DNA of 64,000 nucleotides from Bacteriovoracaceae bacterium (GTDB taxonomy: Bacteria; Bdellovibrionota; Bacteriovoracia; Bacteriovoracales; Bacteriovoracaceae): the NCBI GenBank assembly GCA_048270185.1, contig JBLWTJ010000001.1, positions 1,632,001-1,696,000 on the forward strand. Reading direction: 5' to 3'. The notes below the pieces were generated by a model. The model worked only from the letters and a program-made list of their open reading frames with translations. It was not told the origin of the DNA and made no database searches. Within the stretch, counting starts at the first letter, position 1; every line of letters starts with the position of its first letter. Positions 1 to 64,000 of the stretch are shown piece by piece. Both the position numbers and the translations under genes were made by a program.

Positions 1-847
1 CCTTACGATAATAGAATATCCCAGCTATTGGTAAAAAAAGGGCGAGCCAAAGGTTCCACTGATTTATCTGAAAAGGTACTTGATGTAGATCCCAATTCTT
101 TAAGTAAGCAATGAAATGTTGTTTATCAAATAGAAATCCTTCTGGGGAATTAAAATCAAATGTTAGCACTGTAAATAGCACCGAAAAGGTGAGCCCGATA
201 CTATACGACTTTATTTCAGATTTTGAGATCTTAATATTTTTAAAATAGATTAAAATAATATATGCAAGAGCAATGGCCCCATTTAGCCAGATCCCAAGAG
301 TAATATGAAAGACTGGAGCCAGTCCTATTAAAAAGAATCGACCAACATGCTTTGTACAAAAGAAAAGAGAAAGAACAATACTACATGCAGAAAGTCCTAA
401 TTGTCCTTGAGGTGTTCTTGTATCAATTAGAGAGATATCATAGTTTGCACCAAAATCAATTAAACGAAATTTTTCAATTATTATTGCGACAGGAATCGCC
501 AAGAAGCTTCGATGAATGATATAAGAGCTCAGCCCCAATGCAATCATACTAAGAGCACCTAAGAGCATCGAATTAAATATTGCTATCGTCTGTAGACTAA
601 AGCCTAAACTTAATAAAACTCGATCAATAAAATAATACAGACTATTTAATTTTAGCTGGAAATAATACTGAGGGGACTTGAAAGGGTATTCGATAAGCCC
701 AGCCTTAAGCATACTGTTTTCAACAATATCATCCCAAGCGATAAAATGTGTACCGCCTAAGAAAATCCCATATAATGCGAGAATGATAATAATAATTGGT
801 AATTTATACTTAGAAGCTAAAAATCTAAGTCTTTTCATGTACCACAT
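1..847 (-). CDS. Polytopic membrane protein, possibly GT-C-fold glycosyltransferase (runs off the left edge)
   Basis: Not in ORF track. Read by hand from ATG at 847 (TAATG overlap with upstream stop; alternative ATG 838): MWYMKRLRFLASKYKLPIIIIILALYGIFLGGTHFIAWDDIVENS...FHITLGIWL... open to position 1, many hydrophobic segments, acidic pair after first TM. Confidence 0.7.
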   Translation of the reverse strand, partial: MWYMKRLRFLASKYKLPIIIIILALYGIFLGGTHFIAWDDIVENSMLKAGLIEYPFKSPQYYFQLKLNSLYYFIDRVLLSLGFSLQTIAIFNSMLLGALSMIALGLSSYIIHRSFLAIPVAIIIEKFRLIDFGANYDISLIDTRTPQGQLGLSACSIVLSLFFCTKHVGRFFLIGLAPVFHITLGIWLNGAIALAYIILIYFKNIKISKSEIKSYSIGLTFSVLFTVLTFDFNSPEGFLFDKQHFIAYLKNWDLHQVPFQINQWNLWLALFLPIAGIFYYRK

Positions 848-2352
848 TAATCGCCTAGAATACGCCTTTTAAGTCTTACTTTATTCATACGATCAACATG
901 TTCTCTCGTCGATTTACCAAATTTCTTCTCAATTCTTTCCAGATATTTCGGATCATGAAAGTAAGTGATATAGGCTTGATCTCTAAAATTGAGGACAGTT
1001 GCACCATCAACTAAGCCTGTATGCATTGGGAAAGTCTCATAAGCAAGTTGTGCATATCCTCCCCATGTTTCAGGAAGTGGTATTCCTTGATCTAACGCTT
1101 TCTGATAAAGAGTTGATCCAGGATAGGCCATTCCACTAGTAAAGTTGATATAATCAAGTTCGAGGGCCATAGCTAGATCAAGTGTCTCTTGCATTCTTTC
1201 GACATTATCGTCAGGTAGTCCAAATACAAAGTTACCAATAATATTGATTCCATGCTTCTTTAATCTTTCAACCTGTGTCTCAATGGCATTATCTTTAATT
1301 TTCTTATTTGCAGTTTCTTGCACAACTGAATTAGCTGTTTCAATACCGATACACACCCATCTGATACCAGCTTTTTTAAACTTCATAATAAGATTTTCAC
1401 TTAAAGTATCAACACGAGAGTGGATATAGATATTGAGATCGTAATTTCTTTCAATTAGACCATCGCAAATATCATTAACATGTTTACGATTCATGATAAA
1501 AATTTCATCTGCGAATTTGATATGCTTTATACCATATTCCTTCACCATGATATCAATTTCTTTTAAAATGAACTCTGGCGACCAATAGCGATAGCTGTTT
1601 CGATTCTTGGGCATATCCATAAGCGACTCACCATCTCTAAAGGGAGCCTGAATACAACAGAAATTACACTGAAAAGGACAACCTAGAGTTGTATAGATAG
1701 CGGCGTATGGCTGCCTTGAATCGAGACCAAAACCATGCCAATTATGAGCACGATATTTTTCAACTGGAATTAGATGCCAAGGAAGCCCTGGCATTTCATT
1801 ATCAAGATCTTCGACAAGAGGTGCCGGATCAGTTTTTAGCGCTTTACCTTTATATTCAAAAACTAATCCTTTAACTTTTAAAAGATCATCATCTGTATAA
1901 GAATCTTGTTTTAATACATTTAGAAGACCTTCTAATGTATATGGACCTTCTCCTGAACAAACAAAATCAACACGCTCTTCTTTGAGTGTTTTGAAAGGAA
2001 GGGCCGAAACATGCCCCCCAATAATGATAATTTTTTGATCTGGCAGTAAATCTTTGATTGCATTTATTGTTGCAAGGGCCGGCTCCATTGTTTGAGTCGA
2101 AGCAGATGGATTATGTCCGTAAACAACAAGTGCCACAAGTTTTGGATTTTTTTCTTTAACAACTTTAGCTGCTTCAACAGGTGCCAATTCAAGAACATTT
2201 GTATCAAGAATATCCGCATCAAAGCCTTTATTGAGTGCAAAGTTTGTTAAGAGCCCACCCCAAATTGGAGTCTCGTATGCCGTCAAGTCCGAATCATGCA
2301 GGACCTGATATGTAATTCCTCTACCACCTGGATTTATAACAAGTAAATCCAT
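847..2352 (-). CDS. B12-binding domain radical SAM enzyme (class B methyltransferase-like)
   Basis: N-terminal cobalamin-binding region (GGHVSA, GEG), CPFQCNFC motif, GIET and GNFVFGLP motifs. Confidence 0.9.
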   Translation of the reverse strand: MDLLVINPGGRGITYQVLHDSDLTAYETPIWGGLLTNFALNKGFDADILDTNVLELAPVEAAKVVKEKNPKLVALVVYGHNPSASTQTMEPALATINAIKDLLPDQKIIIIGGHVSALPFKTLKEERVDFVCSGEGPYTLEGLLNVLKQDSYTDDDLLKVKGLVFEYKGKALKTDPAPLVEDLDNEMPGLPWHLIPVEKYRAHNWHGFGLDSRQPYAAIYTTLGCPFQCNFCCIQAPFRDGESLMDMPKNRNSYRYWSPEFILKEIDIMVKEYGIKHIKFADEIFIMNRKHVNDICDGLIERNYDLNIYIHSRVDTLSENLIMKFKKAGIRWVCIGIETANSVVQETANKKIKDNAIETQVERLKKHGINIIGNFVFGLPDDNVERMQETLDLAMALELDYINFTSGMAYPGSTLYQKALDQGIPLPETWGGYAQLAYETFPMHTGLVDGATVLNFRDQAYITYFHDPKYLERIEKKFGKSTREHVDRMNKVRLKRRILGD

Positions 2353-2361
2353 AATACTCCC

Positions 2362-3291
2362 TTATAATTCTAAAATAGTTCCAACAATGCTATTAACGTC
2401 AAGGCCGTATAGACTCTGCATGTGCTCACGTCCGCCATATTTGTAGCAATAGCCTTCGTTGAAATTTAATCCCATACGCTTTACTGGCATTTGGATATTA
2501 TTATCAGCTAAGACCTCTAAGATATAACTTCCAAAACCACCTTTTAACTCGTGTTCTTCTAAAGTTACAACTCTCTTATACTGAGATAGATTTTTAGCTA
2601 ATTCTTTTTCAGATGTTGGAATTGTATAAACATCAACAACACCAGCATTAATTCCGTTTTTCTTTAGTTCGTCTGCAACTTCAAATGCGCGGTAAACCAT
2701 ATTACCTGTTGCAACAATACAAAGATCATTACTTTCTTGAAATGATTTAAAACCAATAGTGAAATCGTCACTTTCAGTATAGATATCTTCTGATGTTTTT
2801 CGATCAAGTCGAATATACATCGGATAGTCAGCATTAGGAGAAGCCTCGGCGAAATATTTTGCCATTACACCATCTGTTATATTGTGAATTTTCAAACGTG
2901 GTAGCGCTCTAAGAATCGTAATGTCTTCTACTGTATGGTGAGTCGGGCCCGAGTCATCATAACTAAGACCTGCTCCAACCCCAACGATTGTAACAGGAAT
3001 ATTCATTGCACAGATATTAAGTCTAATTTGTTCATAACATCTTAGTGTAATGAAGTTAGCAATGGCATGAACATAAGTCTTCTTACCTTCATAACTCATA
3101 CCTGCAGCCAGTGTAATCGCTTGTTGTTCAGCAATACCAACATTAATATACTGAGAAGGTAAGTCTGAACGAAACTTATCAAGAGAAGGAGCTCCTTGAT
3201 CTGCAGAAATAAAGATAAGGTCCTTATCTTCTTTTGCTTGTGCATATAATGCATCAAAGAATATATCTCTTTGTGTTTTTAGCTTTTTCAT
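2362..3291 (-). CDS. Transketolase-like C-terminal subunit
   Basis: NVGIAEQ, GPTHH, YIRL, LEEH..GGFGS motifs. Confidence 0.9.
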   Translation of the reverse strand: MKKLKTQRDIFFDALYAQAKEDKDLIFISADQGAPSLDKFRSDLPSQYINVGIAEQQAITLAAGMSYEGKKTYVHAIANFITLRCYEQIRLNICAMNIPVTIVGVGAGLSYDDSGPTHHTVEDITILRALPRLKIHNITDGVMAKYFAEASPNADYPMYIRLDRKTSEDIYTESDDFTIGFKSFQESNDLCIVATGNMVYRAFEVADELKKNGINAGVVDVYTIPTSEKELAKNLSQYKRVVTLEEHELKGGFGSYILEVLADNNIQMPVKRMGLNFNEGYCYKYGGREHMQSLYGLDVNSIVGTILEL

Positions 3292-4130
3292 TTCTTTATA
3301 CCAACTTTGTTTTCATTAAGTTCTTTAAGTGCTTTTTCGACATCTTCACCGGAAGGTGCAACAGCATGCCATAAAGGGTGGTTGCTCATAAACTCAACAC
3401 CTTTACCTTTAATCGTTTCACAGATAATTACTTTTGGAGCTGTTGTCTTTCTCGCCCTAACATCTTTTAAAGCGGCCATAATTTCTTCAATACTATGACC
3501 GTCAACAGTTGTTACTTCCCATCCAAAACTCTTCCATTTTTCATCAAGTGGTTCAATAGAAAGTGAATTTTCAGTAAAGTGTGTCGCACAAAGATAATTA
3601 CGATCAACAATTGCAACAAGATTATTTAAATTATTATGTGCTGCAAACATTGCTGATTCCCAAATTGAACCTTCATAGCACTCACCATCACCAAGAAGCG
3701 CAAAAGTCAGAGGAAGAGTACGATTCATTTTATGTGTTAAAGCAATTCCAGTTGCTACACCTAAACCATGTCCAAGAGATCCTGTCGTAAATTCGACTCC
3801 CGGAACATCGTGTTGTAAGTGAACGCCAAAAATTCCATCTGCTTTACAAAACTTCCAAATCTCATCGCGATCATAGAAGCCTAGATCCCCTAGGATCGTA
3901 TAAAGAATAACACTGGCCTGACCTTTTGATAGAATGAAACGATCACGGTCAGCATCCTTATCATCGTCTTTATTAAATCTCATTACTCCACCGTAGTAGA
4001 GTGCAACAAGAATTTCTGCACACGAAAACGAAGAAGTCACATGTCCTGTTCCTGCGTTTGCACACATTCTAAGAACCAACTCCCTGATCTCATGGCATTT
4101 TTCTTTTAATTCTAAGTAGTTTTCACTCAT
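3288..4130 (-). CDS. Transketolase-like N-terminal (ThDP-binding) subunit
   Basis: DRDRFILSKG, TGSLGHGL, GDGE...N ThDP motif, TIKGKG. Confidence 0.92.
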   Translation of the reverse strand: MSENYLELKEKCHEIRELVLRMCANAGTGHVTSSFSCAEILVALYYGGVMRFNKDDDKDADRDRFILSKGQASVILYTILGDLGFYDRDEIWKFCKADGIFGVHLQHDVPGVEFTTGSLGHGLGVATGIALTHKMNRTLPLTFALLGDGECYEGSIWESAMFAAHNNLNNLVAIVDRNYLCATHFTENSLSIEPLDEKWKSFGWEVTTVDGHSIEEIMAALKDVRARKTTAPKVIICETIKGKGVEFMSNHPLWHAVAPSGEDVEKALKELNENKVGIKK

Positions 4131-5263
4131 ATATTCTCACTATGTTTAGAGATCACATCTCTAAATTTCTCTATTACTGTATTAATTTGGTCCTTAGTTA
4201 AGCTTAGCCCACTTGGTAAATAAAAACCATAGTTTGCAAGTTTTTCAGCTACAGGGTGAGAATCTCGACTAAAGAGTCCCATGTCTTGGTATATCGGTTG
4301 CTTATGGAGTGGCCAAAAAAATGGGCGATTACCAATTCCTGCATCTGTTAGAGATTTCATAACCTTCTCAGGTTCAGGGAATACTTCAGAGTCAAGAACG
4401 ACACCATAGGCCCAGTATATATTTTGAGCGTAGTCAGTTTGCTCAATGGGCAGGCTCACACCTTTAAGATCCTTGAAAGCTTTAGTGTACATATTCCCCA
4501 TCGTCCGCTTTCTTTCAACAAATTGTGGGAGTGTTTCAAGTTGTGCCAGGCCAACGGCAGCCTGCAGATTTGTCATTCGAGCATTCTGTCCAATATCATC
4601 GTGACGAAAGCGCCTCCCCGACATAAAACAATGATTTCTTAGACTTCGACATTTATCTGCAATGGTATCTTCATTAGTTAGAATCATACCACCTTCGCCA
4701 GTAGTAATATGTTTATTCGCATAGAAGCTAAAAATACTAATATCACCAAGTCCACCACAAGGTTGATCTCGATAAGTTTGCCCGTGCATCTCCGCGGCAT
4801 CTTCAATAATTTTTAAATTAAATTCTTTAGCGATATTGAGTATTTCATCAACCAAGCAAGGTAAACCATAGAGATGTACCATCATAATAGCTTTAGTCTT
4901 AGGTGTTATTTTTGCTCGAATATCTTCAACACTCATATTCCAAGTGTCTTCATATGAATCCACCAGAACTGGGACAAGACCATTTTTTATAATTGCATTG
5001 GAGCATGAAATAATCGTTAGGCTTGGAACAATAATTTCATCACCTTCACATAGACCAAGTGACTTAATTGCAATTTCAAGTGCAGCAGTTCCGCTTGAAA
5101 CAGAAATACCATGTTTGCGATTACAATAGGCCGCCAGTTGATTTTCAAATTCAGAAACAAATCGTCCTTCACATGATACCCAACCAGTATCGATACACTC
5201 ATTCAAATATTTCTTTTCATTGCCAATAAAAATAGGAGTATTTACAGGTATAAATTGATCCAC
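4127..5263 (-). CDS. DegT/DnrJ/EryC1/StrS aminotransferase (perosamine synthase-like)
   Basis: SSGTAAL, IEDAAE, SFYANKHITTGEGG, LPSG. Confidence 0.92.
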   Translation of the reverse strand: MDQFIPVNTPIFIGNEKKYLNECIDTGWVSCEGRFVSEFENQLAAYCNRKHGISVSSGTAALEIAIKSLGLCEGDEIIVPSLTIISCSNAIIKNGLVPVLVDSYEDTWNMSVEDIRAKITPKTKAIMMVHLYGLPCLVDEILNIAKEFNLKIIEDAAEMHGQTYRDQPCGGLGDISIFSFYANKHITTGEGGMILTNEDTIADKCRSLRNHCFMSGRRFRHDDIGQNARMTNLQAAVGLAQLETLPQFVERKRTMGNMYTKAFKDLKGVSLPIEQTDYAQNIYWAYGVVLDSEVFPEPEKVMKSLTDAGIGNRPFFWPLHKQPIYQDMGLFSRDSHPVAEKLANYGFYLPSGLSLTKDQINTVIEKFRDVISKHSENI

Positions 5264-5398
5264 AAGAATTCCATTTCTTAAGCTCTCACAATTCCATGAG
5301 AGGTGTTTTCAAATACTTATCTAATGACAATTATATAGACCACTGTTATAATATGCTAGAGATATCTCAAACTTATTATAACGTTATAACAATTAGAG

Positions 5399-6352
5399 TT
5401 GTTAATGCTTTCAGCTGTAACACCATTAAAATTGTCCTTACTTGGTGGGGGCTCTGACTACCCTCTTTGGTTTCACAAATTTGGTGGACGAGTGCTTGGA
5501 GCATCAATTAACCTCTATACGAAATGGCAGTTAAACTCCGCTGAAACTTCACTCACTCAGAAAGAAAATTTTCTAATTAATCAAATTCAAGATTTTACCA
5601 ATTTAGAATTTCCAGAACAGACATATCTATCAACAAACTCGAGTGAATTACTTCAAAAGGGAGCTGGAGCAAGCTCTGCATCCATACTAAGCCTATTAGC
5701 TCTTATTCACGTATCTAACGGTATGGATAAAACAAACCTAGAATTAGCTAATATGGCCATTGAATTTGAGCAAAGACATCTTGGTCTAAATGTTGGTAAT
5801 CAAGATCAGCTTCTTTCATCAATTGGTGGAATAAATAAAATTATTTTTAATACAGACGGAACATCTGAGATCACACCTTTCACACTACCGGCCCAGGCCC
5901 TACACTCACTAAATCAACATTTGATTCTCATCGATACCAATCAAGGCCATCTTAATCGCCATATAATCAGCAATGATTATATAAACGATAATATTCGTCA
6001 TGAGAGACAAATTAAGAGATTGATGGAATTGGCAACACAAGGTTGCGATATAATTCATAAAACAGATGCAGTTGAGCATTTAGGTTCACTATTAAATGAG
6101 GCTTGGTCCCTTAAGAAAGAACTAAGTCCTAATATGAGTAATTCATCAATTGATGAAATCTACAGTGCCATCAAATCAAAGGGTGCTTTTGGTGCTAAGC
6201 TATTAGGAGCCGGCGGTGGTGGTTTTATTCTTGCTATTGCAAACCCTGATAGCCAGAGAGAAATTACAAAAATACCAAATATAAAGACATATGATATTTG
6301 TATCGAAAATAGTGGTTTAACAATCAATAAGGCAAGTGTTAATGAAAATTGA
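5399..6352 (+). CDS. GHMP sugar kinase (HddA/heptose-7-phosphate kinase-like)
   Basis: GGGSDYP, GNQDQ, GAKLLGAGGGG; ATP-loop motif divergent (KGAGASSA). Confidence 0.85.
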   Translation: MLMLSAVTPLKLSLLGGGSDYPLWFHKFGGRVLGASINLYTKWQLNSAETSLTQKENFLINQIQDFTNLEFPEQTYLSTNSSELLQKGAGASSASILSLLALIHVSNGMDKTNLELANMAIEFEQRHLGLNVGNQDQLLSSIGGINKIIFNTDGTSEITPFTLPAQALHSLNQHLILIDTNQGHLNRHIISNDYINDNIRHERQIKRLMELATQGCDIIHKTDAVEHLGSLLNEAWSLKKELSPNMSNSSIDEIYSAIKSKGAFGAKLLGAGGGGFILAIANPDSQREITKIPNIKTYDICIENSGLTINKASVNEN

Positions 6353-7424
6353 TTTCTTAAATTTATCAATTGATAAACAAGAAGAAAGAGATAAGTACTT
6401 AGCAATTTTAAATGAAGTTTTAATACATGGCCGAATAATTAATGGGCCAGAACTTACAAACTTTGAAAATAACATCGCCCAGTACCTATCAGTAAAGTAC
6501 GCCATTGGAGTTTCCAACGGAACTGATGCCTTGTACCTAGCTCTTAAAGCACTTGGTATTGGTCAAGGGGATGAGGTCATCATTCCTTGCCTATCATGGT
6601 TATCAACGGCCCACGTTGTCCAAGAAATTGGTGCTACTCCTGTTTTTGCAGATATAGGTGATGACTTAAATATAAGTTTAGACTCGATAATAAACCTCAC
6701 AACAGATAAGACAAAGGCCATAATCTGTGTCCACTTCATGGGGAGACCTTGTGAAATGAAGACACTCTCTCAATACGCAAAAGATAATGAGCTTTATTTA
6801 ATTGAAGATGCATCCCAATCATTTGGAGCTCAATACAATGGTCAAAGAACTGGAGCTTTAGGAGATATAGCTTGTTTTAGCTTAAATCCAATGAAGGCCT
6901 TTGGCGCTCTTGGTGAAGCTGGACTAGTCACGACTAATAATGAAAAAATTAAACAGAAGATACATGAATTAAGATATTGTGGGATGATTGATAAGCAATA
7001 CTCTTCTGAGAGCAGTTTAAATTTTCGAATGGATACAATTCAAGCGGCTTTTCTTTCTTATCGACTAAAAAATATTGATGAGACTATAACTAGAAGAGCA
7101 AATATAGCGAAGAAGTACGATCTTAACTTTCCATTAGAAAATAAATTACCAGAAATTCAAAAGAATTGTATTTCTTCACACTATGGCCATACCCTACTCG
7201 TAAATAACAGAGATGAATTCATCAAGTCCATGAAAGACTTTGGTATTGAAACAAAGATTCAACACTATCCTCTTATGTGTGACCAAAGAATCTATATGGA
7301 TTGTCGTGCTGAAAAAGAGAATGGAAGTAATATAGTCGAAAAAATAATCAACATTCCATGTCATGAAAATTTATCATCAGAAGAAGTAAAATATATTATC
7401 AAGTGTGTTTCGGAGTTACTGTGA
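6336..7424 (+). CDS. DegT family aminotransferase
   Basis: SNGTDAL, IEDASQ, SLNPMKAFGALGEAG; likely start ATG 6342. Confidence 0.92.
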   Translation: MLMKIDFLNLSIDKQEERDKYLAILNEVLIHGRIINGPELTNFENNIAQYLSVKYAIGVSNGTDALYLALKALGIGQGDEVIIPCLSWLSTAHVVQEIGATPVFADIGDDLNISLDSIINLTTDKTKAIICVHFMGRPCEMKTLSQYAKDNELYLIEDASQSFGAQYNGQRTGALGDIACFSLNPMKAFGALGEAGLVTTNNEKIKQKIHELRYCGMIDKQYSSESSLNFRMDTIQAAFLSYRLKNIDETITRRANIAKKYDLNFPLENKLPEIQKNCISSHYGHTLLVNNRDEFIKSMKDFGIETKIQHYPLMCDQRIYMDCRAEKENGSNIVEKIINIPCHENLSSEEVKYIIKCVSELL

Positions 7425-7849
7425 AACCTGCTTATGAATTCGTTTTACCACAAGAGCAAGTCATCACATCAAAGTTATTAAGTGACTTGAGAAAAAAGGC
7501 CATGGAACACCCAACTGGTGTCTATCGTTACAATTTTCATGAAAGCTTAGAAGCAGCGAAGCAAGAGATGATCATCTGCTTAACGAGTCGTAGTATCTGC
7601 AATATACATAAACACCTTGATAAAGACGAAATAATCGAAATACTTGAAGGCACTGTAGAAATATCAAAATACAACGATAATTTATCGATCGATGAGACTA
7701 TAACATTGTCGTTATTAGGCGTGAGCCAAATTGAGTTAAAGAAAAATTCAATTCATTCAGTTAAAGTCATTGGCGATTACGCGATAATAAGAGAATTAAC
7801 AACTGGCCCATTTATCAAAGAAAATTGTCTCATTTTAGGAAAATGTTAA
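7421..7849 (+). CDS. WbuC-like cupin-fold protein
   Basis: RYNFH, HKH..KDE...LEG, H.V, E..GPF; GTG at 7421 with GGAG RBS, overlapping the upstream stop. Confidence 0.75.
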   Translation: MKPAYEFVLPQEQVITSKLLSDLRKKAMEHPTGVYRYNFHESLEAAKQEMIICLTSRSICNIHKHLDKDEIIEILEGTVEISKYNDNLSIDETITLSLLGVSQIELKKNSIHSVKVIGDYAIIRELTTGPFIKENCLILGKC

Positions 7850-8949
7850 TGGAGAGCATGCTAGAGATTGAATATAAGAAAGTTATATCGGAGTTGATCT
7901 TTGGCAGAGATGATTTAGCAGCAATAGCACTATACGAATCAGGAACAACGGCCCTTTATGCATTATTAAAGTCCTTTGATATAGGCTCTAATGACGAAGT
8001 CATTATCCAGGCATTCACTTGTAGTGAAGTACCAAGTGCAATTATTAGCACAGGAGCAACACCAATCTATGCAGATATATCAATCGACACGCTAACAGCA
8101 TCACTTAATTTCATTAAACCTCTAATAAGCTCAAATACAAAAGCAATCGTGATTCAAAATACATTTGGACACGTTGAAGATATCTATGAAATAAAGGAAG
8201 AGTTTCCCCATTTGATTATAATCGAAGATGGCGCCCATGCCTGTACAGAAATCCAAGTCGACCAAGGGAAATTAATAGCTGATGCTGCTTTTTATTCAAC
8301 ACAATATAGTAAACTGTACTCAACAGTTTCAGGTGGTGTTAGCCTATGTCAAAAAGAAGATATACAAAAGAGTCTTCTTAACTTTAACACGACATCTACA
8401 GTTTCTTCATTCAAGCAAAGATTTAAAAAGACAATTTATGATTATTTATCAAACTCAAAGCTCTACTATTGGTCGAGAAGTTACAATAATCAAAAAAATC
8501 ATTCTCCAGTTAGAGCATTCCCATCTAAAAGGCCATCAGCTTTTTCATTAAAAGAAGGAATAAGGGAAATCTTAGACATAAGACACAATCTTAGTCATCG
8601 CCGTCAAGTAGCAAAAGCCTACGAGATTTTTTTTAAAGATCATAAAAAAGAACAATTTTATAATGACATAAGAAGAACAGATACTTTTTCACACTTTCCA
8701 ATTAGAGTAAAAAATAAAGAAGATTTTATCGTGAAGGCCAAATCTGCAAACTTATTTTTCTATGACTGGCCACTAAGACCGGTCCCTCACATAGAAACTG
8801 AAGAATATATGATAAACAGAGACAGTTTACATAATTCAATTCAACTAATAAATGAAGTCATTAGCTTACCCACATCAAGAGATGTGAATCGTGATAAATT
8901 AAAGAATATACTCGAATTTTTAAACGAAAATATCGACGATCTAATCTAA
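7825..8949 (+). CDS. DegT family aminotransferase (divergent)
   Basis: SGTTAL, QAFTC, IEDGAH, STQYSK catalytic Lys, SLPT; true start probably 7843-7858. Confidence 0.82.
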   Translation: MSHFRKMLMESMLEIEYKKVISELIFGRDDLAAIALYESGTTALYALLKSFDIGSNDEVIIQAFTCSEVPSAIISTGATPIYADISIDTLTASLNFIKPLISSNTKAIVIQNTFGHVEDIYEIKEEFPHLIIIEDGAHACTEIQVDQGKLIADAAFYSTQYSKLYSTVSGGVSLCQKEDIQKSLLNFNTTSTVSSFKQRFKKTIYDYLSNSKLYYWSRSYNNQKNHSPVRAFPSKRPSAFSLKEGIREILDIRHNLSHRRQVAKAYEIFFKDHKKEQFYNDIRRTDTFSHFPIRVKNKEDFIVKAKSANLFFYDWPLRPVPHIETEEYMINRDSLHNSIQLINEVISLPTSRDVNRDKLKNILEFLNENIDDLI

Positions 8950-10583
8950 GCTTTAATTAATTCACGCTTGTCTTTTCGCCAAAGATTACAGCCATCACAA
9001 ATATTGATTTCATTGCGATGTCCACTTAGATGCATTTGGCGATACTGATTAACAATTTGATCGTTCCAGACTTCTTTTAAACTTCTCTGCGTAATATCTC
9101 CTAGAGGAAATTTAGTTGTTGTGTCCATACAACAAAGAGGAACAACTCCATCGACATGAATACACATTGTCGACCATTTTGCATGACATGGAAGAGTGTC
9201 ATTATATCTTTCAACATGAGATAATTCACCTGCCCAATTATGGATCTTCTGGATTGAAATTTCGTCATGTGATGAAATAAATTGATTCCAATACTTAATA
9301 TAGCCATCGATCTCTGTGATATTTGAGCTTTGCTTTATTAATTGAATACGTATTTTGAGTTGCGAGTTCACTTTATCTCTTAACTTAATTAATTGATGTA
9401 TATTGGCCAATACCTTATCGTAATTAAGCCCACGTCTTATTCCCTCATAAGTTTCCTTGTCCATTGAATCGAGGGCAATATAGATTTCATCAAGTCCTGA
9501 CTCTAAGAGTTCGTGGCATTTTGATTCTGTAAGCAAGGAAGCATTAGTAGCAAGATTTACAACCTTAACACCTTTAGATTTGGTGTACTTGACCTTTTCG
9601 AATATATCTCGATCCAAGAGTGGTTCCCCATCAAGATAGAGCATGACCTTCTCGACATGATCATTATACTCACCTACTTCATCAATGATTTTCTTAAAAG
9701 TAACGTCATCAATCCTCTCCTTACTCTTAAGGGAGAAATCAATCCCACACATGGTACAGTCCGCATTACAGTTATTAACTGTTTCAATATGTAGATACCT
9801 TGGGAACTTGATACTTTGTGGAAGACTTACTCCCATATCTTCACGAAGAAGTCTTGAGTTTCGCTTTTGATTAAAAGCCTTTTTTAAATACTGTGAATAA
9901 GTTCTTAGAAAGAACTGAAATACTCCTAGAACATTCTTTACACGAAATGCTGATGTCTTAGTTTTTGATTTGAAATTATCATTTATTCCTACTTCAATAT
10001 AGTTATGACCACGCCATAGTAAATTTAAAATGATTTCTGCTTGATAAGCATAACTAAAAGTTTCGATATTAACTCGACGTAGATGCTTTGTGTGATAAAG
10101 AACATAGTGATTGTAATATTTTAAACTATTATTAAACAAAAGGTTTACTAATACTGTAAAAACTTTTGAGACAAACTGACGTCCAAAATGACGTTCTTTA
10201 AAATTCAACTGATATGGTATGATCATATCAGCAGCACCAGCATACTTAAAAATTCTTCTCAAAGACTCTCGTGTGATCGAGTTTTGTCCATGAATAATGA
10301 TAAAGAACTCGCTATCGACATTCTTAATACTATCGTTAAAAATCCCACCTAAACCGAGTTGCTTTTCAGTATGGATAACATTAATAAACTCATATTTTTC
10401 AGCAAAACCATCAGCAATAGAAGCTGTTTTATCACTACTCTGATCATTATAGATGACAATTGAGACACTCCCCCACACATCGATACAATCGAGTAAAACG
10501 CCTATTGTATCGGCGAGATTCTTCTCTTCATTATGAGCGGGAACCACTATCGTAAGGGACTTGTTTTTTATTAACATATTCAT
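8946..10583 (-). CDS. Fusion: GT2 (polyprenol-phosphate glycosyltransferase-like) plus radical SAM/SPASM domain
   Basis: N-terminal VVPAHNEE, NDQSSDKT, GLG; C-terminal CNADCTMC, GEPLL, TNASLL and SPASM cysteines (C..W, DG.V.LCC, C..C). Confidence 0.88.
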   Translation of the reverse strand: MNMLIKNKSLTIVVPAHNEEKNLADTIGVLLDCIDVWGSVSIVIYNDQSSDKTASIADGFAEKYEFINVIHTEKQLGLGGIFNDSIKNVDSEFFIIIHGQNSITRESLRRIFKYAGAADMIIPYQLNFKERHFGRQFVSKVFTVLVNLLFNNSLKYYNHYVLYHTKHLRRVNIETFSYAYQAEIILNLLWRGHNYIEVGINDNFKSKTKTSAFRVKNVLGVFQFFLRTYSQYLKKAFNQKRNSRLLREDMGVSLPQSIKFPRYLHIETVNNCNADCTMCGIDFSLKSKERIDDVTFKKIIDEVGEYNDHVEKVMLYLDGEPLLDRDIFEKVKYTKSKGVKVVNLATNASLLTESKCHELLESGLDEIYIALDSMDKETYEGIRRGLNYDKVLANIHQLIKLRDKVNSQLKIRIQLIKQSSNITEIDGYIKYWNQFISSHDEISIQKIHNWAGELSHVERYNDTLPCHAKWSTMCIHVDGVVPLCCMDTTTKFPLGDITQRSLKEVWNDQIVNQYRQMHLSGHRNEINICDGCNLWRKDKRELIKA

Positions 10584-10691
10584 CTAACTATAGTTTATAA
10601 TAACTTATAGATAATTACATTTATTATTAGTTAGAAATGATTTACCTGTTTGAGATTAGTTTTTATACAGTTGTAATGTACTAACTGACTA

Positions 10692-11723
10692 ATGAGTAGA
10701 CATTATTTAAGGATAGAGCTTATTGTGAGATTTTTAAGAACACCATTAAGAAGACTAGCAAAGTATCTTATCGTGAATCGAAATTCACATAAGACACTTC
10801 AAGACGTCAATTCTGCGACTCCTATTTATAAATTAGGAACACAGACACTAATGGATTCAAAATTTCCAATACAAATTAATTTAGAGGCCTCTAGAGCCTG
10901 TAATCTCAAATGTCCATTTTGCGCGAGAGAGGATGCTACTAGCGGAACACATATTGATCTCAAAATTGTTCAAAAAGTAGTAGAGGAGGCAAAAAAATAC
11001 GGCCCAACCGTCTTTGCCCTCCATATTTGGGGAGAACCTCTTATCAACCCTAAATGGGATGAGATTGTCCACATTATTAAATCTTCAAACAAGTCTAATG
11101 GTGTAACTATTACAACAAACGGCACACTCTTTACCCCAAAAAATATCGAAAAGCTTAAGAGGGACAAAGTAGATCAACTTATTATTAGTCTTCATACTCT
11201 TGACTCAAAGACTTATCCAATTCGAGTAGGCAAAGATATATCACTTCAAGATCAATTGGATTCACTTAGAGAGTTGGCGATACAAACCAAGAATTTATCG
11301 ATGGTTAAAGTCATACGTCTATTTGAAACGAAAGAAGATAAGATTACTCAAACGCAACTTATCAGTGAACTAAAAGAACTAGGCTACAATTTTGAAATAA
11401 CTGAATATGATAATTCGGCCGGTTTTAGAGATGACTGGTCAACAATTGAAACAAAAGAAAAGAGATGGCCTTGCTATCACCCATGGTTAACTGCCTCTGT
11501 TACAGTCCATGGAGATGTTACCATTTGCTGTGTGGATCCAATCAATCAACTTAAAATTGGTAATATTCAAAATGAAGATTTGAACTCGATGTGGACAGGA
11601 AGAAGACTGCAAGAAATAAGACATCAACATCTTAAACAAGAATTTGAATCAAATTGCTCAATATGTGAAAAGTGTGATACTTGGGCTGCTAAACCCGATT
11701 TCTTTTTTAATTTTCAAAAGTAG
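10692..11723 (+). CDS. Radical SAM/SPASM domain protein
   Basis: CNLKCPFC, WGEPL, TNGTL, PCYHPW, GDVTICC, CEKC. Confidence 0.9.
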   Translation: MSRHYLRIELIVRFLRTPLRRLAKYLIVNRNSHKTLQDVNSATPIYKLGTQTLMDSKFPIQINLEASRACNLKCPFCAREDATSGTHIDLKIVQKVVEEAKKYGPTVFALHIWGEPLINPKWDEIVHIIKSSNKSNGVTITTNGTLFTPKNIEKLKRDKVDQLIISLHTLDSKTYPIRVGKDISLQDQLDSLRELAIQTKNLSMVKVIRLFETKEDKITQTQLISELKELGYNFEITEYDNSAGFRDDWSTIETKEKRWPCYHPWLTASVTVHGDVTICCVDPINQLKIGNIQNEDLNSMWTGRRLQEIRHQHLKQEFESNCSICEKCDTWAAKPDFFFNFQK

Positions 11724-12675
11724 AATAAGCTTTAAAAATAACTGAATGGATATTCATAAGTGTTGTAAAATTGCTCCAGCGCTCAGTATTAAAGTCCTCT
11801 AATGCTAACTTTGTTTCATACTCAATTGAACGATGACACAAATCAACATCAATCTTTGTAGAGTTTCCATCGTAAGTCTCATAGTGAACGACATTGTCAA
11901 ATGCATCAGTACGATAGATACCTTGAGGAGTCTTAACTTCAATATCAGCATATCCTACAGCTCTCTTCCATGAAGAAGAAATCGAAATAGATGGGCAGCG
12001 ACTACTTGATACCTGCAAAGATATATCATCCTCGATATTATTTAAACACTGCGAGACCTTGTCGATACAACTAAATCTTAATTCGCCAAACATGTTATTC
12101 AGGTAAGAGAGACAGTGGATACCATTATCAAGAAGAGTCCCTCCACCAGAAAGTGCATGATCTTTATTCCATTTTTTTAAAACAGTGCCATCGTGACCGA
12201 TACTTGCACATACCTCAAGAATATCCTCACCCTTGATTAAATCTGTCATTTTCATAAAACTAGGAAAATAGCGAAGATTTGAGCCCATTCTGATATTGGC
12301 CTTAAAAGCCTTGCTCTTCATATTTAAGGCTTCAAGCTCCTTTAAATTTATACATAGAGGTTTCTCAACAAAAACTTTTATATCTAAATCACATATTTTA
12401 TTAACAAGGCCATAGTGTTGATGATTTGGAATACTAAGAAAAATAATATCCGAATTAGTAAGAACTTCATTATCAACAGATTTCTTAAAGATAACATTCT
12501 TAAATTGATGTAAGAGAACATCATCTTTAGTTAAACCCTTAAAGTCGAGATCAACGAGGTAAAGGTTGGCTATTTTAGTACTGTATTTCGAAAAAGAGGC
12601 AATTCTCTTTTTTCCATAATTACCAATTCCAACAACGGCAATATTCATGCTTGAATTGATTATTTCTGTACTCAT
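11707..12675 (-). CDS. Gfo/Idh/MocA oxidoreductase
   Basis: VGIGNYG, PNHQH, EKP, SGGGTLLDNGIH. Confidence 0.88.
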   Translation of the reverse strand: MSTEIINSSMNIAVVGIGNYGKKRIASFSKYSTKIANLYLVDLDFKGLTKDDVLLHQFKNVIFKKSVDNEVLTNSDIIFLSIPNHQHYGLVNKICDLDIKVFVEKPLCINLKELEALNMKSKAFKANIRMGSNLRYFPSFMKMTDLIKGEDILEVCASIGHDGTVLKKWNKDHALSGGGTLLDNGIHCLSYLNNMFGELRFSCIDKVSQCLNNIEDDISLQVSSSRCPSISISSSWKRAVGYADIEVKTPQGIYRTDAFDNVVHYETYDGNSTKIDVDLCHRSIEYETKLALEDFNTERWSNFTTLMNIHSVIFKAYSTFEN

Positions 12676-12712
12676 AGGGAAGCCCTTTCTTGACTTGATA
12701 AATATAGTTTAA

Positions 12713-13693
12713 TTGCTAAAATTATACCTAAGTCATTTAATAAACAAAAGTTGGAAAACCTTGAAAAAGAAAATATCTGTTATCTACTCATTTAGAAATG
12801 AAGAAGAGAATATCAAAGAACTAATAAGAAGGTCACAAAGTACTCTCGAAAAGAGTGGACATGACTTTGAAATTATCTTCGTTAATGATAACTCAAGTGA
12901 TAATTCGAGAGCAATTCTAGAAGAGGTGATGTCATCAAATGATAAAATCAAATTAATAAATAACAGTAATCGCTTTGGGCAGGCACAAGGCACATTAGCG
13001 GGAATGCAATATGCAACAGGTGACGCTATTATCTATCTTGACTCTGACCTGCAAGATCCACCAGAGCTATTCATTGAACTTATTAGTAAATGGGAGCAAG
13101 GCTTTGAAGTTGTTCATACACGTCGAACGAAGAGACGTGGAGAAAGTCTCGCTAAGATGATTCTGACACGTATTGCCTATCGAATTATTAATAAGCTCTC
13201 ATTCATTAATATTCCAATTAATTGCGGTGATTTTAAGTTAGTCGATCGAAAGGTTGTCAACGAACTATTGAAAGTTCAAGAAGAGGAACCATACTTAAGA
13301 TCAATAATCTCATGGATTGGTTACAGACAAGCTTTTATTGACTATGAAAGAGATGCTCGTGGAGCTGGGAAAACACATTTTCCACTTTGGGGACTAAATC
13401 CATTTGAAACTTTCTTTATTGGTCTGACTTCTTTCTCAGTTTTCCCTCTTTATCTACCAATAATTTTCACCTTATTTTCATTTGCAATAATGATAGTGGC
13501 CGTAGCTTATTTTTATTTTCAAACAAGTCCAATAAGAGATATACACTACATTATTTTTGCCATTCACTGTGCTTTAAATATTATTTTGACTTGCTTCTCT
13601 ATTTTTGGAGTTTATTTAGCACGCATACATATGCAATCAAGAGGTCGTCAACACTTCATCATTGAAAGTATATTAGGGTTTGAGAATGAATAA
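12713..13693 (+). CDS. GT2 undecaprenyl-phosphate glycosyltransferase (GtrB/ArnC-like)
   Basis: NEEENI, NDNSSD, DSDLQDPPE, GDFKL, R.AG.T, two C-terminal TM helices; start probably TTG 12761. Confidence 0.9.
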   Translation: MLKLYLSHLINKSWKTLKKKISVIYSFRNEEENIKELIRRSQSTLEKSGHDFEIIFVNDNSSDNSRAILEEVMSSNDKIKLINNSNRFGQAQGTLAGMQYATGDAIIYLDSDLQDPPELFIELISKWEQGFEVVHTRRTKRRGESLAKMILTRIAYRIINKLSFINIPINCGDFKLVDRKVVNELLKVQEEEPYLRSIISWIGYRQAFIDYERDARGAGKTHFPLWGLNPFETFFIGLTSFSVFPLYLPIIFTLFSFAIMIVAVAYFYFQTSPIRDIHYIIFAIHCALNIILTCFSIFGVYLARIHMQSRGRQHFIIESILGFENE

Positions 13694-14624
13694 TAAAATA
13701 TTAGTGACAGGTGCTTCAGGTTACATTGGAAGCCTTCTTTGTGAAAAACTTTTAAACGAAGGTCACGAGGTTTATGCTTTAGATAATCTAAGATATTCAC
13801 AACAATCTCTCTTCAATCTATGCCATCATAAGAAGTTTAACTTTATTAAAGGTGATGCAAGAGACCAAAAGCTTATAACTGAAGTCATGAAGAAAGTAGA
13901 TATCATCTTCCCTCTTGCTTGTCTTGTTGGTGCACCTTTATGTGACAAGGCACCAAAAGAAGCACAGGAAGTAAACTCTGATGCTATTAGATATATTTGC
14001 GAGAATAAATCAAAGAGTCAAAAAATCATCTATCCGACAACAAATAGTGGCTATGGAACAAAAACTAGTGACATCCACTGTGATGAAACCACTCCATTAG
14101 AGCCTATATCAATTTATGGTACAACAAAGGTTGAAGCCGAAAAAATTGTATTAAGCACAGAGAACACAGTAGCCTTTAGGCTTGCTACTGTTTTTGGTAT
14201 GTCACCAAGAATGAGATTAGACCTACTCGTGAATGACTTTGTTTACCGTGCTGTTAAAGAAAAATATCTTGTGCTCTATGAAAAAGGTTTCAAACGTAAT
14301 TATATTCATATTAGGGATGTCATTGACTGTTTTGATTACACAATTAACAACTTCAATAAGATGCAAGGAGAGGTCTATAACCTAGGGCTCGACGAGGCAA
14401 ATCTTAACAAAGAAGAACTTGCTCTTGAGATAAAAAAGAAGATCCCCGATTTAAATATTATATCTTCTGAATTCAATAGTGATATTGATAAAAGAAATTA
14501 TATTGTTTCTAATGAAAAATTGATTAAGCAAGGCTTTAAGGCACAAAGAAGTATTCAAGATGGGATTGAAGAGCTCATCAAGGGCTATCAAATGTTTAGA
14601 AGAAATGAATTCTATAATATCTAA
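13680..14624 (+). CDS. NAD-dependent nucleotide-sugar epimerase/dehydratase
   Basis: VTGASGYIG, YGTTK, RLATVFG.SPRMRLDL. Confidence 0.9.
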   Translation: MRMNNKILVTGASGYIGSLLCEKLLNEGHEVYALDNLRYSQQSLFNLCHHKKFNFIKGDARDQKLITEVMKKVDIIFPLACLVGAPLCDKAPKEAQEVNSDAIRYICENKSKSQKIIYPTTNSGYGTKTSDIHCDETTPLEPISIYGTTKVEAEKIVLSTENTVAFRLATVFGMSPRMRLDLLVNDFVYRAVKEKYLVLYEKGFKRNYIHIRDVIDCFDYTINNFNKMQGEVYNLGLDEANLNKEELALEIKKKIPDLNIISSEFNSDIDKRNYIVSNEKLIKQGFKAQRSIQDGIEELIKGYQMFRRNEFYNI

Positions 14625-15306
14625 GATCACACCTATTATACTTTGCGGTGGATTAGGTACTCGTTTTCAAGAGATTAACTCCAATCTCCCTAAAGCCCTT
14701 TATCCAATAAAGAGTAAACCATTTATTCATAACCTTTTTGAACAGCTTATCAATGAGGGATTTAATTATACAATACTTTCAACCGGTCATTTAGCAAACC
14801 TTATCGAAGAGAAGATTGGTACCAAGTATAAAAGCCTTCATATTGATTACATAAGAGAAGAATCTCCTCAAGGTACAGGAGGAGCTATATTAAATTGTAT
14901 CAACAAAGTAACAACAGACTTTATTTTAGTTCTTAATGGTGATTCAATATTAAATGATGGCTTCACATCTCTTCTTAATAAACTTGAAAACTCAATCCTA
15001 TTAGCGAATCGCGTTCAACAATACGACTATACAAAACTTGGTCAAGTGATTGTCAAAGAGGGACAAGTTATTAGGTTTGAAGAAAAGTCTCAAGATATCG
15101 TCAGTGACTACGTTAACACTGGCATCTATTTAATTAAGAAGCAAGATTTACTCAATATAGATAAGAATGGACGTCCTCTCTCTTTAGAAAGAGACCTCAT
15201 AAATAACATTATTTACAAAGGCCTTTCATATAAAATAACAGATAACGCCATTTTAGATATTGGTACTAAAGGATCTTTGGAATTCACACTTAAGAATATT
15301 TCTTAA
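14605..15306 (+). CDS. Sugar-1-phosphate nucleotidyltransferase (HddC-like)
   Basis: LCGGLGTR, LPKAL, GTGGA, NGD, EEK, DIG; ATG 14605 chosen over ORF-track 14560. Confidence 0.85.
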   Translation: MNSIISKITPIILCGGLGTRFQEINSNLPKALYPIKSKPFIHNLFEQLINEGFNYTILSTGHLANLIEEKIGTKYKSLHIDYIREESPQGTGGAILNCINKVTTDFILVLNGDSILNDGFTSLLNKLENSILLANRVQQYDYTKLGQVIVKEGQVIRFEEKSQDIVSDYVNTGIYLIKKQDLLNIDKNGRPLSLERDLINNIIYKGLSYKITDNAILDIGTKGSLEFTLKNIS

Positions 15307-16252
15307 GGCCATCAGCAATCAATTGATCGACTAGTTTTTCGCCCGTTATCTTTGGATCAAAACCGAAAGTCTCCTTTGCCTTTGTTATATCTCCACATAA
15401 TCGGCCATTATCACTTGGTCTTTCAAACTTCTTATTATAAGTGACATAGTCTTCATAGTTGAGATTAAAATATGAGAAAGAATACTTTAGAGCATCTCTT
15501 AAACTTATAGGATTACTTGAAGCTACAATAAAGTCAGAAGGAGTATCAAGTTGCATAATATTCCAAGCTGCCTCCATATATTCTGGTGCAAATCCATAGT
15601 CTACCTCAATATCAATTGGGCCAAGTTCTAATTTATCTTGTAGACCTTTACTAATACGAATCGCTGAATTAACGATCTTATTAATCGCATAATCGTCATT
15701 CTTTCTCTCTGAAGTATGATTGTAGAAGAAGGCGGATGATGCATGGATATTAAAAGCATCTCGATAGTAACGAACTAGGCTATAGGCCATCACCTTTGCA
15801 GCGGCATAAGGACTTTGAGGATAGAAAGCTTCATCTTCATTTTGTATCATGGTTTTAGTCTTACCAAACATATGAGATGTTAATGGCTGAAAATATTTAA
15901 TCTCATTCGGATTAATTTGTTTAATAATTTCTAGAATTACACCTACTGCTTTTCCGGTAATATCACAGGAATATCCAACAGAATCGTAACTCCATCCGAC
16001 ATGATCCTGATCGGCCTCGTTATATATTTCTAAAGCTCCTGACTGGTTGATAGCACGATAAAGTGAAGTTGCATCATCAAGATCTCCCTGATGAACAACA
16101 ATATCCTTAAGAATATGATCAATATTCTTCGTATTCCCAGTGGCCGAACGTCTAATTAAACCGTGTACTTCGTAATTCTTTTCTAATAGATTCTCTGCAA
16201 GATAACTTCCATCCTGTCCCGTAACACCAAAAATTAATGCTTTCTTCTTCAT
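15290..16252 (-). CDS. GDP-mannose 4,6-dehydratase-like SDR (atypical active site)
   Basis: GVTGQDGSYLAE, SPYAAAK, NH.S.R, RP.D; TSHMFG where Gmd has TSELFG. Confidence 0.8.
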   Translation of the reverse strand: MKKKALIFGVTGQDGSYLAENLLEKNYEVHGLIRRSATGNTKNIDHILKDIVVHQGDLDDATSLYRAINQSGALEIYNEADQDHVGWSYDSVGYSCDITGKAVGVILEIIKQINPNEIKYFQPLTSHMFGKTKTMIQNEDEAFYPQSPYAAAKVMAYSLVRYYRDAFNIHASSAFFYNHTSERKNDDYAINKIVNSAIRISKGLQDKLELGPIDIEVDYGFAPEYMEAAWNIMQLDTPSDFIVASSNPISLRDALKYSFSYFNLNYEDYVTYNKKFERPSDNGRLCGDITKAKETFGFDPKITGEKLVDQLIADGLKKYS

Positions 16253-17502
16253 TCTAAAATCCTAAAGTTTGGTAGTGGAACAATAAACTTTCCACCCTTG
16301 TGCCTCCACTCACTTTCTCTCTCATACATTTCTTCGATAAATGTATAAGGAAGAACAAGAAAGTAATCAGGTTGAACTTTTCTAGCTTCATCTTCACTAT
16401 AACATTTTATTTTTGAACCAATCGTATACTTACCCCATTTCTCTGGACTTCTTTCGGCTGCACCATCGATTAGACTTGAATCCAGGCCATAGTATTGGAG
16501 AATCGTGTTTCCCTTAGTTGATGCTCCGTAAACCCATACAGACTTTCCTTGTGCCTTAGCTTCTTTAATAAAACTTAAGCACTTAGATTTCTCATCTTCG
16601 ATACTTTTGAAAAAATTATTAATTTCTTCTTCACTACATTCTTCTGCAAAATATTGATCAATTCTATCTTGAGATACAATATCAACTAGTGAATCCCCTA
16701 TTTTTCTAGTGGCAATCCTGAAACTTCCGTTATTTACATCATTCTTTTGAATGTCGATAATCTCAAGTCCATTTTTTTCAAATAAATACTTAAGTGACTC
16801 GAGAGTATAATACTCTAAATGCTCATGATTAATATTTCCAAGATCTCTCGTTTCAATCATATTCTTTAAACACATAAGTTGCGTAACAAAGATACCTCCA
16901 TCTGCTAACGCAGCATATGCATCTGCAATAAACTGATTTGGATCTTCAAGATCATAGAACATTCCAATGGCCGTAATAATCTTGGCTTTTTTCTTCGTTA
17001 CTTGTTCAAAGCTACTTAATTGCCAAAAATCCTCTATTAAATGATCAACACCTCGACTTCCTTCTTCTTTCAAGTTTGTCGCAGGTTCAACACCTATTTT
17101 AAAAATATCTAAACTAGATGGGTATTGCCTTAAGAGAGTTCCATCATTAGATCCAATATCAAGAACGATATCACCCTTTTCTAAGGTCACAATATTCATA
17201 CTGTATTTAACAATATCTTCTAATGCCAATTTCATCATATCCGTAACACCTGAGCGATACCAATAAAAGCGACTATAAAGAATTTCTTGAGGTGCCGTAT
17301 GGCGTAATTGAATAAGACTACAAGAGTCACATCTCACTAGTTCTAAAGGAGCCTTTGGGTATTTCGAGTGGTCTTCTTCTTCCACAAAATTATTAACATA
17401 GTGAGTACCAAGATCAGCAACATCTTTTAACGAAGAATTTCCGCAAATACGACAAGAGAAGCATGTTGTGTAATCAGATTTAGAAAAATTTCCTTTTATC
17501 AT
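16249..17502 (-). CDS. NDP-sugar C-methyltransferase (TylC3/NovU type)
   Basis: Zn motif CRIC...CDSC, DIGSNDGTLL, HEHLEYY, YGASTKG, GGKFIVPLP. Confidence 0.9.
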   Translation of the reverse strand: MIKGNFSKSDYTTCFSCRICGNSSLKDVADLGTHYVNNFVEEEDHSKYPKAPLELVRCDSCSLIQLRHTAPQEILYSRFYWYRSGVTDMMKLALEDIVKYSMNIVTLEKGDIVLDIGSNDGTLLRQYPSSLDIFKIGVEPATNLKEEGSRGVDHLIEDFWQLSSFEQVTKKKAKIITAIGMFYDLEDPNQFIADAYAALADGGIFVTQLMCLKNMIETRDLGNINHEHLEYYTLESLKYLFEKNGLEIIDIQKNDVNNGSFRIATRKIGDSLVDIVSQDRIDQYFAEECSEEEINNFFKSIEDEKSKCLSFIKEAKAQGKSVWVYGASTKGNTILQYYGLDSSLIDGAAERSPEKWGKYTIGSKIKCYSEDEARKVQPDYFLVLPYTFIEEMYERESEWRHKGGKFIVPLPNFRILE

Positions 17503-17512
17503 TTCTAACCTT

Positions 17513-19168
17513 TTATTTTGCTATTCTTTTAAATTTGAAAGCCCATAGTATTTTATCGCTTCCCTTTTCTCTTTGAAAGAATTTATTCTGATAAATCTCT
17601 ATTCCATTAATTGAAGCCAATTTAATTATTTCTTCCGGTTTTAGCTCTCCCCAAAGGAGATACCAACCAGACCAAGAGTCTTTGACAGGGACAACAAAGT
17701 CTCCTTTTTCTACGAAGTGTAGAACGTGAAGAAAAGAATCAAATTTACCATCATCAATTAAGTTATATAAATGAACAGGTGTAACCTGCTCTCTAGATAC
17801 ATATTCATAGCGACCGACATCACTTACCCCAATAGTAAAAGGACTCCTAATACCTTGTTCATTTGCATAATCAATATAGGATTGTGTTAGTTTCATATCG
17901 TGCCAACTAACTGGTGTTGTTGAATTATACGCAATCATTGCACTTATTAGCTGGGTGACAATAATGGCCACAATTGTAACAGCTATTGCCTTAAACCTCT
18001 CATAGCGAAGTAGTAGCTTATGAATAATAATCCCCAACATAAAACTGGCCAATAAGCTCATCGGATAGAGGTATATTTCGTAATTACCATTTAGTTGAAG
18101 AGAGAAAAGTAAACTTATATTAAATAGTAAGAGCGCAATAGAGCCTCTTAACAGTAATGAACCTCTTGCGCCCTTTTCTTTGATATCTATATATAAAAAA
18201 TAAGAAAAAGAAATTAGACCTAGAATAATAAGTACATAAGAAAGAATAGATAAGTTCGAGATTCGATAGTTTTGATAAAAGTTAATATCAGTAAAGTAAG
18301 ATACTATTAATTTATCATAAGTAAAAAATCTTGCTAGAGTGATAAAGTATTTAGAGAAATCAATAGTACCTGCGTACATTTGCGCTTCGTTCGCAAGACT
18401 TCCCCACTCCATCATTATAAATTGAGGTAGAGCTCCTATAATAAAGGGTACAACTATAATTCTCCTATTCTTCCAAAAAACTTCAAAGTAAAGTACTAAA
18501 ATTGCAATAAAAGACCAAAGAAAGTTCAAACGAATATAGAAGCCAAAACCTAAGATAAAACCGACCGCAGCTAACTTCCAAACTTCTTGTCTCTTTGATG
18601 CCAGAATATTGAAGCAAATCAACATAAAGACATTCATAATTGGCTCTGTAACAAAGATTGCAAAAGAAAAATATTCTCTAACATCAATCACAAATAGTAA
18701 TGATGCTATTAGAGTGAGAGACAAACTATTGAAAGATATCCATACCCACCTTATAAATAAGTAAAGACAGAGAGTACCAAACAACAAATGCCACAAAAGG
18801 AAGCCGTACTTAGGGCCAAATATTTTTGACCATTGCCCAAATAAGAAGACACTTAATCCACCATGTTTCTCTTCTAACATTAGAGGTAATATCCTCTTAC
18901 TTCCTGCAAATTTATAATTATATACGGGAGGTAAACTATCATATTTGAAACCTGAATCTACTTTCGAGATTTCTCTGAATGACAATTCTGAAAATTTCAG
19001 TTCATTGTAATTATCAACCGAAGTAACAACATTAGGTTTTGCGGAAAGAACACCATTAAAGCTATCAGAAGAAACAAGTGGATTTGTTTGAAAGAAAGAA
19101 AAATAAACCAGTATATATGAAAATATACTGGTTATGATTATGTATTTAAGATTATATTTTGCTTTCAA
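17513..19168 (-). CDS. Polytopic membrane protein, ArnT/PMT-like (GT-C) glycosyltransferase candidate
   Basis: One TM, a long loop with acidic residues, about ten further hydrophobic segments (G..LG.GFY.R.NF) and a soluble C-terminal tail; family assignment is inference. Confidence 0.6.
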   Translation of the reverse strand: MKAKYNLKYIIITSIFSYILVYFSFFQTNPLVSSDSFNGVLSAKPNVVTSVDNYNELKFSELSFREISKVDSGFKYDSLPPVYNYKFAGSKRILPLMLEEKHGGLSVFLFGQWSKIFGPKYGFLLWHLLFGTLCLYLFIRWVWISFNSLSLTLIASLLFVIDVREYFSFAIFVTEPIMNVFMLICFNILASKRQEVWKLAAVGFILGFGFYIRLNFLWSFIAILVLYFEVFWKNRRIIVVPFIIGALPQFIMMEWGSLANEAQMYAGTIDFSKYFITLARFFTYDKLIVSYFTDINFYQNYRISNLSILSYVLIILGLISFSYFLYIDIKEKGARGSLLLRGSIALLLFNISLLFSLQLNGNYEIYLYPMSLLASFMLGIIIHKLLLRYERFKAIAVTIVAIIVTQLISAMIAYNSTTPVSWHDMKLTQSYIDYANEQGIRSPFTIGVSDVGRYEYVSREQVTPVHLYNLIDDGKFDSFLHVLHFVEKGDFVVPVKDSWSGWYLLWGELKPEEIIKLASINGIEIYQNKFFQREKGSDKILWAFKFKRIAK

Positions 19169-19171
19169 ACC

Positions 19172-21241
19172 TTACTGAAGGCCACAACAAATAAAACGTG
19201 TTCGGTAAGCGTGATTACCACTAGCAAGATAGATACGTTGACGATAAAAACCTTTTACAATAGGTTTTGTCGAAGGACACTGGTAATAAGCCTCTACAGC
19301 AGTACCTGCAGTACTATTTGATGGGTTTACGTTTGTGTGAATATATTGAAAATCAAGACCAGAGTTAGCACACGACACAACAGATGGAACAGGCCAGCTT
19401 GATTTACAAACAGAGCCGATACAAACCGAAGTACATGAGTTAGAATAGTTACACTTATCATTAGAGTCGTTGACACAATAAAGTGAGATCTGAGTTCCTA
19501 TTGTCTTTGCACCTCTTACAACTTGCCCACTACCACAAAGAGTATATCCAGATCCAGTTGTAACAGTACCAAAACTTCGATACGCCAAAATTGCATCTCT
19601 GATCGATGTATACTTATCCTGAGCTGTTCCAGCATCATTTAATAAATGTTGAAGAATAGCTTTTCTTTCATCTGCACCAAAAGAAGTCGCTAAAGTTCTA
19701 TATACCCATTCTTTAGTTACGAAACGACTATTATTTGCTCCATAATCACCAATTTGCGAATAAGTGAAATTAGAAATTAAATGTCCACCAGCATCTAAGT
19801 AGGCAGCATTCACACCATCCCTCTGAAGGCGTACAGTATTTACACCATTAATATTAACGTTCTGACCAGTGAGTGTATGAGTCCCAGCAGAAGTCGTATT
19901 GATATTTGCAGAGGCATTAGTATTAATATCTGTAGAGGCATTAGTATTAATTTCTCCAGTAATATCAACAGTCATTCCAGCAGAACCGTTCACATCGACA
20001 ACACCAGCAGCGTTGACCTCAACTTCTCCCGCTGAGGAAGTTATTGTATTCTTCCCACCTGACTCATTCGTTATGAAACCAGCTGCATCGTTAGAGATAT
20101 TTCCAGTGACAGTATTTAAATCATCTCCTGTTATATTTGTAGTTTTTGAGCCTCCAAAAGTCTCATTGATAGTACCATTCGTATTGATATTTGTTGCCGG
20201 TGCTAAGTAGTTAAGATCAGCTGATACGGCACCTGTTATATTTATAGTTGGATTATCTGTTGTTGCAGCACCTAGATGAAGATTTTTTTCAACCCATAAT
20301 GAACCAGCGTCAGTTGGTTGAGCCATTGAGCCAGCATTAACAGAAATGACAACCCCACCAGTATTGGCAATTGCCGCGGCATCATCATACTTTGTACCAT
20401 AGAACCTAGTAGGTCCATCAATATTAAGAGAGTACTGTTGGGCATTGGCAGGAGCATCAAAAGCAGCTGAAGGTAGAGTATTTCTATTCTTCATTACAAA
20501 ATTTCGACAAGTCCCATCATCTTCGAAAAATGTCCCCCCCATCGACACACACGTTGCCTGAGCGTAATCAAGACGATCTCCGAAACACTTCTCAATGACA
20601 CCAGCTGTTGTCGTAACAACATTAAGCTTAATGGAAGTACGCATCTCAAGCGCACCAAAAGAAGATTTTTGAATTGCATCCTGCTGTTCTGCAGTAAGTG
20701 CACCTGTACGGCCACTCTTTCTTAAGTTTACAACAAGACTGATCTCCCCTCTTCTTCTAGTTTGTGGAACACCGTTACCATCAACATAAGAGAATGTATC
20801 AAATGAAACTCCATCCGCACCACATGTATGATTTGTATATGTTGCAGGGTTTGTATCATTACAATAGCCAAATATTCTAATATCTCGAATTGTTAAAGCT
20901 TCACCGGCATTACCGATTTGATCATCAATATTGAAAGTTGGGTTTACAGCGCCAACCTTTTTAATACCGGCGAGTACAGGTGTTCCCGGTGCGGCATCGA
21001 CGGCCAAGCCTCCCAATGTCTCAGTACAGTTATCTTCACTAAGCATTAACGTAGCAAGTCTATTCTTAAAAGAGTTTGCCTCAAAGTCCTGACGTACTTT
21101 CTTCGTCCCACGGTTAATATTACTCATGATCTGTGTTACCGCTACAGATAAAACCCCAAGAAGTCCTGCTGCAACCATAACCTCAACGAGGGTGAAACCT
21201 TTGGTACCAAGAAATTTAAACTTACGTTGTCTTTTCATCAT
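19172..21241 (-). CDS. Large type IV pilin-like protein with beta-repeat region and Cys-rich C-terminus
   Basis: Class III signal: basic leader, G|FTLVEVMV with E5, hydrophobic helix; 8-residue repeats in the middle. Confidence 0.88.
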   Translation of the reverse strand: MMKRQRKFKFLGTKGFTLVEVMVAAGLLGVLSVAVTQIMSNINRGTKKVRQDFEANSFKNRLATLMLSEDNCTETLGGLAVDAAPGTPVLAGIKKVGAVNPTFNIDDQIGNAGEALTIRDIRIFGYCNDTNPATYTNHTCGADGVSFDTFSYVDGNGVPQTRRRGEISLVVNLRKSGRTGALTAEQQDAIQKSSFGALEMRTSIKLNVVTTTAGVIEKCFGDRLDYAQATCVSMGGTFFEDDGTCRNFVMKNRNTLPSAAFDAPANAQQYSLNIDGPTRFYGTKYDDAAAIANTGGVVISVNAGSMAQPTDAGSLWVEKNLHLGAATTDNPTINITGAVSADLNYLAPATNINTNGTINETFGGSKTTNITGDDLNTVTGNISNDAAGFITNESGGKNTITSSAGEVEVNAAGVVDVNGSAGMTVDITGEINTNASTDINTNASANINTTSAGTHTLTGQNVNINGVNTVRLQRDGVNAAYLDAGGHLISNFTYSQIGDYGANNSRFVTKEWVYRTLATSFGADERKAILQHLLNDAGTAQDKYTSIRDAILAYRSFGTVTTGSGYTLCGSGQVVRGAKTIGTQISLYCVNDSNDKCNYSNSCTSVCIGSVCKSSWPVPSVVSCANSGLDFQYIHTNVNPSNSTAGTAVEAYYQCPSTKPIVKGFYRQRIYLASGNHAYRTRFICCGLQ
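19910..19951. repeat. In-frame 24-bp-period tandem repeat inside the pilin gene
   Basis: agaggcattagtattaat exact at 19910-19927 and 19934-19951 (encodes INTNAS twice). Confidence 0.9.
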
Positions 21242-21441
21242 TTTCTCTCATGTAATAGTTAAATAAATTATAACTCGATATCAATTTGCACCTATTCAAT
21301 TAGAGGTATTGGGCCCAAATTGTGAAAATATCATCATAAACATATAATATTACATATATCCATCTGATGCAGAAAAATCTCAAACACTCAATTGTTGCCT
21401 AGAATCATTGGCATGTTAAAATAGGTAAACAACTTTAAGGT

Positions 21442-21789
21442 ATGGAAATTATGAAGAAGATTTTTATATATTTATCATTTGTCATGTTATTCCAGAGCTG
21501 TTTGCTCAAGAAAGTCCAAGAATTTAATGAAGATAAACGTTCTAACGACAATACAGACACTAAAATGGATGTAATAGGACGCGGTTACTTTACACATGAA
21601 TCGCAGATATATTTTTCAAATGGAAATGATGCCTTTTGCGCCCTAGAGAGTTGGGAACAACTAGAGTCCTTCTTAAGTAAAGAAAGTATAACTAATCTAG
21701 GTGAACTCGAATTACCTACAATGCAAAAAATGCAAGGACGTTGTACAGAAGAGCTTGTATTTGGGGAGCTTAAATTACTTAGTAAATAG
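21442..21789 (+). CDS. Small lipoprotein, unknown function
   Basis: MKK...hydrophobic...FQSC lipobox. Confidence 0.7.
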   Translation: MEIMKKIFIYLSFVMLFQSCLLKKVQEFNEDKRSNDNTDTKMDVIGRGYFTHESQIYFSNGNDAFCALESWEQLESFLSKESITNLGELELPTMQKMQGRCTEELVFGELKLLSK

Positions 21790-21795
21790 AGCATC

Positions 21796-23193
21796 ATGCA
21801 AAAGTTTAAAAATTATATCCCCTTTATTCTTTTAACTCTAATGGCAATATCCGTCATTCAACTTATATATTTAAGTCATATAAATACAATTAAATATCAC
21901 AAAGAGTTTATTAACTTAAAAACAATTAATAAATATGTTCCCCTTATGGGTGCAGATGAATTCATGACATCAACGGTATCTTTAAATAAGCAATCACTCA
22001 ACCTTGGTGCCTGGCAGGGTTATCATGAGTTAACTTTAAAAGAAGACATTGATATAAAAGACATAGAAATTCAATTTACTACACCAGAAACAAGACGACT
22101 TGAATTGATATTTAAGACAGATCAAGGTGAATATCTATTAAGAGTAACTAATAGCAAGCTCTATCCTTCCATTTTCACCAAACTACAAGCACAAAGATTT
22201 ACAGAAAAGAAAAGATTAAATATTCAAAAATTAATAGAGAAGAATACCCTTAAAGTAGAAAAAAACAATCAAGTATTCGTTATCACATTAAACAATAAAA
22301 TCATCCATCGTTTTAGTCCAAAATATATCTCAAATATCGTACTAAAAGGCAGTCAAAGTACTACAACAATAAAGAATATAAAGATAAATGATAATGTCTA
22401 CTCATTTTCAATCTTCCATAATTGGCAACTTTCAATCATACCATCTCTCTGCGCACTAATAATATTACTTATAATTATCTCACTAATGAGTCGTTATACT
22501 TCCAAAGATTATTCACGCTCATTACTACTATTCTACATTAATATAGCACTAACAACATACTTTGCGTATCACTTCTATGTACAAGCAGGCCGTTACCCTG
22601 AGACCACAAAAGAAAGTCAAATAGAGGAAGAATTATTAATAAAGAACGAATTTGCAAGAATAGAAGAACTTATTAATAAGTCCAATATCGCACCTAGACT
22701 TTTTATCGGATCATCCCAGACGTTCGGCGAAGGAGCTAGTACAAAAAAAGAAACATGGGTCAATCAGCTTTGCCAAAATAATTGTATCAATTCAGGCATT
22801 AGATCTGCAACAACACAAGATTTTTTAGACAATTTTAAGATCTATCAAAATACAAAATTTTCAAAAGTATTTATCAATCTTGCGTATAACGATACTCAAA
22901 GTGATACTCATTCGGCAAACATGAGGAAACTCGTTCAAGAATTCAAACAAATTTCAGAGCAGGTCATACTAATAATAGAGCCCTACAATACGGTATTTAA
23001 CAAATTATCAATTAATCAAGAAAACATAGTAAATACCTGCCAAGAAGCGCAGATTAAATGTATTAATCCAATGAATGAACTTACTGAAAAATATGACAGT
23101 GGTTTTATATGGTGGGATATGATTCACCTAACAGACTATGGTCAGAAGCTAATGGCTGATATCATCAACAAAAGCTTACGTCAAAATTACTAA
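21796..23193 (+). CDS. Membrane-anchored SGNH/GDSL hydrolase or O-acyltransferase
   Basis: FIGSSQTFG, NSG, NLAYND, WWDMIH (DxxH) blocks after three TM segments. Confidence 0.75.
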   Translation: MQKFKNYIPFILLTLMAISVIQLIYLSHINTIKYHKEFINLKTINKYVPLMGADEFMTSTVSLNKQSLNLGAWQGYHELTLKEDIDIKDIEIQFTTPETRRLELIFKTDQGEYLLRVTNSKLYPSIFTKLQAQRFTEKKRLNIQKLIEKNTLKVEKNNQVFVITLNNKIIHRFSPKYISNIVLKGSQSTTTIKNIKINDNVYSFSIFHNWQLSIIPSLCALIILLIIISLMSRYTSKDYSRSLLLFYINIALTTYFAYHFYVQAGRYPETTKESQIEEELLIKNEFARIEELINKSNIAPRLFIGSSQTFGEGASTKKETWVNQLCQNNCINSGIRSATTQDFLDNFKIYQNTKFSKVFINLAYNDTQSDTHSANMRKLVQEFKQISEQVILIIEPYNTVFNKLSINQENIVNTCQEAQIKCINPMNELTEKYDSGFIWWDMIHLTDYGQKLMADIINKSLRQNY

Positions 23194-23225
23194 ATATGTT
23201 ATGATGAATTGCATAAGGAAAAACT

Positions 23226-23729
23226 ATGAAAATCATTTTAATATTTATATTCATCAACTTTATTCCTCTGGCCAATGAGCTACAAAGTAAAGAAGAAACT
23301 AATAATTCAAAATTAATGAATGTCTTTTCTAAGAAAGATGCTAGTTTTCTTGAAGAAGCGTGCATTAAGAAAATTGATTATGTATTCACTATCATTGATG
23401 GAGTTAATTCGATAAACAAAGAAAAATCTATTACAAACCTAAAAAGTAAATATATCCTCGATCAACATGCTTTTCATTTTGACATCAAGATTCTTACCGA
23501 AAAATACAATAATAAAAAATCAAAAGCATATTTCGATGAACTTCTAAAGATCACAAAAAAATATAATATCGACCCACTTAATAAATGTATGATTGATACT
23601 TATCGTGTATTAATGGCCAGACAAGAGTGCCTTAAGTCAGCTAATACTGCGGATAAGAAAAAGAGTTGCGAAGATGGGTTTAAAATTGCTGACGAGAATA
23701 TTCTAGGATTATTCTTCAGTAAAAAATAA
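23226..23729 (+). CDS. Hypothetical exported protein
   Basis: Signal-peptide-like N-terminus, 4 Cys. Confidence 0.6.
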   Translation: MKIILIFIFINFIPLANELQSKEETNNSKLMNVFSKKDASFLEEACIKKIDYVFTIIDGVNSINKEKSITNLKSKYILDQHAFHFDIKILTEKYNNKKSKAYFDELLKITKKYNIDPLNKCMIDTYRVLMARQECLKSANTADKKKSCEDGFKIADENILGLFFSKK

Positions 23730-24740
23730 GAACTCATAGTCACCATAGTAGTCATTCTTATCAAATAGGTACTCCCACTCTCTTGGTGATAGAAAGCTTT
23801 CACATGTTAAGGCCCAGCACTGAAGATTACATAATTCCTCTTCATTTCGATATGATTCAACTGCAAGATAAGATTTCTTTGATACTCGAGTCATTTCTTT
23901 CAAGGCTGCTTCAAGCTCAGGAAGTTCAAAGTTATGAAAGACCATAAGAGATATTGCTAGATCGAATTCCTTATGGCCAAAATCCAACCCTTCTCTAATA
24001 TCTACGACTTTTAAAAACGCCCTTACTTCTTCTTTAGCATCATCAATTGCATGATTTGAAATATCAATTCCTGTAATAGATATGCCTGGCAAGATTCTTT
24101 TAATCTCAAACAAGAGATGGGCCTTTCCACAACCAAGATCTAGGACACTAGACTCATTTGTGAGTCGATACTTATCAATGATCATTTCGGCTAAAGGTTT
24201 CCAACGTCCATCATATTGGTAGCCACCATAACCATATTTTCGCTCACCATCCCAATAATCAAAGTCATATTTTTTTGAAATTTTCATTTCGGATGGCTTC
24301 GTTGCAGACATTCTGGCGAAATAATCTCGTTTTGTGGCGGTATGAAGAGATGTTAGTAGTTCAACACATTTTCCTCTTTTATTTTCTAGAAAGTAATTTA
24401 ATTCATCAAGGTCACTTTCAGTATTTAAGATATAATCTTCACTAACAAAGTGTATTTCAAAATTCTTTTCTTTAACCTTCTTAATGAACTTAGAATACGG
24501 AAATCCTCTATTCTTTAGTATCGAAAGACTAAAAAAAAGTAACTTAGATCCATTTAAACTATCTTCTAGTAAACTATTAAGACTATGCCAGCTTCCATTG
24601 AGGTTAACTTCAGTCATACCAAAACAGAATTCTAACTCTCTTTGAGAACAATATGATCGAAAGACCATATTTTGAATACGATGAGGAACAAATGATCCAT
24701 CAATAACTGAAGAATATAAATAACTATATGCTTTCATCAT
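23709..24740 (-). CDS. Fusion: sporadic carbohydrate cluster protein (LIC12192-like) plus class I SAM methyltransferase
   Basis: N-terminal VPHRIQNMVFRSYC; C-terminal DYWDG.RKYGYGGY.YDGRW and LDLGCGK; N-terminal family recognised from memory. Confidence 0.78.
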   Translation of the reverse strand: MMKAYSYLYSSVIDGSFVPHRIQNMVFRSYCSQRELEFCFGMTEVNLNGSWHSLNSLLEDSLNGSKLLFFSLSILKNRGFPYSKFIKKVKEKNFEIHFVSEDYILNTESDLDELNYFLENKRGKCVELLTSLHTATKRDYFARMSATKPSEMKISKKYDFDYWDGERKYGYGGYQYDGRWKPLAEMIIDKYRLTNESSVLDLGCGKAHLLFEIKRILPGISITGIDISNHAIDDAKEEVRAFLKVVDIREGLDFGHKEFDLAISLMVFHNFELPELEAALKEMTRVSKKSYLAVESYRNEEELCNLQCWALTCESFLSPREWEYLFDKNDYYGDYEFLFFTEE

Positions 24741-25455
24741 CTATATCCCTCTCATATTTAATTGCGAGTCTTGTTTGTATCGATAAATTGATTTTTTCAA
24801 AATACTCAAATAACTTCTTATCGTGATAAGGACTGTGAAAGTTCTTAAAACGAAGATTTAGGCTCACACGCGTAAGCTCTTCTTCATTAACAATATTTCC
24901 ATGAATTAGACCAGGAAAGAAGAAAAGGGCCTGGCCCTCTTTTAGTTCAACAAATTGCCTATTCTCTTTATATTTTTCTTCAATTGAAGAAAGAGTACGA
25001 CTCTTCTTCATTTCTTTGATGATTTGTATCGAATCCTCATATGAGTATAGATAGAAAGATTGTGATTTACTCACGTCCACAAGAGGTATCCATACAACGA
25101 CCTCATAGGGTGAATTACCACAAAGTACATCAGAATGTAGAGGTTGAAGAAAGTCTCCATTTCCAGGAAGATGAATATTTATATTAATTTTTTTCTGAAT
25201 TGCTAATTCTACACCAACGATCTCACTTAGCTGAGACTTTAACTGTTGGTAAATATCTTCTTTGACTTCTTTTATTGATATCTCTGAAATGGCCTTAAGA
25301 CGAATTTCATTAATTTTCGGACCATCAAGTTCACGATGAAGAGTAGAGAAATTAGAAGTACCAACGACCGAAGCGAAGACTTTTTTAATTAAGTCAGGGT
25401 TAAACTCACAAATAGTATAACCTTTTTCGAGGTAGTCTTGTGAATTAAACATCAA
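24724..25455 (-). CDS. 2OG-Fe(II) oxygenase (sporadic carbohydrate cluster type)
   Basis: LHSD, GNSPYEVVVWIPL, HGN..N, TRVSLNLRFK. Confidence 0.85.
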   Translation of the reverse strand: MMFNSQDYLEKGYTICEFNPDLIKKVFASVVGTSNFSTLHRELDGPKINEIRLKAISEISIKEVKEDIYQQLKSQLSEIVGVELAIQKKININIHLPGNGDFLQPLHSDVLCGNSPYEVVVWIPLVDVSKSQSFYLYSYEDSIQIIKEMKKSRTLSSIEEKYKENRQFVELKEGQALFFFPGLIHGNIVNEEELTRVSLNLRFKNFHSPYHDKKLFEYFEKINLSIQTRLAIKYERDIDDESI

Positions 25456-26356
25456 AACGTTCCTTAATAATTGTCCCCATTCTTTCTGGAGTCAGACCTA
25501 ACTGTGCAAAAATCTCTTCTTGTCTTCCATAAATACTTGGATAGCCTTCACCAAGGTGAAAGTGATGAAAATTCTTATTTATCCCATTATCAAAAAGAGT
25601 CGATTTAACACGAGAGCCAAGTCCCCCCTTTTCGAGATGTTCTTCAATAACAACGATATTTTCATACTTGTCTAAATAGTTAACTAACTCATCACTAGCA
25701 AATGGTTGGACCGTTGCAAAATGAAGAACTGAAATAGAATTATTATCATTTTGAATATCAAGACATCGCTGAAGCATAATTCCGGTTGTTATAATTAATG
25801 TACGTCCTAAGCTCTCGCTTGGGTAATAAAGTGCTTTTCCAATTTCAATATCATGACCCTTTGTTACAACTGGATCTCCACCTTTACCAAGACGGATATA
25901 AACAGGACCTTGATGAGATTCCGTTTTCTTAATCAATTGATTCATCTCATTAGCATCAGCGGGTGCAAGAATAGTTAAATTTGGTAATGTTTCTAAGATT
26001 GAAAAATCATCCACACAAGTATGAGTATGCCCTAATGGGCCGTAAACGAGGCCGCCTCCATTTCCATAAAGTCTTACATTGAGATTCTCATAGCAAATAT
26101 CAAGAGCAAGTTGTTCAAAGGCGCGCTTTACGATAAATGAAGCGATTGTATTCACATAAACAATATTACCACTTAAGGCCATTCCTGCGGCCATTCCAAG
26201 AACGTGCCCTTCACTAATTCCTTCCATAAAGAATTGCTCTGGTGCTTGTTCTTTTAGATCAGATAAAACATCAGGACCAAGATCAGAGCCAATAAAGACC
26301 ACGTCCTTATTTTTTAAGGCAAGTTCTGAAATAGTATTTAAACCTGTCTTTCTCAT
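25445..26356 (-). CDS. Transketolase-like C-terminal subunit (second copy)
   Basis: MEGISE, GGGLVYGPLGHTH, YIRLGKG, IEEH..GGLGS. Confidence 0.9.
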   Translation of the reverse strand: MRKTGLNTISELALKNKDVVFIGSDLGPDVLSDLKEQAPEQFFMEGISEGHVLGMAAGMALSGNIVYVNTIASFIVKRAFEQLALDICYENLNVRLYGNGGGLVYGPLGHTHTCVDDFSILETLPNLTILAPADANEMNQLIKKTESHQGPVYIRLGKGGDPVVTKGHDIEIGKALYYPSESLGRTLIITTGIMLQRCLDIQNDNNSISVLHFATVQPFASDELVNYLDKYENIVVIEEHLEKGGLGSRVKSTLFDNGINKNFHHFHLGEGYPSIYGRQEEIFAQLGLTPERMGTIIKERFDV

Positions 26357-27153
26357 TCGATGCCTTTATAAAGTAATTTAATCTCATCTACTGTTAGCTT
26401 ATTCTTATGATGCCAACTTAAATCATTTTCAATCATAGTAAGACCTTGTCCCTTGATCGTATGACAGATAATGCAAAGAGGTTTATTTTGATTTTGATTT
26501 AAGATATCTAATAAAGTCTCACTTGAATTAACCATATCGACTTCGGCCACATCAAAACCAAAACTTCTCCACTTATCAGGAAAAGGTTCGAGTGGACAAA
26601 CTTCACTTACACTACCGTAAGACTGAAGCTTATTATAATCAATGATGACAATCAGATTATCTAATTTGTTCTTAGAAGCTGACAATGCCGCTTCCCAAAC
26701 TGTACCTTCGTTACATTCGCCATCACCAAGGATCGCCACAACTTTCTTATTCGATTTATTCTTCTTATTAGAGCAGGCCATTCCCACTGCAACAGGTAAA
26801 CCGTGTCCTAGAGACCCAGTAGAAAACTCTATACCTGGAACACGCTGGCGCGATGGGTGCCCTCCAAGTATTCCATCTACCTTACATAATTTGTCATATT
26901 CTGATTCATCAAAGAAACCTTTCTCTTTTAAAATCGCATATAGAGAAAGACAGCCATGTCCCTTACTTAAAATAATACGATGTCGGTCTAAACTTTCAAA
27001 ATCGGCAGGAGTTAAATTGTATTTGTAATAATAGAGAGTAACAAGAATTTCCACAAGAGAGTAAGCAGAAGGGAGATGCCCGCGTCCACCGCGAACAAAT
27101 AAATTAAGTGTTTCTTTTCGAATCGTCTTGCATAAATCCTTAAAATCTTTCAT
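26353..27153 (-). CDS. Transketolase-like N-terminal subunit (second copy)
   Basis: GH..SA.S, LSKGHG, GGHP, TGSLGHGL, GDGECNEG. Confidence 0.92.
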   Translation of the reverse strand: MKDFKDLCKTIRKETLNLFVRGGRGHLPSAYSLVEILVTLYYYKYNLTPADFESLDRHRIILSKGHGCLSLYAILKEKGFFDESEYDKLCKVDGILGGHPSRQRVPGIEFSTGSLGHGLPVAVGMACSNKKNKSNKKVVAILGDGECNEGTVWEAALSASKNKLDNLIVIIDYNKLQSYGSVSEVCPLEPFPDKWRSFGFDVAEVDMVNSSETLLDILNQNQNKPLCIICHTIKGQGLTMIENDLSWHHKNKLTVDEIKLLYKGIE

Positions 27154-28501
27154 GTATTAATGATACTACTTTTTGTTGCCAAGACCAATATCTATTCCCT
27201 TGCTCTTTATTTGCAAGCATTTGTTTGAGATATTGATTTGAACGTTCAAAATCACCATCATGTTTTGCCATAATTAGGAGCCATTCAAAGGCAATCAGGT
27301 CATAGTAATTGAGAGTCTGTTTCCAAAATTCTTTCTTATCAGTAGCAAGTTCGCTAAATAAACCAATAAGAGATATGCATTCTTTATCATCTAGATCTTG
27401 ACCAACATGATGAATAGCATTTAAGAAGCTACGACTGAGATCATCATGACCAAACGATTCAAAATCAAAAACATAGAGATGATCATCAATTTTTGAAAAA
27501 TTCTTTCGATGGAAGTCTGGAAAACAAATCGAGCGAGTCATTTGCGTCACTTCTAGCTTATTAATTATTTCTTCAAGAATCTCTTTGTACTGGTTTGGTA
27601 CTTTATTAAGCTTTGATAGTCGATCACCAATATTGTCAATATAAGACTGATTGTTTCTAATACCATGTGAAGCGTAGAAATGAATTTCTTTTCTCTGCAT
27701 TCGATTAAAAAACACTTTAAACGCTTTACAGAACCAGTCATCAAATCGAGTAATCTCTTGATGTTCAATAAAATTTTCTACAAAGAAGCATTCGCCACTT
27801 ATTATAACTTCATGCCTTAATAAGCCAATATTTCTGGCACCTAATTCTCGCTCCACACGATGAATGTCATTAATAATCTTGATAAAAAACTGTTTTTCAA
27901 TTGAACAAAATTTAAAAGAATTGCGTCCTACTGGTGTAATATGTGGACCAATACTATACTTCTTGATAAACCCTAGCAGGTTAAAGATATCATTCCACTT
28001 AAATAAATTGAGAAAGCCTTTATTACGATAAGTTCGATGTATCTTAAAAATACTCGCATCAATATGACTTAGAATATTAGCGAGGTCATCTATAACAATA
28101 TTGAAACCTGATCTATTAATATACTCAATCTTCTCAGAAGACTCTTCGAAAAGATTAATTTTTAGGTGATTAAGCTTACAAGACTTCAATTTTGACAAGA
28201 GTGCCTTATGTAAGTCATAGCGGCCACAATAACTGGTCTTACTTCGATGACTAACTAGCTCAATTTCAAAAATTTCACTATCGACAAGTAGGAGAAACGC
28301 CTCTTCAATAGTAGCTTCTTCAATAAGTTCGCCATAAACTCGCCCCTGTAACCGTAGCCACTCATCATGATTCGTTACATATGATTTAATATCATCTCTA
28401 GTCTGACAATTGGCTATATCAATATTTTCGATTATTGCTGCCTTAGCAAAGAGACCATCATAATCGAGAATAGTATTGTCGATATCAATTGCGATTTTCA
28501 T
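27140..28501 (-). CDS. Fusion: HAD-like hydrolase plus APH/choline-kinase-like phosphotransferase
   Basis: IDIDNTI (DxDxT), VSH, IDD; C-terminal PDFHRKNF and FDFESFGHDD. Confidence 0.72.
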   Translation of the reverse strand: MKIAIDIDNTILDYDGLFAKAAIIENIDIANCQTRDDIKSYVTNHDEWLRLQGRVYGELIEEATIEEAFLLLVDSEIFEIELVSHRSKTSYCGRYDLHKALLSKLKSCKLNHLKINLFEESSEKIEYINRSGFNIVIDDLANILSHIDASIFKIHRTYRNKGFLNLFKWNDIFNLLGFIKKYSIGPHITPVGRNSFKFCSIEKQFFIKIINDIHRVERELGARNIGLLRHEVIISGECFFVENFIEHQEITRFDDWFCKAFKVFFNRMQRKEIHFYASHGIRNNQSYIDNIGDRLSKLNKVPNQYKEILEEIINKLEVTQMTRSICFPDFHRKNFSKIDDHLYVFDFESFGHDDLSRSFLNAIHHVGQDLDDKECISLIGLFSELATDKKEFWKQTLNYYDLIAFEWLLIMAKHDGDFERSNQYLKQMLANKEQGNRYWSWQQKVVSLIHERF

Positions 28502-29474
28502 TTTCGAGATATGTCTTTACAAATTTAACGTTGAAATACTTTAAATCATCCATTGAGTTAGGGAGTTTCCCTTCTTTTAAGGCCTGTGCTAATTCTTTCA
28601 CAGCATCTTCAATTGAATAAAGAGGTTTAAAACCTAATTCTTTTTCAATGAGTTCGCTTGAAATATGATAAGAACGGTTGTCATCAGTTGCAACCGTTTC
28701 GACTTGATCAACCTCACAAATATTACCAATTATTTCAGCAAGCTTTTCAACTGTATGATTTTGGCCGTTAACATTAAAGATTTTCTTCTGAATTTTATCA
28801 GTTGGCATGTCTAATAGATGTAGATATGCACGAACCATATCCTTTATATGAATATTTGGACGCTTTTGTTTTCCACCAAAAACCTTAATACAACCCGTAT
28901 TGATGGCATGATTAGTTAAAATGTTTACAACGACATCTAGTCTTTGCCTACGAGATAGACCACAAACAGTGGCAGGCCTTAAAATCGAAACAATAAAATC
29001 ATTACTGGCATACTTCAGTAGAATATCTTCACATAAAGCTTTGTACTTCGAGTAATCAGTTAAAGGCTCAAGAGATAATCCCTCATGAACATTCGATTCT
29101 TCTTTCACTCCATATACACTCGAAGAGGAAGCATAAATAAACCTAGAGACCCCCGCTTCTTTTGCTGACTGAACCAGCCCTTCAAAACAATCGAAGTTAA
29201 TCGTCTTTGAAAATTCAGGATTGAGATAATAAGAAGGATCATTTGAAATACAAGCGAGGTGAATAACGGTATCAATTCCGTAACAAGACGCTTTGAATGT
29301 ATCTAAGTCTCGAATGTCGGCCTTAATAATTTTAACATCGACTTCATTGAATACAGATTCATCACAATACCAAAAGAGATCATAAACAGTAACTTCATAA
29401 CCTTTTTTACAAAGTTCATGTACTAACTCAACACCAACATAACCAGCTCCGCCAGTTACTAATATCTTACTCAT
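28485..29474 (-). CDS. NAD-dependent nucleotide-sugar epimerase/dehydratase
   Basis: VTGGAGYVG, HLACISNDPS, SSSSVYG, YSKYK. Confidence 0.92.
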   Translation of the reverse strand: MSKILVTGGAGYVGVELVHELCKKGYEVTVYDLFWYCDESVFNEVDVKIIKADIRDLDTFKASCYGIDTVIHLACISNDPSYYLNPEFSKTINFDCFEGLVQSAKEAGVSRFIYASSSSVYGVKEESNVHEGLSLEPLTDYSKYKALCEDILLKYASNDFIVSILRPATVCGLSRRQRLDVVVNILTNHAINTGCIKVFGGKQKRPNIHIKDMVRAYLHLLDMPTDKIQKKIFNVNGQNHTVEKLAEIIGNICEVDQVETVATDDNRSYHISSELIEKELGFKPLYSIEDAVKELAQALKEGKLPNSMDDLKYFNVKFVKTYLENENRN

Positions 29475-31669
29475 TACTTACCTTTTGCAATCTCACTAAA
29501 GAAATTTGGAAATGATTTATCGACACAATCACGATTATCTAGCTTACCTCCACCATTCACTAATTGAAAGAGGTAAGAAACCATAACCATTCGATGATCT
29601 CTTGGAGGAGTTATATCAACTTCTCTTCCGTCTGGGCTTTGCCCCGTTATCTCTAAATAATCCTCTTCACGGTTGTGGGTGTATTCGATGTCATACTTAT
29701 TCATTAAGGACATAACGGCGGTTAAACGATCTGATTCTTTATGAATAAGAACCTCAACACTGCGAAGAATTGTCTTTCCTTGTGCGTATGAAGCAACAAA
29801 ACATAAAGTAGGGATGAGATCAGGACAATCGCGACAATCCATTTCAAAACCATTTAGTGTTTCTAATCCATTAAAGAGCAATCCTTCTTCAGTAAAATCA
29901 AAATCACCCCCAAGCTTTTCAAGTAGTCCAATGAATTGGCTATCAGCTTGAAATCGATCAATTCCTTTACAATTTTCGACAAGAACAGGTCCAGATAAGC
30001 AAGCATACGCTAAAGGGTAACCAAGAGAGCTAAAATCCACCGGAACTTCAAAAACTTCTTCACCACTTTTAAATTTTTCAATTAAATTTAGAGTCATATC
30101 CCAGTAAGGTCGACTAGTTGTCAACGCCACTGGTTCCACATCAATATCTCTTGGCGATAAGGCCATAGCAAGACCTGTGGCAAATTGAGTCGATCGGCTA
30201 CAATCAACTTCATAAACACCTTTTGTAATATTAATTGGTCCTTGAACTTGAAACCAAATATCTTGAGTTCTTACAACGTTAACTTCGAGCTCTTTCAAGC
30301 TTTGTTCCAACTCTTCCATCGGTCTTTCAAACATCTTTTCACTAGGAGTAAGTTTGTATTGATTTTCACCTAGGGCCAACAAAGGAATGATAAAACGATT
30401 CGTTGTCCCACCATCACCAGTATATAATTCAATTGGATCTTCACATGGAATTTCACATTCCGGAAATGAACCTTTAATCGTGACTGCGTCACCATCTTTC
30501 TCAATGCCAAGGCCAATAATCTCAAGGCAATTGAGCATATTAATAACATCACTTGACTCAGGCATATTAAGAAGTTGTATATCCTGAGGATAGAGTGCGG
30601 CAAGAATAAGTGCACGGTTAGCAAATGACTTAGATGGAGGGACTTTAATACGTTTTATAAAATCCTTTGGAGCACCTTTGCCAAGAGCATAATCAAGAAG
30701 CCTTTGTCTCATATCATCAAATGAAACTTTTTGAATTGATGGAGCTCCGATACCATTTGGTAAGATCACTTCAATTTCATTAAGGCTGACAACTTTCTTG
30801 TCTTTTGAGACATAATCCATAATCTCATCGACAGGGAGTGATTCCATCCACGGGCACATCAGAGCATCAAGGCCAAAGACATGCGAGAATTGAGTTAAGA
30901 ACTCATTTTCTTCATCTCTTTCAAAAATATTAAAAATTAACTTCATTCCCCAAAAGACTGCAACTCCATGAGGTATTTCATAAATTTTCTCAAGAGCATG
31001 CCCAAGAGTATGTCCTAGATTTAGGAACTTTCTAACACCACCCTCTTTAAAGTCTTGCTCAACAATTTCTTGCTTATACTTTGCACAGCGAAGTGTAATT
31101 TCATCAAAATTAGCTTCGTTATTAATTAATTGAAAGACCTGCTCGTCTAAGAAATAGTACTTGGCCAATTCACCAAGCCCAGACATGAAGTCTTCCTCAG
31201 CTAATGTGGTTAGAAATTGAGAACAAATATAGATTGTATCAGGTAAGTGAAAAGCACCAATTAAATTTTTTCCAAAATGAGAGTTGACTGCAACTTTACC
31301 ACCAATACTTGCATCAATCATTGAAAGTAATGTTGTTGGAATAACACTCCACTTGATACCTCTAAGAAGCATCGAGGCAACAAGACCAGCAAAATCACTG
31401 CAAGCGCCACCACCAATAGCAACGAGATGAGCACCACGATGAACCCCTCTTTCTAAGAAAAATTCACAAGCTCTCTCAACTTCACTTAGCTTCTTGCAAT
31501 CTTCTCCGGCAGGCGTGACGTAAAGTTCAATCCCTTCTCTTATATCGATAAGGTCTAGATAGAGACTATTGATATTCGAATCAACAACAATAAGAATCTT
31601 ATCTGACTCTATATTGTCGATGATATTATTAATTTCATTTACTTCATCAAATATCGTTATTTGTGACAA
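29474..31669 (-). CDS. aroB-aroA: Bifunctional 3-dehydroquinate synthase / EPSP synthase
   Basis: GGGA..D, PTTLL...DASIGGK, LNLGHTLGHA, then PPSKS.ANR, GDGGTTNRF, RP, S.QF, D.PD, KESDR, DHRM, KSFP. Confidence 0.93.
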   Translation of the reverse strand: MSQITIFDEVNEINNIIDNIESDKILIVVDSNINSLYLDLIDIREGIELYVTPAGEDCKKLSEVERACEFFLERGVHRGAHLVAIGGGACSDFAGLVASMLLRGIKWSVIPTTLLSMIDASIGGKVAVNSHFGKNLIGAFHLPDTIYICSQFLTTLAEEDFMSGLGELAKYYFLDEQVFQLINNEANFDEITLRCAKYKQEIVEQDFKEGGVRKFLNLGHTLGHALEKIYEIPHGVAVFWGMKLIFNIFERDEENEFLTQFSHVFGLDALMCPWMESLPVDEIMDYVSKDKKVVSLNEIEVILPNGIGAPSIQKVSFDDMRQRLLDYALGKGAPKDFIKRIKVPPSKSFANRALILAALYPQDIQLLNMPESSDVINMLNCLEIIGLGIEKDGDAVTIKGSFPECEIPCEDPIELYTGDGGTTNRFIIPLLALGENQYKLTPSEKMFERPMEELEQSLKELEVNVVRTQDIWFQVQGPINITKGVYEVDCSRSTQFATGLAMALSPRDIDVEPVALTTSRPYWDMTLNLIEKFKSGEEVFEVPVDFSSLGYPLAYACLSGPVLVENCKGIDRFQADSQFIGLLEKLGGDFDFTEEGLLFNGLETLNGFEMDCRDCPDLIPTLCFVASYAQGKTILRSVEVLIHKESDRLTAVMSLMNKYDIEYTHNREEDYLEITGQSPDGREVDITPPRDHRMVMVSYLFQLVNGGGKLDNRDCVDKSFPNFFSEIAKGK

Positions 31670-31671
31670 AA

Positions 31672-32664
31672 CTACACCTCGTATGCTTTCTGTCTTAAAT
31701 AGTGATCTGCTAAGACCACCCTTACCATTGATTCAACAACTACAACTGCGCGTGGGAGAATGCATGGATCGTGCCTTCCCTCTTTTGCATTTGCTCCAAC
31801 TGTTGAAGTTGGTTTGAATGTTAAATCAAGATTGATTAATTCACCATTGCTAATACCGCCTTCGATACCACCAAAGTTTGCACTATTTGTACTCACTTCT
31901 TGGCCACTCATATCGGCCATTTTTAAGCCAGCGCCAAAAGAGAAGCCGACACATGCACCAATTGAAAGTAGCGCCTTTGCCAGATCCGCCTTTAATTTAT
32001 CGAATGCAGGCTCACCAAGACCTACTGGACAATTTTCAATATTAACTGAAATGCGACCACCAACTGAATCTCCCTTGGCCTTCAAATCAATCAGATATTT
32101 TTCAATCTCTTGATCTCTACTTGGATTTCCAAAATTATACGTACCAAGATCTTGTGGAAAACTCTTTATTATATTTTCACATTCAAACGGCCCAAGCTTA
32201 GAAATAAAAGTATTAACTTTCACTTTAGGTAGAACCAAACTAGCAAAGTAGCCAGCGACAACACGGGCCACTGTTTCACGTCCACTACTTCTACCTCCTC
32301 CGCGGTGATCTCGGAGTCCATATTTTAATTCATACGTCTTATCAGCGTGACCTGGACGATAATTATCTTTTAATTTGTCATAGTCCTTACTTCGTTGGTT
32401 CGTGTTACGAATGATAACAGCAATTGGTGTCCCAAGAGTTTTACCCTCAAAAATTCCTGATAGAACTTCAGCTTGATCGGCTTCTTTTCTGGCCGTCACA
32501 CCTTTTGATCTTCCGGGTGCTCTCTTATCGAGCATGGCCTGTAAATCATCGTGATTGAAATCTAGTCCGCTAGGGACTCCATCAAGAACCACTCCTAGGG
32601 CCACACCATGTGATTCCCCAAAAGTTGTCATTGAAAACATTTTTCCAAATATACTTCCGCGCAT
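31672..32664 (-). CDS. aroC: Chorismate synthase
   Basis: TFGESHG, RPGHAD, RGGGRSSGRET, GGISNG, GRHDPC. Confidence 0.97.
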   Translation of the reverse strand: MRGSIFGKMFSMTTFGESHGVALGVVLDGVPSGLDFNHDDLQAMLDKRAPGRSKGVTARKEADQAEVLSGIFEGKTLGTPIAVIIRNTNQRSKDYDKLKDNYRPGHADKTYELKYGLRDHRGGGRSSGRETVARVVAGYFASLVLPKVKVNTFISKLGPFECENIIKSFPQDLGTYNFGNPSRDQEIEKYLIDLKAKGDSVGGRISVNIENCPVGLGEPAFDKLKADLAKALLSIGACVGFSFGAGLKMADMSGQEVSTNSANFGGIEGGISNGELINLDLTFKPTSTVGANAKEGRHDPCILPRAVVVVESMVRVVLADHYLRQKAYEV

Positions 32665-32747
32665 TAAAACTCCTATCTACCTATTATCACCTTAAAAACT
32701 CAAATATTCCAATCGCGACAGCTAGGTAAATATGTTATTTATAACAG

Positions 32748-33461
32748 ATGGAAAACTTAAAATACCTAAAAGATGTCATGGGGCTTGAAAAAGTAATCGA
32801 GGGCCTTAATAGCGCTACAAATGAAGAGCTTAAGCGGATTGATTTTTTAATTAAGCAAAAATCAAATAAAGATGAGCTTATTAACCTAGCACAAGACTCC
32901 ATTACTGCCCTTAAGCACAGTAATTCTAGTCTTGAAAAAGAGCTCTTTGATAAAGAAAAGAAGCTTGAAAATGCAAAAGCACAGCTTTCAACCGTGACAA
33001 CATCTCAACAGGAAGAGTCAGTTTCTAAAGCTATTGCAACTCTTGAGTCAGAATGTGAAAAACTCCAGGATCAGGTACTTGAAAATCTTGAAACGATTGA
33101 AGTAAAAGAAAGTGAAGTTAGTGAAGCCCAAGAGTTTATTTTAGGTGTGACACAAACAATTTCTGAGATCGAAGCAGAAGTTAAGGCCCTCCAGAAAGCC
33201 AATGATGAAAAGATCTTTCAATTAGAAGCTCAGATTATTGGCCTGATCAATGAAATCCCTACTAACGTTGCAAATTTATATAAAAAGGCAAAAGAAAAGC
33301 ATCAATACGATGCTGCAACTTTTATTATCGGCAATAGCTGTGGGCGCTGTAAATTTACATACGCTCCAGCTGAGTGTGCTCAATTTAACAATGGATTGGA
33401 TTTAATACTATGTAAGGGGTGTGGCAGACTACTCTTACCAAGTAGCCTACGTAATCTATAA
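32748..33461 (+). CDS. Coiled-coil protein with C4 zinc ribbon (DUF164/CT398-like)
   Basis: Long coiled coil then CGRC...CKGCGRLL. Confidence 0.8.
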   Translation: MENLKYLKDVMGLEKVIEGLNSATNEELKRIDFLIKQKSNKDELINLAQDSITALKHSNSSLEKELFDKEKKLENAKAQLSTVTTSQQEESVSKAIATLESECEKLQDQVLENLETIEVKESEVSEAQEFILGVTQTISEIEAEVKALQKANDEKIFQLEAQIIGLINEIPTNVANLYKKAKEKHQYDAATFIIGNSCGRCKFTYAPAECAQFNNGLDLILCKGCGRLLLPSSLRNL

Positions 33462-34850
33462 TTATTTGAAGTAATTCTCTAATTTTCCGTAGATATCAAG
33501 AAGACTAAAATATAGCTTCTGACGTCGACTGACATATTCAACATACTTATTCTCTGTACTAATAAGTCTTTCCTCGGCTGAAATAACATTATCAAAATCG
33601 GCACGGCCACGTGAGTAAAGTTTATTATATTCTTTAACAGATAGTGTCGCTAATTTATGACGATCAAGAACAAGATCAATTGTTTGATCGATAAGTCTAA
33701 TTGTATTTTTAAGTGCGTCTAATTGATTCTTCGTGCGAATTCTTGCTAATCGATATTGGTATTCAGTATTTAGTCGATTTACCCTTGCCTGCTTAAGAGA
33801 GTTTTCTTCTGTACCAAAACCAAGAGGAATAACGACAGTAAGCCCTATTTCAGTGGCATCATTATCTGAGCCAAAAGTCCCATTGCTAACAACATTGCCA
33901 GAAGAAGCTGTCGTATAGGCATTTGTTTTGTACGCACCTTTTAATTCTATTGTTGGAAAAACAGAATCATCGAATTTTTCGACAGTCTTATCAAGGGCCT
34001 CAAGTTTCTTATTAAGAGCTTGGATTGTTAGGTTTGAATCAACTTCTCCCGAGATTAACTTCTCAAGTTTCACTTTCTTAATTTCATAACGACTGATATC
34101 AGAAAATGAATGTGACTTCTCTAATTTACTCTCAAGAGTTTTCTTATATGATTCAAGTTGTGATTCAAGTTCAGCATATTCTTCACTAACAGAATTAACT
34201 GAAGACTGAGCAGTGAAAAGGTCGACTCTTTCTTTTAGGCCATCGCGAACTTGTTTTTCTACGAACTTAAGCCTTTTTAAGGCCCTCTTCTTGGCTTCAT
34301 TCTTAAGCTCTAGAAGTGTTTTTACTTTTTTATAATCATAGTATATCTCAATTAATGAGAGAACATTCTCCGAGACTTCAGCATCAAATTGAAACTTTGA
34401 AGAAGTTACATTCTTAGCAGCAATCTCTTCATCCGCTCTGTCATTTTGTCCTAAGAAATTCTTTCCAAAGCTTTGAGTATAGCTCATCTCTTGGTTATAG
34501 CCTTCGTACTGAGTACTTCCATCAAAATCGATATAAGAGCCTGTAAGAGAGAACTTTCCACCCCATTGGTTTTCTTTTGCAATTTCGGCGGCTGACGTGA
34601 ATGTTTCATAAGTATTAACAAGGTTTGGATTATTTGGATTTGAAATAAGTCCTACGTCATCAACTTGATTTAAAAAGCTTAAAGTCCAAGGTCTCTTGTC
34701 ACCTGTTTCAAGTTCAAGACTAAGTTTTGCTAACTCAAAATTATAACTTGCTACTTTTATTTCAGTTGAATTATTTAGGTATTCACGTACGTAACTCTTA
34801 AGATTTGCACTTGCAGATAATGACACAAGAGCCAATAAAATATATTTCAT
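33462..34850 (-). CDS. TolC-family outer membrane efflux protein
   Basis: Signal peptide, two OEP-like helical repeats (G....DL, FP..L, Y..G...F..V). Confidence 0.8.
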   Translation of the reverse strand: MKYILLALVSLSASANLKSYVREYLNNSTEIKVASYNFELAKLSLELETGDKRPWTLSFLNQVDDVGLISNPNNPNLVNTYETFTSAAEIAKENQWGGKFSLTGSYIDFDGSTQYEGYNQEMSYTQSFGKNFLGQNDRADEEIAAKNVTSSKFQFDAEVSENVLSLIEIYYDYKKVKTLLELKNEAKKRALKRLKFVEKQVRDGLKERVDLFTAQSSVNSVSEEYAELESQLESYKKTLESKLEKSHSFSDISRYEIKKVKLEKLISGEVDSNLTIQALNKKLEALDKTVEKFDDSVFPTIELKGAYKTNAYTTASSGNVVSNGTFGSDNDATEIGLTVVIPLGFGTEENSLKQARVNRLNTEYQYRLARIRTKNQLDALKNTIRLIDQTIDLVLDRHKLATLSVKEYNKLYSRGRADFDNVISAEERLISTENKYVEYVSRRQKLYFSLLDIYGKLENYFK

Positions 34851-34944
34851 TAAATCTCCAAAAAATGACTCAACTCTTATACGATTAAGGTTAAGAAAAG
34901 TTTTACCACGGTGATAATACCCTGACTAGCTGGCCAACAACACT

Positions 34945-34974
34945 TTGACAATCAACGTGACATAGGGCATAAAT
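34945..34974 (+). promoter_or_regulatory. Sigma70-type promoter of rnpB
   Basis: TTGACA (34945-34950), 17 nt spacer, CATAAA, ending 6 nt before the RNA start. Confidence 0.65.
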
Positions 34975-34979
34975 CCATC

Positions 34980-35339
34980 AGAGTTAAGGAGACTATCGCT
35001 GGTTTATTCTACTTCGGTATAATAGACGGGAGGAAAGTCCGGGCACCATATGGCAGCTTAGCGGGTAACGCCCGTCGGTCGTGAGACTAGGACAAGTGCA
35101 ACAGAAAGGAAGTACAGGGGTTTGAACTCGATTGGGGTAGCTTTTGCCGGCCAATCAGTGACGAGATTTATCTCACCTGCTGTAGTGAAAACAGGTAAAC
35201 TCTAGGCGGTGCAAGCTTGAATAGGTCGACTTATGGGGTAGCCAGCCCTTGTTGACGGGTTAAGCGCTCGAGCCAGTGGGTAACTACTGGCCTAGACGAA
35301 TGATAGTCCAATACAGGACCCGGCTTATACCTTAACTCT
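34980..35339 (+). ncRNA. rnpB: RNase P RNA, bacterial type A
   Basis: P1 agagttaagg/ccttaactct; GAGGAAAGTCCGGG, AGTGCAACAGAAA, GGTAAACT, GCAAG, P18 gccagt-gggtaact-actggc, ACCCGGCTTAT. Confidence 0.97.
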
Positions 35340-35350
35340 ACTTTTAAATT

Positions 35351-35378
35351 TGTGCCGCTTTTGCGGCACATTTCATTT
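35351..35378 (+). terminator. Intrinsic terminator after rnpB
   Basis: tgtgccgc-tttt-gcggcaca followed by tttcattt. Confidence 0.75.
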
Positions 35379-35390
35379 ACAGGGGGAATA

Positions 35391-37409
35391 ATGGAATATC
35401 CTAAACCTAAGAAAGTCTCGAAGGAGACAAAAATCCACAATCAAGTTTTAACAGATGATTATCACTGGATGCGCAATCGAGAAGATGACAGTGATGTTAT
35501 GAAGTATCTCAACGACGAGAACGCTCTCTTTAAAACTTATCTTTCAGATAAGAAAGAGTTAAAGAATACAATCTATGAAGAATTAAAGTCTCGTGAGCTA
35601 CAGACCTATGATACTTGCCCGTACCCACATGATGAGTATGAGTACTACGAAAGATATGAGGCCGGAAAAGATTATCCTATTCATCTTCGACGTAAACTTA
35701 ACTCAAAAGAAGAGCTCGTTTGTCTTGATGAAAATGAACTGGCAGAGGGACAAGATTTCTTAAGTGTTGGTGCTTTTGATGTATCTCCTTGTCACCGTTA
35801 TCTTATCTATACAGTTGATTACTCTGGTGATGAACTTTACGACTTATATATTAAAGACTTATCAACAGGAAAAGTAGTTTTAGAAGGGCCGAAGAAAGTT
35901 AATGCTGGAACTTGTTGGTTTAACGATTCAAAACACTTTGCCTATATTGAAATGGATGACAATCTTCGTCCATATAAAGTTCATGTAACAGATTTAGAAA
36001 ACTCTTTTGATAAAGTAGTCTACACAGAAGAGTCTGGTGAGTACTTTCTTTCTATTGAAGAAACAATGGATCATCAATATATCCTTATCAATGCGGGTGG
36101 TTCGGCCAATAACTCAATCTCATATATGAAAGCAGATGCGAGTAACCTCGAACCAATTGAAATCTTTGCCAAAGAAGACAAGATTGAATATAGCGTTGAA
36201 AGTGATGGCGATAATTTTATTGTACTAACAAATAAGTATCATGAAAATTTCTCATTAATTGAAACTCCAATTAATTCTCCATCATATGAAAACCCTAAAT
36301 TTATTATCGAAGGCTGTAGTGAACGCTATCTAATTAACTTCAATGTCTTTAAAGACTTTAAAGTTGTAAGCTTTAGAAGCAAGGGCCTTAACCAATTTAT
36401 GATTTTAAAAGATGGAAAAACTTTTGAAATCAATTTTCCAGAAGATGCTTATTATGCGGGTGGTGGTAATAATGCAAATTATGAAACATCTACATTTCGC
36501 TATAACTATAGTTCACTAACAACTCCATCAACTACTTATGACTTTGATATTGAGACTCAAGTTTCAACAAAGATTCACCAAGTTGAAGTGCCTGGATTTG
36601 ATCAAGGAAAGTATGAAGTTGAAAGACTATTCATTCCATCACATGATGGCGTTATGGTTCCAATGACAGTTATCAAGGCAAAGACGACAAAGATCGGTGA
36701 CCCGAATAAGTGTCTTCTTTACGGATACGGTTCATACTCGATTTCAATTCACCCATGGTTTAACCGCAATGTGATTTCACTTCTTGATCGTGGTTTTGTC
36801 TATGCGATTGGGCATATTAGAGGAAGCTCAACACTTGGGCGTCACTGGTATGAAAATGGTAAATTCCTTTATAAGAAAAATACTTTTGAAGACTTCTACG
36901 CTTGTGCCAAGTACTTGGTTGAGAATAATTACACGGCCAAAGGTAAGATTGGGATCATGGGCGGAAGTGCAGGTGGAATGCTTGTGGGGGCCACAAGTAA
37001 CTTAGACACTGATGGAATTATTGGTGCAGTCGTTGCTGACGTACCATTTGTTGATGTTCTCAACACAATGCTTGATAGCAGTCTACCTTTAACAGAACTT
37101 GAGTATGAAGAGTGGGGAAATCCAAATGACCTCGAATACTTCGAGTATATTAAGTCATACTGTCCTTATACAAATATTCAAAAGCGAGACTATCCTGCCG
37201 TACTAGCAATTGCAGGATTAAATGATCCACGTGTAACTTATTGGGAGCCAATGAAGTGGACATACAAACTACGTGATCTTTCAACAGACTCGAGAGTAAA
37301 ACTTCTTTGGACAAATATGGAAGCAGGACATGCCGGAGCTTCTGGACGCTTTGAAGCGTTTAAAGAAGTTGCCGACATCTACACTTTTTTAATTAATGAA
37401 TTAGAATAA
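35391..37409 (+). CDS. ptrB: Oligopeptidase B (S9A)
   Basis: DDYHWMR, YGYGSY, GGSAGG, NDPRV.YWEP, GHAG.SGRF; ATG 35391 after AGGGGG RBS. Confidence 0.93.
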   Translation: MEYPKPKKVSKETKIHNQVLTDDYHWMRNREDDSDVMKYLNDENALFKTYLSDKKELKNTIYEELKSRELQTYDTCPYPHDEYEYYERYEAGKDYPIHLRRKLNSKEELVCLDENELAEGQDFLSVGAFDVSPCHRYLIYTVDYSGDELYDLYIKDLSTGKVVLEGPKKVNAGTCWFNDSKHFAYIEMDDNLRPYKVHVTDLENSFDKVVYTEESGEYFLSIEETMDHQYILINAGGSANNSISYMKADASNLEPIEIFAKEDKIEYSVESDGDNFIVLTNKYHENFSLIETPINSPSYENPKFIIEGCSERYLINFNVFKDFKVVSFRSKGLNQFMILKDGKTFEINFPEDAYYAGGGNNANYETSTFRYNYSSLTTPSTTYDFDIETQVSTKIHQVEVPGFDQGKYEVERLFIPSHDGVMVPMTVIKAKTTKIGDPNKCLLYGYGSYSISIHPWFNRNVISLLDRGFVYAIGHIRGSSTLGRHWYENGKFLYKKNTFEDFYACAKYLVENNYTAKGKIGIMGGSAGGMLVGATSNLDTDGIIGAVVADVPFVDVLNTMLDSSLPLTELEYEEWGNPNDLEYFEYIKSYCPYTNIQKRDYPAVLAIAGLNDPRVTYWEPMKWTYKLRDLSTDSRVKLLWTNMEAGHAGASGRFEAFKEVADIYTFLINELE

Positions 37410-37862
37410 TTTTTTTAGGTCCTGGTGAGAGATCGCTAGGACCTTTGTAAACTTTGTTTTCTTATGTTCACTTGACCAAATAAACCCAGTCATCTCATCA
37501 TCTTTTAAAATAATTTTTAAATCACCTTCACCAAGTCCAGGCCTCACACCCTCATCATTATCATGGGGAAGACTTGAACAATCATAAACTCTGACAACAC
37601 CATCACCTAAGATGTCAACGACAACAGCAAGGTGCCCAGTATCGCCCTTTTGTGGAATAACTGTTTTTCGCCAACAGATAATATCACCCACTTCAAGTTC
37701 ACTATACTTAGTTTTCTTCTCTTTTGCTTCTTCAAGGAAATCAAAGAATTGATAGGCTTTTTTAAATGGAAGTTGAATTTCGTCACGTGAAGCTAAAAAT
37801 TTGATTGCCGTGTAGCAATTAAAATTATGATCTTCTCTAATAATACTTCTGTTTTCTAACAT
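37401..37862 (-). CDS. Putative NlpC/P60-like (Cys-His) hydrolase
   Basis: FNCY, GDIICW, TGHLAVV pattern. Confidence 0.55.
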   Translation of the reverse strand: MLENRSIIREDHNFNCYTAIKFLASRDEIQLPFKKAYQFFDFLEEAKEKKTKYSELEVGDIICWRKTVIPQKGDTGHLAVVVDILGDGVVRVYDCSSLPHDNDEGVRPGLGEGDLKIILKDDEMTGFIWSSEHKKTKFTKVLAISHQDLKKLF

Positions 37863-38896
37863 ATCTTCTCTAATGCCTTACTTGTGGCCGTTGAAATATT
37901 AAGCCTAGGACCAAGTTCATAAGCTTCAAAACTCTTATCCTTGGCATGCTTTGCATATGCTTTAAACTGAGTCTTATTTAACTCTAAGATATAATTTGTA
38001 ATCTTATACTTAGTGATCGTCGTCTTATACGATACTAATTCATCTAAGGCGACACTATTCTTTAAGTAAGGATATTGTTTTAGATCATTATCTTCACTTT
38101 CAATAATAAAAGTTGGACATTCAACCTGACCACTTAACCATTCAGTATCTTCTTTCATATACCCGAGAATACTATTCTTATTCTTAACAATGACTCGAAG
38201 TAGAGAGAGATCATACGACTTTTTAACCTTTTTAACCGGAATCTCAGGGTACTCAAGAGGCGCCCCACTCTTAGCAGCTACACATTTCTTCTTCATTGGA
38301 CAAGTAAGACAATTTGCAGCGCGGGCCTGGCAGTAGATACGGCCGAGATCCATTAAGGCTTCATTTATAGCACGAGGAGAATGATTATAGATTTCTTTAA
38401 AATCACCTTCTACAAATTTATTCTTAATAAGCTTTTGAAGCTTAGCTCCTTTTGCATGTTGAATACCGTAGAGACGAGAGATGACTCTTTCAATATTGGC
38501 ATCGATTGATAGAGCTTGTTGGTCTTGTCCAATACTTAAAATAGCATTGGCCGTGTATTCACCGATTCCAGAGATTGTCACAAGCTCTTCATAGCGACGT
38601 GGTATCTTTCCATTGAAGTTTTCAACGATATCGATAGCTGCCTTTCTTAAATTTCTTGCACGCCGGTAGTAACCAAGACCTTTCCATGCCACACAAATCT
38701 CATCTTCAGTTGAATTAGCAAGGGCCTTAATATTAGGATAAATTTTCAAGAAACGATCAAAATGATTTTGAACTGTTCCAACAGTTGTTTGTTGCAACAT
38801 TATTTCAGACACAAGTGTCTTATAAACAGTACGATTTTTTCGCCATGGAAGATTATTGTGGGTCTCTTTTGACCACTTCAGTAAATTGGAATACAT
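37856..38896 (-). CDS. mutY: A/G-specific adenine glycosylase
   Basis: LPWR, VSEIMLQQT, WKGLGYYRRARNL, GIGEYTA, C-x6-C-x2-C-x5-C Fe-S motif. Confidence 0.95.
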   Translation of the reverse strand: MYSNLLKWSKETHNNLPWRKNRTVYKTLVSEIMLQQTTVGTVQNHFDRFLKIYPNIKALANSTEDEICVAWKGLGYYRRARNLRKAAIDIVENFNGKIPRRYEELVTISGIGEYTANAILSIGQDQQALSIDANIERVISRLYGIQHAKGAKLQKLIKNKFVEGDFKEIYNHSPRAINEALMDLGRIYCQARAANCLTCPMKKKCVAAKSGAPLEYPEIPVKKVKKSYDLSLLRVIVKNKNSILGYMKEDTEWLSGQVECPTFIIESEDNDLKQYPYLKNSVALDELVSYKTTITKYKITNYILELNKTQFKAYAKHAKDKSFEAYELGPRLNISTATSKALEKIC

Positions 38897-38921
38897 GAGA
38901 TATTTTTATCTTTTTTGGTAA

Positions 38922-39689
38922 TTATTTGCAAGATGCTTTTAGCGTATCTGCTAGTTTTAATAGGTCATCAGGATAGAATGGCTTTGTTCCAACGCCATGA
39001 ATCTTCGCCTTGATATTACTTAGAAAATCCATGAGTTCCCCCTTGGCTTCATCAATATCAGTAAGAACAAAGAGATGTTTTGTATCAGAGTTCTTAACCC
39101 AGCGGATGATTTTTTGAGTATTATTTCCGCCTTTTGTTTGGCACAAATAATTATCATTTTTAATTTCTCTAATTGAAGAATCAAAAGACTTAATTGTAAT
39201 AGGGCATCCATAGCTGAGTCTTGTGACGAAACTTTTACGATAGCAAGTATCTCCAGTTTTTGACCAATCAGAATTTCTTAGTGAAGCTGAAGTATCAACC
39301 CAAACTTCATACTTTGTCGTCTTTTTCTTTTTAACTTTTTTTGCCTTTCCACAAAAGATATCAAAGTAGGCACCAGTACAACGAATCATATCTGAATCAA
39401 TTGTATTTTCAACTTTAGGCTTACCTGAAGGTACACCATATTCTTGCTCAATATAGTCTTTCCCAGACTTGCCTTCCACATAACCGGTTTGTGGATCGAA
39501 GCAGCCATCGCCCATTGGAATACAGTCATCATTTTCAGCGACTGCTTGAAATGTTTTTGTCTTAAAGTTCAGAAGATCTATTAGAGCAGATTTCTTCGCA
39601 GGAGAGATAAAGATAAACTCCACCGTATCCGGTAAAGCATATACCGACGTGGAAATAATTATGAATGCTAAAATCATTCTTTTAAGCAA
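38922..39689 (-). CDS. Exported Cys-rich protein with vWA/MIDAS-like motif
   Basis: Signal peptide; WVDTSAS (DxSxS) and VLTD. Confidence 0.6.
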   Translation of the reverse strand: MLKRMILAFIIISTSVYALPDTVEFIFISPAKKSALIDLLNFKTKTFQAVAENDDCIPMGDGCFDPQTGYVEGKSGKDYIEQEYGVPSGKPKVENTIDSDMIRCTGAYFDIFCGKAKKVKKKKTTKYEVWVDTSASLRNSDWSKTGDTCYRKSFVTRLSYGCPITIKSFDSSIREIKNDNYLCQTKGGNNTQKIIRWVKNSDTKHLFVLTDIDEAKGELMDFLSNIKAKIHGVGTKPFYPDDLLKLADTLKASCK

Positions 39690-40332
39690 TCATTCCTCTT
39701 TGTCTAAAGTACCTAAACAAATCATTGCCTAGATCTACAATTAAATCTCTCGCATCAATGTCGAGACTAAGAAAGTCTGCAACATAAGCTTTTTGTCTTG
39801 GAGTAAGTTGCGCCATTCGCTCTTTAAGTTGTTCCTCATTACTAGTATCAACCATAAAAGGCATCGTGCGTGTTTTACCACCTACTTTAATTGTTGGGTT
39901 TGCATTAATTTGTGCATTCCCTGTAGTGCCTGTTTTAATCGTGTCAACAAGAGCATCTTCAAATGTACTTGTCGATGTCGTTTCAGCTACAGGCTTTTGT
40001 TCAGGTGCAGGTTGCTGTTGTGGTGCTGCTGCATCTTTCTTTTCATCAGCTTTATAGAATTTAACAAGTCTTATAAAGTGATCAGTAAAGTGCTCTTCGA
40101 CAAAATCAATCATTTCATGAAGCGGAATCTCTAAATGAGCAGTTATTTTGGCAACTACTTGAGGGTTTATCTCAGTTGTCTTCATTGAAAGAAAGCGTGA
40201 TACCGTGGAAACACCAAGCCCAGTCGCTTCCGCAAGATCTTTTTGTGTCATTGGTCCACGAACCTGCATGTATTTCCTAATAATCCCTAGGTAATCATCC
40301 AATTTGTCTTTGTTAAATTCGGCCATCGCCAT
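39682..40332 (-). CDS. XRE-family HTH transcriptional regulator
   Basis: MTQKDLAEATGLGVSTVSRF. Confidence 0.85.
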   Translation of the reverse strand: MAMAEFNKDKLDDYLGIIRKYMQVRGPMTQKDLAEATGLGVSTVSRFLSMKTTEINPQVVAKITAHLEIPLHEMIDFVEEHFTDHFIRLVKFYKADEKKDAAAPQQQPAPEQKPVAETTSTSTFEDALVDTIKTGTTGNAQINANPTIKVGGKTRTMPFMVDTSNEEQLKERMAQLTPRQKAYVADFLSLDIDARDLIVDLGNDLFRYFRQRGMIA

Positions 40333-40460
40333 CTCCTTGCATGTTGAAATACCTGCAACTGCCTGATATCTTGTCTAACTAAATTGCAGCCTGAAAAAAA
40401 ATGGCTCCAAAAGTCCCTAATATCATTATCGGATTTAATTTTTATTTCTTTATGCAATTT

Positions 40461-40496
40461 TATTGCTTGACGCAATAGGTCAAGAATGGTTATTAT
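40461..40496 (+). promoter_or_regulatory. Promoter with an operator-like palindrome over the -35
   Basis: TTGACG (40467-40472), 18 nt, TATTAT (40491-40496); TATTGC-N5-GCAATA at 40461-40477. Confidence 0.55.
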
Positions 40497-40547
40497 TGCA
40501 GTGTGGATGAACGAATCCACAAATTAAGCAAGGCTTGGGGGGATCAC

Positions 40548-41075
40548 ATGGCCACTTTAACAAACTTCATTATGCCAGAGACTTTTAACGATTTTCAGAA
40601 TGGACAATTTGAAGTCATTGAAAAAGAGACGGTGAAATCAAGTGATTTAAGTAACTTAACCATATCTGGTTCTCTCTTCTCTCAAACTACTTTTATCGCT
40701 GTTCACTTCAAGTCTTGTACTTTTTTTGGATCGAAGATGAGAGAATGTGAATTTATCAATTGTACGTTTGAAAATTGCAACTTCGAATTTTCACATATTG
40801 AAGATTGCAATTTTGAAGGATGCAAGCTCATTGGGAATACATGGAAGTATTCCACTTTAAAACACTCAATTATTGAAGAGTGTGAATTCGACCTTGCTGC
40901 ATATCGAATTATTAAAGAAGGGGTTAAAAATGAATTTGATCTCTTTGAAGAAACGCAAGACTTAGAGGAAATCAAAGAAGAAGTTGAAGAGGTGATGAAT
41001 TTTCAAGAAGCACTTCTATCATCTCCCAGGCAATGGAGTAATACTTTGATCAACTTTATTAAGCAAGCGGCCTAA
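40548..41075 (+). CDS. Pentapeptide-repeat protein
   Basis: F..C.F..C.F repeats; ATG 40548 after GGGGGA RBS. Confidence 0.85.
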   Translation: MATLTNFIMPETFNDFQNGQFEVIEKETVKSSDLSNLTISGSLFSQTTFIAVHFKSCTFFGSKMRECEFINCTFENCNFEFSHIEDCNFEGCKLIGNTWKYSTLKHSIIEECEFDLAAYRIIKEGVKNEFDLFEETQDLEEIKEEVEEVMNFQEALLSSPRQWSNTLINFIKQAA

Positions 41076-41235
41076 ACAAGAAAGAAAATTTACCTGACAA
41101 TGGTGTTTATATCGAAAAAGTCTCAGGGAAAATACGGTCAGGCACAAATCAGAATTTGAGACAAAATATCATAACCTAGTTTTGCTAACAACGGATGTTA
41201 ACAAGCAGGAAATCTCGCAACTCATACTTGCTCTC

Positions 41236-41265
41236 GGCCATCTCTCAAGGATGGCCTTCTTTTTT
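41236..41265 (+). terminator. Intrinsic terminator
   Basis: ggccatc-tctcaag-gatggcc followed by ttctttttt. Confidence 0.8.
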
Positions 41266-42832
41266 AAATCTTACGATAGAAGCAACCGATAGATTCGCGA
41301 TTACGCATTGAAGACTTAACTATTAATGAAGAAACTTCAATAGCATTTCTTAAACCAATAAGACTGTCATCTAACTTACAGCTACGATAGAAGCGTGAAA
41401 CCTCATCATTGATTTCATTAAACATTGCTTGTGCTCTCTTTAATCGATTTGTCGTACGAGAGAGACCAACGTAATTCCACATCGTAAGTTTTAGAGTCAT
41501 CCAATCTTGTTGAACAAGGGCCTTATCGATTGAAGCATACTCTTCCTGCCAATTCTTAATTTGTTCATGAGAGTAGAGATCTTCTTCCCCTACAGTTTCA
41601 GCAATATCCATCGCTGAAATATATCCCCATGTTAAACCTTCAAGAAGTGAAGTTGAGGCGAGGCGGTTTGCTCCATGAAGTCCTGTACAAGAGACTTCTC
41701 CAACAGCGTAGAGATTCTTAATTGAAGTTTGCCCTTTCATATCAACTTTCACTCCACCACAAGTATAGTGTGCAGCAGGAACAACAGGAATTGGCTCTTT
41801 TGTCATATCAACACCGTGATCGAGACAGTGCTTATAAATTGTAGGGAAACGCTCTTTAATCCACTCGCTATCTTTGTGAGAAATATCTAGATAGACACAT
41901 TCGTGTCTTGTCTCAATTGTCTCTTCCATAATTGATCGAGCAACAACATCACGAGGCGCAAGCTCCATCTCAGGATGATATTTCCCCATAAATCTTTCAC
42001 CATTTGAGTTAAGAAGAATACCTCCTTCTCCTCTTACAGCTTCTGAAACTAAGAATCGTCCATGTGAAGATGAATCATAGAATGTCGTTGGGTGGAATTG
42101 AATGAATTCCATATCAATAATATCAGCACCAGCTCTCTTGGCCATGGCGATTCCATCACCACGACTTGCTCCAGAGTTTGAGTGGTGAAGATAGAGTGCT
42201 CCAACACCACCAGTGGCCAAAACAGTTTTCTTGGCCATGGCCTTTACAACTGTTTCTTGATCTTGATTTAAAAGATAGGCTCCAAGAATTTTTCTTTCTT
42301 CATAACGTTGAGAAATTGTAATACCGTGGTGAGAAGCCGTTATCAAATCGATGGCCGTATGTCCTTCTAAGAAGTGAATCGTCGGAAAACGCTCTTTATC
42401 TTTTAAAAGATTTAATAAGCTTATTTGAATCTCTTTTCCCGTATAATCACCACGGTAGAGAATGCGCTCAATCGAATGAGCTGCTTCTTTTGTATATTTT
42501 AAAGTATTATTCTCATCTTTTTCAAAATTAGCACGGGCCATCTCTAGAAGAAGTTCATCAATGGCCTCCTTTCCGTATTTCTTTAAAGTCTCAATGGCCT
42601 TTGGATTTGACGTATTCGATGAAGCAACTTGAATATCGCCAGCTAAATGCTGATCTTCACTGTTAGGATAAATAATTCCACCTTGGGCCCAATACGTATT
42701 TGAGACAAGAGGATCTTTTGCTCGAGTAACAATTCCTACTTTTAGATTAGTTTCTGCAAGCTTTGCAGCTGTTGCAAGACCTGCGATCCCACAACCAAGA
42801 ACGAGAACATCAAAGTCGTACTTATTCAACAC
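41264..42832 (-). CDS. nadB: L-aspartate oxidase
   Basis: G.GIAG, WAQGGI, EAAHS, EFIQFHPT, SEAVRGEG, AHYTCGG, HGANRLASTSLLE. Confidence 0.96.
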   Translation of the reverse strand: MLNKYDFDVLVLGCGIAGLATAAKLAETNLKVGIVTRAKDPLVSNTYWAQGGIIYPNSEDQHLAGDIQVASSNTSNPKAIETLKKYGKEAIDELLLEMARANFEKDENNTLKYTKEAAHSIERILYRGDYTGKEIQISLLNLLKDKERFPTIHFLEGHTAIDLITASHHGITISQRYEERKILGAYLLNQDQETVVKAMAKKTVLATGGVGALYLHHSNSGASRGDGIAMAKRAGADIIDMEFIQFHPTTFYDSSSHGRFLVSEAVRGEGGILLNSNGERFMGKYHPEMELAPRDVVARSIMEETIETRHECVYLDISHKDSEWIKERFPTIYKHCLDHGVDMTKEPIPVVPAAHYTCGGVKVDMKGQTSIKNLYAVGEVSCTGLHGANRLASTSLLEGLTWGYISAMDIAETVGEEDLYSHEQIKNWQEEYASIDKALVQQDWMTLKLTMWNYVGLSRTTNRLKRAQAMFNEINDEVSRFYRSCKLDDSLIGLRNAIEVSSLIVKSSMRNRESIGCFYRKI

Positions 42833-43682
42833 TACCTCTTGCGTACTTTAGAGATAGGTCAACTGCAGGGGCATTATAAGTGAGGGCACCAATGCTAATT
42901 GCATCAACTCCTTCAATTAAATAACTCTCAAGAGTATTTAGACGAACTCCACCAGAAACTTCAAAAGTAACACCTTCTGGTTTTTGTTTAACAGCTTCTT
43001 TAATTTCTTCAGGTGAGAAATTATCAAGCATAATATGACGAACACCCTCGTTTAGAGCAACTTGTAATTCATTAAGATCATGAATTTCAACTTCAATTGG
43101 AGTGTAGAATGAATTCTTTTCTTTAAAGAAATTGATGGCCTCTTTAACTCCACCAAAGAATGTCTTGTGGTTATCTTTAACCATCCACATATCACTTTGA
43201 CCAAAGCGGTGGTTATTCCCTCCCCCTTTGACAACAGCATACTTCTCAAGAGCACGGTAGCCAGGAAGCGTCTTTCTCGTATCAAGAATCTTAATACCTG
43301 AATCAAGTGCAAGAGAAGCATATTGATTTGTATATGTAGCAATTGAAGATGCCCTTTGAATTAGGTTAAGAGCAATACGCTCACCTGTAAGAGCAATTGA
43401 AAATGGTAGCTTAAAAGTAATTTCAGCATTCTCATCTTTTGAATATTTCTGACCTTCATATTTTTTGAAGTCTTCATAATTTAGATCAGCACCTAAGTAA
43501 TTAAATGCTTCAGTAAAATATGGAAGTCCGCAAAGGATCATATCGTCTTTAATTTTTAAGCGGCACTCAACCATGTCACTTGGAAGTGAAGTGATATAGT
43601 TTAAATTTCTACTTAAATCATCTTCTTTAAAATATTCAGCGATTGAATCTTGAATTGCTTTCTTTACTAATAAATTGGCCAT
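42822..43682 (-). CDS. nadC: Quinolinate phosphoribosyltransferase
   Basis: ERIALN, DTRKT.PG, NHRFG, KDNH, EVE, LDNF, SGG. Confidence 0.96.
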   Translation of the reverse strand: MANLLVKKAIQDSIAEYFKEDDLSRNLNYITSLPSDMVECRLKIKDDMILCGLPYFTEAFNYLGADLNYEDFKKYEGQKYSKDENAEITFKLPFSIALTGERIALNLIQRASSIATYTNQYASLALDSGIKILDTRKTLPGYRALEKYAVVKGGGNNHRFGQSDMWMVKDNHKTFFGGVKEAINFFKEKNSFYTPIEVEIHDLNELQVALNEGVRHIMLDNFSPEEIKEAVKQKPEGVTFEVSGGVRLNTLESYLIEGVDAISIGALTYNAPAVDLSLKYARGSVE

Positions 43683-43788
43683 TTATAACTCCATGTATCT
43701 TTTTAATTACCATTTTCAAATTAGAAAAAAAACACTCAAAAGGGTCAAAAATAGGCTATTTCCATGATTTTTACCCTATATAGACACA

Positions 43789-44748
43789 ATGCGTTTCAAT
43801 ATTATCTTTCTATTCGCTTTTCTACTGATTTCTCCCCTTAGCAACAACTATGACTACAGGCAGCACAAGCCTTCCCCCAAATTCAAATTACCAAGGGGGA
43901 CAAAAGAAAGTTTTCAAAAGAAAGACAACTTCTACTTCTATCGCTCTGTCATCACAGGACAAAAATGGGGACTCAATAAGGAGCTTAAAAAGAAGCTAGG
44001 TCACCTCAATCTAGTGCACCTCATGACACCATCAGGGCTTCATCTAAGCTCTCTCTTGCTTCTATTCTTCTTATTTAGACGAAAGCATCCCATAAGTTCA
44101 AACTATCTGGAACTCATTCTTTGTCTTGGATTATATTTCTTCTTACCTGGCTATTATTCTTTTCGAAGAGTTGCGCTCATTAGAAGCTTCTTCATTCTTA
44201 ATAAAACTTGTGCAACTAATTATTCAAAACAACAAATCTTCCTCTTCTTTATTATGACCGACTTCTGTTTTGGAACTTATCGCTACAGTCCATTATCTTT
44301 CTACTTAAGTGGACTATTCTTGGCCCTCATCTTTTCCATCAAAGAATTTCGCATCTACAAGATGTACTTGCTCTTCTTTGTTGCCCAGCTCTTTATCGCC
44401 CATAAATTTAGTGGTGTGATCTATCCTTCAACAATCCTTATCTCGCCTCTACTAACAAGTCTCTTTACGTTGATTTATCCACTTCTCTTTCTAAACCTCT
44501 TCTTTATCAAGTACTTCAATTTTGCTGAGTGGATAATTGAAGCTTTCACAATGCTTGTCCACACAAGTTTTGAAATAGCTCACACAACAGGCTTCATCCA
44601 TGTAAATTTCTTAATTTTAATTGGAGTTATTATCTACCGCAGACAAACCAAGAAGCATGCCCTGGCCCTAATTACAGTTGGATTAGTTAGTAATTTCCCA
44701 CGAGACAGTCTGGTGATTCTTTTGAGCGAGGTAGGTATTCACTTGTGA
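43789..44748 (+). CDS. ComEC/Rec2-like membrane (Competence) domain protein
   Basis: HLMTPSGLH motif and multiple TMs; no beta-lactamase domain. Confidence 0.7.
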   Translation: MRFNIIFLFAFLLISPLSNNYDYRQHKPSPKFKLPRGTKESFQKKDNFYFYRSVITGQKWGLNKELKKKLGHLNLVHLMTPSGLHLSSLLLLFFLFRRKHPISSNYLELILCLGLYFFLPGYYSFRRVALIRSFFILNKTCATNYSKQQIFLFFIMTDFCFGTYRYSPLSFYLSGLFLALIFSIKEFRIYKMYLLFFVAQLFIAHKFSGVIYPSTILISPLLTSLFTLIYPLLFLNLFFIKYFNFAEWIIEAFTMLVHTSFEIAHTTGFIHVNFLILIGVIIYRRQTKKHALALITVGLVSNFPRDSLVILLSEVGIHL

Positions 44749-45354
44749 AAAAGGTTTTGAACCAAAGAAGCCACGATAACTTGATAGAGGTGAAGGATGA
44801 ACAGACTTAATGACTAAGTGCTTTGACTCATCAATATTCTTTCCTTTCTTTTGAGCAGGAGAGCCCCAAAGAATAAAGACGACATTTTCACAATGCTCAT
44901 TAATGGTATCAATAACCTTGGCCGTGAATTTCTCCCAGCCCTTCTTTTGATGAGAGCCGGCTTGCCCCTTACGAACACTTAGACAATTATTTAAAAGAAG
45001 AACTCCTTCTTTTGCCCATTCTTCTAAGAATCCATGATCAGGAATTTTAACTCCTAGATCTTCATTTAATTCTTTATAGATATTCTTAAGTGAAGGTGGA
45101 ATTTTTACTCCCTTTTTCACAGAGAAGCTAAGGCCATGGGCCTGACCTTCACCATGGTAAGGGTCTTGTCCAAGAATAACAACTTTCACCTTATCAAGTG
45201 GAGTAAGGTTTAGGGCCGCAAAGAATTCATTACGACTAGGATAAACATCACCCTCTTCTGAATCTAAGAATTCAGAAAGTTGAATCATGTAATCTTTTTG
45301 GAATTCGTCTTTAAGGAAATTAAGCCAGCTCTTATCATTTAAGAATTCAATCAT
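44683..45354 (-). CDS. ung: Uracil-DNA glycosylase family 1
   Basis: GQDPYH, GLSFSV, PPSL, LLLN, HPSPLS. Confidence 0.97.
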   Translation of the reverse strand: MIEFLNDKSWLNFLKDEFQKDYMIQLSEFLDSEEGDVYPSRNEFFAALNLTPLDKVKVVILGQDPYHGEGQAHGLSFSVKKGVKIPPSLKNIYKELNEDLGVKIPDHGFLEEWAKEGVLLLNNCLSVRKGQAGSHQKKGWEKFTAKVIDTINEHCENVVFILWGSPAQKKGKNIDESKHLVIKSVHPSPLSSYRGFFGSKPFSQVNTYLAQKNHQTVSWEITN

Positions 45355-45370
45355 AAGAGCTGGCCTTGTA

Positions 45371-47551
45371 TTAGTAACTTATTAGTTTATTAAGTTGTTC
45401 GTACACATCGGCAACTTGTGGAAGAATGAAATCTTCTGAAGTTGGGCAATAGGCGACGTGTGAGTCTTTTGCAGCAACACGAAGAATTGGAGCATCCAGT
45501 GCTTCAAAGCACTCTTCGTTAACACATGCAGCGATCTCACCAGCAAAACCAGAAGTCTTAGTTTCTTCGTGACAAATAAGAAGACGATTTGTCTTTTCAA
45601 TCGATTTCTTAATTGAATCCATATCAAATGGAGCTAACGTTCGAAGATCGATTACTTCAATTGTCTTTCCAGTTTCAGCCTCAATTTTCTTAGCAGCATC
45701 AATTGATTTTTGAACAAGAGCTCCCCAAGCAACAACAGTTGCATCAGAGCCTTGTTTTGCAATACGAGCTTTACCAAATGGAATCATATATTCTTCACCC
45801 GGATCAGCTGTACGGTTATAACCTTGGTAGTAAAGGTGCTTGTGCTCTAAGAACATAACTGGATCATCTGATCTAATGGCCGTTCTTAAAAGCCCAGCTG
45901 CGTCTGCCGCATTTGATGGGAAAACAACTCTAATACCAGGAATGTGAGTGAATAAAGACTCTCCACATTGTGAGTGATAAATTGATCCACCTCTTAGGTA
46001 TCCACCAATTGGAACACGCACAACCATTGGACACTTAAAGTCTCCACCTGAACGGTAGCGAGTCGTCGCCATCTCGTTCTTAAGTTGCATATAAGCAGTC
46101 CAAATATAATCAAAGAATTGAATTTCAACAACAGGCTTAAGCCCTCTCATTGCCATACCGATTGCACGACCTATGATATTTGCTTCAGCAAGTGGTGAGT
46201 TAAATACTTGTCCTTCAAGAGCTGCTCTTTGAACACCTGAAGAAACCTTAAATACACCACCCTTACCCTTTAGGTCAGGGTTGTTAAGTCTTTCAAGGTC
46301 AGAGAAGTCTGCAACGTCTTCACCAAACATTCTTAGCAGTGGATTCTTTGCGAACTCATTACGAAGAACAGCGTTGATTGCTGAAGCCATTGGCACATCG
46401 TCTTTTCCTTCAAAAGTACCTTGAGTTTCAAAGTCTGAAGAAGTTGGATCAATATCGTGAGAGTATAAATGATCAAGCGCAGTTTCTGGCGCTGGCCATT
46501 CAGTATCAACTGCTTCCTTCATGGCACGTCTTACTTCAATTGTAATTTCTTCAAGAAGATCGTTAACTTCTTTCTCAGTCATTACACCAAGTGCAACTAG
46601 TGTTTTTGGGTATGAATTAAAAACATCAATCTGTTTTTCTTCTGCAAGCTCATCTTTCGTACGATACATTGATTGATCATCTGAAAGAGAGTGCGAGTAT
46701 GGACGAGTAACGTGAGAGTGAAGAAGAACTGGTCCCTTACCTTCTCTAATGTGTTTCGCCGCTTTCTCAGCTGCTTTGTATGATTCAATTGGACAGTTAC
46801 CATCACACTCAATGATCTTTAATCCAGGGAATTCATCAAGAGCTTTTGAAATTGATCCACCAGGAGTTTGCATTGAAGTGATTGTTGAAATGGCATAACC
46901 GTTATCTTCAACGTGGAAAAGAACTGGAAGCTTATTTGCACATGCAGTTGTTAGACCTTCCCAGAACTCTCCTTGAGCGATTGTTCCATCTCCACATGAA
47001 GTGTAAACAACTTCAGCATCTTCAACTAGGAATTTTGAAGTATCGTAATTGTGTTTCTCTTTTAATTCTTTAAGAGCAAGTCCCGCTTCTGCAACACCAC
47101 ATGCTTGAAGAAACTGTGTTCCAGTACATGAAGACTTTTGAACGATATTAAGCTTTACGTTCCCCCAGTGCGCTGGCATCTGACGGCCGTGAGTTGCAGT
47201 ATCGCCAATATTTCCGTTTGCTTGGCAAAGCATTTCGTATGGAGTTACACCAAGACCTGTACATAGAGCTCTGTCACGGTAATATGGAATAAACCAATCG
47301 TGAGCTGGTTTTAAAACTTTTGCTAAAGCTGATAAAACACCCTCGTGTCCTGCACCAGAAATTTGGAAGAACGCTGTTGATTGCTTCTTCATTGTGATTT
47401 CTGCATCGTCTAACTTTCTTGAAACGAAAACGTTACGAAGCATCCATACTAGATCTTCTTTTGAAAGATTGTATTTCTTAATAATTTCTTTTTTCTTATC
47501 GAGTGATTTCTCAGAACCCACTGTTGATCCTTTTGCAGTTTTATCAAGCAT
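45371..47551 (-). CDS. 2-oxoacid (probably branched-chain) dehydrogenase E1, fused alpha/beta
   Basis: YYRD, GRQMPAH, GDG...N.YAIS, HSLSDD, GEDV, EIQFFDY, YHSQ, EHK.LY. Confidence 0.93.
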   Translation of the reverse strand: MLDKTAKGSTVGSEKSLDKKKEIIKKYNLSKEDLVWMLRNVFVSRKLDDAEITMKKQSTAFFQISGAGHEGVLSALAKVLKPAHDWFIPYYRDRALCTGLGVTPYEMLCQANGNIGDTATHGRQMPAHWGNVKLNIVQKSSCTGTQFLQACGVAEAGLALKELKEKHNYDTSKFLVEDAEVVYTSCGDGTIAQGEFWEGLTTACANKLPVLFHVEDNGYAISTITSMQTPGGSISKALDEFPGLKIIECDGNCPIESYKAAEKAAKHIREGKGPVLLHSHVTRPYSHSLSDDQSMYRTKDELAEEKQIDVFNSYPKTLVALGVMTEKEVNDLLEEITIEVRRAMKEAVDTEWPAPETALDHLYSHDIDPTSSDFETQGTFEGKDDVPMASAINAVLRNEFAKNPLLRMFGEDVADFSDLERLNNPDLKGKGGVFKVSSGVQRAALEGQVFNSPLAEANIIGRAIGMAMRGLKPVVEIQFFDYIWTAYMQLKNEMATTRYRSGGDFKCPMVVRVPIGGYLRGGSIYHSQCGESLFTHIPGIRVVFPSNAADAAGLLRTAIRSDDPVMFLEHKHLYYQGYNRTADPGEEYMIPFGKARIAKQGSDATVVAWGALVQKSIDAAKKIEAETGKTIEVIDLRTLAPFDMDSIKKSIEKTNRLLICHEETKTSGFAGEIAACVNEECFEALDAPILRVAAKDSHVAYCPTSEDFILPQVADVYEQLNKLISY

Positions 47552-47667
47552 TTAACGCCCCTTTTTAAGTGGAGCTAGCTTACCAATTTTAGTGCAAAAG
47601 GTGCACATGCTGTGCATTAATTTTGAGGATAATATTTGACGAATTTCAGCTATTTAGAAACTTAGGC

Positions 47668-48759
47668 CTAGAAACCGCTAGAAATTCCTAGCACGTAACG
47701 GCGATCCACTTCCCCACGAAAATCTGAATCGGTTGTATCAACAGCATATGTTGTTAGATCAAACTCCATCTTACGAGTGCGAATACCAATTCCACCAGAA
47801 CCAAAACCATCTCCGTAACCAAGTCTTAAGAAGAAGATGCGACGTAGATCAAATTCCATCCCAAGGCCAAGCTTTCTTTTGAAGTCCACTCCATCATACT
47901 CACCCAAGGCATCTTTGTAATTTAGTTCAAGGTGAACACGTACAGTGCGCCCAAGCTGTGGCGTAAGAGATAATCCTAAGTCGAATGTTTGCTTAATATC
48001 TGCAGGCGCTCCTGCCCCACCAGTACTAGTGAAGCTATCACCTGTTGAGTTGTGACTTGTAATAGCAAGTGTCGGAAGAAAAGTATAAGGCAGTGTAAAA
48101 CGAAAGCCAGAAGTTACAAGAAGCATCTTTCCCTGATTATACTGTGAATCAGGTAGATCTAATGGCAGATCAGGATCTGCTGTTCCTTGAACTTCATTTC
48201 TGAAAAGGTAAGCAACTGAAGCACCAAATTTAACAATTCCTCCAAAGAGAGAGAAGTTAAAAGCAGCGTACGGACCGTGGTCAGAACGTTGTGCATACTC
48301 AAATTGATCACCAGTCTGATCACCGATGAAAGTTCTTTGTTGAACTGAGTATAGGTAGCCAAGTGAAAAGTAGCGAGTTGAGAAATTTGGCATCATCTGA
48401 AAACGTGAATGTGCAATTGTTCCCTTATTTTGGACCAAGAGCTTTCTCGCGCCTTCAAGTGATAAAGCATCAAAGAGATCTGTCGCATTGCCGGTGACAT
48501 CTCCACCAAAGAGCGTCTCCATCCAACCTTTATTTGTTTCAAAGTGGAAATTTGATAAGTGAAAATGTGAGCCGCGATATGTCCCTAAACCAGCTGGGTT
48601 ATAGAAAGCAGCAGAGGCATCATCAACTTTTGCAATAAATGCGTTTCCCATCGCAAGAGCACGTGAAGAGGTAATAACTTCAGGAAAAACTGCGTCTTCA
48701 AATCCAATGGCGAAAATACTGGAGTGAATAAATAGGGCAATAAGAATTAATTTTTTCAC
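47668..48759 (-). CDS. Outer membrane beta-barrel protein (FadL/TraF/PorV-like)
   Basis: Signal peptide, RALAMGNAF...YNPAGL, amphipathic strands, C-terminal Phe. Confidence 0.8.
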   Translation of the reverse strand: MKKLILIALFIHSSIFAIGFEDAVFPEVITSSRALAMGNAFIAKVDDASAAFYNPAGLGTYRGSHFHLSNFHFETNKGWMETLFGGDVTGNATDLFDALSLEGARKLLVQNKGTIAHSRFQMMPNFSTRYFSLGYLYSVQQRTFIGDQTGDQFEYAQRSDHGPYAAFNFSLFGGIVKFGASVAYLFRNEVQGTADPDLPLDLPDSQYNQGKMLLVTSGFRFTLPYTFLPTLAITSHNSTGDSFTSTGGAGAPADIKQTFDLGLSLTPQLGRTVRVHLELNYKDALGEYDGVDFKRKLGLGMEFDLRRIFFLRLGYGDGFGSGGIGIRTRKMEFDLTTYAVDTTDSDFRGEVDRRYVLGISSGF

Positions 48760-48822
48760 GTCCTGATTTTACCTTAATTAACTTGCAATATTAACTCATG
48801 GCACAATCTTCCATCCTCATCC

Positions 48823-49034
48823 GGTACACGGATACTTTTCGTGATTCAAGCTAGTTGTGTAATTTCATTTAACTAAAACGGCCTGAATCTAGCTAGATTT
48901 CTCGACAGTATTATAGTTGCTTATAAATGATGAAGCTTAAGTATGTATCTTGCTAATAGTCTCATGTAACGAGTGAGGATTTTTAGGGGAGATGTAGGTT
49001 AAGCGCCTTAAATCACGAAAAGTATCCGCGTACC
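48823..49034. repeat. 28-bp inverted repeat pair enclosing 156 bp
   Basis: 48823-48850 ggtacacggatacttttcgtgattcaag versus 49007-49034 cttaaatcacgaaaagtatccgcgtacc, 26/28 complementary. Confidence 0.92.
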
Positions 49035-49046
49035 AAAACCCAAAAC

Positions 49047-49070
49047 AAAAAAGGCCCGTAAAACGGGCCC
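49047..49070 (-). terminator. Intrinsic terminator of ldh
   Basis: Minus strand ggcccgt-ttt-acgggcc followed by tttttt. Confidence 0.85.
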
Positions 49071-49094
49071 TTATGGATATATTTTATTTAAAAT

Positions 49095-50201
49095 CTATCT
49101 TTTCTTACGTCCTGGAAATCTGTGTCCTACGTGACCTAGGAACTTCCCTTGGATATTCTTGATTGACTCAATTCTTGACTCAGCAAGGATATCTGTCGCT
49201 TGATAAACAGGGATATCTTGTTCTTCAGAGATTTGGAAAATCTTCATTGTAGTATCATAGATTGTATCAACCATTCTGATAGCTTTATCTTCTGACCAAC
49301 CTTCGAATTCAATCGATACGTTCATAAGACCACCAGCATTGATTAGGTAATCTGGAGCGTATAGGATTCCTTTTTCTTTAAGAATTTTCCCATGACGATT
49401 TTCTGCAAGTTGGTTATTAGCTGCACCAGCTACAATTTTACACTGTAGACGGTCAATTGTGTCGTCATTGATTGTTGCACCAAGTGCGCATGGAGCATAG
49501 ATATCCATTTTTACATCGTAGATCTCATCGATTCCAACTACTTTTGCATTTGGAACTTTCTCTTTGAAAAGTTCGATATTCTTTTCATTGATATCACAAA
49601 CGTAGATTTCTGCACCTTCGTTGTATAAGTACTCACCTAGATAGCGACCAACAGATCCTGCACCTTGAAGAGCAACAACTTTCCCCTTTGGAGAACGGTT
49701 TCCATAAACTTTCATACATGCTGCTTCGATACCTCTGAAAACACCACGAGCTGTCCATGGAGATGGGTTACCTGAACCACCGTGGATCTCAGCAACACCT
49801 GCTACGTTATTAGTTTCAGTAAATACGTGTTCAATATCATCAACACCAATATTTACATCTTCAGCTGTAATATAACGACCATTTAAAGACTCTAGGAAAC
49901 GTCCGTATGAACGAAATAGTGCTTCTGACTTATCTTTTTCAGGGTCTCCGATAATAACGGCTTTACCACCACCAAGATTAAGACCAGAGACAGCTGCTTT
50001 ATAAGTCATCCCTTTTGATAGTCTTAGAACATCATTGATAGCTTCATCTTCTGATTTATATGGCCACATTCTCGTCCCACCAAGTGCTGGTCCTAGAACT
50101 GTGTTGTGAATCGCAACGATTGCCTTTAGGTTACAACTTGGATCACTGAAAAAGATAACTTCTTCGTGTCCGTCTTTGTATAGTCTCTCAAAGCTAGGCA
50201 T
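49095..50201 (-). CDS. ldh: Leucine dehydrogenase (Glu/Leu/Phe/Val dehydrogenase)
   Basis: GPALGGTR, GMTYK, GGGK, YITAEDV, GNPS..TA.GV, APCALG, GAANNQL. Confidence 0.93.
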   Translation of the reverse strand: MPSFERLYKDGHEEVIFFSDPSCNLKAIVAIHNTVLGPALGGTRMWPYKSEDEAINDVLRLSKGMTYKAAVSGLNLGGGKAVIIGDPEKDKSEALFRSYGRFLESLNGRYITAEDVNIGVDDIEHVFTETNNVAGVAEIHGGSGNPSPWTARGVFRGIEAACMKVYGNRSPKGKVVALQGAGSVGRYLGEYLYNEGAEIYVCDINEKNIELFKEKVPNAKVVGIDEIYDVKMDIYAPCALGATINDDTIDRLQCKIVAGAANNQLAENRHGKILKEKGILYAPDYLINAGGLMNVSIEFEGWSEDKAIRMVDTIYDTTMKIFQISEEQDIPVYQATDILAESRIESIKNIQGKFLGHVGHRFPGRKKR

Positions 50202-50304
50202 TCTTTATCTCCTTAAAAGTTTGCAATAATTACCTGAATTTACGCAGGGATTAATAGTGCTACAATAGTGAAAAGAACAATAAACTTTCAAGGGTGAAAA
50301 CTGT

Positions 50305-50613
50305 ATGCACAGAGTGTCATTAATTGATGAAAACGGACAAAGTACTGAATTTAATATTGAAGAAGGACAGACAATTTTTGATGCAGTACAAGATCAAGGG
50401 CATACTCTCCCACACGGTTGCCTAAGTGGCTCTTGCGGATCATGCCGAATTCAAATTATTGAAGGTGTGGAAAACCTCAAAAAGCCTGGAATCATCGAAG
50501 AGAACACTATAGAGGCCATTACAGACGAGCACCCAGAAGTAAGTGAGGGTGGAATTCGCCTCGCATGCCGTGCAAAAGTAACCGGTGACGTTAAAATTGC
50601 CCCTCTAAAATAA
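50305..50613 (+). CDS. 2Fe-2S ferredoxin
   Basis: CLSGSCGSC...RLAC. Confidence 0.9.
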   Translation: MHRVSLIDENGQSTEFNIEEGQTIFDAVQDQGHTLPHGCLSGSCGSCRIQIIEGVENLKKPGIIEENTIEAITDEHPEVSEGGIRLACRAKVTGDVKIAPLK

Positions 50614-51547
50614 GATGAATCAGCGCGCGAAAGTGCTTCTTGCGATCAAATCTCCAAGACTCATTCTCGTCTTTAATAAATTCAAGATTACCCTGATCTA
50701 AAACTGTCGCTAAATGATCGACATCATTGATAATAATGTGTCTATAATTTTCAAGTAGAGATGATTTTAGATCAACCATTCCATCATTTTTTCCTGCGCG
50801 ATCGAGAATAAAATTTCGACTAATTTCAAGTAGGGTTTCTCTCCCCTCAAGGTCATTGATATAGGTAATGAATTGCAGATAATTCAATTCTCCAAGAATT
50901 TTGTTAATTTTGGCGTGATTATCTTTCATGTACTTCACTCTCTCGTCAGTACCAACAGAAGAGAGACCAGATTGTTCTCCACCGAGAATTGAGAAAAGCC
51001 AGCCCATAACATTATTAGTAATTGTTCCTTCTAAGAAGTAATCTGCAAGAACAGATCCTCGATAAGGTGACTGCATCGAAACCCAACCAACAACTCGATT
51101 TGCCATTTCAGGATGATTCACAAGCACCTCAAGAAACTCGAGTCCTCCTTTGGAGTGGCTTATAACAAGAACCTTACCATCAATCTTATCGAGTTCTTTT
51201 TTGATATATATTGCATTCTTATCAACAGGGTTTTCTGATTCAACCACAATACGCTTATATGGAAGCTTTAGTTCATCAAGAGTATTCATATAATCATGAA
51301 AGTAATCTCCCATGAAATAGGAAAGATTTAGTAGCTGACCAGAATTGGCTATGGCCGACTGAGAGAGAATTCCAGGAAGAAAGACTATTGTTAAATCTTT
51401 AAGTTTCTTTAATTCTTCTTGTGAGAATTCTTTTTTGACTTGGTAGATACTCTTATATTGAGCAGTTTGGTTTCGTGCCCAAGCTGCCTTAAAATTAAAG
51501 ACAGCTAGAACACAAATAAGGATTAAGCTAGACCTAGTGAAGTTAAT
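50591..51547 (-). CDS. Secreted alpha/beta hydrolase (lipase-like); start extended beyond ORF track
   Basis: SHSKGG, SPYRGS, NDGMV, DH; frame open 78 codons upstream of ATG 51313 with a signal peptide and IVFLPGI, no ATG/GTG/TTG; ATT at 51547 proposed. Confidence 0.75.
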   Translation of the reverse strand: MNFTRSSLILICVLAVFNFKAAWARNQTAQYKSIYQVKKEFSQEELKKLKDLTIVFLPGILSQSAIANSGQLLNLSYFMGDYFHDYMNTLDELKLPYKRIVVESENPVDKNAIYIKKELDKIDGKVLVISHSKGGLEFLEVLVNHPEMANRVVGWVSMQSPYRGSVLADYFLEGTITNNVMGWLFSILGGEQSGLSSVGTDERVKYMKDNHAKINKILGELNYLQFITYINDLEGRETLLEISRNFILDRAGKNDGMVDLKSSLLENYRHIIINDVDHLATVLDQGNLEFIKDENESWRFDRKKHFRALIHLILEGQF

Positions 51548-52533
51548 AGTGCGGCTCTCTTTTTACGGCGGATCTTAGCATTGATATCATCGAGAGAATC
51601 AACGGCCATATCCCAAGCCGTATAAATTTGTTTCTTACGATCAGCTCTTAGGTCACCGGCAACGTAGAAGTTTTCAACATTTGTCTCACCCTTCTCATTT
51701 CCAAGAACATATCCACGTCCATCAACCTCTGCACCTAGAGCTGTCGCTAACTCATTATAAACGATAGTTCCAAGCGAAACAAAAGAAAATGCTGACTCAA
51801 GTGTTCTTCCACTTGCAAATTTATAGCCTTCAACTTTTCCAGATTTCTTATCACCTAAGATCTCATGAATCTCTTCTGTGAAAACTTCAATCTTATAAGC
51901 TTTAATAAGCTTTTGAGTCTCCTCATCAAATTGTGGTGTCTCACCATTTGTGAGAATAGACATCGAAGGTGTGTTGTAGCGCTCTTTAAGCATTACTGCA
52001 ACCCAGGCAGCTCCTGATGTATGACCAATAATTGAAGTGTGCTTATCATAGACATGATGTCCATCACATCTCAAACAATAATCAACTGTCTGAGCGTTTG
52101 CAAATGGAAGAATTGGCTTAATGCTTCCCTTAAAGTGTGGCTGCACATCCATAATCCCCGTTGTTAAAACAACATACTGAGCTTGATACTTCTCTCCATC
52201 ACTATCAGTTAGATGAAAGATTCCTTCATCATCTTTTGTGATTTGCGTGATACCTTTTCCCTTAACGTAAGTTAGATTATCTTTAAATTCTTCTGATTCC
52301 TGAATCCACTCGAGTGTATCTTTATTAGGATCTTCGATCCCCTTGCGATACTTTTGATAACCAGGCATATTCTCAACTTTATAAACCCACTTATCACGTG
52401 AGCGCTTCTTATCACGAGGTGAACCAGGAAAGAGGATGACTTGGTCGTTATTTAAAACACCGCGAAGGGTTGCCATCATTCCTGCGGCCCCACTTCCTAC
52501 TACTGCGATTTGATATATATTTTGTGATGACAT
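51523..52533 (-). CDS. Thioredoxin reductase-like FAD/NAD(P) oxidoreductase
   Basis: GSGAAG, TTG, YCLRCDG, YVAGD. Confidence 0.88.
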   Translation of the reverse strand: MSSQNIYQIAVVGSGAAGMMATLRGVLNNDQVILFPGSPRDKKRSRDKWVYKVENMPGYQKYRKGIEDPNKDTLEWIQESEEFKDNLTYVKGKGITQITKDDEGIFHLTDSDGEKYQAQYVVLTTGIMDVQPHFKGSIKPILPFANAQTVDYCLRCDGHHVYDKHTSIIGHTSGAAWVAVMLKERYNTPSMSILTNGETPQFDEETQKLIKAYKIEVFTEEIHEILGDKKSGKVEGYKFASGRTLESAFSFVSLGTIVYNELATALGAEVDGRGYVLGNEKGETNVENFYVAGDLRADRKKQIYTAWDMAVDSLDDINAKIRRKKRAALLTSLGLA

Positions 52534-52573
52534 ATAGACTCCTATTACTAATTCTCATTTAGTATAGTCTATC

Positions 52574-52600
52574 AAAAAAAGGGAATCTAATAGATTCCCT
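52574..52600 (-). terminator. Intrinsic terminator after the CorC/CNNM gene
   Basis: agggaatcta/tagattccct inverted repeat followed on the minus strand by a T run. Confidence 0.75.
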
Positions 52601-52635
52601 CTATGTAAAGATTTGTTATTTTTATGAAAAGAGGC

Positions 52636-53982
52636 TTACTTGACAGGAATATCGAGTAGGTCTTCAGTGCTCTCAACAGCTTCCTTGGCCTCTTTCTTTG
52701 AGAAGAAGTGCTTTTCACCATCGACATCTTTGATTTTAACTTGCTTAATTTCGTAATCAAAGACTTCAGTTAACTCAAAGCTATAGCCTTCCCAGATAAT
52801 AATCTGACCTGATTCAGGAAAGTTATTTCCAAGCATATCAAGAAGGAAGCCTGCAAGAGTTGAGTAATTATCATTTAATGGAATCTTAATATCATAATCA
52901 TGATCAAGATCACGAAGATTAGTCGCTCCATCAATATCAACACCTTCAATAAGATCGCTCTCTTGGTACTCTTTTGTAATTTGATCGATATCATCATCGT
53001 GCTCATCTTGGATCTCTCCAAGAATTTCCTCAATAATGTCTTCAAGTGTAATGATCCCAACAATAAGCCCATTCTCATCTTTCACTAGGGCCATGTGAAC
53101 TTTCTTACGGTTCATATGATCAAAGACTGCTTGAATCTTCATATGCTCGTAAACGAAGAATGGCTCACGTAAGTGGTTGGCCAGTACAAAATTTTCACGT
53201 TGGGCTTTTCTAATAAAGGCAAGCTCCTTTACGTGAAGAAAACCTTCAATATTATCAATCTCACCATCACATACTGGATAGCGTGAGTGAATTGATTCTT
53301 CGATCTCATTTAGTACTTCGCTATAAGTACTATTGACTGGAATCGTTTTGATTTCACGACGTGGAATCATGATGTCCTTAACTTTGATCTTTGGAAATTC
53401 AAGAATTGAGTTAAAGAGATCAATTTGCTTGTGGTCAATCGTATTCTCATTCTCTGCTTTCTTAATCATAAACTCGAGGTCATCTTTTGTAACAATTCGA
53501 CCAGTTAACTGAGCATTCTCCCCGAGAACAGTGTGAATTAACCACACCATAACTTTAATCACAGGATAAAGTAGATAATAGAAAATTTGCAGAACGCGAA
53601 TAACAAATAGCGATAAACTCTCAGCGTGAGTTCTTGCAAAAGTTTTTGGAATAATTTCACCAAAGATTAGAATAATAAAAGTTGTTACCCCAACAGCGAT
53701 ACCAATTGCATCATCAGCAAACATTCGTGTTGCGAGAACTGTTGTTAAAGATGAGGCAAAGATATTAACGACGTTATTACCAACAAGGATTGTGGTTAGG
53801 ATTTCACTTGGGCGATCAATCATGAACGCAATCGCACGTCCTTTGGAATCACCTTCTTGAATAAGCTGGCTGGCACGATCATGTGGTATTGAAAGTAGGA
53901 CGGCCTCCGATCCAGAAAAGAATCCTGAGCCAATAAAGCAAACGATGAGCGAAATAATTTCAAGACTGCTTACATCGCCCAT
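52636..53982 (-). CDS. CNNM/HlyC/CorC family transporter (DUF21-CBS-CorC)
   Basis: FFSGSE, GEIIPK, HSRYPV, TLEDIIEEILGEI.DE. Confidence 0.93.
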   Translation of the reverse strand: MGDVSSLEIISLIVCFIGSGFFSGSEAVLLSIPHDRASQLIQEGDSKGRAIAFMIDRPSEILTTILVGNNVVNIFASSLTTVLATRMFADDAIGIAVGVTTFIILIFGEIIPKTFARTHAESLSLFVIRVLQIFYYLLYPVIKVMVWLIHTVLGENAQLTGRIVTKDDLEFMIKKAENENTIDHKQIDLFNSILEFPKIKVKDIMIPRREIKTIPVNSTYSEVLNEIEESIHSRYPVCDGEIDNIEGFLHVKELAFIRKAQRENFVLANHLREPFFVYEHMKIQAVFDHMNRKKVHMALVKDENGLIVGIITLEDIIEEILGEIQDEHDDDIDQITKEYQESDLIEGVDIDGATNLRDLDHDYDIKIPLNDNYSTLAGFLLDMLGNNFPESGQIIIWEGYSFELTEVFDYEIKQVKIKDVDGEKHFFSKKEAKEAVESTEDLLDIPVK

Positions 53983-54191
53983 TGGATGGCCTTTGTTATA
54001 TTGAATTTAGATGGAAGTTTATTAATTAAGAAACAACAACTCGGAGGTTCTATAAGGTTTATCCTTGTTATGGACGTTGCTCACTAATGAGTCGTCCCTC
54101 GTTTTGATATAAATATTTTATCAGTATTTCTGATATGATTCAATACATCACAAACCTTGGAATTACAAGTATATAGCCCTTCTTACACGGT

Positions 54192-54671
54192 TTAGTGGTG
54201 ATCGAGTTGTTCACCTTTGAAATCGTGATCAGAATAGACAATTCTATCGTTCATCTCGTGATTAAAATCATATATCTCATTGATATTACTCACTTTTCTA
54301 AATATCGTCAGACACTTGTAGCAAATAACAACAGGAGGTAATCTCTTGAATAATGCAAAATCAAAGACATAGAGAATAATAAATGGCGCTACTGAGTACG
54401 GCGCATATTGAGTTGTCGCCATATAAAGAGTCGCCAGAGCAGCAATCACAAAAAGTGCCACACCAATCTTGCGGTTAAAGTCCTTTTGCTTATAGAAGTC
54501 CTTTCTCTCACAACATGGACAGTCCTTAAGGATTCCCTTCTCGTGATCTTCATTCATTTTAACAGGAGCTTTCGTATGACAAATTTGGCACTCAACTTCT
54601 GTCACATCCTTATTCGGATGAAACGAAACAGCTGACCCACATTCTTTACACGTTAAAGTAATTTCCATCAT
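54192..54671 (-). CDS. Zinc-ribbon membrane protein
   Basis: Four CxxC pairs flanking two TMs; ATG 54671 overlaps upstream TGA, so the ORF-track extension to 54860 is unlikely. Confidence 0.75.
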   Translation of the reverse strand: MMEITLTCKECGSAVSFHPNKDVTEVECQICHTKAPVKMNEDHEKGILKDCPCCERKDFYKQKDFNRKIGVALFVIAALATLYMATTQYAPYSVAPFIILYVFDFALFKRLPPVVICYKCLTIFRKVSNINEIYDFNHEMNDRIVYSDHDFKGEQLDHH

Positions 54672-55444
54672 AGTAGTAATCCATATGTATAAAATAAATA
54701 AATAGCAATAATTTCGCCGATGAAGATAAAGATCGTCATGGCATAGAATATTCCCGTTGCACTCTGTGTACTTCTCATACAAACAAGTTTCCAACCAAAA
54801 ACACTCATAGCAAATATAACAAGGTAACCCCAAATATCGCGCATGATAACCATCAGCCAATTAAAAGCGTAACCACCTCCAAGCTGCGTGCCTTCTGCTA
54901 GATAAGGCCCAAGCTTTGCATGCTCAAAAATTGTCCAAACTAGCTTGATTCCAATTAAGGACCACATTGCAAGAGTCGCTCTTTTAAGAGGAACTTCAGA
55001 TAGTTTTGGTGTAACAAGATACCAGTGACCAAGGATCATGGCATATGTAATAGCACCAAGGTAGTAAACCGAAGATGCAATATAGAGATAGTTAATAAGA
55101 TTCTTATCCTGGAATAAGTAGAGAACCCAAAAACCTAGTATTGCTGGAATCGCGTAAAGTACCCAAAGAGCAGAGTTTTTCTCATCGTAGTGGTTATGTA
55201 ATTGATGATGAAATAGTATTGAGATTGTACTGACGTAAATAAGAATTGCTTCTAAATCCGTTGCACTGTGACCTGTAATAATATGAGTAATGGCCGCTAG
55301 AAATAAACTCACTAAACAAGTTGTCGATAGTAGTTTTTGAAAACCGCCACCAGTCATCTTTGAATTGGCAACAGGAGCAAAAGTAAAAACACCAAAGCCT
55401 ACGGCCAGGAAGAAGTACTTTGCGATTTCAAATGTATTACTCAT
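54668..55444 (-). CDS. Polytopic membrane protein (LGHWYL, SATG motifs)
   Basis: About eight TMs; ATG 55444 preferred. Confidence 0.75.
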   Translation of the reverse strand: MSNTFEIAKYFFLAVGFGVFTFAPVANSKMTGGGFQKLLSTTCLVSLFLAAITHIITGHSATDLEAILIYVSTISILFHHQLHNHYDEKNSALWVLYAIPAILGFWVLYLFQDKNLINYLYIASSVYYLGAITYAMILGHWYLVTPKLSEVPLKRATLAMWSLIGIKLVWTIFEHAKLGPYLAEGTQLGGGYAFNWLMVIMRDIWGYLVIFAMSVFGWKLVCMRSTQSATGIFYAMTIFIFIGEIIAIYLFYTYGLLL

Positions 55445-55850
55445 TAAAATTACTCTCTCGTAAATAATGCTCAATTAAGCGCATAATTATGATTTTATTT
55501 GCTGCTGGAATATTAAGCTCTTCTACCTTATTTTGAGCGTTTTCAAAAGGTATCTTTTGACTCTCTAAGCTCATTTCCTTTGTATAATCAGTAAGATAGA
55601 CAAAGAGAATGACACTTCGATCATCGTAATCATGTCGATATTGAGTGAAGAGTGTTATTTTATTGAGTTCGACTCCCACCTCTTCATAGAACTCTCGACG
55701 TGCTGCCTGTTCAGAATTCTCCCCTGCTTCAACTTTACCACCAGGGAACTCCATCATTCCATCAAGAGGGCCGTCTTCACGGCGAACTTGCGAGTAGAGA
55801 GTAAGGCCTGTAGCCGAGGCTTCATAGGGAATAACAATTGAAATATCCAT
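55437..55850 (-). CDS. mutT: MutT-like Nudix hydrolase
   Basis: EFPGGKVEAGE...ARREFYEEVG, PAAN. Confidence 0.85.
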   Translation of the reverse strand: MDISIVIPYEASATGLTLYSQVRREDGPLDGMMEFPGGKVEAGENSEQAARREFYEEVGVELNKITLFTQYRHDYDDRSVILFVYLTDYTKEMSLESQKIPFENAQNKVEELNIPAANKIIIMRLIEHYLRESNFNE

Positions 55851-55932
55851 GGATATAGTTCTACCCTAAAAAAACTAAAATGTTAAAAGAAGGCCACTAG
55901 CTTTTTGTCCCAGCATTGTTTATAACCGCAGG

Positions 55933-56934
55933 GTGAGTACATTACCATTTAAGAAACATTCACTCCTCTTTGCTCCGATGGAAGGGGTTACTGACGGACC
56001 TTATCGCGAAGTCATTCAACGAGCTTTCGGGGACTGGGATTACTATGCCACTGACTTCTATCGAATTCCATCAGTTGGAAATATTGGAATGAAGGCGTTA
56101 GTAAAACACTTTGGTGAACAATACTTAAAGAAAGCATCTCACACGAATCAGACGGCCTATCAATTTCTAACTTCTGAAATTGCTCAAACCGATCAGGCCA
56201 TAGGCCTTATTAGTGAACTCGACTACCACCATATTGATCTCAACCTTGGATGTCCATCAAAGAAGGTCAATTCAAATAAGGGTGGAGCTTATCTTCTTTC
56301 AGACCTTAAGGCCCTTGAGAAAATCATCACACAAATAAGAAATGGGTTTAAGAATACTTTCACAGTAAAAATTCGCATTGGTTATCGAGATGATAGCCTC
56401 TTCTTTGATCTTCTTAGATTATTTGAAGACTGCGGAGTTGAAGGAATAACTATTCATGCCCGAACTAGAGATCAACTCTATAAAGGAGTTGCGGATTGGA
56501 ATTATATTGAAAAGGCCGTGAATTTCTCAAAGCTTCCAATTATTGCCAATGGTGATATTTGGACGACTGAAGATATTGAAAATATCTTTGATCGCTGCGA
56601 CCCATACGCTGTAATGTGTGGCCGAAGTGCATTAAAAACACCATGGCTTGCTTCAATATATAAACAGTATCAAGGTAATCTCGATTTCCTAAGTGATGAA
56701 TTTCTTTTAAAAGAGCGAGCAAAGAATCTCGATATCTACTTCTACGAACTAGAGAAGGAATATCGAAAGTTTGGTTTTATTGATAACACCATACTAAAGC
56801 GCTTTAAGGCCTTCTGCCGCTATCTCTTTGATGACTATGACAACTTTGAAGTTATTCGTGGTCGTTTTCTTCGTGCTCAGAGCATCCATGAATTTCGCAA
56901 TCATGTTCATGACTTTGTGGAGAATTATTCTTAA
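55933..56934 (+). CDS. tRNA-dihydrouridine synthase
   Basis: APMEGVTD, DLNLGCP, VKIRIG, HART, NGDI. Confidence 0.93.
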   Translation: MSTLPFKKHSLLFAPMEGVTDGPYREVIQRAFGDWDYYATDFYRIPSVGNIGMKALVKHFGEQYLKKASHTNQTAYQFLTSEIAQTDQAIGLISELDYHHIDLNLGCPSKKVNSNKGGAYLLSDLKALEKIITQIRNGFKNTFTVKIRIGYRDDSLFFDLLRLFEDCGVEGITIHARTRDQLYKGVADWNYIEKAVNFSKLPIIANGDIWTTEDIENIFDRCDPYAVMCGRSALKTPWLASIYKQYQGNLDFLSDEFLLKERAKNLDIYFYELEKEYRKFGFIDNTILKRFKAFCRYLFDDYDNFEVIRGRFLRAQSIHEFRNHVHDFVENYS

Positions 56935-57316
56935 CGAATAAGTAGAAAATTAATTCAAATGCTAAGACACCAAGTAAGTAAACAATACGAGCTTGTACCG
57001 ATGGCGACACTAGCATTACGAGAAAGAAGAAAATAAAACCTGGAGCGTGTCTTAAAACAATATTTCCCCAAGTATTATCAGGAAGCCAATCTTCAAATAA
57101 GTGAAAAACACCCATCACAAAATTAGCAAAATTAAATCGACTACGGCGCTCTTCAAAATACTCATCTCGATTCGGGTGACAATAGAGCCCAGCAAATGAA
57201 ATTGAAGTAAAGAAACAGATAAACTCTTCAATCGAAAACTTTAGAAGATAAGATGCGATAAAGAAAATGATCACTGCTGGTAAGAAATAAAGGTAATACT
57301 TAATTCCAATTTTCAT
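56852..57316 (-). CDS. Hypothetical membrane protein with His-rich tail
   Basis: GGAG RBS, several TMs; His-rich tail lies in the overlap with dus. Confidence 0.65.
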   Translation of the reverse strand: MKIGIKYYLYFLPAVIIFFIASYLLKFSIEEFICFFTSISFAGLYCHPNRDEYFEERRSRFNFANFVMGVFHLFEDWLPDNTWGNIVLRHAPGFIFFFLVMLVSPSVQARIVYLLGVLAFELIFYLFVKNNSPQSHEHDCEIHGCSEHEENDHE

Positions 57317-57325
57317 TGCGTCTCC

Positions 57326-57357
57326 AAAAAGAAAGGCACCCTACTAGGTGCCTTTCT
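57326..57357 (-). terminator. Intrinsic terminator of rny
   Basis: agaaaggcacc/ggtgcctttct stem, 6-nt loop, T run on minus strand. Confidence 0.85.
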
Positions 57358-57379
57358 CATATTATAAATGGAAGTTATT

Positions 57380-58939
57380 TTACTTAGCAACTCCAACTGC
57401 TTTAGTCTCACGAACAACTGTAATTTTAATTGTTCCTGGATATGACATTTGCTCCTCGATTTGCTTAGCAATATTACGAGATAGCATAACAGTTTCTTCG
57501 TCAGTAACTTTATCGTTTTCAACAAAGACACGTACTTCACGTCCACCTGAGATTGCATATGACTTGCTAACACCTTCGAAAGAGTTAACAATTTCTTCAA
57601 TATCAGTAAGACGAGAAACATAAGACTCAGTAAGTGCCTTACGAGCACCTGGTCTTGCACCTGAGATCGCATCAGCTGCTGCAACAATGTGAGCAAGAAT
57701 TGATTCTGGTTTTTCATCATCGTGGTGAGCACGGATAGCGTGAACAACGTCAGCCGACTCTCCAAACTTACGAGCAAAGTCAGCACCGATAACCGCGTGA
57801 GAACCTTCAGCAGAAGCATCAAGAACTTTTCCGATATCGTGTAAAAGACCAGCACGACGAGCTTGTTTAATATTTAATCCCATTTCAGCTGCCATTGCTC
57901 CAGCAACAAATGCTGCTTCAATTGCGTGCTGATATTGGTTCTGAGTATATGAAGTTCTAAAGTTAAGAGCTCCAACAAGCTTCAGAATTTCTGGGTGAAT
58001 ACCGTGAACACCGATTTCCATCTGTGCTTTCTCACCAAGAGCTAGAAGTTTCTTTTCAAACTCGGCCTTAGATTTATCGTGGAATTCTTCAATCTTTGCA
58101 GGGTGGATACGACCGTCAGCAATTAGCTTTTCAATTGTATCTTTTGCGATCTCACGTCTTACAACGTTAAATGAAGAAATAACAACAATCTCTGGAGTAT
58201 CATCGATAATTAAGTCAACACCACAAATTTGCTCAAAGGCACGGATGTTACGACCTTCACGACCAATTAGACGTCCCTTTACATCATCAGAAGGTAGGTC
58301 AACAGTTGAGATCGTCTTTTCACCAACGTGCTCTCCTGCATATCTTTGAATCGCAATACCAACAATTCTTTTCGCACGGTTCTCAGCATCTTCTTTTGCC
58401 TCTTCTTCCATGCGTTTTATCATTTTAGAGAAATCTACTTGAGCTTCTTCCTTCATTGTATCAAGTAGCTCGTCTTTCGCTTGCTCCTTAGTCATTGCCG
58501 CAACTTCTGAAAGCTTATTAGCATACTCTTCAATACGAATAACGTACTTTTCTTTTTCTTTAAGAGCGTCGAGTTCTTTTTCTTTTACCTCTTCTTCTCT
58601 TTTTTCGATTTTCTTAAACTTATCATCAAGTTCATCCATTTTAGATTCAAGTTTTGCTTGTCTCTTATTTAGATCTTTTTCTTGATCATTTAATTCGCGT
58701 TTAATTTTTTCCGCGTACTTTTCAGCATCTTTCTTTTCTTCTTGTGCTGCTTCTTTTGCTTCTTTTCTTGCTTTATAGCTTATGTCTTTTGCTTGTGCCT
58801 TGGCCTTCTCGATGATTTCGTCACCCTTTTGTTCTCTTTCAGCAAGTTCTTTCTTTGCCTGAAGATTACGGATAACAAAACCAACAGCTAGTCCAATCAC
58901 AAGAAAAAGAAGTGAAGCTAAGATTAAATCCATACTCAT
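57380..58939 (-). CDS. rny: Ribonuclease Y
   Basis: TM anchor, coiled coil, KH (KGRLIGREGRNIR), HD (LLHDIGK), ADAISGARPGAR. Confidence 0.97.
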   Translation of the reverse strand: MSMDLILASLLFLVIGLAVGFVIRNLQAKKELAEREQKGDEIIEKAKAQAKDISYKARKEAKEAAQEEKKDAEKYAEKIKRELNDQEKDLNKRQAKLESKMDELDDKFKKIEKREEEVKEKELDALKEKEKYVIRIEEYANKLSEVAAMTKEQAKDELLDTMKEEAQVDFSKMIKRMEEEAKEDAENRAKRIVGIAIQRYAGEHVGEKTISTVDLPSDDVKGRLIGREGRNIRAFEQICGVDLIIDDTPEIVVISSFNVVRREIAKDTIEKLIADGRIHPAKIEEFHDKSKAEFEKKLLALGEKAQMEIGVHGIHPEILKLVGALNFRTSYTQNQYQHAIEAAFVAGAMAAEMGLNIKQARRAGLLHDIGKVLDASAEGSHAVIGADFARKFGESADVVHAIRAHHDDEKPESILAHIVAAADAISGARPGARKALTESYVSRLTDIEEIVNSFEGVSKSYAISGGREVRVFVENDKVTDEETVMLSRNIAKQIEEQMSYPGTIKITVVRETKAVGVAK

Positions 58940-58949
58940 CTCTTTCTCC

Positions 58950-59525
58950 CTATTGATTAACTTTAGTCATTCCCTCATCAGTTACGATAAAGTCCATCAC
59001 CTGATCATGATCCTCAAGCTTCACTAATTCAATTAACTGCTGACTAAAGCAAATTCCTATTTTTATAACTCTTCTTTTTAGCGTACTTTCAATTTTCTCA
59101 AGGTAGCGATCATAATAACCCTTACCTCGGCCCAAGCGCCCACCACTTTTATCAAATGCGACACCTGGAACTAAGATGATTTCTGGCCAAATAACTTTTC
59201 TATCATTGGCAGGAATTTTAAAACTCTTCCCAAAGGCTTTATCAATAACCAGTTCATCTACTTTAGACTCTTTAAAGACCATGTCATTCGAGTCTTCACT
59301 GAAGAATGGAAAGCAAAGCTTTACGTCTTCCTCAATGCTTAAACAATTTACTTCATCATCTAATGGATAATAGATCCCTAGATAATCTGGATTTAAATTT
59401 TCGGAATTAAAAAGAGATTTGAGATTTTGAACAACTTGACGTGAAAGATTTTGAATTTCTTCGCTATCTAATACTTCAAGCTTCTTTAATATTTCAAATC
59501 GAAGCTCTTGCTTGCCGAAGCTCAT
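58950..59525 (-). CDS. 5-formyltetrahydrofolate cyclo-ligase
   Basis: VPGVAFD..G.RLGRGKGYYDRYL, HD..MD. Confidence 0.93.
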   Translation of the reverse strand: MSFGKQELRFEILKKLEVLDSEEIQNLSRQVVQNLKSLFNSENLNPDYLGIYYPLDDEVNCLSIEEDVKLCFPFFSEDSNDMVFKESKVDELVIDKAFGKSFKIPANDRKVIWPEIILVPGVAFDKSGGRLGRGKGYYDRYLEKIESTLKRRVIKIGICFSQQLIELVKLEDHDQVMDFIVTDEGMTKVNQ

Positions 59526-59530
59526 CTTTT

Positions 59531-59836
59531 TTAATGAGTCTTTGGAAGCGCTTCTTCAATCAATTTTAAGGCGTTATCAGATAATGTCTTCATATCAGAG
59601 ATGTCATTTTTCATTTCTTTCTCTAATGTAAGCTTCTCTTTCGCTAGCTCAAGTGCAACCAATGCTGCTAATTGAGAACCAGAAATTGAGGGTGCCTTTT
59701 GGCGAATATTATCTGCGATAGCTTCAACGTAATCGACAATTTCTGTCGCTGAAACTACCTCATCTTCTTTAGACTCTTTGAGCCTAAAATTATGACCTAA
59801 TACTTGATATTCTTTAACTTCCGAACTTATATCCAT
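59531..59836 (-). CDS. zapA: Cell division protein ZapA-like
   Basis: Size, VLG..F.L, AALVAL, and conserved zapA-cyclo-ligase-rny context. Confidence 0.75.
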   Translation of the reverse strand: MDISSEVKEYQVLGHNFRLKESKEDEVVSATEIVDYVEAIADNIRQKAPSISGSQLAALVALELAKEKLTLEKEMKNDISDMKTLSDNALKLIEEALPKTH

Positions 59837-59878
59837 AGTAATTCAATTGTAGTCCTACAAAGGATTTCAGTCAATCAA

Positions 59879-61063
59879 TCAATTACCTACTAGTGCGTCA
59901 AGATATTCATCTAAATTGAACACACTCAGGTCTTCCACATTCTCTCCAACACCAATATAGGTAATTGGGATTTGAAGACTATCAACGATGGAAATTGCAC
60001 TTCCTGCCTTTGAAGATCCATCACATTTTGTGAAAATCAGCCCTGTTAGCTCTAAAGCTTTATTAAACTCTTCGGCTTGGCGAATTGCATTCTGTCCAGT
60101 GATGGCGTCAATCACTAAGAGAGTATGATGAGGTGCATCTTCCATTAGCTTCTTCAGAACATTCTTACTCTTTGTAAGCTCATCCATTAAGTTACCTGCT
60201 GTATGGAGTCTTCCGGCCGTATCAAGGATACAGTAATCTGCTTTCTCATTAATCGCTGTTTGCAGAGCATCATAACCAACACCACTTGGGTTAGCGCCTT
60301 CTTTTGCACGAATCATTGTTGCGCCAGAGCGATCGCACCAAACTTGAAGTTGATCAACGGCCGCTGCTCTAAAAGTATCACAAGCACCAACAACAACTTT
60401 CGCACCTTGACGCGTAAGCTTTGTCGCTAATTTTCCAATTGTTGTCGTCTTCCCTGCTCCGTTGACACCAACAACCATAATAACTTTTGGAAGTCCTGTC
60501 TCATTCGGAGTGAATTCAAAGAGATCACCAGGACTCTTTGACTGAACATCTGACATCTTACTTTTTAAGAAATCTTTTATATAACTTTTAAACTGTGCTT
60601 CATTAAAGTCAGCACTCTTGGCCTTTTCTTCTAAGTTCTCAATGAGTTCGCTTGTAGCCTTTGGCCCAAGGTCAGCTCCATAAAGAAGTTCTTCAATTTC
60701 TTCAAGAGCATCATCATCAAGTCCACCTCGGCCAAATATATTTCCAATTTTTCCCCAAACCCCTTCACGAGAGCTTGATAGTCCCTTTGTCAGCCTTTCT
60801 TTCCATGACTTTTCAACAATCTTCGGTTCTTCTACTACTTCTTCAATTGTTTCAGCGACCTCAGAAACAGAAGTCTCCTCTGTCTTAGTCTCTGGTAGTT
60901 TTGGTTGAGTTTTTGGTTTTGTAAGAAAAAAGATTCCAGTAAATCCAGACACACCAAGAACCGAACACAGAGCAATAAAAGCATAAGCATATTCAATCGT
61001 AACAACGATATTCAGTTGAGCTTGATCGGCCCAAGACTGTAGAAAGGCAACGAGTTGCAACAT
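59879..61063 (-). CDS. ftsY: SRP receptor
   Basis: GVNGAGKTTTIGKLA, DTFRAAA, DTAGR, TKCDG. Confidence 0.97.
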   Translation of the reverse strand: MLQLVAFLQSWADQAQLNIVVTIEYAYAFIALCSVLGVSGFTGIFFLTKPKTQPKLPETKTEETSVSEVAETIEEVVEEPKIVEKSWKERLTKGLSSSREGVWGKIGNIFGRGGLDDDALEEIEELLYGADLGPKATSELIENLEEKAKSADFNEAQFKSYIKDFLKSKMSDVQSKSPGDLFEFTPNETGLPKVIMVVGVNGAGKTTTIGKLATKLTRQGAKVVVGACDTFRAAAVDQLQVWCDRSGATMIRAKEGANPSGVGYDALQTAINEKADYCILDTAGRLHTAGNLMDELTKSKNVLKKLMEDAPHHTLLVIDAITGQNAIRQAEEFNKALELTGLIFTKCDGSSKAGSAISIVDSLQIPITYIGVGENVEDLSVFNLDEYLDALVGN

Positions 61064-61134
61064 AATATATTCTCCATTTTGTGTGTTTAAGAGATATGAT
61101 ATATAGGCATAAAAATCAATATTTAAGGCCTAAA

Positions 61135-62094
61135 ATGACGAATAAATTAGAACTTTTCCACCTGCAACAAGGGATTCGTAACTTTTTCAATAAAGAAGGT
61201 TTTCTCGACGTCTTAACGCCGCCTATTGTCGAAAATCCAGGAATGGAAGTTCACATTCATCCATTTGCTATACACTCAATTGTGAATAAGAAAACCCATG
61301 AGCTCTATCTTCATACTTCACCAGAGTTTCATATGAAGGAATTATTAAGCGAGGGCCTTGAAAAGATTTTCACCATGAGTTACTGCTTTCGTGATGAACC
61401 CGATAGTGAAACTCATCGAAAACAATTTATTATGCTCGAGTGGTATCGTGCAAATGAAAATTATCAGACAATCATGAATGACATGATTGAACTTTTTAAA
61501 AGTTGTCATACATACCTTGCCTCCAAGGAAGTTAATGTTATAGATATTGGTGATAGTTTTAGAAAGATGACAGTTGCAGAAATTTTTAAAGAAGTCCTCG
61601 CAATTGAAATCTTGAAACTTCTTGATAAGAGTGAGCTCTACCAAATCATTGATAAAAAATTTAAAAAGATTAATCTTTCTGGAAATGAAGATGACTACGC
61701 ATGGGATGATCTCTTCTTTCTTCTTATGTATAATTATATCGAACCAGAAATGAAGAAGTATCCTTTTCTTCTTCTCTATGAATTCCCTGCTCCATTAAGA
61801 GCACTTTCGACAATTAAAGAAAACGATCCAAGAGTTTGTGAACGCTTTGAAGTTTACTGTCATGGAATAGAAATTTGCAATTGCTTTAATGAACTAACAG
61901 ATAGTAACGAGCAAAGACTGCGTTTCGAAAAAGATGCCCAATTAAAGAAAGAACTCTACAAATATAGCCTAAAGTGGCCCAAACGTTTCATTACGACACT
62001 TGAAAGTGGCCTTCCAAAGTCAGCAGGAATTGCCCTGGGAGTTGAACGCCTTCTCATGGCCTTAACCAAGCGAGAAGACGTCTTCTACGATTAA
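61135..62094 (+). CDS. epmA: EF-P lysine aminoacylase (GenX/EpmA)
   Basis: LHTSPEFHMK, FRDE, H..QF.MLEWY, ERFE, ELTD, GIALGVERL; no anticodon domain; ATG 61135 preferred. Confidence 0.9.
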   Translation: MTNKLELFHLQQGIRNFFNKEGFLDVLTPPIVENPGMEVHIHPFAIHSIVNKKTHELYLHTSPEFHMKELLSEGLEKIFTMSYCFRDEPDSETHRKQFIMLEWYRANENYQTIMNDMIELFKSCHTYLASKEVNVIDIGDSFRKMTVAEIFKEVLAIEILKLLDKSELYQIIDKKFKKINLSGNEDDYAWDDLFFLLMYNYIEPEMKKYPFLLLYEFPAPLRALSTIKENDPRVCERFEVYCHGIEICNCFNELTDSNEQRLRFEKDAQLKKELYKYSLKWPKRFITTLESGLPKSAGIALGVERLLMALTKREDVFYD

Positions 62095-62097
62095 CTA

Positions 62098-62877
62098 TTA
62101 GTTTTGACGTTTTTGAATATAATTAAAGGCCGTATGAAGTTTGAGAATAAATTCTGACTTCACAATTTCAGGAGTCATCTTCATGGCCCAACGATAGTGA
62201 ACACCACTTTCCTTTGTCGAACGGAGTTTACTTTCAAAAATAGGAAAGTCTTTAGCAAGCTGAGCTGATAAGACTGCATACCACTTACCAAAGTCCTCGC
62301 GACTTTTTCCAAGTAGAACATCCATGACATCTAAAGCGTCTTCAACAGCTATGCGCTTAATTGTATAAATATTCAAGCCTTGTAACTTTTCTTGTGTCAG
62401 TTCTTTATTGAGATACTTATCGAAGAATTTGATTGTGAAATCAACTGCAGGTTTTGAAAGTGACTGATTGTAGTTTTCAAGTCTTTGGTAGTACGGAGAA
62501 AGAACAAGTGAGCGATATACCCCTTCTCTTGTTCCTCCTTGCTCAAGCGTTGAGTACCACTTTGTTAATTCATCACGATTAGCATCCAGCTCTCGTGTTG
62601 CTTTAATCAATTCATTTATAAAAGAAAGATTGTATTTAGACATCTGCTCTTTTGTAAAAGGCGACTTGTATTCTTTCTTATTGTAAACACTAAGATCTTT
62701 AGCATCTTTTTTTACAAGTGGTATTTCAGGTAATTCAACCTCATCTCTTTCACCCCAAATCTTATTGGCCAGTGAGACAGAAATATTCTTTTCAACAAAT
62801 GGTCTTAGATTTTGCAAAAGTGTGGTTTGTGCAAAAATTGAATTTGAAAGAAGTAAAACGATTAATATTTTCTTCAC
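62098..62877 (-). CDS. Hypothetical exported protein
   Basis: GTG 62877 after GGAG gives a clean signal peptide (VKKILIVLLLSNSIFA). Confidence 0.7.
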   Translation of the reverse strand: MKKILIVLLLSNSIFAQTTLLQNLRPFVEKNISVSLANKIWGERDEVELPEIPLVKKDAKDLSVYNKKEYKSPFTKEQMSKYNLSFINELIKATRELDANRDELTKWYSTLEQGGTREGVYRSLVLSPYYQRLENYNQSLSKPAVDFTIKFFDKYLNKELTQEKLQGLNIYTIKRIAVEDALDVMDVLLGKSREDFGKWYAVLSAQLAKDFPIFESKLRSTKESGVHYRWAMKMTPEIVKSEFILKLHTAFNYIQKRQN

Positions 62878-63129
62878 TTTTAACTCCATAAAATATGCTG
62901 ATCTTGGCCACAATAAGAATCACTTAGCGGGCTAAAGATAACAGGTATTTAGCGTAATAAGTTTCATTATAAACCGGCAATGTATTTTTAGGAAGTTAGC
63001 AAAAATTAGCCAATAAAATAAGTCGGTTTTGTGTCCTAAAGATAGGCAACAACTACCTCTAAAGCACCGTTATTAGGAGCTTCTGTGAAAACTGTAAAGA
63101 TTGTTTAAGAATCATTCGATAATAATGAT

Positions 63130-64000
63130 ATGAAAACGTTAAAAGGCAAACCGACATTCCACATTTTATTAATCCTACTAGTCCTGGCCACTTCTTGTGT
63201 TCCTGATAGCTTAACAAAGTTTAAGGAAGATACGGCAGCAGGTGACACAGTTGAAACTGATGATGGAAGTTCAACAGATGATTCAACGGAAGATACAGGA
63301 ACAGGAGTCGTTGATGAATCTGGAAATGAAGTCGATCCAGCAACAATTGAATCACCAACAATCTTTCGCTATGACACAATTCAGCCATATGTTTTCGTTA
63401 CAGGCGATGCCGATCTAATTACAAAAGAAGATAGTGCAAATATTGTAGAACAAATTTTTATCGAAGGAATAATGGGAGACTATCTCATTAACCAACTTGT
63501 TGGTGCAGATGGGTCTACTGTTGAGGGAGCAGAGCTTTCATCTGCTTCACGTACAAACTTCCTTGATCCACTCGCCACTTCAGGTTTTAACTTTGGAACA
63601 GACTTAACAGTTACATATGCTTCGACCTTTGAGCTCGATAATGAAACTGGTACGATTGGAGTTCAAAGTTCAACTGTTGAACCACTTCGACCTTTTACAG
63701 TAGCACCATTTACATTTGACTTCTATAGTCCAGCTGATGATGCTAACGCTTCGATAAATGTGACTCTCACTCCAACAATTACTATCCAAGCTCCAATACC
63801 AGAAGAGCTTACAATGGAAACTGATACATCATTTAATTGTACCGGAGCTGATATTCCTACAACTGTTCCATCACCAGCTTCAATTGGTGATACTTACCGT
63901 ATTGCTACGACTTGTTTCTATAACTACGATGGAACGAATACAAATACCGTTGCTTACCCTTACTCTGGTTCAATTTATATTGGTTTCAAACTTGATACAA
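63130..64000 (+). CDS. Acidic Thr/Asp-rich surface lipoprotein (runs off the right edge)
   Basis: Not in ORF track. ATG 63130: MKTLKGKPTFHILLILLVLATSC|VPDSLTKFKEDTAAGDTVETDDGSSTDD...; lipobox followed by acidic linker; appears to continue to window end. Confidence 0.8.
   Translation, partial: MKTLKGKPTFHILLILLVLATSCVPDSLTKFKEDTAAGDTVETDDGSSTDDSTEDTGTGVVDESGNEVDPATIESPTIFRYDTIQPYVFVTGDADLITKEDSANIVEQIFIEGIMGDYLINQLVGADGSTVEGAELSSASRTNFLDPLATSGFNFGTDLTVTYASTFELDNETGTIGVQSSTVEPLRPFTVAPFTFDFYSPADDANASINVTLTPTITIQAPIPEELTMETDTSFNCTGADIPTTVPSPASIGDTYRIATTCFYNYDGTNTNTVAYPYSGSIYIGFKLDT

Follow-up and report, generated by a model that had tools for sequence, protein, structure and literature searches.

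The ~60-kb (~59.6-kb) strain-variable island of this marine bacterium encodes a long modular pilin together with a large set of putative sugar-tailoring and membrane glycosyltransferase proteins. The reading we favour, at a probability of roughly 0.55, is a TfpW-like glycosylation in which the island's long pilin-fibre is the lead acceptor for single sugars delivered on a lipid, with further GT-Cs extending the glycan. It is this fibre pilin, rather than the major pilin, that is the likely acceptor. The reading draws on GT-C folds, the adjacency of pilin and GT-C genes, the location of the LPS/EPS machinery elsewhere in the genome, the Ser/Thr-rich stalk of the pilin and the swapping of its head; against it stand five relatives that keep the pilin without a GT-C, the lack of GtrA, and the position of GTC5 outside the TfpW family. 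A variable pilin-fibre and a variable glycan pathway joined at one slot may bear on prey recognition and phage avoidance by predators. On this reading, TfpW-type pilin glycosylation would no longer be limited to a single arabinose polymer but would include a multi-enzyme pathway independent of Wzx/Wzy. In addition, the locus offers GT-C subfamilies that have yet to be characterised and 13 radical-SAM enzymes that plausibly act towards one common product.

A variable sugar island beside aroBA

The island occupies the slot between dapF/tlyA and aroBA-aroC, with its right end at aroBA, and spans positions -30157 to 29474 (genome C1:1601843-1661474) relative to the window, the 64,000-nucleotide stretch of DNA analysed here. 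An earlier note on this DNA had described a sugar island at 1-29474. The island is real, but these positions hold only half of it, as it reaches ~30 kb further left. Every ORF the note had named was found where it had been placed, and its estimate of about 20 sugar-tailoring genes agrees with the 21 of 28 ORFs in 1-29474 that match such families in Pfam and NCBIfam. The features of this half are as follows.

1..29474, both strands: right half of the ~59.6-kb variable island (left half, genome C1:1601843-1632000)
1..847, minus: 5' half of GTC4, a 576-aa protein with a predicted GT-C fold, DUF6798-like (AF2 pLDDT 92)
847..2352, minus: B12-binding radical SAM enzyme, one of eight such in the island
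2362..4130, minus: split transketolase-like pair 1 (C-terminal and N-terminal subunits)
4127..5263, minus: DegT-family sugar aminotransferase (PF01041, E 1e-112)
5399..8949, plus: HddA-like GHMP sugar kinase, DegT, WbuC-family cupin and divergent DegT
8946..10583, minus: GT2-radical SAM/SPASM fusion, two separate genes in relatives
10692..12675, both strands: radical SAM/SPASM enzyme (plus) and Gfo/Idh/MocA oxidoreductase (minus)
12713..13693, plus: GtrB/ArnC-type polyprenyl-phosphate sugar synthase
13680..15306, plus: NAD-dependent epimerase/dehydratase and HddC-like nucleotidyltransferase
15290..17502, minus: Gmd-like 4,6-dehydratase and NDP-sugar 3-C-methyltransferase, in the same gene run as the pilin and GTC5
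17513..19168, minus: GTC5, a 551-aa protein with a predicted GT-C fold, 3 bp behind the pilin stop, with an invariant Asp35 after TM1
19172..21241, minus: 689-aa modular pilin with N-methyl leader, head, stalk and Cys-rich tip
21442..23729, plus: small putative lipoprotein, SGNH-family membrane protein and 167-aa unknown
23709..25455, minus: 'sporadic carbohydrate cluster' pair, a TIGR04323-methyltransferase fusion and a TIGR04324 2OG-Fe(II) oxygenase, both above the curated cut-off
25445..29474, minus: split transketolase-like pair 2, 453-aa HAD-like/unknown protein and epimerase

The left half, which also encodes a NodU-type carbamoyltransferase and a fourth DegT, contributes three GT2s, three polytopic GT-C-type proteins and 10 radical-SAM genes, bringing the whole island to five GT2s, five polytopic GT-C-type proteins of four families and 13 radical-SAM enzymes, eight of them of the B12-binding (cobalamin) type. 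The host cell appears to scavenge its B12. Judged by family or fold matches, the encoded enzymes would activate, dehydrate, C-methylate, aminate and chain-extend nucleotide sugars. The 3-C-methyltransferase matches D-mycarose 3-C-methyltransferase at E 1e-44, and the WbuC match lies above its cut-off, whereas the HddA match (E 1e-27) falls below the curated one. The 453-aa protein had no family match, its HAD-like motif having been recognized by eye. The names of TIGR04323 and TIGR04324 derive from a Leptospira carbohydrate cluster (NCBIfam).

The earlier note had likened both GT2s of this half to polyprenyl-phosphate sugar synthases. Both genes are present, but only the one at 12713-13693 is clearly of GtrB type, with matches to sll0501 (E 7.7e-57) and ArnC (E 3e-30), a DxD motif and, as in GtrB/ArnC-type enzymes, two C-terminal TM helices (TM scan). 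The protein encoded at 8946-10583 lacks this combination of DxD and C-terminal helices; its GT2 part carries HGQN at the DxD position, and it matches DPM synthase only at E 4.7e-4. An assembly frameshift was ruled out as the origin of the fusion, as no indel was present in four other runs (103 further rows were substitutions). Across the island, family or fold matches show that the GT2s include GtrB- and AglJ-type members.

As had been claimed for the window, none of the 28 ORFs in 1-29474 matched GT4, Wzx, WbaP or Wzy. Family scans of the full 60-kb island found no GT4, Wzx, Wzy, Wzm or WbaP, and the DNA to the left, up to the island's end, held neither Wzx/Wzy nor GtrA. Genome-wide, the seven GT4 matches and one Wzx match all lie outside the island, ABC2_membrane had no matches, and the GtrA flippase family (PF04138) had none in this 95.9% complete genome (the control matched 8 of 14). 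Genes of Wzx, WaaL, Wzy and WecA/PglC type are found away from the island, at C4:137-167 kb and C1:1035-1052 kb.

The long pilin and its membrane-protein neighbours

The type IV pilin-like gene reported mid-island is there, yet it encodes a 689-aa modular protein and not the major PilA; a short PilA-like gene sits in a pilus locus at C4:17941. The protein starts with a type IV pilin leader (PF07963), followed by a disulfide-rich head (~57-308) that is replaced between conspecific strains, allele by allele, while the flanks stay near-identical. The stalk is rich in Ser, Thr, Asn and Gly (23% Ser+Thr) and contains 10 sequons. Matches of the protein to the gp5 beta-helix were weak (E 0.6-0.9). 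A long modular pilin is kept at the variable slot beside aroBA in relatives, where the slot pilins carry a C-terminal Peptidase_S74 chaperone (E 7e-16), implying a trimer; the island pilin has no S74 domain.

Both polytopic genes that the earlier note had called GT-C-like match GT-C structures, although positions 1-847 hold only part of the first of them. Family scans alone could not classify the island's five membrane proteins, because none had a significant match in Pfam or NCBIfam (best YfhO, E 0.017). A word-based homolog search with GTC5 returned only GTC5 itself, and sequence searches of the PDB with the GTC5 and GTC3 profiles gave no match; those obtained with the GTC4 profile (rhodopsin, helical-repeat) were spurious. 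Predicted structures point to GT-C folds for GTC4 and GTC5. For GTC4, all of the top 20 VIA matches belong to the GT-C clan (DPY19, Z 13.8, rmsd 6.3, 431 aligned; ArnT, 12.9), and the Atlas lead is DUF6798, with 25% of members. For GTC5, VIA matched ALG12 (Z 20.2, rmsd 4.9, 399 aligned), Pmt4 (18.9), AglB (17.6) and ArnT (16.9). WaaL and Wzy were not among the matches listed in either protein's fold searches, in which GT-C matches stood well above the rest. The note had named such folds, with a conventional O-antigen cluster just outside the window, as evidence that would count against it; no such cluster adjoins. The other three are putatively of GT-C type, GTC3 through homology to YfhO-annotated proteins and GTC1/2 through an hhalign probability of 92.8% to GTC5 over 132 columns. 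Acidic residues are conserved in the first external loop of GTC5 (D35, 8/8), GTC3 (D36 and D38, 4/4), GTC4 (E43, at least 90% of 108) and GTC2 (D43, 10/10). GTC5 has this single conserved Asp in place of a DDX motif and no C-terminal TPR match, and lies outside the TfpW-like family (hhalign 48.6%).

The synteny check called for in the earlier note tied one GT-C, GTC5, to a pilin-like gene. In 151 genomes, 8 of the 10 places with a GTC5 homolog have it immediately after a long pilin, or 9 of 11 with G001, in five genera; these counts include kin and so are not independent, and the survey was essentially within the family. The gap between the two ORFs ranges from -55 to +3 bp, and this immediate, often overlapping order persists across genera while other genes shuffle, and also at loci outside the slot. 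Six weaker matches to the GTC5 profile were not adjacent to a pilin.

We also surveyed 40 further pilin loci, of which two were dropped (pilin <450 aa), leaving 33 without and five with S74. A polytopic neighbour of 430-800 aa was found at 17 of the 33 non-S74 loci, against a background of 3.2%; 14 of these neighbours are of GT-C type but different from GTC5, and 12 of the 14 belong to one family with a DD motif and TPRs, which shows the features described for TfpW as well as TMTC motifs. Among 41 membrane proteins near the further pilins, six were left out of the GT-C counts, as Pfam identified them as an Mrp/NADH subunit, Lnt, DsbD and three UbiA fusions. Six of the 33 loci had no such membrane protein within the stretch examined, and only one of the five S74 loci had an adjacent polytopic GT-C. 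Likewise, five close relatives (G002, G004, G008, G009 and G011) carry an S74-tipped pilin and radical-SAM cargo in the slot with no polytopic GT-C, and none of this genome's other five long pilin-like genes has a GT-C beside it.

A proposed pathway and its alternatives

In the pathway we propose, cytoplasmic enzymes, including the radical-SAM proteins, would generate several tailored monosaccharides, probably among them a GDP-heptose-derived and a 3-C-methyl deoxy sugar, and the GT2s would load these onto undecaprenyl phosphate. The lipid-linked sugars may be flipped by the GT-Cs themselves, as proposed for TfpW. In the periplasm, GTC5 would then attach the first sugar to the membrane-anchored pilin-fibre at Ser/Thr (or Asn), the other GT-Cs would lengthen or branch the glycan or act on other surface acceptors, and the glycan coat and swappable pilin head would co-vary under phage or prey pressure. 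With five GT2s and five GT-Cs to account for, the single-sugar scheme of the earlier note is too simple. More tentatively, the family's predatory bacteria might carry exchangeable 'fibre plus coat' cassettes, in which a periplasmic multi-GT-C assembly line builds an oligosaccharide from lipid-linked sugars added singly (cf. ALG3/9/12 in the ER lumen) on a pilin-anchored adhesin whose head recombines, without Wzx/Wzy, the sugars being tailored by up to 13 radical-SAM enzymes. If so, such cassettes could be tested as the genetic cause of differences between strains in the prey they take or the phages they resist, and their enzymes would be a place to look for new radical sugar chemistry.

That the GT-Cs instead decorate many exported proteins and lipoproteins, with the pilin one acceptor or none, we consider unlikely. 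Five GT-Cs of four families exceed the need of one pilin, many copies of GTC1/2 are found outside the identified pilin loci, the folds match those of broad-acting protein glycosyltransferases (Pmt, AglB and DPY19), and homologs of the small lipoprotein recur in the regions of 7 of 12 relatives. General envelope glycosylation does not, however, account for the tight, repeated pilin-GT-C adjacency with non-orthologous replacement; moreover, the system is strain-variable and missing from close kin, unlike a housekeeping pathway. Next to aroBA, G003, G022 and G024 lack an island altogether. Slightly less probable again is LPS decoration, with single exotic sugars added in the manner of ArnT or Gtr to lipid A, core or a Wzy-made O-antigen/EPS. 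ArnT is the top Foldseek match of GTC5 (E 6.7e-4) but only sixth by VIA, and the GtrB/ArnC-like GT2 at 12713-13693 would suit such a role. A GT9 gene is located 8 kb to the left of the island, and GT9 also occurs inside or beside the islands of relatives; a satellite locus at C1:351-356 kb comprises GT9, DegT, radical SAM and membrane protein genes, and the Leptospira cluster behind the TIGR04323/04324 names is presumably linked to O-antigen. Yet the O-antigen locus is already adjoined by a module of its own outside the island (two DPM-like GT2s and a PMT_2 protein), and LPS decoration leaves the pilin linkage unexplained.

We regard as improbable that the pilin is a passenger at a recombination hotspot for unrelated surface genes, with the glycan destined for a flagellar sheath, glycolipid or other structure. 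At ~80% aroBA identity, the slot's cargo is almost wholly exchanged between relatives while the pilin remains; its GC content is 0.40 compared with 0.28-0.39 for the other island genes, and a B12-radical SAM/transketolase/DegT/GT2 module recurs in two distant phyla, where the 9-15 kb fragments seen contain no pilin. What argues for fibre glycosylation over a passenger pilin is the pilin-GT-C order kept across genera and outside the slot.

Comparison with known systems

The closest parallel is the PilA-TfpW-TfpX system of Pseudomonas aeruginosa group IV, which uses D-arabinofuranose on a polyprenyl carrier (bioRxiv 10.1101/2020.04.19.049825). Shared with it are a type IV pilin gene followed directly by a GT-C gene, putative lipid-monophosphate sugar donors, the absence of Wzx and, in relatives, pilin neighbours with TfpW's described DD motif and TPR tail. 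The island differs in its candidate acceptor (a 500-1200-aa modular fibre pilin instead of the major pilin), in the one conserved Asp and lack of TPR in GTC5, in having five GT-Cs, five GT2s and 13 radical-SAM enzymes where TfpW has one GT-C and one sugar, and in lacking a DprE1/DprE2 pathway among its genes and GtrA in the genome. The GtrA-GtrB-GtrC and ArnC-ArnE/F-ArnT systems likewise pair a GtrB-type GT2 with GT-C-fold transferases, but here the components are multiplied, GtrA is missing and the linkage is to a pilin, not to LPS genes. The defining genes of a Wzx/Wzy or ABC-type O-antigen cluster (Wzx or Wzm/Wzt, Wzy, an initiating transferase, GT4s) are not in the island.

Bdellovibrio MAT fibre adhesins, as the main text of their report describes them, place a beta-rich domain after the signal peptide (PMC10769870) and resemble the slot pilins in combining a constant N-terminal carrier with exchangeable fibre tips, including the S74 chaperone ends of relatives. 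The carrier here is a type IV pilin, not a beta-rich domain, and the island pilin is without S74; that main text contains neither 'pilin' nor 'glycosyl'. Our literature search, with most subscription journals outside its coverage, found no paper on this locus. The commonest family of pilin neighbours in relatives recalls the protein O-mannosyltransferases TMTC1-4 (PMC7801869), with DD in loop 1 in 16 of 17, [DE]RxxY/F in 13 of 17, and TPRs; it was not found in this genome, where GTC5 occupies its position. The TfpW-type layout with a GT-C behind the pilin is already known, and the variant here is a fibre pilin with a multiplied GT-C/GT2/radical-SAM set.

Extent and gene content of the island

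The island runs from position -30157, left of the window, to 29474 (~59.6 kb; 51 ORFs including one conserved host gene) and occupies the slot between dapF/tlyA and aroBA-aroC. The window itself corresponds to contig C1:1632001-1696000. An earlier note had bounded the island at 1..29474; the right end stands, as do the coordinates of all ORFs, while the left end does not. Its estimate of about 20 sugar-tailoring genes is borne out by the 21 of 28 ORFs in 1-29474 that match sugar-tailoring families. This part contains two split transketolase-like pairs, three DegT aminotransferases, two epimerases, an oxidoreductase, an HddA-like kinase and an HddC-like nucleotidyltransferase (both under curated cut-offs), a Gmd-like dehydratase, a WbuC cupin, an SGNH protein, three radical-SAM domains and a TIGR04323/04324 pair, both members of which score above cut-off. 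A 3-C-methyltransferase of the island matches D-mycarose 3-C-methyltransferase (E 1e-44). Across the whole island we found five GT2s, four DegT proteins, a NodU-type carbamoyltransferase, a Rieske protein and five polytopic proteins of 551-620 aa, termed GTC1-GTC5. The features used below are:

1-847: GTC4, polytopic GT-C-type protein, interrupted by the window edge
8946-10583: GT2-radical SAM/SPASM fusion
12713-13693: GtrB-like GT2
17513-19168: GTC5, polytopic GT-C-type protein
19172-21241, minus strand: 689-aa modular pilin-fibre, directly upstream of GTC5

Thirteen radical-SAM proteins are encoded in the island, five SPASM-type and eight cobalamin-type (seven called by a B12-binding match and one by BLAST), and 7 of the genome's 10 B12-binding matches lie inside it. 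Because no CobS was found in this genome and a BtuB-like gene (contig C1:1258509) scores below cut-off, cobalamin is probably scavenged by the host cell. ThDP enzymes of the YerE type are described as building acyl-branched surface sugars (PMC9306805); by analogy, the split transketolases may do likewise.

Left of the window, a 408-aa protein that matches no family and contains an internal repeat adjoins the Rieske protein (L002:12508-14048), and a similar pair lies close to pilins on another stretch (L107). Beyond the right end, 29474-31669 encodes a 731-aa AroB-AroA fusion, which is also a single ORF in the relatives G002, G004, G008, G009 and G011 and two genes in other relatives; at 63130-64000 begins a long acidic, Asp/Thr-rich lipoprotein-like ORF that continues past the window edge.

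Membrane proteins and GT2 enzymes

The two genes that the earlier note had called GT-C-like, GTC4 and GTC5, are predicted to adopt the GT-C fold. For GTC4 (576 aa; pLDDT 92 from 108 homologs), the best 20 VIA rows all belong to the GT-C clan, led by DPY19 (Z 13.8, rmsd 6.3, 431 aligned) and including ArnT (12.9), AftA (12.8), AglB (12.7) and Pmt1 (12.5), and Foldseek gives the same assignment. The GTC5 model (pLDDT 72, from 8 sequences) matches ALG12 (Z 20.2, rmsd 4.9, 399 aligned), Pmt4 and OST-B (both 18.9), AglB (17.6) and ArnT (16.9), with the nearest unrelated row at only 7.2; Asp35, after its first helix, is invariant. The remaining three are putative GT-C proteins on sequence grounds: GTC1 and GTC2 are paralogs (27%) with a profile match to GTC5 of 92.8% over 132 columns, and YfhO-annotated proteins make up 4/7 of the GTC3 matches. 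The acceptor cannot be named from the GT-C fold.

Two GT2s had been read as resembling polyprenyl-phosphate sugar synthases. The resemblance is clear for 12713-13693, which is GtrB-like (E 7.7e-57), and not for 8946-10583, whose subfamily carries HGQN and has no canonical DxD in any of 7 aligned rows. The latter is fused to its radical SAM/SPASM partner in this genome alone among the 16 of 151 family genomes with a match; a frameshift artefact as the cause was rejected from public sequencing runs of near-identical strains. The nearest match of a third GT2, at -3394, is AglJ (E 4.6e-44, below cut-off), and two further ones, with 3-4 C-terminal helices, resemble chain-extending GT2s.

The pilin and its neighbours across the family

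The type IV pilin-like gene noticed earlier does encode a type IV leader. In its product, four cysteines of the head are invariant, the tip is Cys-rich and the stalk (residues 309-480) has 23% Ser+Thr and ten N-x-S/T sequons; the head profile matches 68 of 151 family genomes at E<=1e-20. In one contig from the public runs, 9622-20317 matched with 2 differences, and in both runs, X1 and X2, 20317-21072 (pilin residues ~57-308) is exchanged for 778 other bases. X2 carries both alleles, the window's head being present with zero differences, and X1 may be the source sample. As the head is exchanged between otherwise near-identical strains, the data point to recombination focused on it. Contigs in both runs span the pilin-GTC5 junction.

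GTC5 homologs were detected in 9 of 151 genomes, at 10 places in all. At 8 of these places the homolog immediately follows a long pilin, and G001 supplies a ninth adjacent pair; the other two of the ten are a weak copy with no pilin nearby and, in G049, a copy two genes away from a pilin-like fragment. The pilin and GTC5 ORFs overlap or lie <=3 bp apart. None of six weaker GTC5-profile matches is pilin-adjacent, and three of them are separated by 8-28 kb from a pilin of their own island. Within the genome under study, no GT-C gene neighbours the short PilA-like gene at contig C4:17941, amid pilus genes, or the five other long pilin-like genes inspected.

We then scored 40 further high-scoring pilin loci out of sample, excluding 2 with a pilin <450 aa, for an adjacent protein of 430-800 aa with >=6 helices, a class forming 3.2% of the genome's genes. 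Such a neighbour occurred at 17 of 33 loci whose pilin lacks a C-terminal Peptidase_S74 (S74) domain, a count for which no p-value is claimed since kin are not independent; by Pfam and clustering, 14 are GT-C type, 2 are UbiA fusions and 1 is unclassified. Such a protein lay within four genes at 19/33, and none was present in the stretch read at 6/33, two of these at contig ends. Twelve of the adjacent proteins are members of a single family, marked by TPRs, ADRYLY and a loop-1 FFIFDD, in which DD occurs in 16/17 rows and [DE]RxxY/F in 13/17, described as TMTC motifs M1 and M7 (PMC7801869); DD and TPRs match features described for TfpW (bioRxiv 10.1101/2020.04.19.049825). This family, present in 43/151 genomes, is only weakly related to GTC5 and was not found in the genome under study; the position beside the pilin has thus been kept and the enzyme replaced. 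Elsewhere (L099, L115, L118), three long pilins in tandem lie beside an unclassified protein with 8-9 TM helices and a UbiA-family fusion of 510 aa; the arrangement may represent a prenyl-phosphate sugar pathway similar to the TfpW arabinose route.

The aroBA region of 14 relatives indicates that slot cargo is shuffled or exchanged. A long or medium pilin occupies the slot in nine (G001, G002, G004, G008, G009, G011, G015, G021, G023); G005 and G006 have sugar genes at aroBA and pilins on separate stretches, and no island lies beside aroBA in G003, G022 or G024. A core of B12-rSAM, transketolase pair, DegT, HddA/C, both GT2s, SPASM and GTC5 recurs in G001, G021, G100, G050, G127 and partly G140, most enzymes being 40-60% identical. 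In five relatives with aroBA 76-81% identical (G002, G004, G008, G009, G011), the slot pilin is kept and ends in Peptidase_S74, the motif being present in all five. Polytopic GT-C genes are absent from their cassettes, which hold at least seven radical-SAM genes as well as DegT, an epimerase, deacetylases and a sugar dehydrogenase; three GT-C profiles gave zero matches in the four of these genomes searched. Of 5 further S74 loci, just 1 has an adjacent GT-C. A pilin can therefore occupy this slot without a GT-C, and the radical-SAM and sugar genes can accompany it where none is present. The S74 cassette (L016:11013-14521 and L017:13686-20000 in G011, the same in the other four) also encodes several proteins without a Pfam match and, next to two radical-SAM genes, a 183-aa protein whose tail is Cys-rich; the cassette may resemble phage tail-associated modules. 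In G023, the slot carries three medium pilins, then a 541-aa 8-TM protein and an ABC-2 transporter pair (L048:4430-10360).

Proposed pathway and export genes elsewhere

The best reading, to which we give slightly better than even odds (about 55%), is TfpW-like glycosylation of the pilin-fibre by the island. Cytoplasmic enzymes would make and tailor the sugars, and the GT2s would load them onto undecaprenyl phosphate. Once flipped to the periplasm, the sugars would be transferred first by GTC5, to the fibre pilin, and then by the other GT-Cs. The system is neither TfpW proper, having no TPR, no arabinose pathway and an acceptor candidate that is not the major pilin, nor GtrABC, as GtrA has no match in this genome (95.9% complete); we nevertheless propose that it may work like both. 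Pilin glycosylation is described as blocking phage in P. aeruginosa (bioRxiv 10.1101/150227). Bdellovibrio MAT fibres are described as bearing exchangeable tips on a constant carrier, but there the carrier is not a pilin (PMC10769870). Literature searches turned up no publication about the locus itself, though tables in genome papers may include it.

The island lacks GT4 and Wzx, as the earlier note had it of the window: the genome's seven GT4 matches and one Wzx match all lie outside, and ABC2_membrane has no match in the same 95.9% complete genome. C4:137-167 kb holds a conventional O-antigen locus (Wzx, WecA-type, WaaL), and C1:1035-1052 kb a Wzy/PglC-type one. Beside the former, L120:1258-7511 (C4:132255-138514) encodes two DPM-synthase-like GT2s, a PMT_2 GT-C and an LPG_synthase_TM protein, the GT2/PMT_2 part, separate from the island, being placed at C4:132-135 kb; this is a candidate lipid A glycosylation module with a possible flippase. 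A satellite locus (L121:1467-6479; C1:351467-356479) holds a GT9, a DegT, a radical-SAM paralog of island enzymes and a 501-aa 7-TM protein without a Pfam match. At C1:1035503-1037824 (L124:506-2824), a 773-aa triple fusion joins a PglC-type sugar transferase, a PglD-type acetyltransferase and a DegT aminotransferase.

Follow-up and report, generated by a model that had tools for sequence, protein, structure and literature searches.

Positions 19172..21241 on the minus strand of the 64-kb window (the whole stretch of DNA that was analysed) are occupied by a single open reading frame (ORF), which according to the ORF list and its translation encodes a modular prepilin-fibre protein of 689 aa, here termed P0001. 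Judged from its sequence, P0001 belongs to the modular type IV (minor) pilins and comes from a likely predatory, Bacteriovoracaceae-type bacterium; it combines a class III signal peptide with a pilin domain, and its features support a fusion of this pilin to gp5/VgrG-like octads that are followed by a fibre-like end. We propose that P0001 is a modular pilin with a trimeric gp5-like fibre that would serve, in glycosylated form, as a pilus-tip adhesin, and we assign this explanation as a whole a probability of roughly 0.55. Its reading as a trimeric pilus-tip adhesin is a plausible hypothesis.

The N-terminus of the protein consists of MMKRQRKFKFLGTKG followed by FTLVEVMVAAG. The leader peptide (residues 1-15; 21197..21241, minus strand) ends with Gly15, and cleavage by prepilin peptidase is predicted between this residue and Phe16. 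The earlier note had placed a pilin domain in this ORF, and indeed both Pfam N_methyl (PF07963; 23.6 bits against a cut-off of 21.2, E 3.6e-5) and TIGR02532 (21.4 bits against a cut-off of 16.3) score above their thresholds; the motifs TLTGQNVNIN, FVTKEWV, and VCIGSVCKSSWP named in the same note are all found in the translation. Alignments A1 and A3 show no variation at G15, F16, or E20, the last of which is the Glu at position +5, and hydrophobic segments are confined to residues 15-40. P0001 therefore has a class III signal peptide in its leader ending with Gly15, its hydrophobic stretch, and E20. N-terminal pilin motifs account for the only Pfam hit of the protein as well as for all of its NCBIfam hits. 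The signal peptide is followed by the pilin module (residues 16-250; 20492..21196, minus strand), for which the AlphaFold2 (AF2) model and the alignments indicate a hydrophobic alpha1 helix and an alpha/beta globular domain, and in which Cys72, 219, 231, and 245 are invariant or almost so (alignments A1-A3). The full-length AF2 model, built from alignment A2 with 52 sequences, has a mean pLDDT of 63, and the pilin domain is its sole confident part: it comprises a helix (residues 19-76) and subsequent beta strands (residues 116-246), and 10-residue blocks of residues 31-250 reach mean pLDDT values of 80-96, except for dips to 77 (residues 81-90), 48-72 (residues 121-150), and 76 (residues 221-230). 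Foldseek searches of the PDB with the whole model yielded nothing below E 0.13 (best pilus entry 9a1f_S, E 0.33). No other pilin motif was found among the ORFs of at least 80 aa in the window, and no pilus-assembly family was detected among its 55 non-overlapping ORFs of at least 90 aa, in a scan that covered 48 ORFs with NCBIfam, six neighbouring genes with Pfam, and the pilin gene with both.

Downstream of the pilin module and a linker, periodicity, PHROG, and BLASTP results single out residues 331-470 (19832..20251, minus strand) as an octad region with the pattern phi-x-G-x-x-x-x-x and as a candidate gp5-like triple-stranded beta-helix. By reading, 14 clear units spaced 6-9 residues apart were counted from F362 to about residue 471, and about three more, degenerate units lie upstream in residues 331-361. 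The identity autocorrelation of residues 336-470 amounts to 0.236 at lag 8 versus 0.03-0.16 at the other lags, and across lags 2-20 not one of 10,000 composition-preserving shuffles attained this value (mean maximum 0.157, sd 0.016). Moreover, 14 of the 17 Gly residues in this stretch fall in three adjacent phases. The earlier note had described about 14 eight-residue repeats at nt ~19845-20195 with a mostly fixed Gly; the number and the range were correct, and the Gly occupies position 3 of the phi-x-G motif in 12 of the 14 clear units but not in the remaining two.

This repeat is of the V-x-G-x-x-x-x-x type that forms the needle of T4 gp5 and the C-terminal beta-helix of type VI secretion system VgrG proteins, and P0001 shares its register. 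In the PHROG collection, phrog_430 ("baseplate hub subunit and tail lysozyme") was matched with E 4.2e-8 by the whole protein and with E 4.6e-4 by the octads alone, which also matched phrog_9992 ("baseplate assembly protein", E 7.2e-5) and, as third and last profile, phrog_4011 (E 0.6). All three matches are classed as "tail", and their scores could be inflated by the Asn/Thr/Gly-rich composition of the octads. In BLASTP, the octads align in register with residues 504-551 of T4 gp5 (38% identity over 48 ungapped residues, E 0.001), and an alignment to gp5 residues 476-574 was obtained as well. Pairwise comparisons indicate weak similarity to gp5 and VgrG: a phmmer search of the PDB with P0001 listed gp5 and VgrG1 beta-helix chains at non-significant E values of 0.57-2.4, and none of 50,697 phage records was matched by residues 320-565 in tblastn at E<=0.01. 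The likeness to gp5 and VgrG that the earlier note had perceived is thus supported by the PHROG profiles and BLASTP, with non-significant phmmer matches in the same direction. However, according to Pfam and NCBIfam, P0001 contains neither the gp27-binding OB-fold and the lysozyme domain nor the gp27-like core of VgrG. Since these hub domains are missing, P0001 is not a member of the gp5/VgrG family, and only its helix module resembles them. A piercing "spike" role is unlikely, because the octad beta-helix does not form the end of the protein but precedes the neck and a tip of 124 residues; it would hence form a stalk rather than a point.

Within the octad region, TRF detected a tandem DNA repeat (19896..19959, minus strand; period 24, 2.7 copies, 85% matches) that codes for INTNASTD/INTNASAN/INTT. 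It had been called exact in the earlier note, but its two best 24-bp units are identical in 22 of 24 bases and the third unit has diverged. Nor was the recent length change that it had been taken to suggest observed, as the repeat region is identical in P0002, the sole close relative at hand.

A variable linker (residues 251-308; 20318..20491, minus strand), with a pLDDT of 53-75 in the AF2 model, reaches up to a putative recombination junction defined by identity to P0002. Beyond this junction, the fibre cassette (residues 309-689; 19175..20317, minus strand) is 100% identical in P0002. It includes the neck (residues 481-565; 19547..19801, minus strand), which has the RFVTKEWV motif, followed by helices predicted by AF2 at residues 510-520, 523-536, and 545-553. 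The neck recurs in 15 other collected family proteins (E 1e-13 to 1e-4), W512 and V513 are almost invariant in alignment A3, and no PHROG profile matched it at E<0.1. The cysteine-rich tip (residues 566-689; 19175..19546, minus strand) contains ten Cys residues, the motif CIGSVCKSSW, and a terminal CC. It is found in nine other collected proteins (E 7e-18 to 1e-4) with conservation of C603, C607, C612, C655, and C685, and is predicted with low confidence to be beta-rich. An AF2 model of neck and tip from alignment A4 (27 sequences) had a pLDDT of 59.6 and no fold match in Foldseek (best E 2.7 in the PDB and 0.33 in BFVD). Word-indexed homologue searches with residues 481-689 and 309-500 returned P0001 and P0002 only. 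The best value in an Atlas search with residues 309-689 was 0.80; phage hyaluronidase (0.78) and shufflon PilV (0.77) were among the matches, and these two leads were rejected as chance level. Base composition gave no foreign signature in the fibre part, whose GC3 is 0.22 as compared to 0.30 in the pilin part and 0.25-0.30 in seven other genes of the window.

In a representative library, 270 relatives of P0001 were found at E<=1e-3, and the pilin-fibre family is present in BALO/Bacteriovoracaceae-type genomes. In the comparison with P0002, residues 309-689 are identical in both proteins (381/381), while residues 41-308 share only 35-75% identity (49-60% in the linker), and the last mismatch is residue 308, which leaves a sharp junction at 308/309. 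This pattern suggests that recombination at the border between pilin and fibre has swapped cassettes, and neck and tip are combined differently among the relatives. Pfam Peptidase_S74 was found in nine of nine candidates tested. A local S74 HMM matched 21 of the 161 collected relatives, 20 of which have the pilin N-terminus, and at locus L001 a gene for a free-standing S74 protein lies about 500 nt upstream of that for a family member of 739 aa. The family member P0048 matches the beta-helix of "bd2133" (PDB 8ond; E 1.3e-15), a segment that recurs in 6 of the 161 proteins. Furthermore, P0025, P0026, and P0048 match tail-fibre PHROGs (1e-6 to 1e-13); of the 36 PHROGs matched by P0013, most are tail-fibre families. 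By these sequence comparisons, the same pilin domain carries varied phage-derived modules in a mosaic family, including beta-helices like those of bd2133 and other mosaic adhesive trimer (MAT) fibres, tail-fibre repeats, and both S74-chaperone and non-S74 ends. The suggestion of the earlier note that the protein is built from phage-like parts is therefore strongly supported at the family level by the S74 ends and the bd2133-homologous beta-helix of the relatives. P0001 itself has no S74 domain in Pfam, no bd2133 match in the PDB, and no tail-fibre PHROG match, so that the argument for a trimer is in part an analogy to its family. A MAT capping-loop motif was also considered. Its strict form occurs in 4 of the 161 proteins, apparently by coincidence given the sites concerned, and the related VGIGTxxPxxxL in 11 of 161; in P0001 merely a loose LGAATTDNPTINI is present at residue 323, for which no claim is made.

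The pilin gene heads a tight operon within a sugar cluster. Only 3 nt past its stop codon begins a gene (17513..19168, minus strand) for a polytopic membrane protein of 551 aa, which is a candidate GT-C glycosyltransferase on the basis of Atlas language-model features and topology. In these features it reaches 0.99 to PMT_2/RgtA-like GT-C clusters, with family or clan shared by 10 of the 10 best hits. Fourteen overlapping hydrophobic windows correspond to about 10-12 membrane segments, and TM1 (residues 7-25) is followed by a long loop (residues 26-120), with a soluble C-terminus at residues 413-551. Searches of Pfam, NCBIfam, and PDB sequences gave no hit for this protein, and its homology to a membrane/TPR protein encoded beside the L002 homologue was rejected (best E 1.6). 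After a spacing of 10 nt follows a sugar C-methyltransferase gene (16249-17502, minus strand; Pfam Methyltransf_14/13, E 1e-34), which overlaps by 4 nt with a gene for a GDP-mannose-4,6-dehydratase-family enzyme (15290-16252, minus strand; Pfam GDP_Man_Dehyd, E 7e-80). A scan for promoters and terminators found no more of them than shuffled sequences would be expected to yield, the counts being equal. As the GT-C-like and deoxysugar genes are part of the pilin operon, the fibre is probably glycosylated by the co-transcribed GT-C-like protein together with the deoxysugar enzymes. TfpW, encoded beside pilA, is a precedent for such an adjacency of pilin and glycosylation genes.

In the proposed mechanism, three copies of P0001 would intertwine via their octads to form a triple-stranded beta-helix of about 7-8 nm in length. 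At the base of this helix, the trio of pilin modules might then nucleate a type IV filament or cap it in the manner of CofB/TcpB trimers, so that the tip domain would be displayed at the distal end of the pilus and act there as an adhesin for a ligand. For a predator, this ligand would most likely be a surface structure of the prey, and pilus retraction could draw predator and prey together. Glycosylation of the fibre, which is rich in Ser, Thr, and Asn, would probably take place in the periplasm through the GT-C-like protein and the deoxysugar enzymes. A wider version of this model, which we put forward only tentatively, is that Bacteriovoracaceae-type predators possess pili tipped with swappable phage-derived trimeric fibres ("pilin-anchored MATs"): these pili would be seeded by a pilin homotrimer, the cassette, which in P0001 comprises gp5-like octads, the neck, and a disulfide-rich tip, would determine the prey surface that is grabbed and would be exchanged between strains by recombination at junction 308/309, and the GT-C enzyme would add a rare methylated deoxysugar.

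P0001 might instead be a monomeric minor pilin whose octads form a single-chain triangular beta-solenoid or an irregular stalk within a conventional heteromeric tip complex like that of ComZ, a pilin that has a large beta-solenoid and is monomeric in solution (PMC6561018). We regard this as unlikely, even though the octad sequence by itself presumably cannot tell a one-start from a three-start beta-helix, and a PDB profile search with alignment A3 retrieved, besides pilin N-termini, only generic left-handed beta-helix enzymes, to which the family profile is weakly related and which are single-chain (LpxD, E 1.6e-4). The best-matching families of the octads are obligate-trimer spike helices, and the S74 chaperone domains and the bd2133-like helix of the relatives are hallmarks of trimeric fibres. 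In addition, the prediction of the monomer structure, which the earlier note had recommended as a check, argues against this alternative in that AF2 gave no solenoid, and the octads at residues 345-470 remained without any secondary structure (pLDDT <50). This lack may be due to a mere shortage of alignment depth, since the octad region has one relative only, which is identical. A single-chain solenoid with three 8-residue sides would have about 24 residues per turn and be only about 3 nm long.

The same absence of predicted structure would also suit an extended, heavily glycosylated, mucin-like spacer rich in Ser/Thr/Asn, the likeness of which to gp5 would be compositional and which would merely keep a binding domain at a distance from the pilin. 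Thr, Asn, Gly, Ala, and Ser indeed constitute 64% of residues 331-470, the protein has 18 N-x-S/T sites, of which 10 fall within residues 334-448, and the GT-C-like and sugar genes are encoded in the same operon. Nevertheless, the strict eight-residue phase, in which positions 1 and 5 are hydrophobic or small and position 3 is Gly, fits a beta-helix and not disorder, and we consider a mere spacer quite improbable. A beta-helix and glycosylation can coexist. More credence, although still little, is due to a trimeric surface fibre that uses its prepilin N-terminus for export or anchoring only and does not belong to an extended retractile pilus, which would make P0001 the Bacteriovoracaceae counterpart of the MAT fibres. 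The latter act as adhesins on the cell surface and have a distinct, invariant domain for anchoring at the N-terminus (PMC10769870), and MAT-like modules in family members, the lack of pilus genes nearby, and the annotation of some relatives as "pseudopilin PulG" in their sources would agree with such a function. A short pseudopilus stub or an inner-membrane helix would be the anchor in this case. However, the full globular pilin domain of about 235 residues with its four conserved Cys is kept throughout the family and would be needless for an anchor, and the Glu at +5 is invariant as in assembling pilins. We prefer the trimeric pilus-tip adhesin.

Predation by Bdellovibrio-like organisms requires type IV pili, and we know of no identified prey ligand of these pili. 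A fibre fused directly to a pilin would offer a testable mechanism of pilus-mediated prey recognition. If the trimeric adhesin model is true, P0001 would be a second homotrimeric pilus initiator, outside the type IVb pili of enteric pathogens, and phage receptor-binding modules would be reused on a bacterial retractile filament. Pili and fibre adhesins, two known requirements for prey entry, would be joined in one molecule, and the sharp pilin/fibre junction provides a natural handle on the evolution of prey range.

P0001 shares features with several known systems. Like the modular pilins PilB and PilC of Streptococcus sanguinis, it consists of a prepilin motif, a pilin module, and a grafted module unrelated to pili, and it is a modular pilin in the sense of PMC8179133, having an IPR012902-type motif and a module that is not pilus-specific. 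That study suggests that such a grafted module is presented at the tip. Its InterPro survey lists an architecture "N-methyl motif + S74 peptidase", which is the S74 branch of the P0001 family and which the same text treats as a predicted peptidase only and not as a trimeric fibre. The graft of P0001 differs from those described there, as it is a long multi-module fibre (octads, neck, and Cys-rich tip) and none of its parts has a Pfam signature. In CofB, beta-rich C-terminal domains come after the pilin domain; they form homotrimers that start the pilus and carry a binding domain distally (PMC6048534), and by analogy the same mechanism as in CofB/TcpB is proposed for P0001. Neither the single sequence nor the A3 profile matched CofB or TcpB in the PDB searches. 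The genes of these proteins belong to a type IVb operon with a major pilin, whereas that of P0001 is located in a sugar cluster without such an operon around it, and the stalk of CofB is composed of a beta-repeat and an H-type lectin instead of phage-spike-type octads.

The MAT fibres of Bdellovibrio bacteriovorus (for example Bd2133, Bd1334, and Bd3182) are predator-encoded, phage-related, and mosaic; some end in S74 and others do not, and their tips can be swapped. Among them, bd2133 is an intertwined trimer, and the fibres mediate prey recognition, while their anchoring is still unclear according to the accessible part of PMC10769870. The homology of P0048 to the bd2133 beta-helix links the family of P0001 to these fibres, and the family also has their mosaic tip exchange and S74 and non-S74 subgroups, P0001 itself being of the non-S74 type. 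With the solved MAT chains in the PDB (Bd2133 and Bd3182), P0001 gave no hit as single sequence or A3 profile. As described, MATs are set apart by their own invariant N-terminal domain without PDB homologue, in contrast to the prepilin anchor of P0001, and the word "pilin" does not occur in that article. Lastly, ComZ of Thermus thermophilus is also a large pilin, located at the tip, that includes a beta-helical module. According to PMC6561018, its solenoid is a single chain that is inserted in the pilin fold, and the protein is monomeric and binds DNA. The module of P0001, in comparison, is C-terminal, of the octad type, and probably trimeric.

The pilin-fibre protein P0001 (689 residues) is encoded by a single ORF on the minus strand (window 19172..21241). 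Its N-terminus, MMKRQRKFKFLGTKG|FTLVEVMVAAG, matches the prepilin N-terminal methylation motif (Pfam PF07963, 23.6 bits, curated cut-off 21.2; TIGR02532, 21.4 bits, cut-off 16.3), and residues 15–40 form its sole strongly hydrophobic segment. Every sequence string cited in the earlier note was found in the translation, and the eight-residue period described there was borne out by identity autocorrelation of residues 336–470, which peaked at lag 8 (0.236 versus 0.03–0.16 at other lags), a value attained at any lag from 2 to 20 in none of 10,000 shuffles. Read by eye, 14 octad units extend from F362 to about residue 471, with the cores FGG, ITG, VTG, AAG, SGG, SAG, AAG, SAG, ITG, AST, ASA, SAG, LTG and ING. 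They are spaced by 6–9 residues, Gly occupies position 3 of phi-x-G in 12 of the 14, position 5 is Ile or Val in most units, and about three degenerate units lie upstream. The 24-bp DNA repeat, reported as exact, proved imperfect: TRF gave 2.7 copies of a 24-bp unit with 85% matches, with 2 mismatches in 24 bases between the best two copies. Nor is there evidence for the recent change in repeat number proposed from it, since the repeat region is identical in both alleles, P0001 and its relative P0002.

By phmmer, the sole matches among PDB sequences were T4 gp5 beta-helix fragments, geopilin N-termini and VgrG1, at non-significant E-values (0.57–2.4). In profile searches against 38,880 PHROG families, the whole protein matched phrog_430 (‘baseplate hub subunit and tail lysozyme’, the gp5 family; E 4.2e-8, residues 341–545), and the octads alone (331–470) matched phrog_9992 (‘baseplate assembly protein’, 7.2e-5), phrog_430 (4.6e-4), phrog_4011 (‘baseplate protein’, 0.6) and no other family. 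BLASTP with the T4 gp5 sequence from NC_000866 aligned P0001 352–399 to gp5 504–551 without gaps, six octads being in register (38% identity, E 0.001), and a second segment, P0001 364–464, to gp5 476–574 at the needle end (E 0.011). However, tblastn against 50,697 phage genomes gave zero matches at E<=0.01, and the profile scores could be inflated by the composition, which is rich in Thr (18%), Asn (17%) and Gly (12%). Weighing the PHROG and BLASTP matches against these two points, we regard a putative gp5-like octad beta-helix module in P0001 as supported but not proven. Pfam and NCBIfam searches detected the hub domains of neither gp5 nor VgrG, which places the protein outside the gp5/VgrG family. 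If the octads form a gp5-like three-start helix, the stalk would be about 7–8 nm long, as obtained by applying a rung spacing of 4.8 Å and the gp5 dimensions to 14–17 octads. A piercing ‘spike’ role was also considered, and is unlikely because the octad helix is internal.

A word-indexed search returned two relatives, P0002 (81% identity) and P0003 (33%), and an exhaustive representative search 270 proteins at E<=1e-3, 40 of them at <=1e-10 and many 600–800 aa long. Across the alignments, the pilin module (G15, F16, E20; Cys72, 219, 231 and 245) and a neck around (F)VTKEWV are conserved, the repeat-rich middle between them is highly variable, and the Cys-rich ends are of several types. According to local phmmer of 152 proteins stored from both searches, the octad middle occurs in P0001 and P0002 only, the P0001 neck in 15 other proteins, and the tip in 9 others, mostly not the neck-sharing set. 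Repeat periods in the relatives are mostly 18–30 residues, period 8 being restricted to P0001 and P0002. The distribution of these parts is that of a mosaic. In P0049, a 1139-aa Calx-beta repeat protein, five stretches match P0001 551–596 (window 19454–19591; E 2.2e-9), which hints that the tip domain may start with a Calx-beta-like beta-sandwich element.

In other relatives the family's pilin domain is joined to modules that are unmistakably of phage-fibre type. Peptidase_S74 (‘chaperone of endosialidase’), a domain that chaperones trimeric fibres intramolecularly, was identified by Pfam in 9 of 9 candidates preselected on C-terminal sequence (E 1e-13 to 1e-17). A local HMM built from these nine matched 21 of 161 stored proteins, 20 of which have the pilin N-terminus. 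Another relative, P0013, matched 36 PHROGs, in the majority tail-fibre families, and PDB 6f45, a long tail fibre distal subunit (E 0.004). P0025, P0026 and P0048 likewise matched tail-fibre PHROGs, and P0048 also PDB 8ond, ‘bd2133’ (E 1.3e-15), through a segment present in 6 of the 161 proteins. According to its description (PMC10769870), Bd2133 is a Bdellovibrio ‘mosaic adhesive trimer’ (MAT) fibre solved as an intertwined trimer; the MAT family comprises S74 and non-S74 groups with a distinct, invariant N-terminal domain, S74 domains act as intramolecular chaperones of trimeric fibres, and the word ‘pilin’ has zero occurrences in that paper. The S74, tail-fibre and bd2133 fusions thus show the predicted pilin domain repeatedly as the base of modules whose solved structures are all trimeric. 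A motif, VGIGTxxPxxxL, recurs every 65–100 residues or so in 11 of the 161 stored relatives (including P0025, P0026, P0048, P0056 and P0109), and exceeds the MAT capping-loop consensus V-G-G/N-pi-x-x-P-x-x-x-L (PMC10769870) by one residue.

P0001 and P0002 are identical at 381 of 381 positions over residues 309–689, whereas identity over residues 41–308 is 35–75% per 40-residue window, the final mismatch being at residue 308. This sharp 308/309 junction, together with the family-level shuffling of modules, indicates a presumptive cassette exchange between pilin and fibre parts; by codon composition, the fibre part does not stand out as foreign. Among the matches listed from species-representative genomes, 10 loci were confirmed, of which the best are in five Bacteriovoracaceae MAGs and one Bdellovibrio; the remaining four cover the N-terminal pilin segment only. 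The named members of the clusters belong to Bacteriovorax sp., Bacteriovoracaceae and Halobacteriovorax, and are annotated as ‘hypothetical’, ‘tail fiber domain-containing protein’, ‘pseudopilin PulG’, ‘PilV’ or ‘prepilin-type...’. Five housekeeping genes (window 57–63 kb) are syntenic with the Bacteriovoracaceae contig L004 at 31–61% identity, which makes the source of the window a relative of this group of predators.

Around the pilin gene, sugar-biosynthesis genes span about 29 kb (window ~850–29500). They encode a B12-binding radical SAM enzyme (847–2352), two pairs of split transketolase subunits (2362–4130; 25445–27153), a radical SAM/SPASM protein with an N-terminal GT2-like part (8946–10583) and a second one (10692–11723), an ArnC/PgfS-like GT2 (12713–13693), a TIGR04324 ‘sporadic carbohydrate cluster’ 2OG-Fe(II) oxygenase (24724–25455), three DegT/PseC-like aminotransferases, a WbuC cupin and epimerases. 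Elsewhere in the window, and unrelated to the pilin-fibre gene, are a 190-aa pentapeptide-repeat protein with weak Qnr/HalA-like matches (40503–41075) and a PorV/PorQ-like outer-membrane protein with a weak, N-terminal match (47668–48759).

The pilin gene is the first in a tight minus-strand operon, followed after 3 nt by a gene for a 551-aa polytopic membrane protein, 10 nt later by a sugar C-methyltransferase and, with a 4-nt overlap, by a GDP-mannose-4,6-dehydratase-family enzyme. HMM and PDB sequence searches returned no match for the membrane protein; its language-model features score 0.99 to PMT_2/RgtA-like GT-C clusters, and its topology (TM1, ~95-residue loop, about ten further hydrophobic segments, soluble C-terminal domain) fits a GT-C enzyme. 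The GT-C enzyme TfpW of Pseudomonas aeruginosa is reported to be encoded directly after the pilin it glycosylates. Judged by gene order, glycosylation of the fibre is probable. An AT-rich hairpin of 11 bp with a T-run behind it (window 19106–19133, minus strand) is located 40–65 nt past the pilin stop, where the downstream ORF has its first codons (TM1). Terminator-like sites are as numerous as expected from shuffles, so that the hairpin may be due to chance or may be a partial attenuator. Upstream of the pilin gene, three divergent plus-strand genes (within 21442–23729) encode proteins of 115 aa (hydrophobic N-terminus), 465 aa (membrane protein; weak, below-cut-off GDSL/SGNH hydrolase match, E 1.6e-5) and 167 aa (no family match).

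The neighbours of relatives are analogous, not homologous, to those of the P0001 gene. In L002, a 594-aa multi-TM/TPR protein without similarity to the 551-aa protein is encoded just upstream of the homologue, and an aminotransferase gene and radical SAM/SPASM genes are close by; in L001, radical SAM/SPASM genes also lie upstream. L001 further encodes, ~500 nt upstream of its pilin-fibre homologue (739 aa, no S74 domain of its own), a free-standing 164-aa protein that is essentially one Peptidase_S74 domain (6969–7463; E 4.5e-18) and may act on the fibre as a chaperone in trans. Downstream, a 395-aa thioredoxin-like protein (10171–11358; Pfam Thioredoxin_4, E 4.5e-5; NCBIfam Rcas_1661 family, 1.4e-8) could form disulfides in the Cys-rich tip; no counterpart was identified in the window.

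We read P0001, with a probability of roughly 0.55, as a modular minor pilin that would trimerise via the octads of its fibre cassette, so that three pilin modules could seed or cap a type IV filament and the Cys-rich tip would be displayed as an adhesin, most plausibly against prey surfaces. A monomeric solenoid pilin like ComZ (PMC6561018) is an unlikely alternative, on which AF2 modelling of the full-length protein (alignment of 52 sequences) bears. The pilin domain was well modelled as a helix (19–76) followed by strands, with an average pLDDT of 80–96 in 10-residue blocks over residues 31–250 apart from dips to 77 (81–90), 48–72 (121–150) and 76 (221–230). The monomeric solenoid named in the earlier note as a refuting outcome did not appear; residues 345–470 simply lacked secondary structure (pLDDT <50), which would fit an obligate oligomer and equally a region without alignment depth. 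Neck and tip modelled alone (pLDDT 59.6) gave three helices and then beta strands, with no Foldseek match in PDB or BFVD, and Foldseek with the full-length model was uninformative.

Less likely again is a trimeric surface fibre whose prepilin part would serve merely for export or anchoring. No pilus-assembly genes or further pilins were found in the 64-kb window. Least probable is a glycosylated, extended spacer with a compositional likeness to gp5: the Thr/Asn/Gly content and the putative GT-C gene suit it, and the in-register octads speak for a beta-helix.

For the modular minor pilin that we prefer, the role proposed for the pilin modules is that of CofB, whose trimer seeds or caps the pilus filament (PMC6048534). 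Modular pilins are already known, and an InterPro survey (PMC8179133) lists an ‘N-methyl + S74’ architecture, which the passages on it do not read as a fibre. In the literature covered, mostly main texts outside subscription journals, neither the fusion of a pilin with a gp5-like or MAT-like fibre nor a triple-stranded beta-helix at a pilus tip is described. The long-standing question of the ligand of predator pili would become directly testable through the pilin-fibre protein. The MAT fibres, also described before, are not pilins; the P0001 family carries its fibre modules on a predicted pilin domain.
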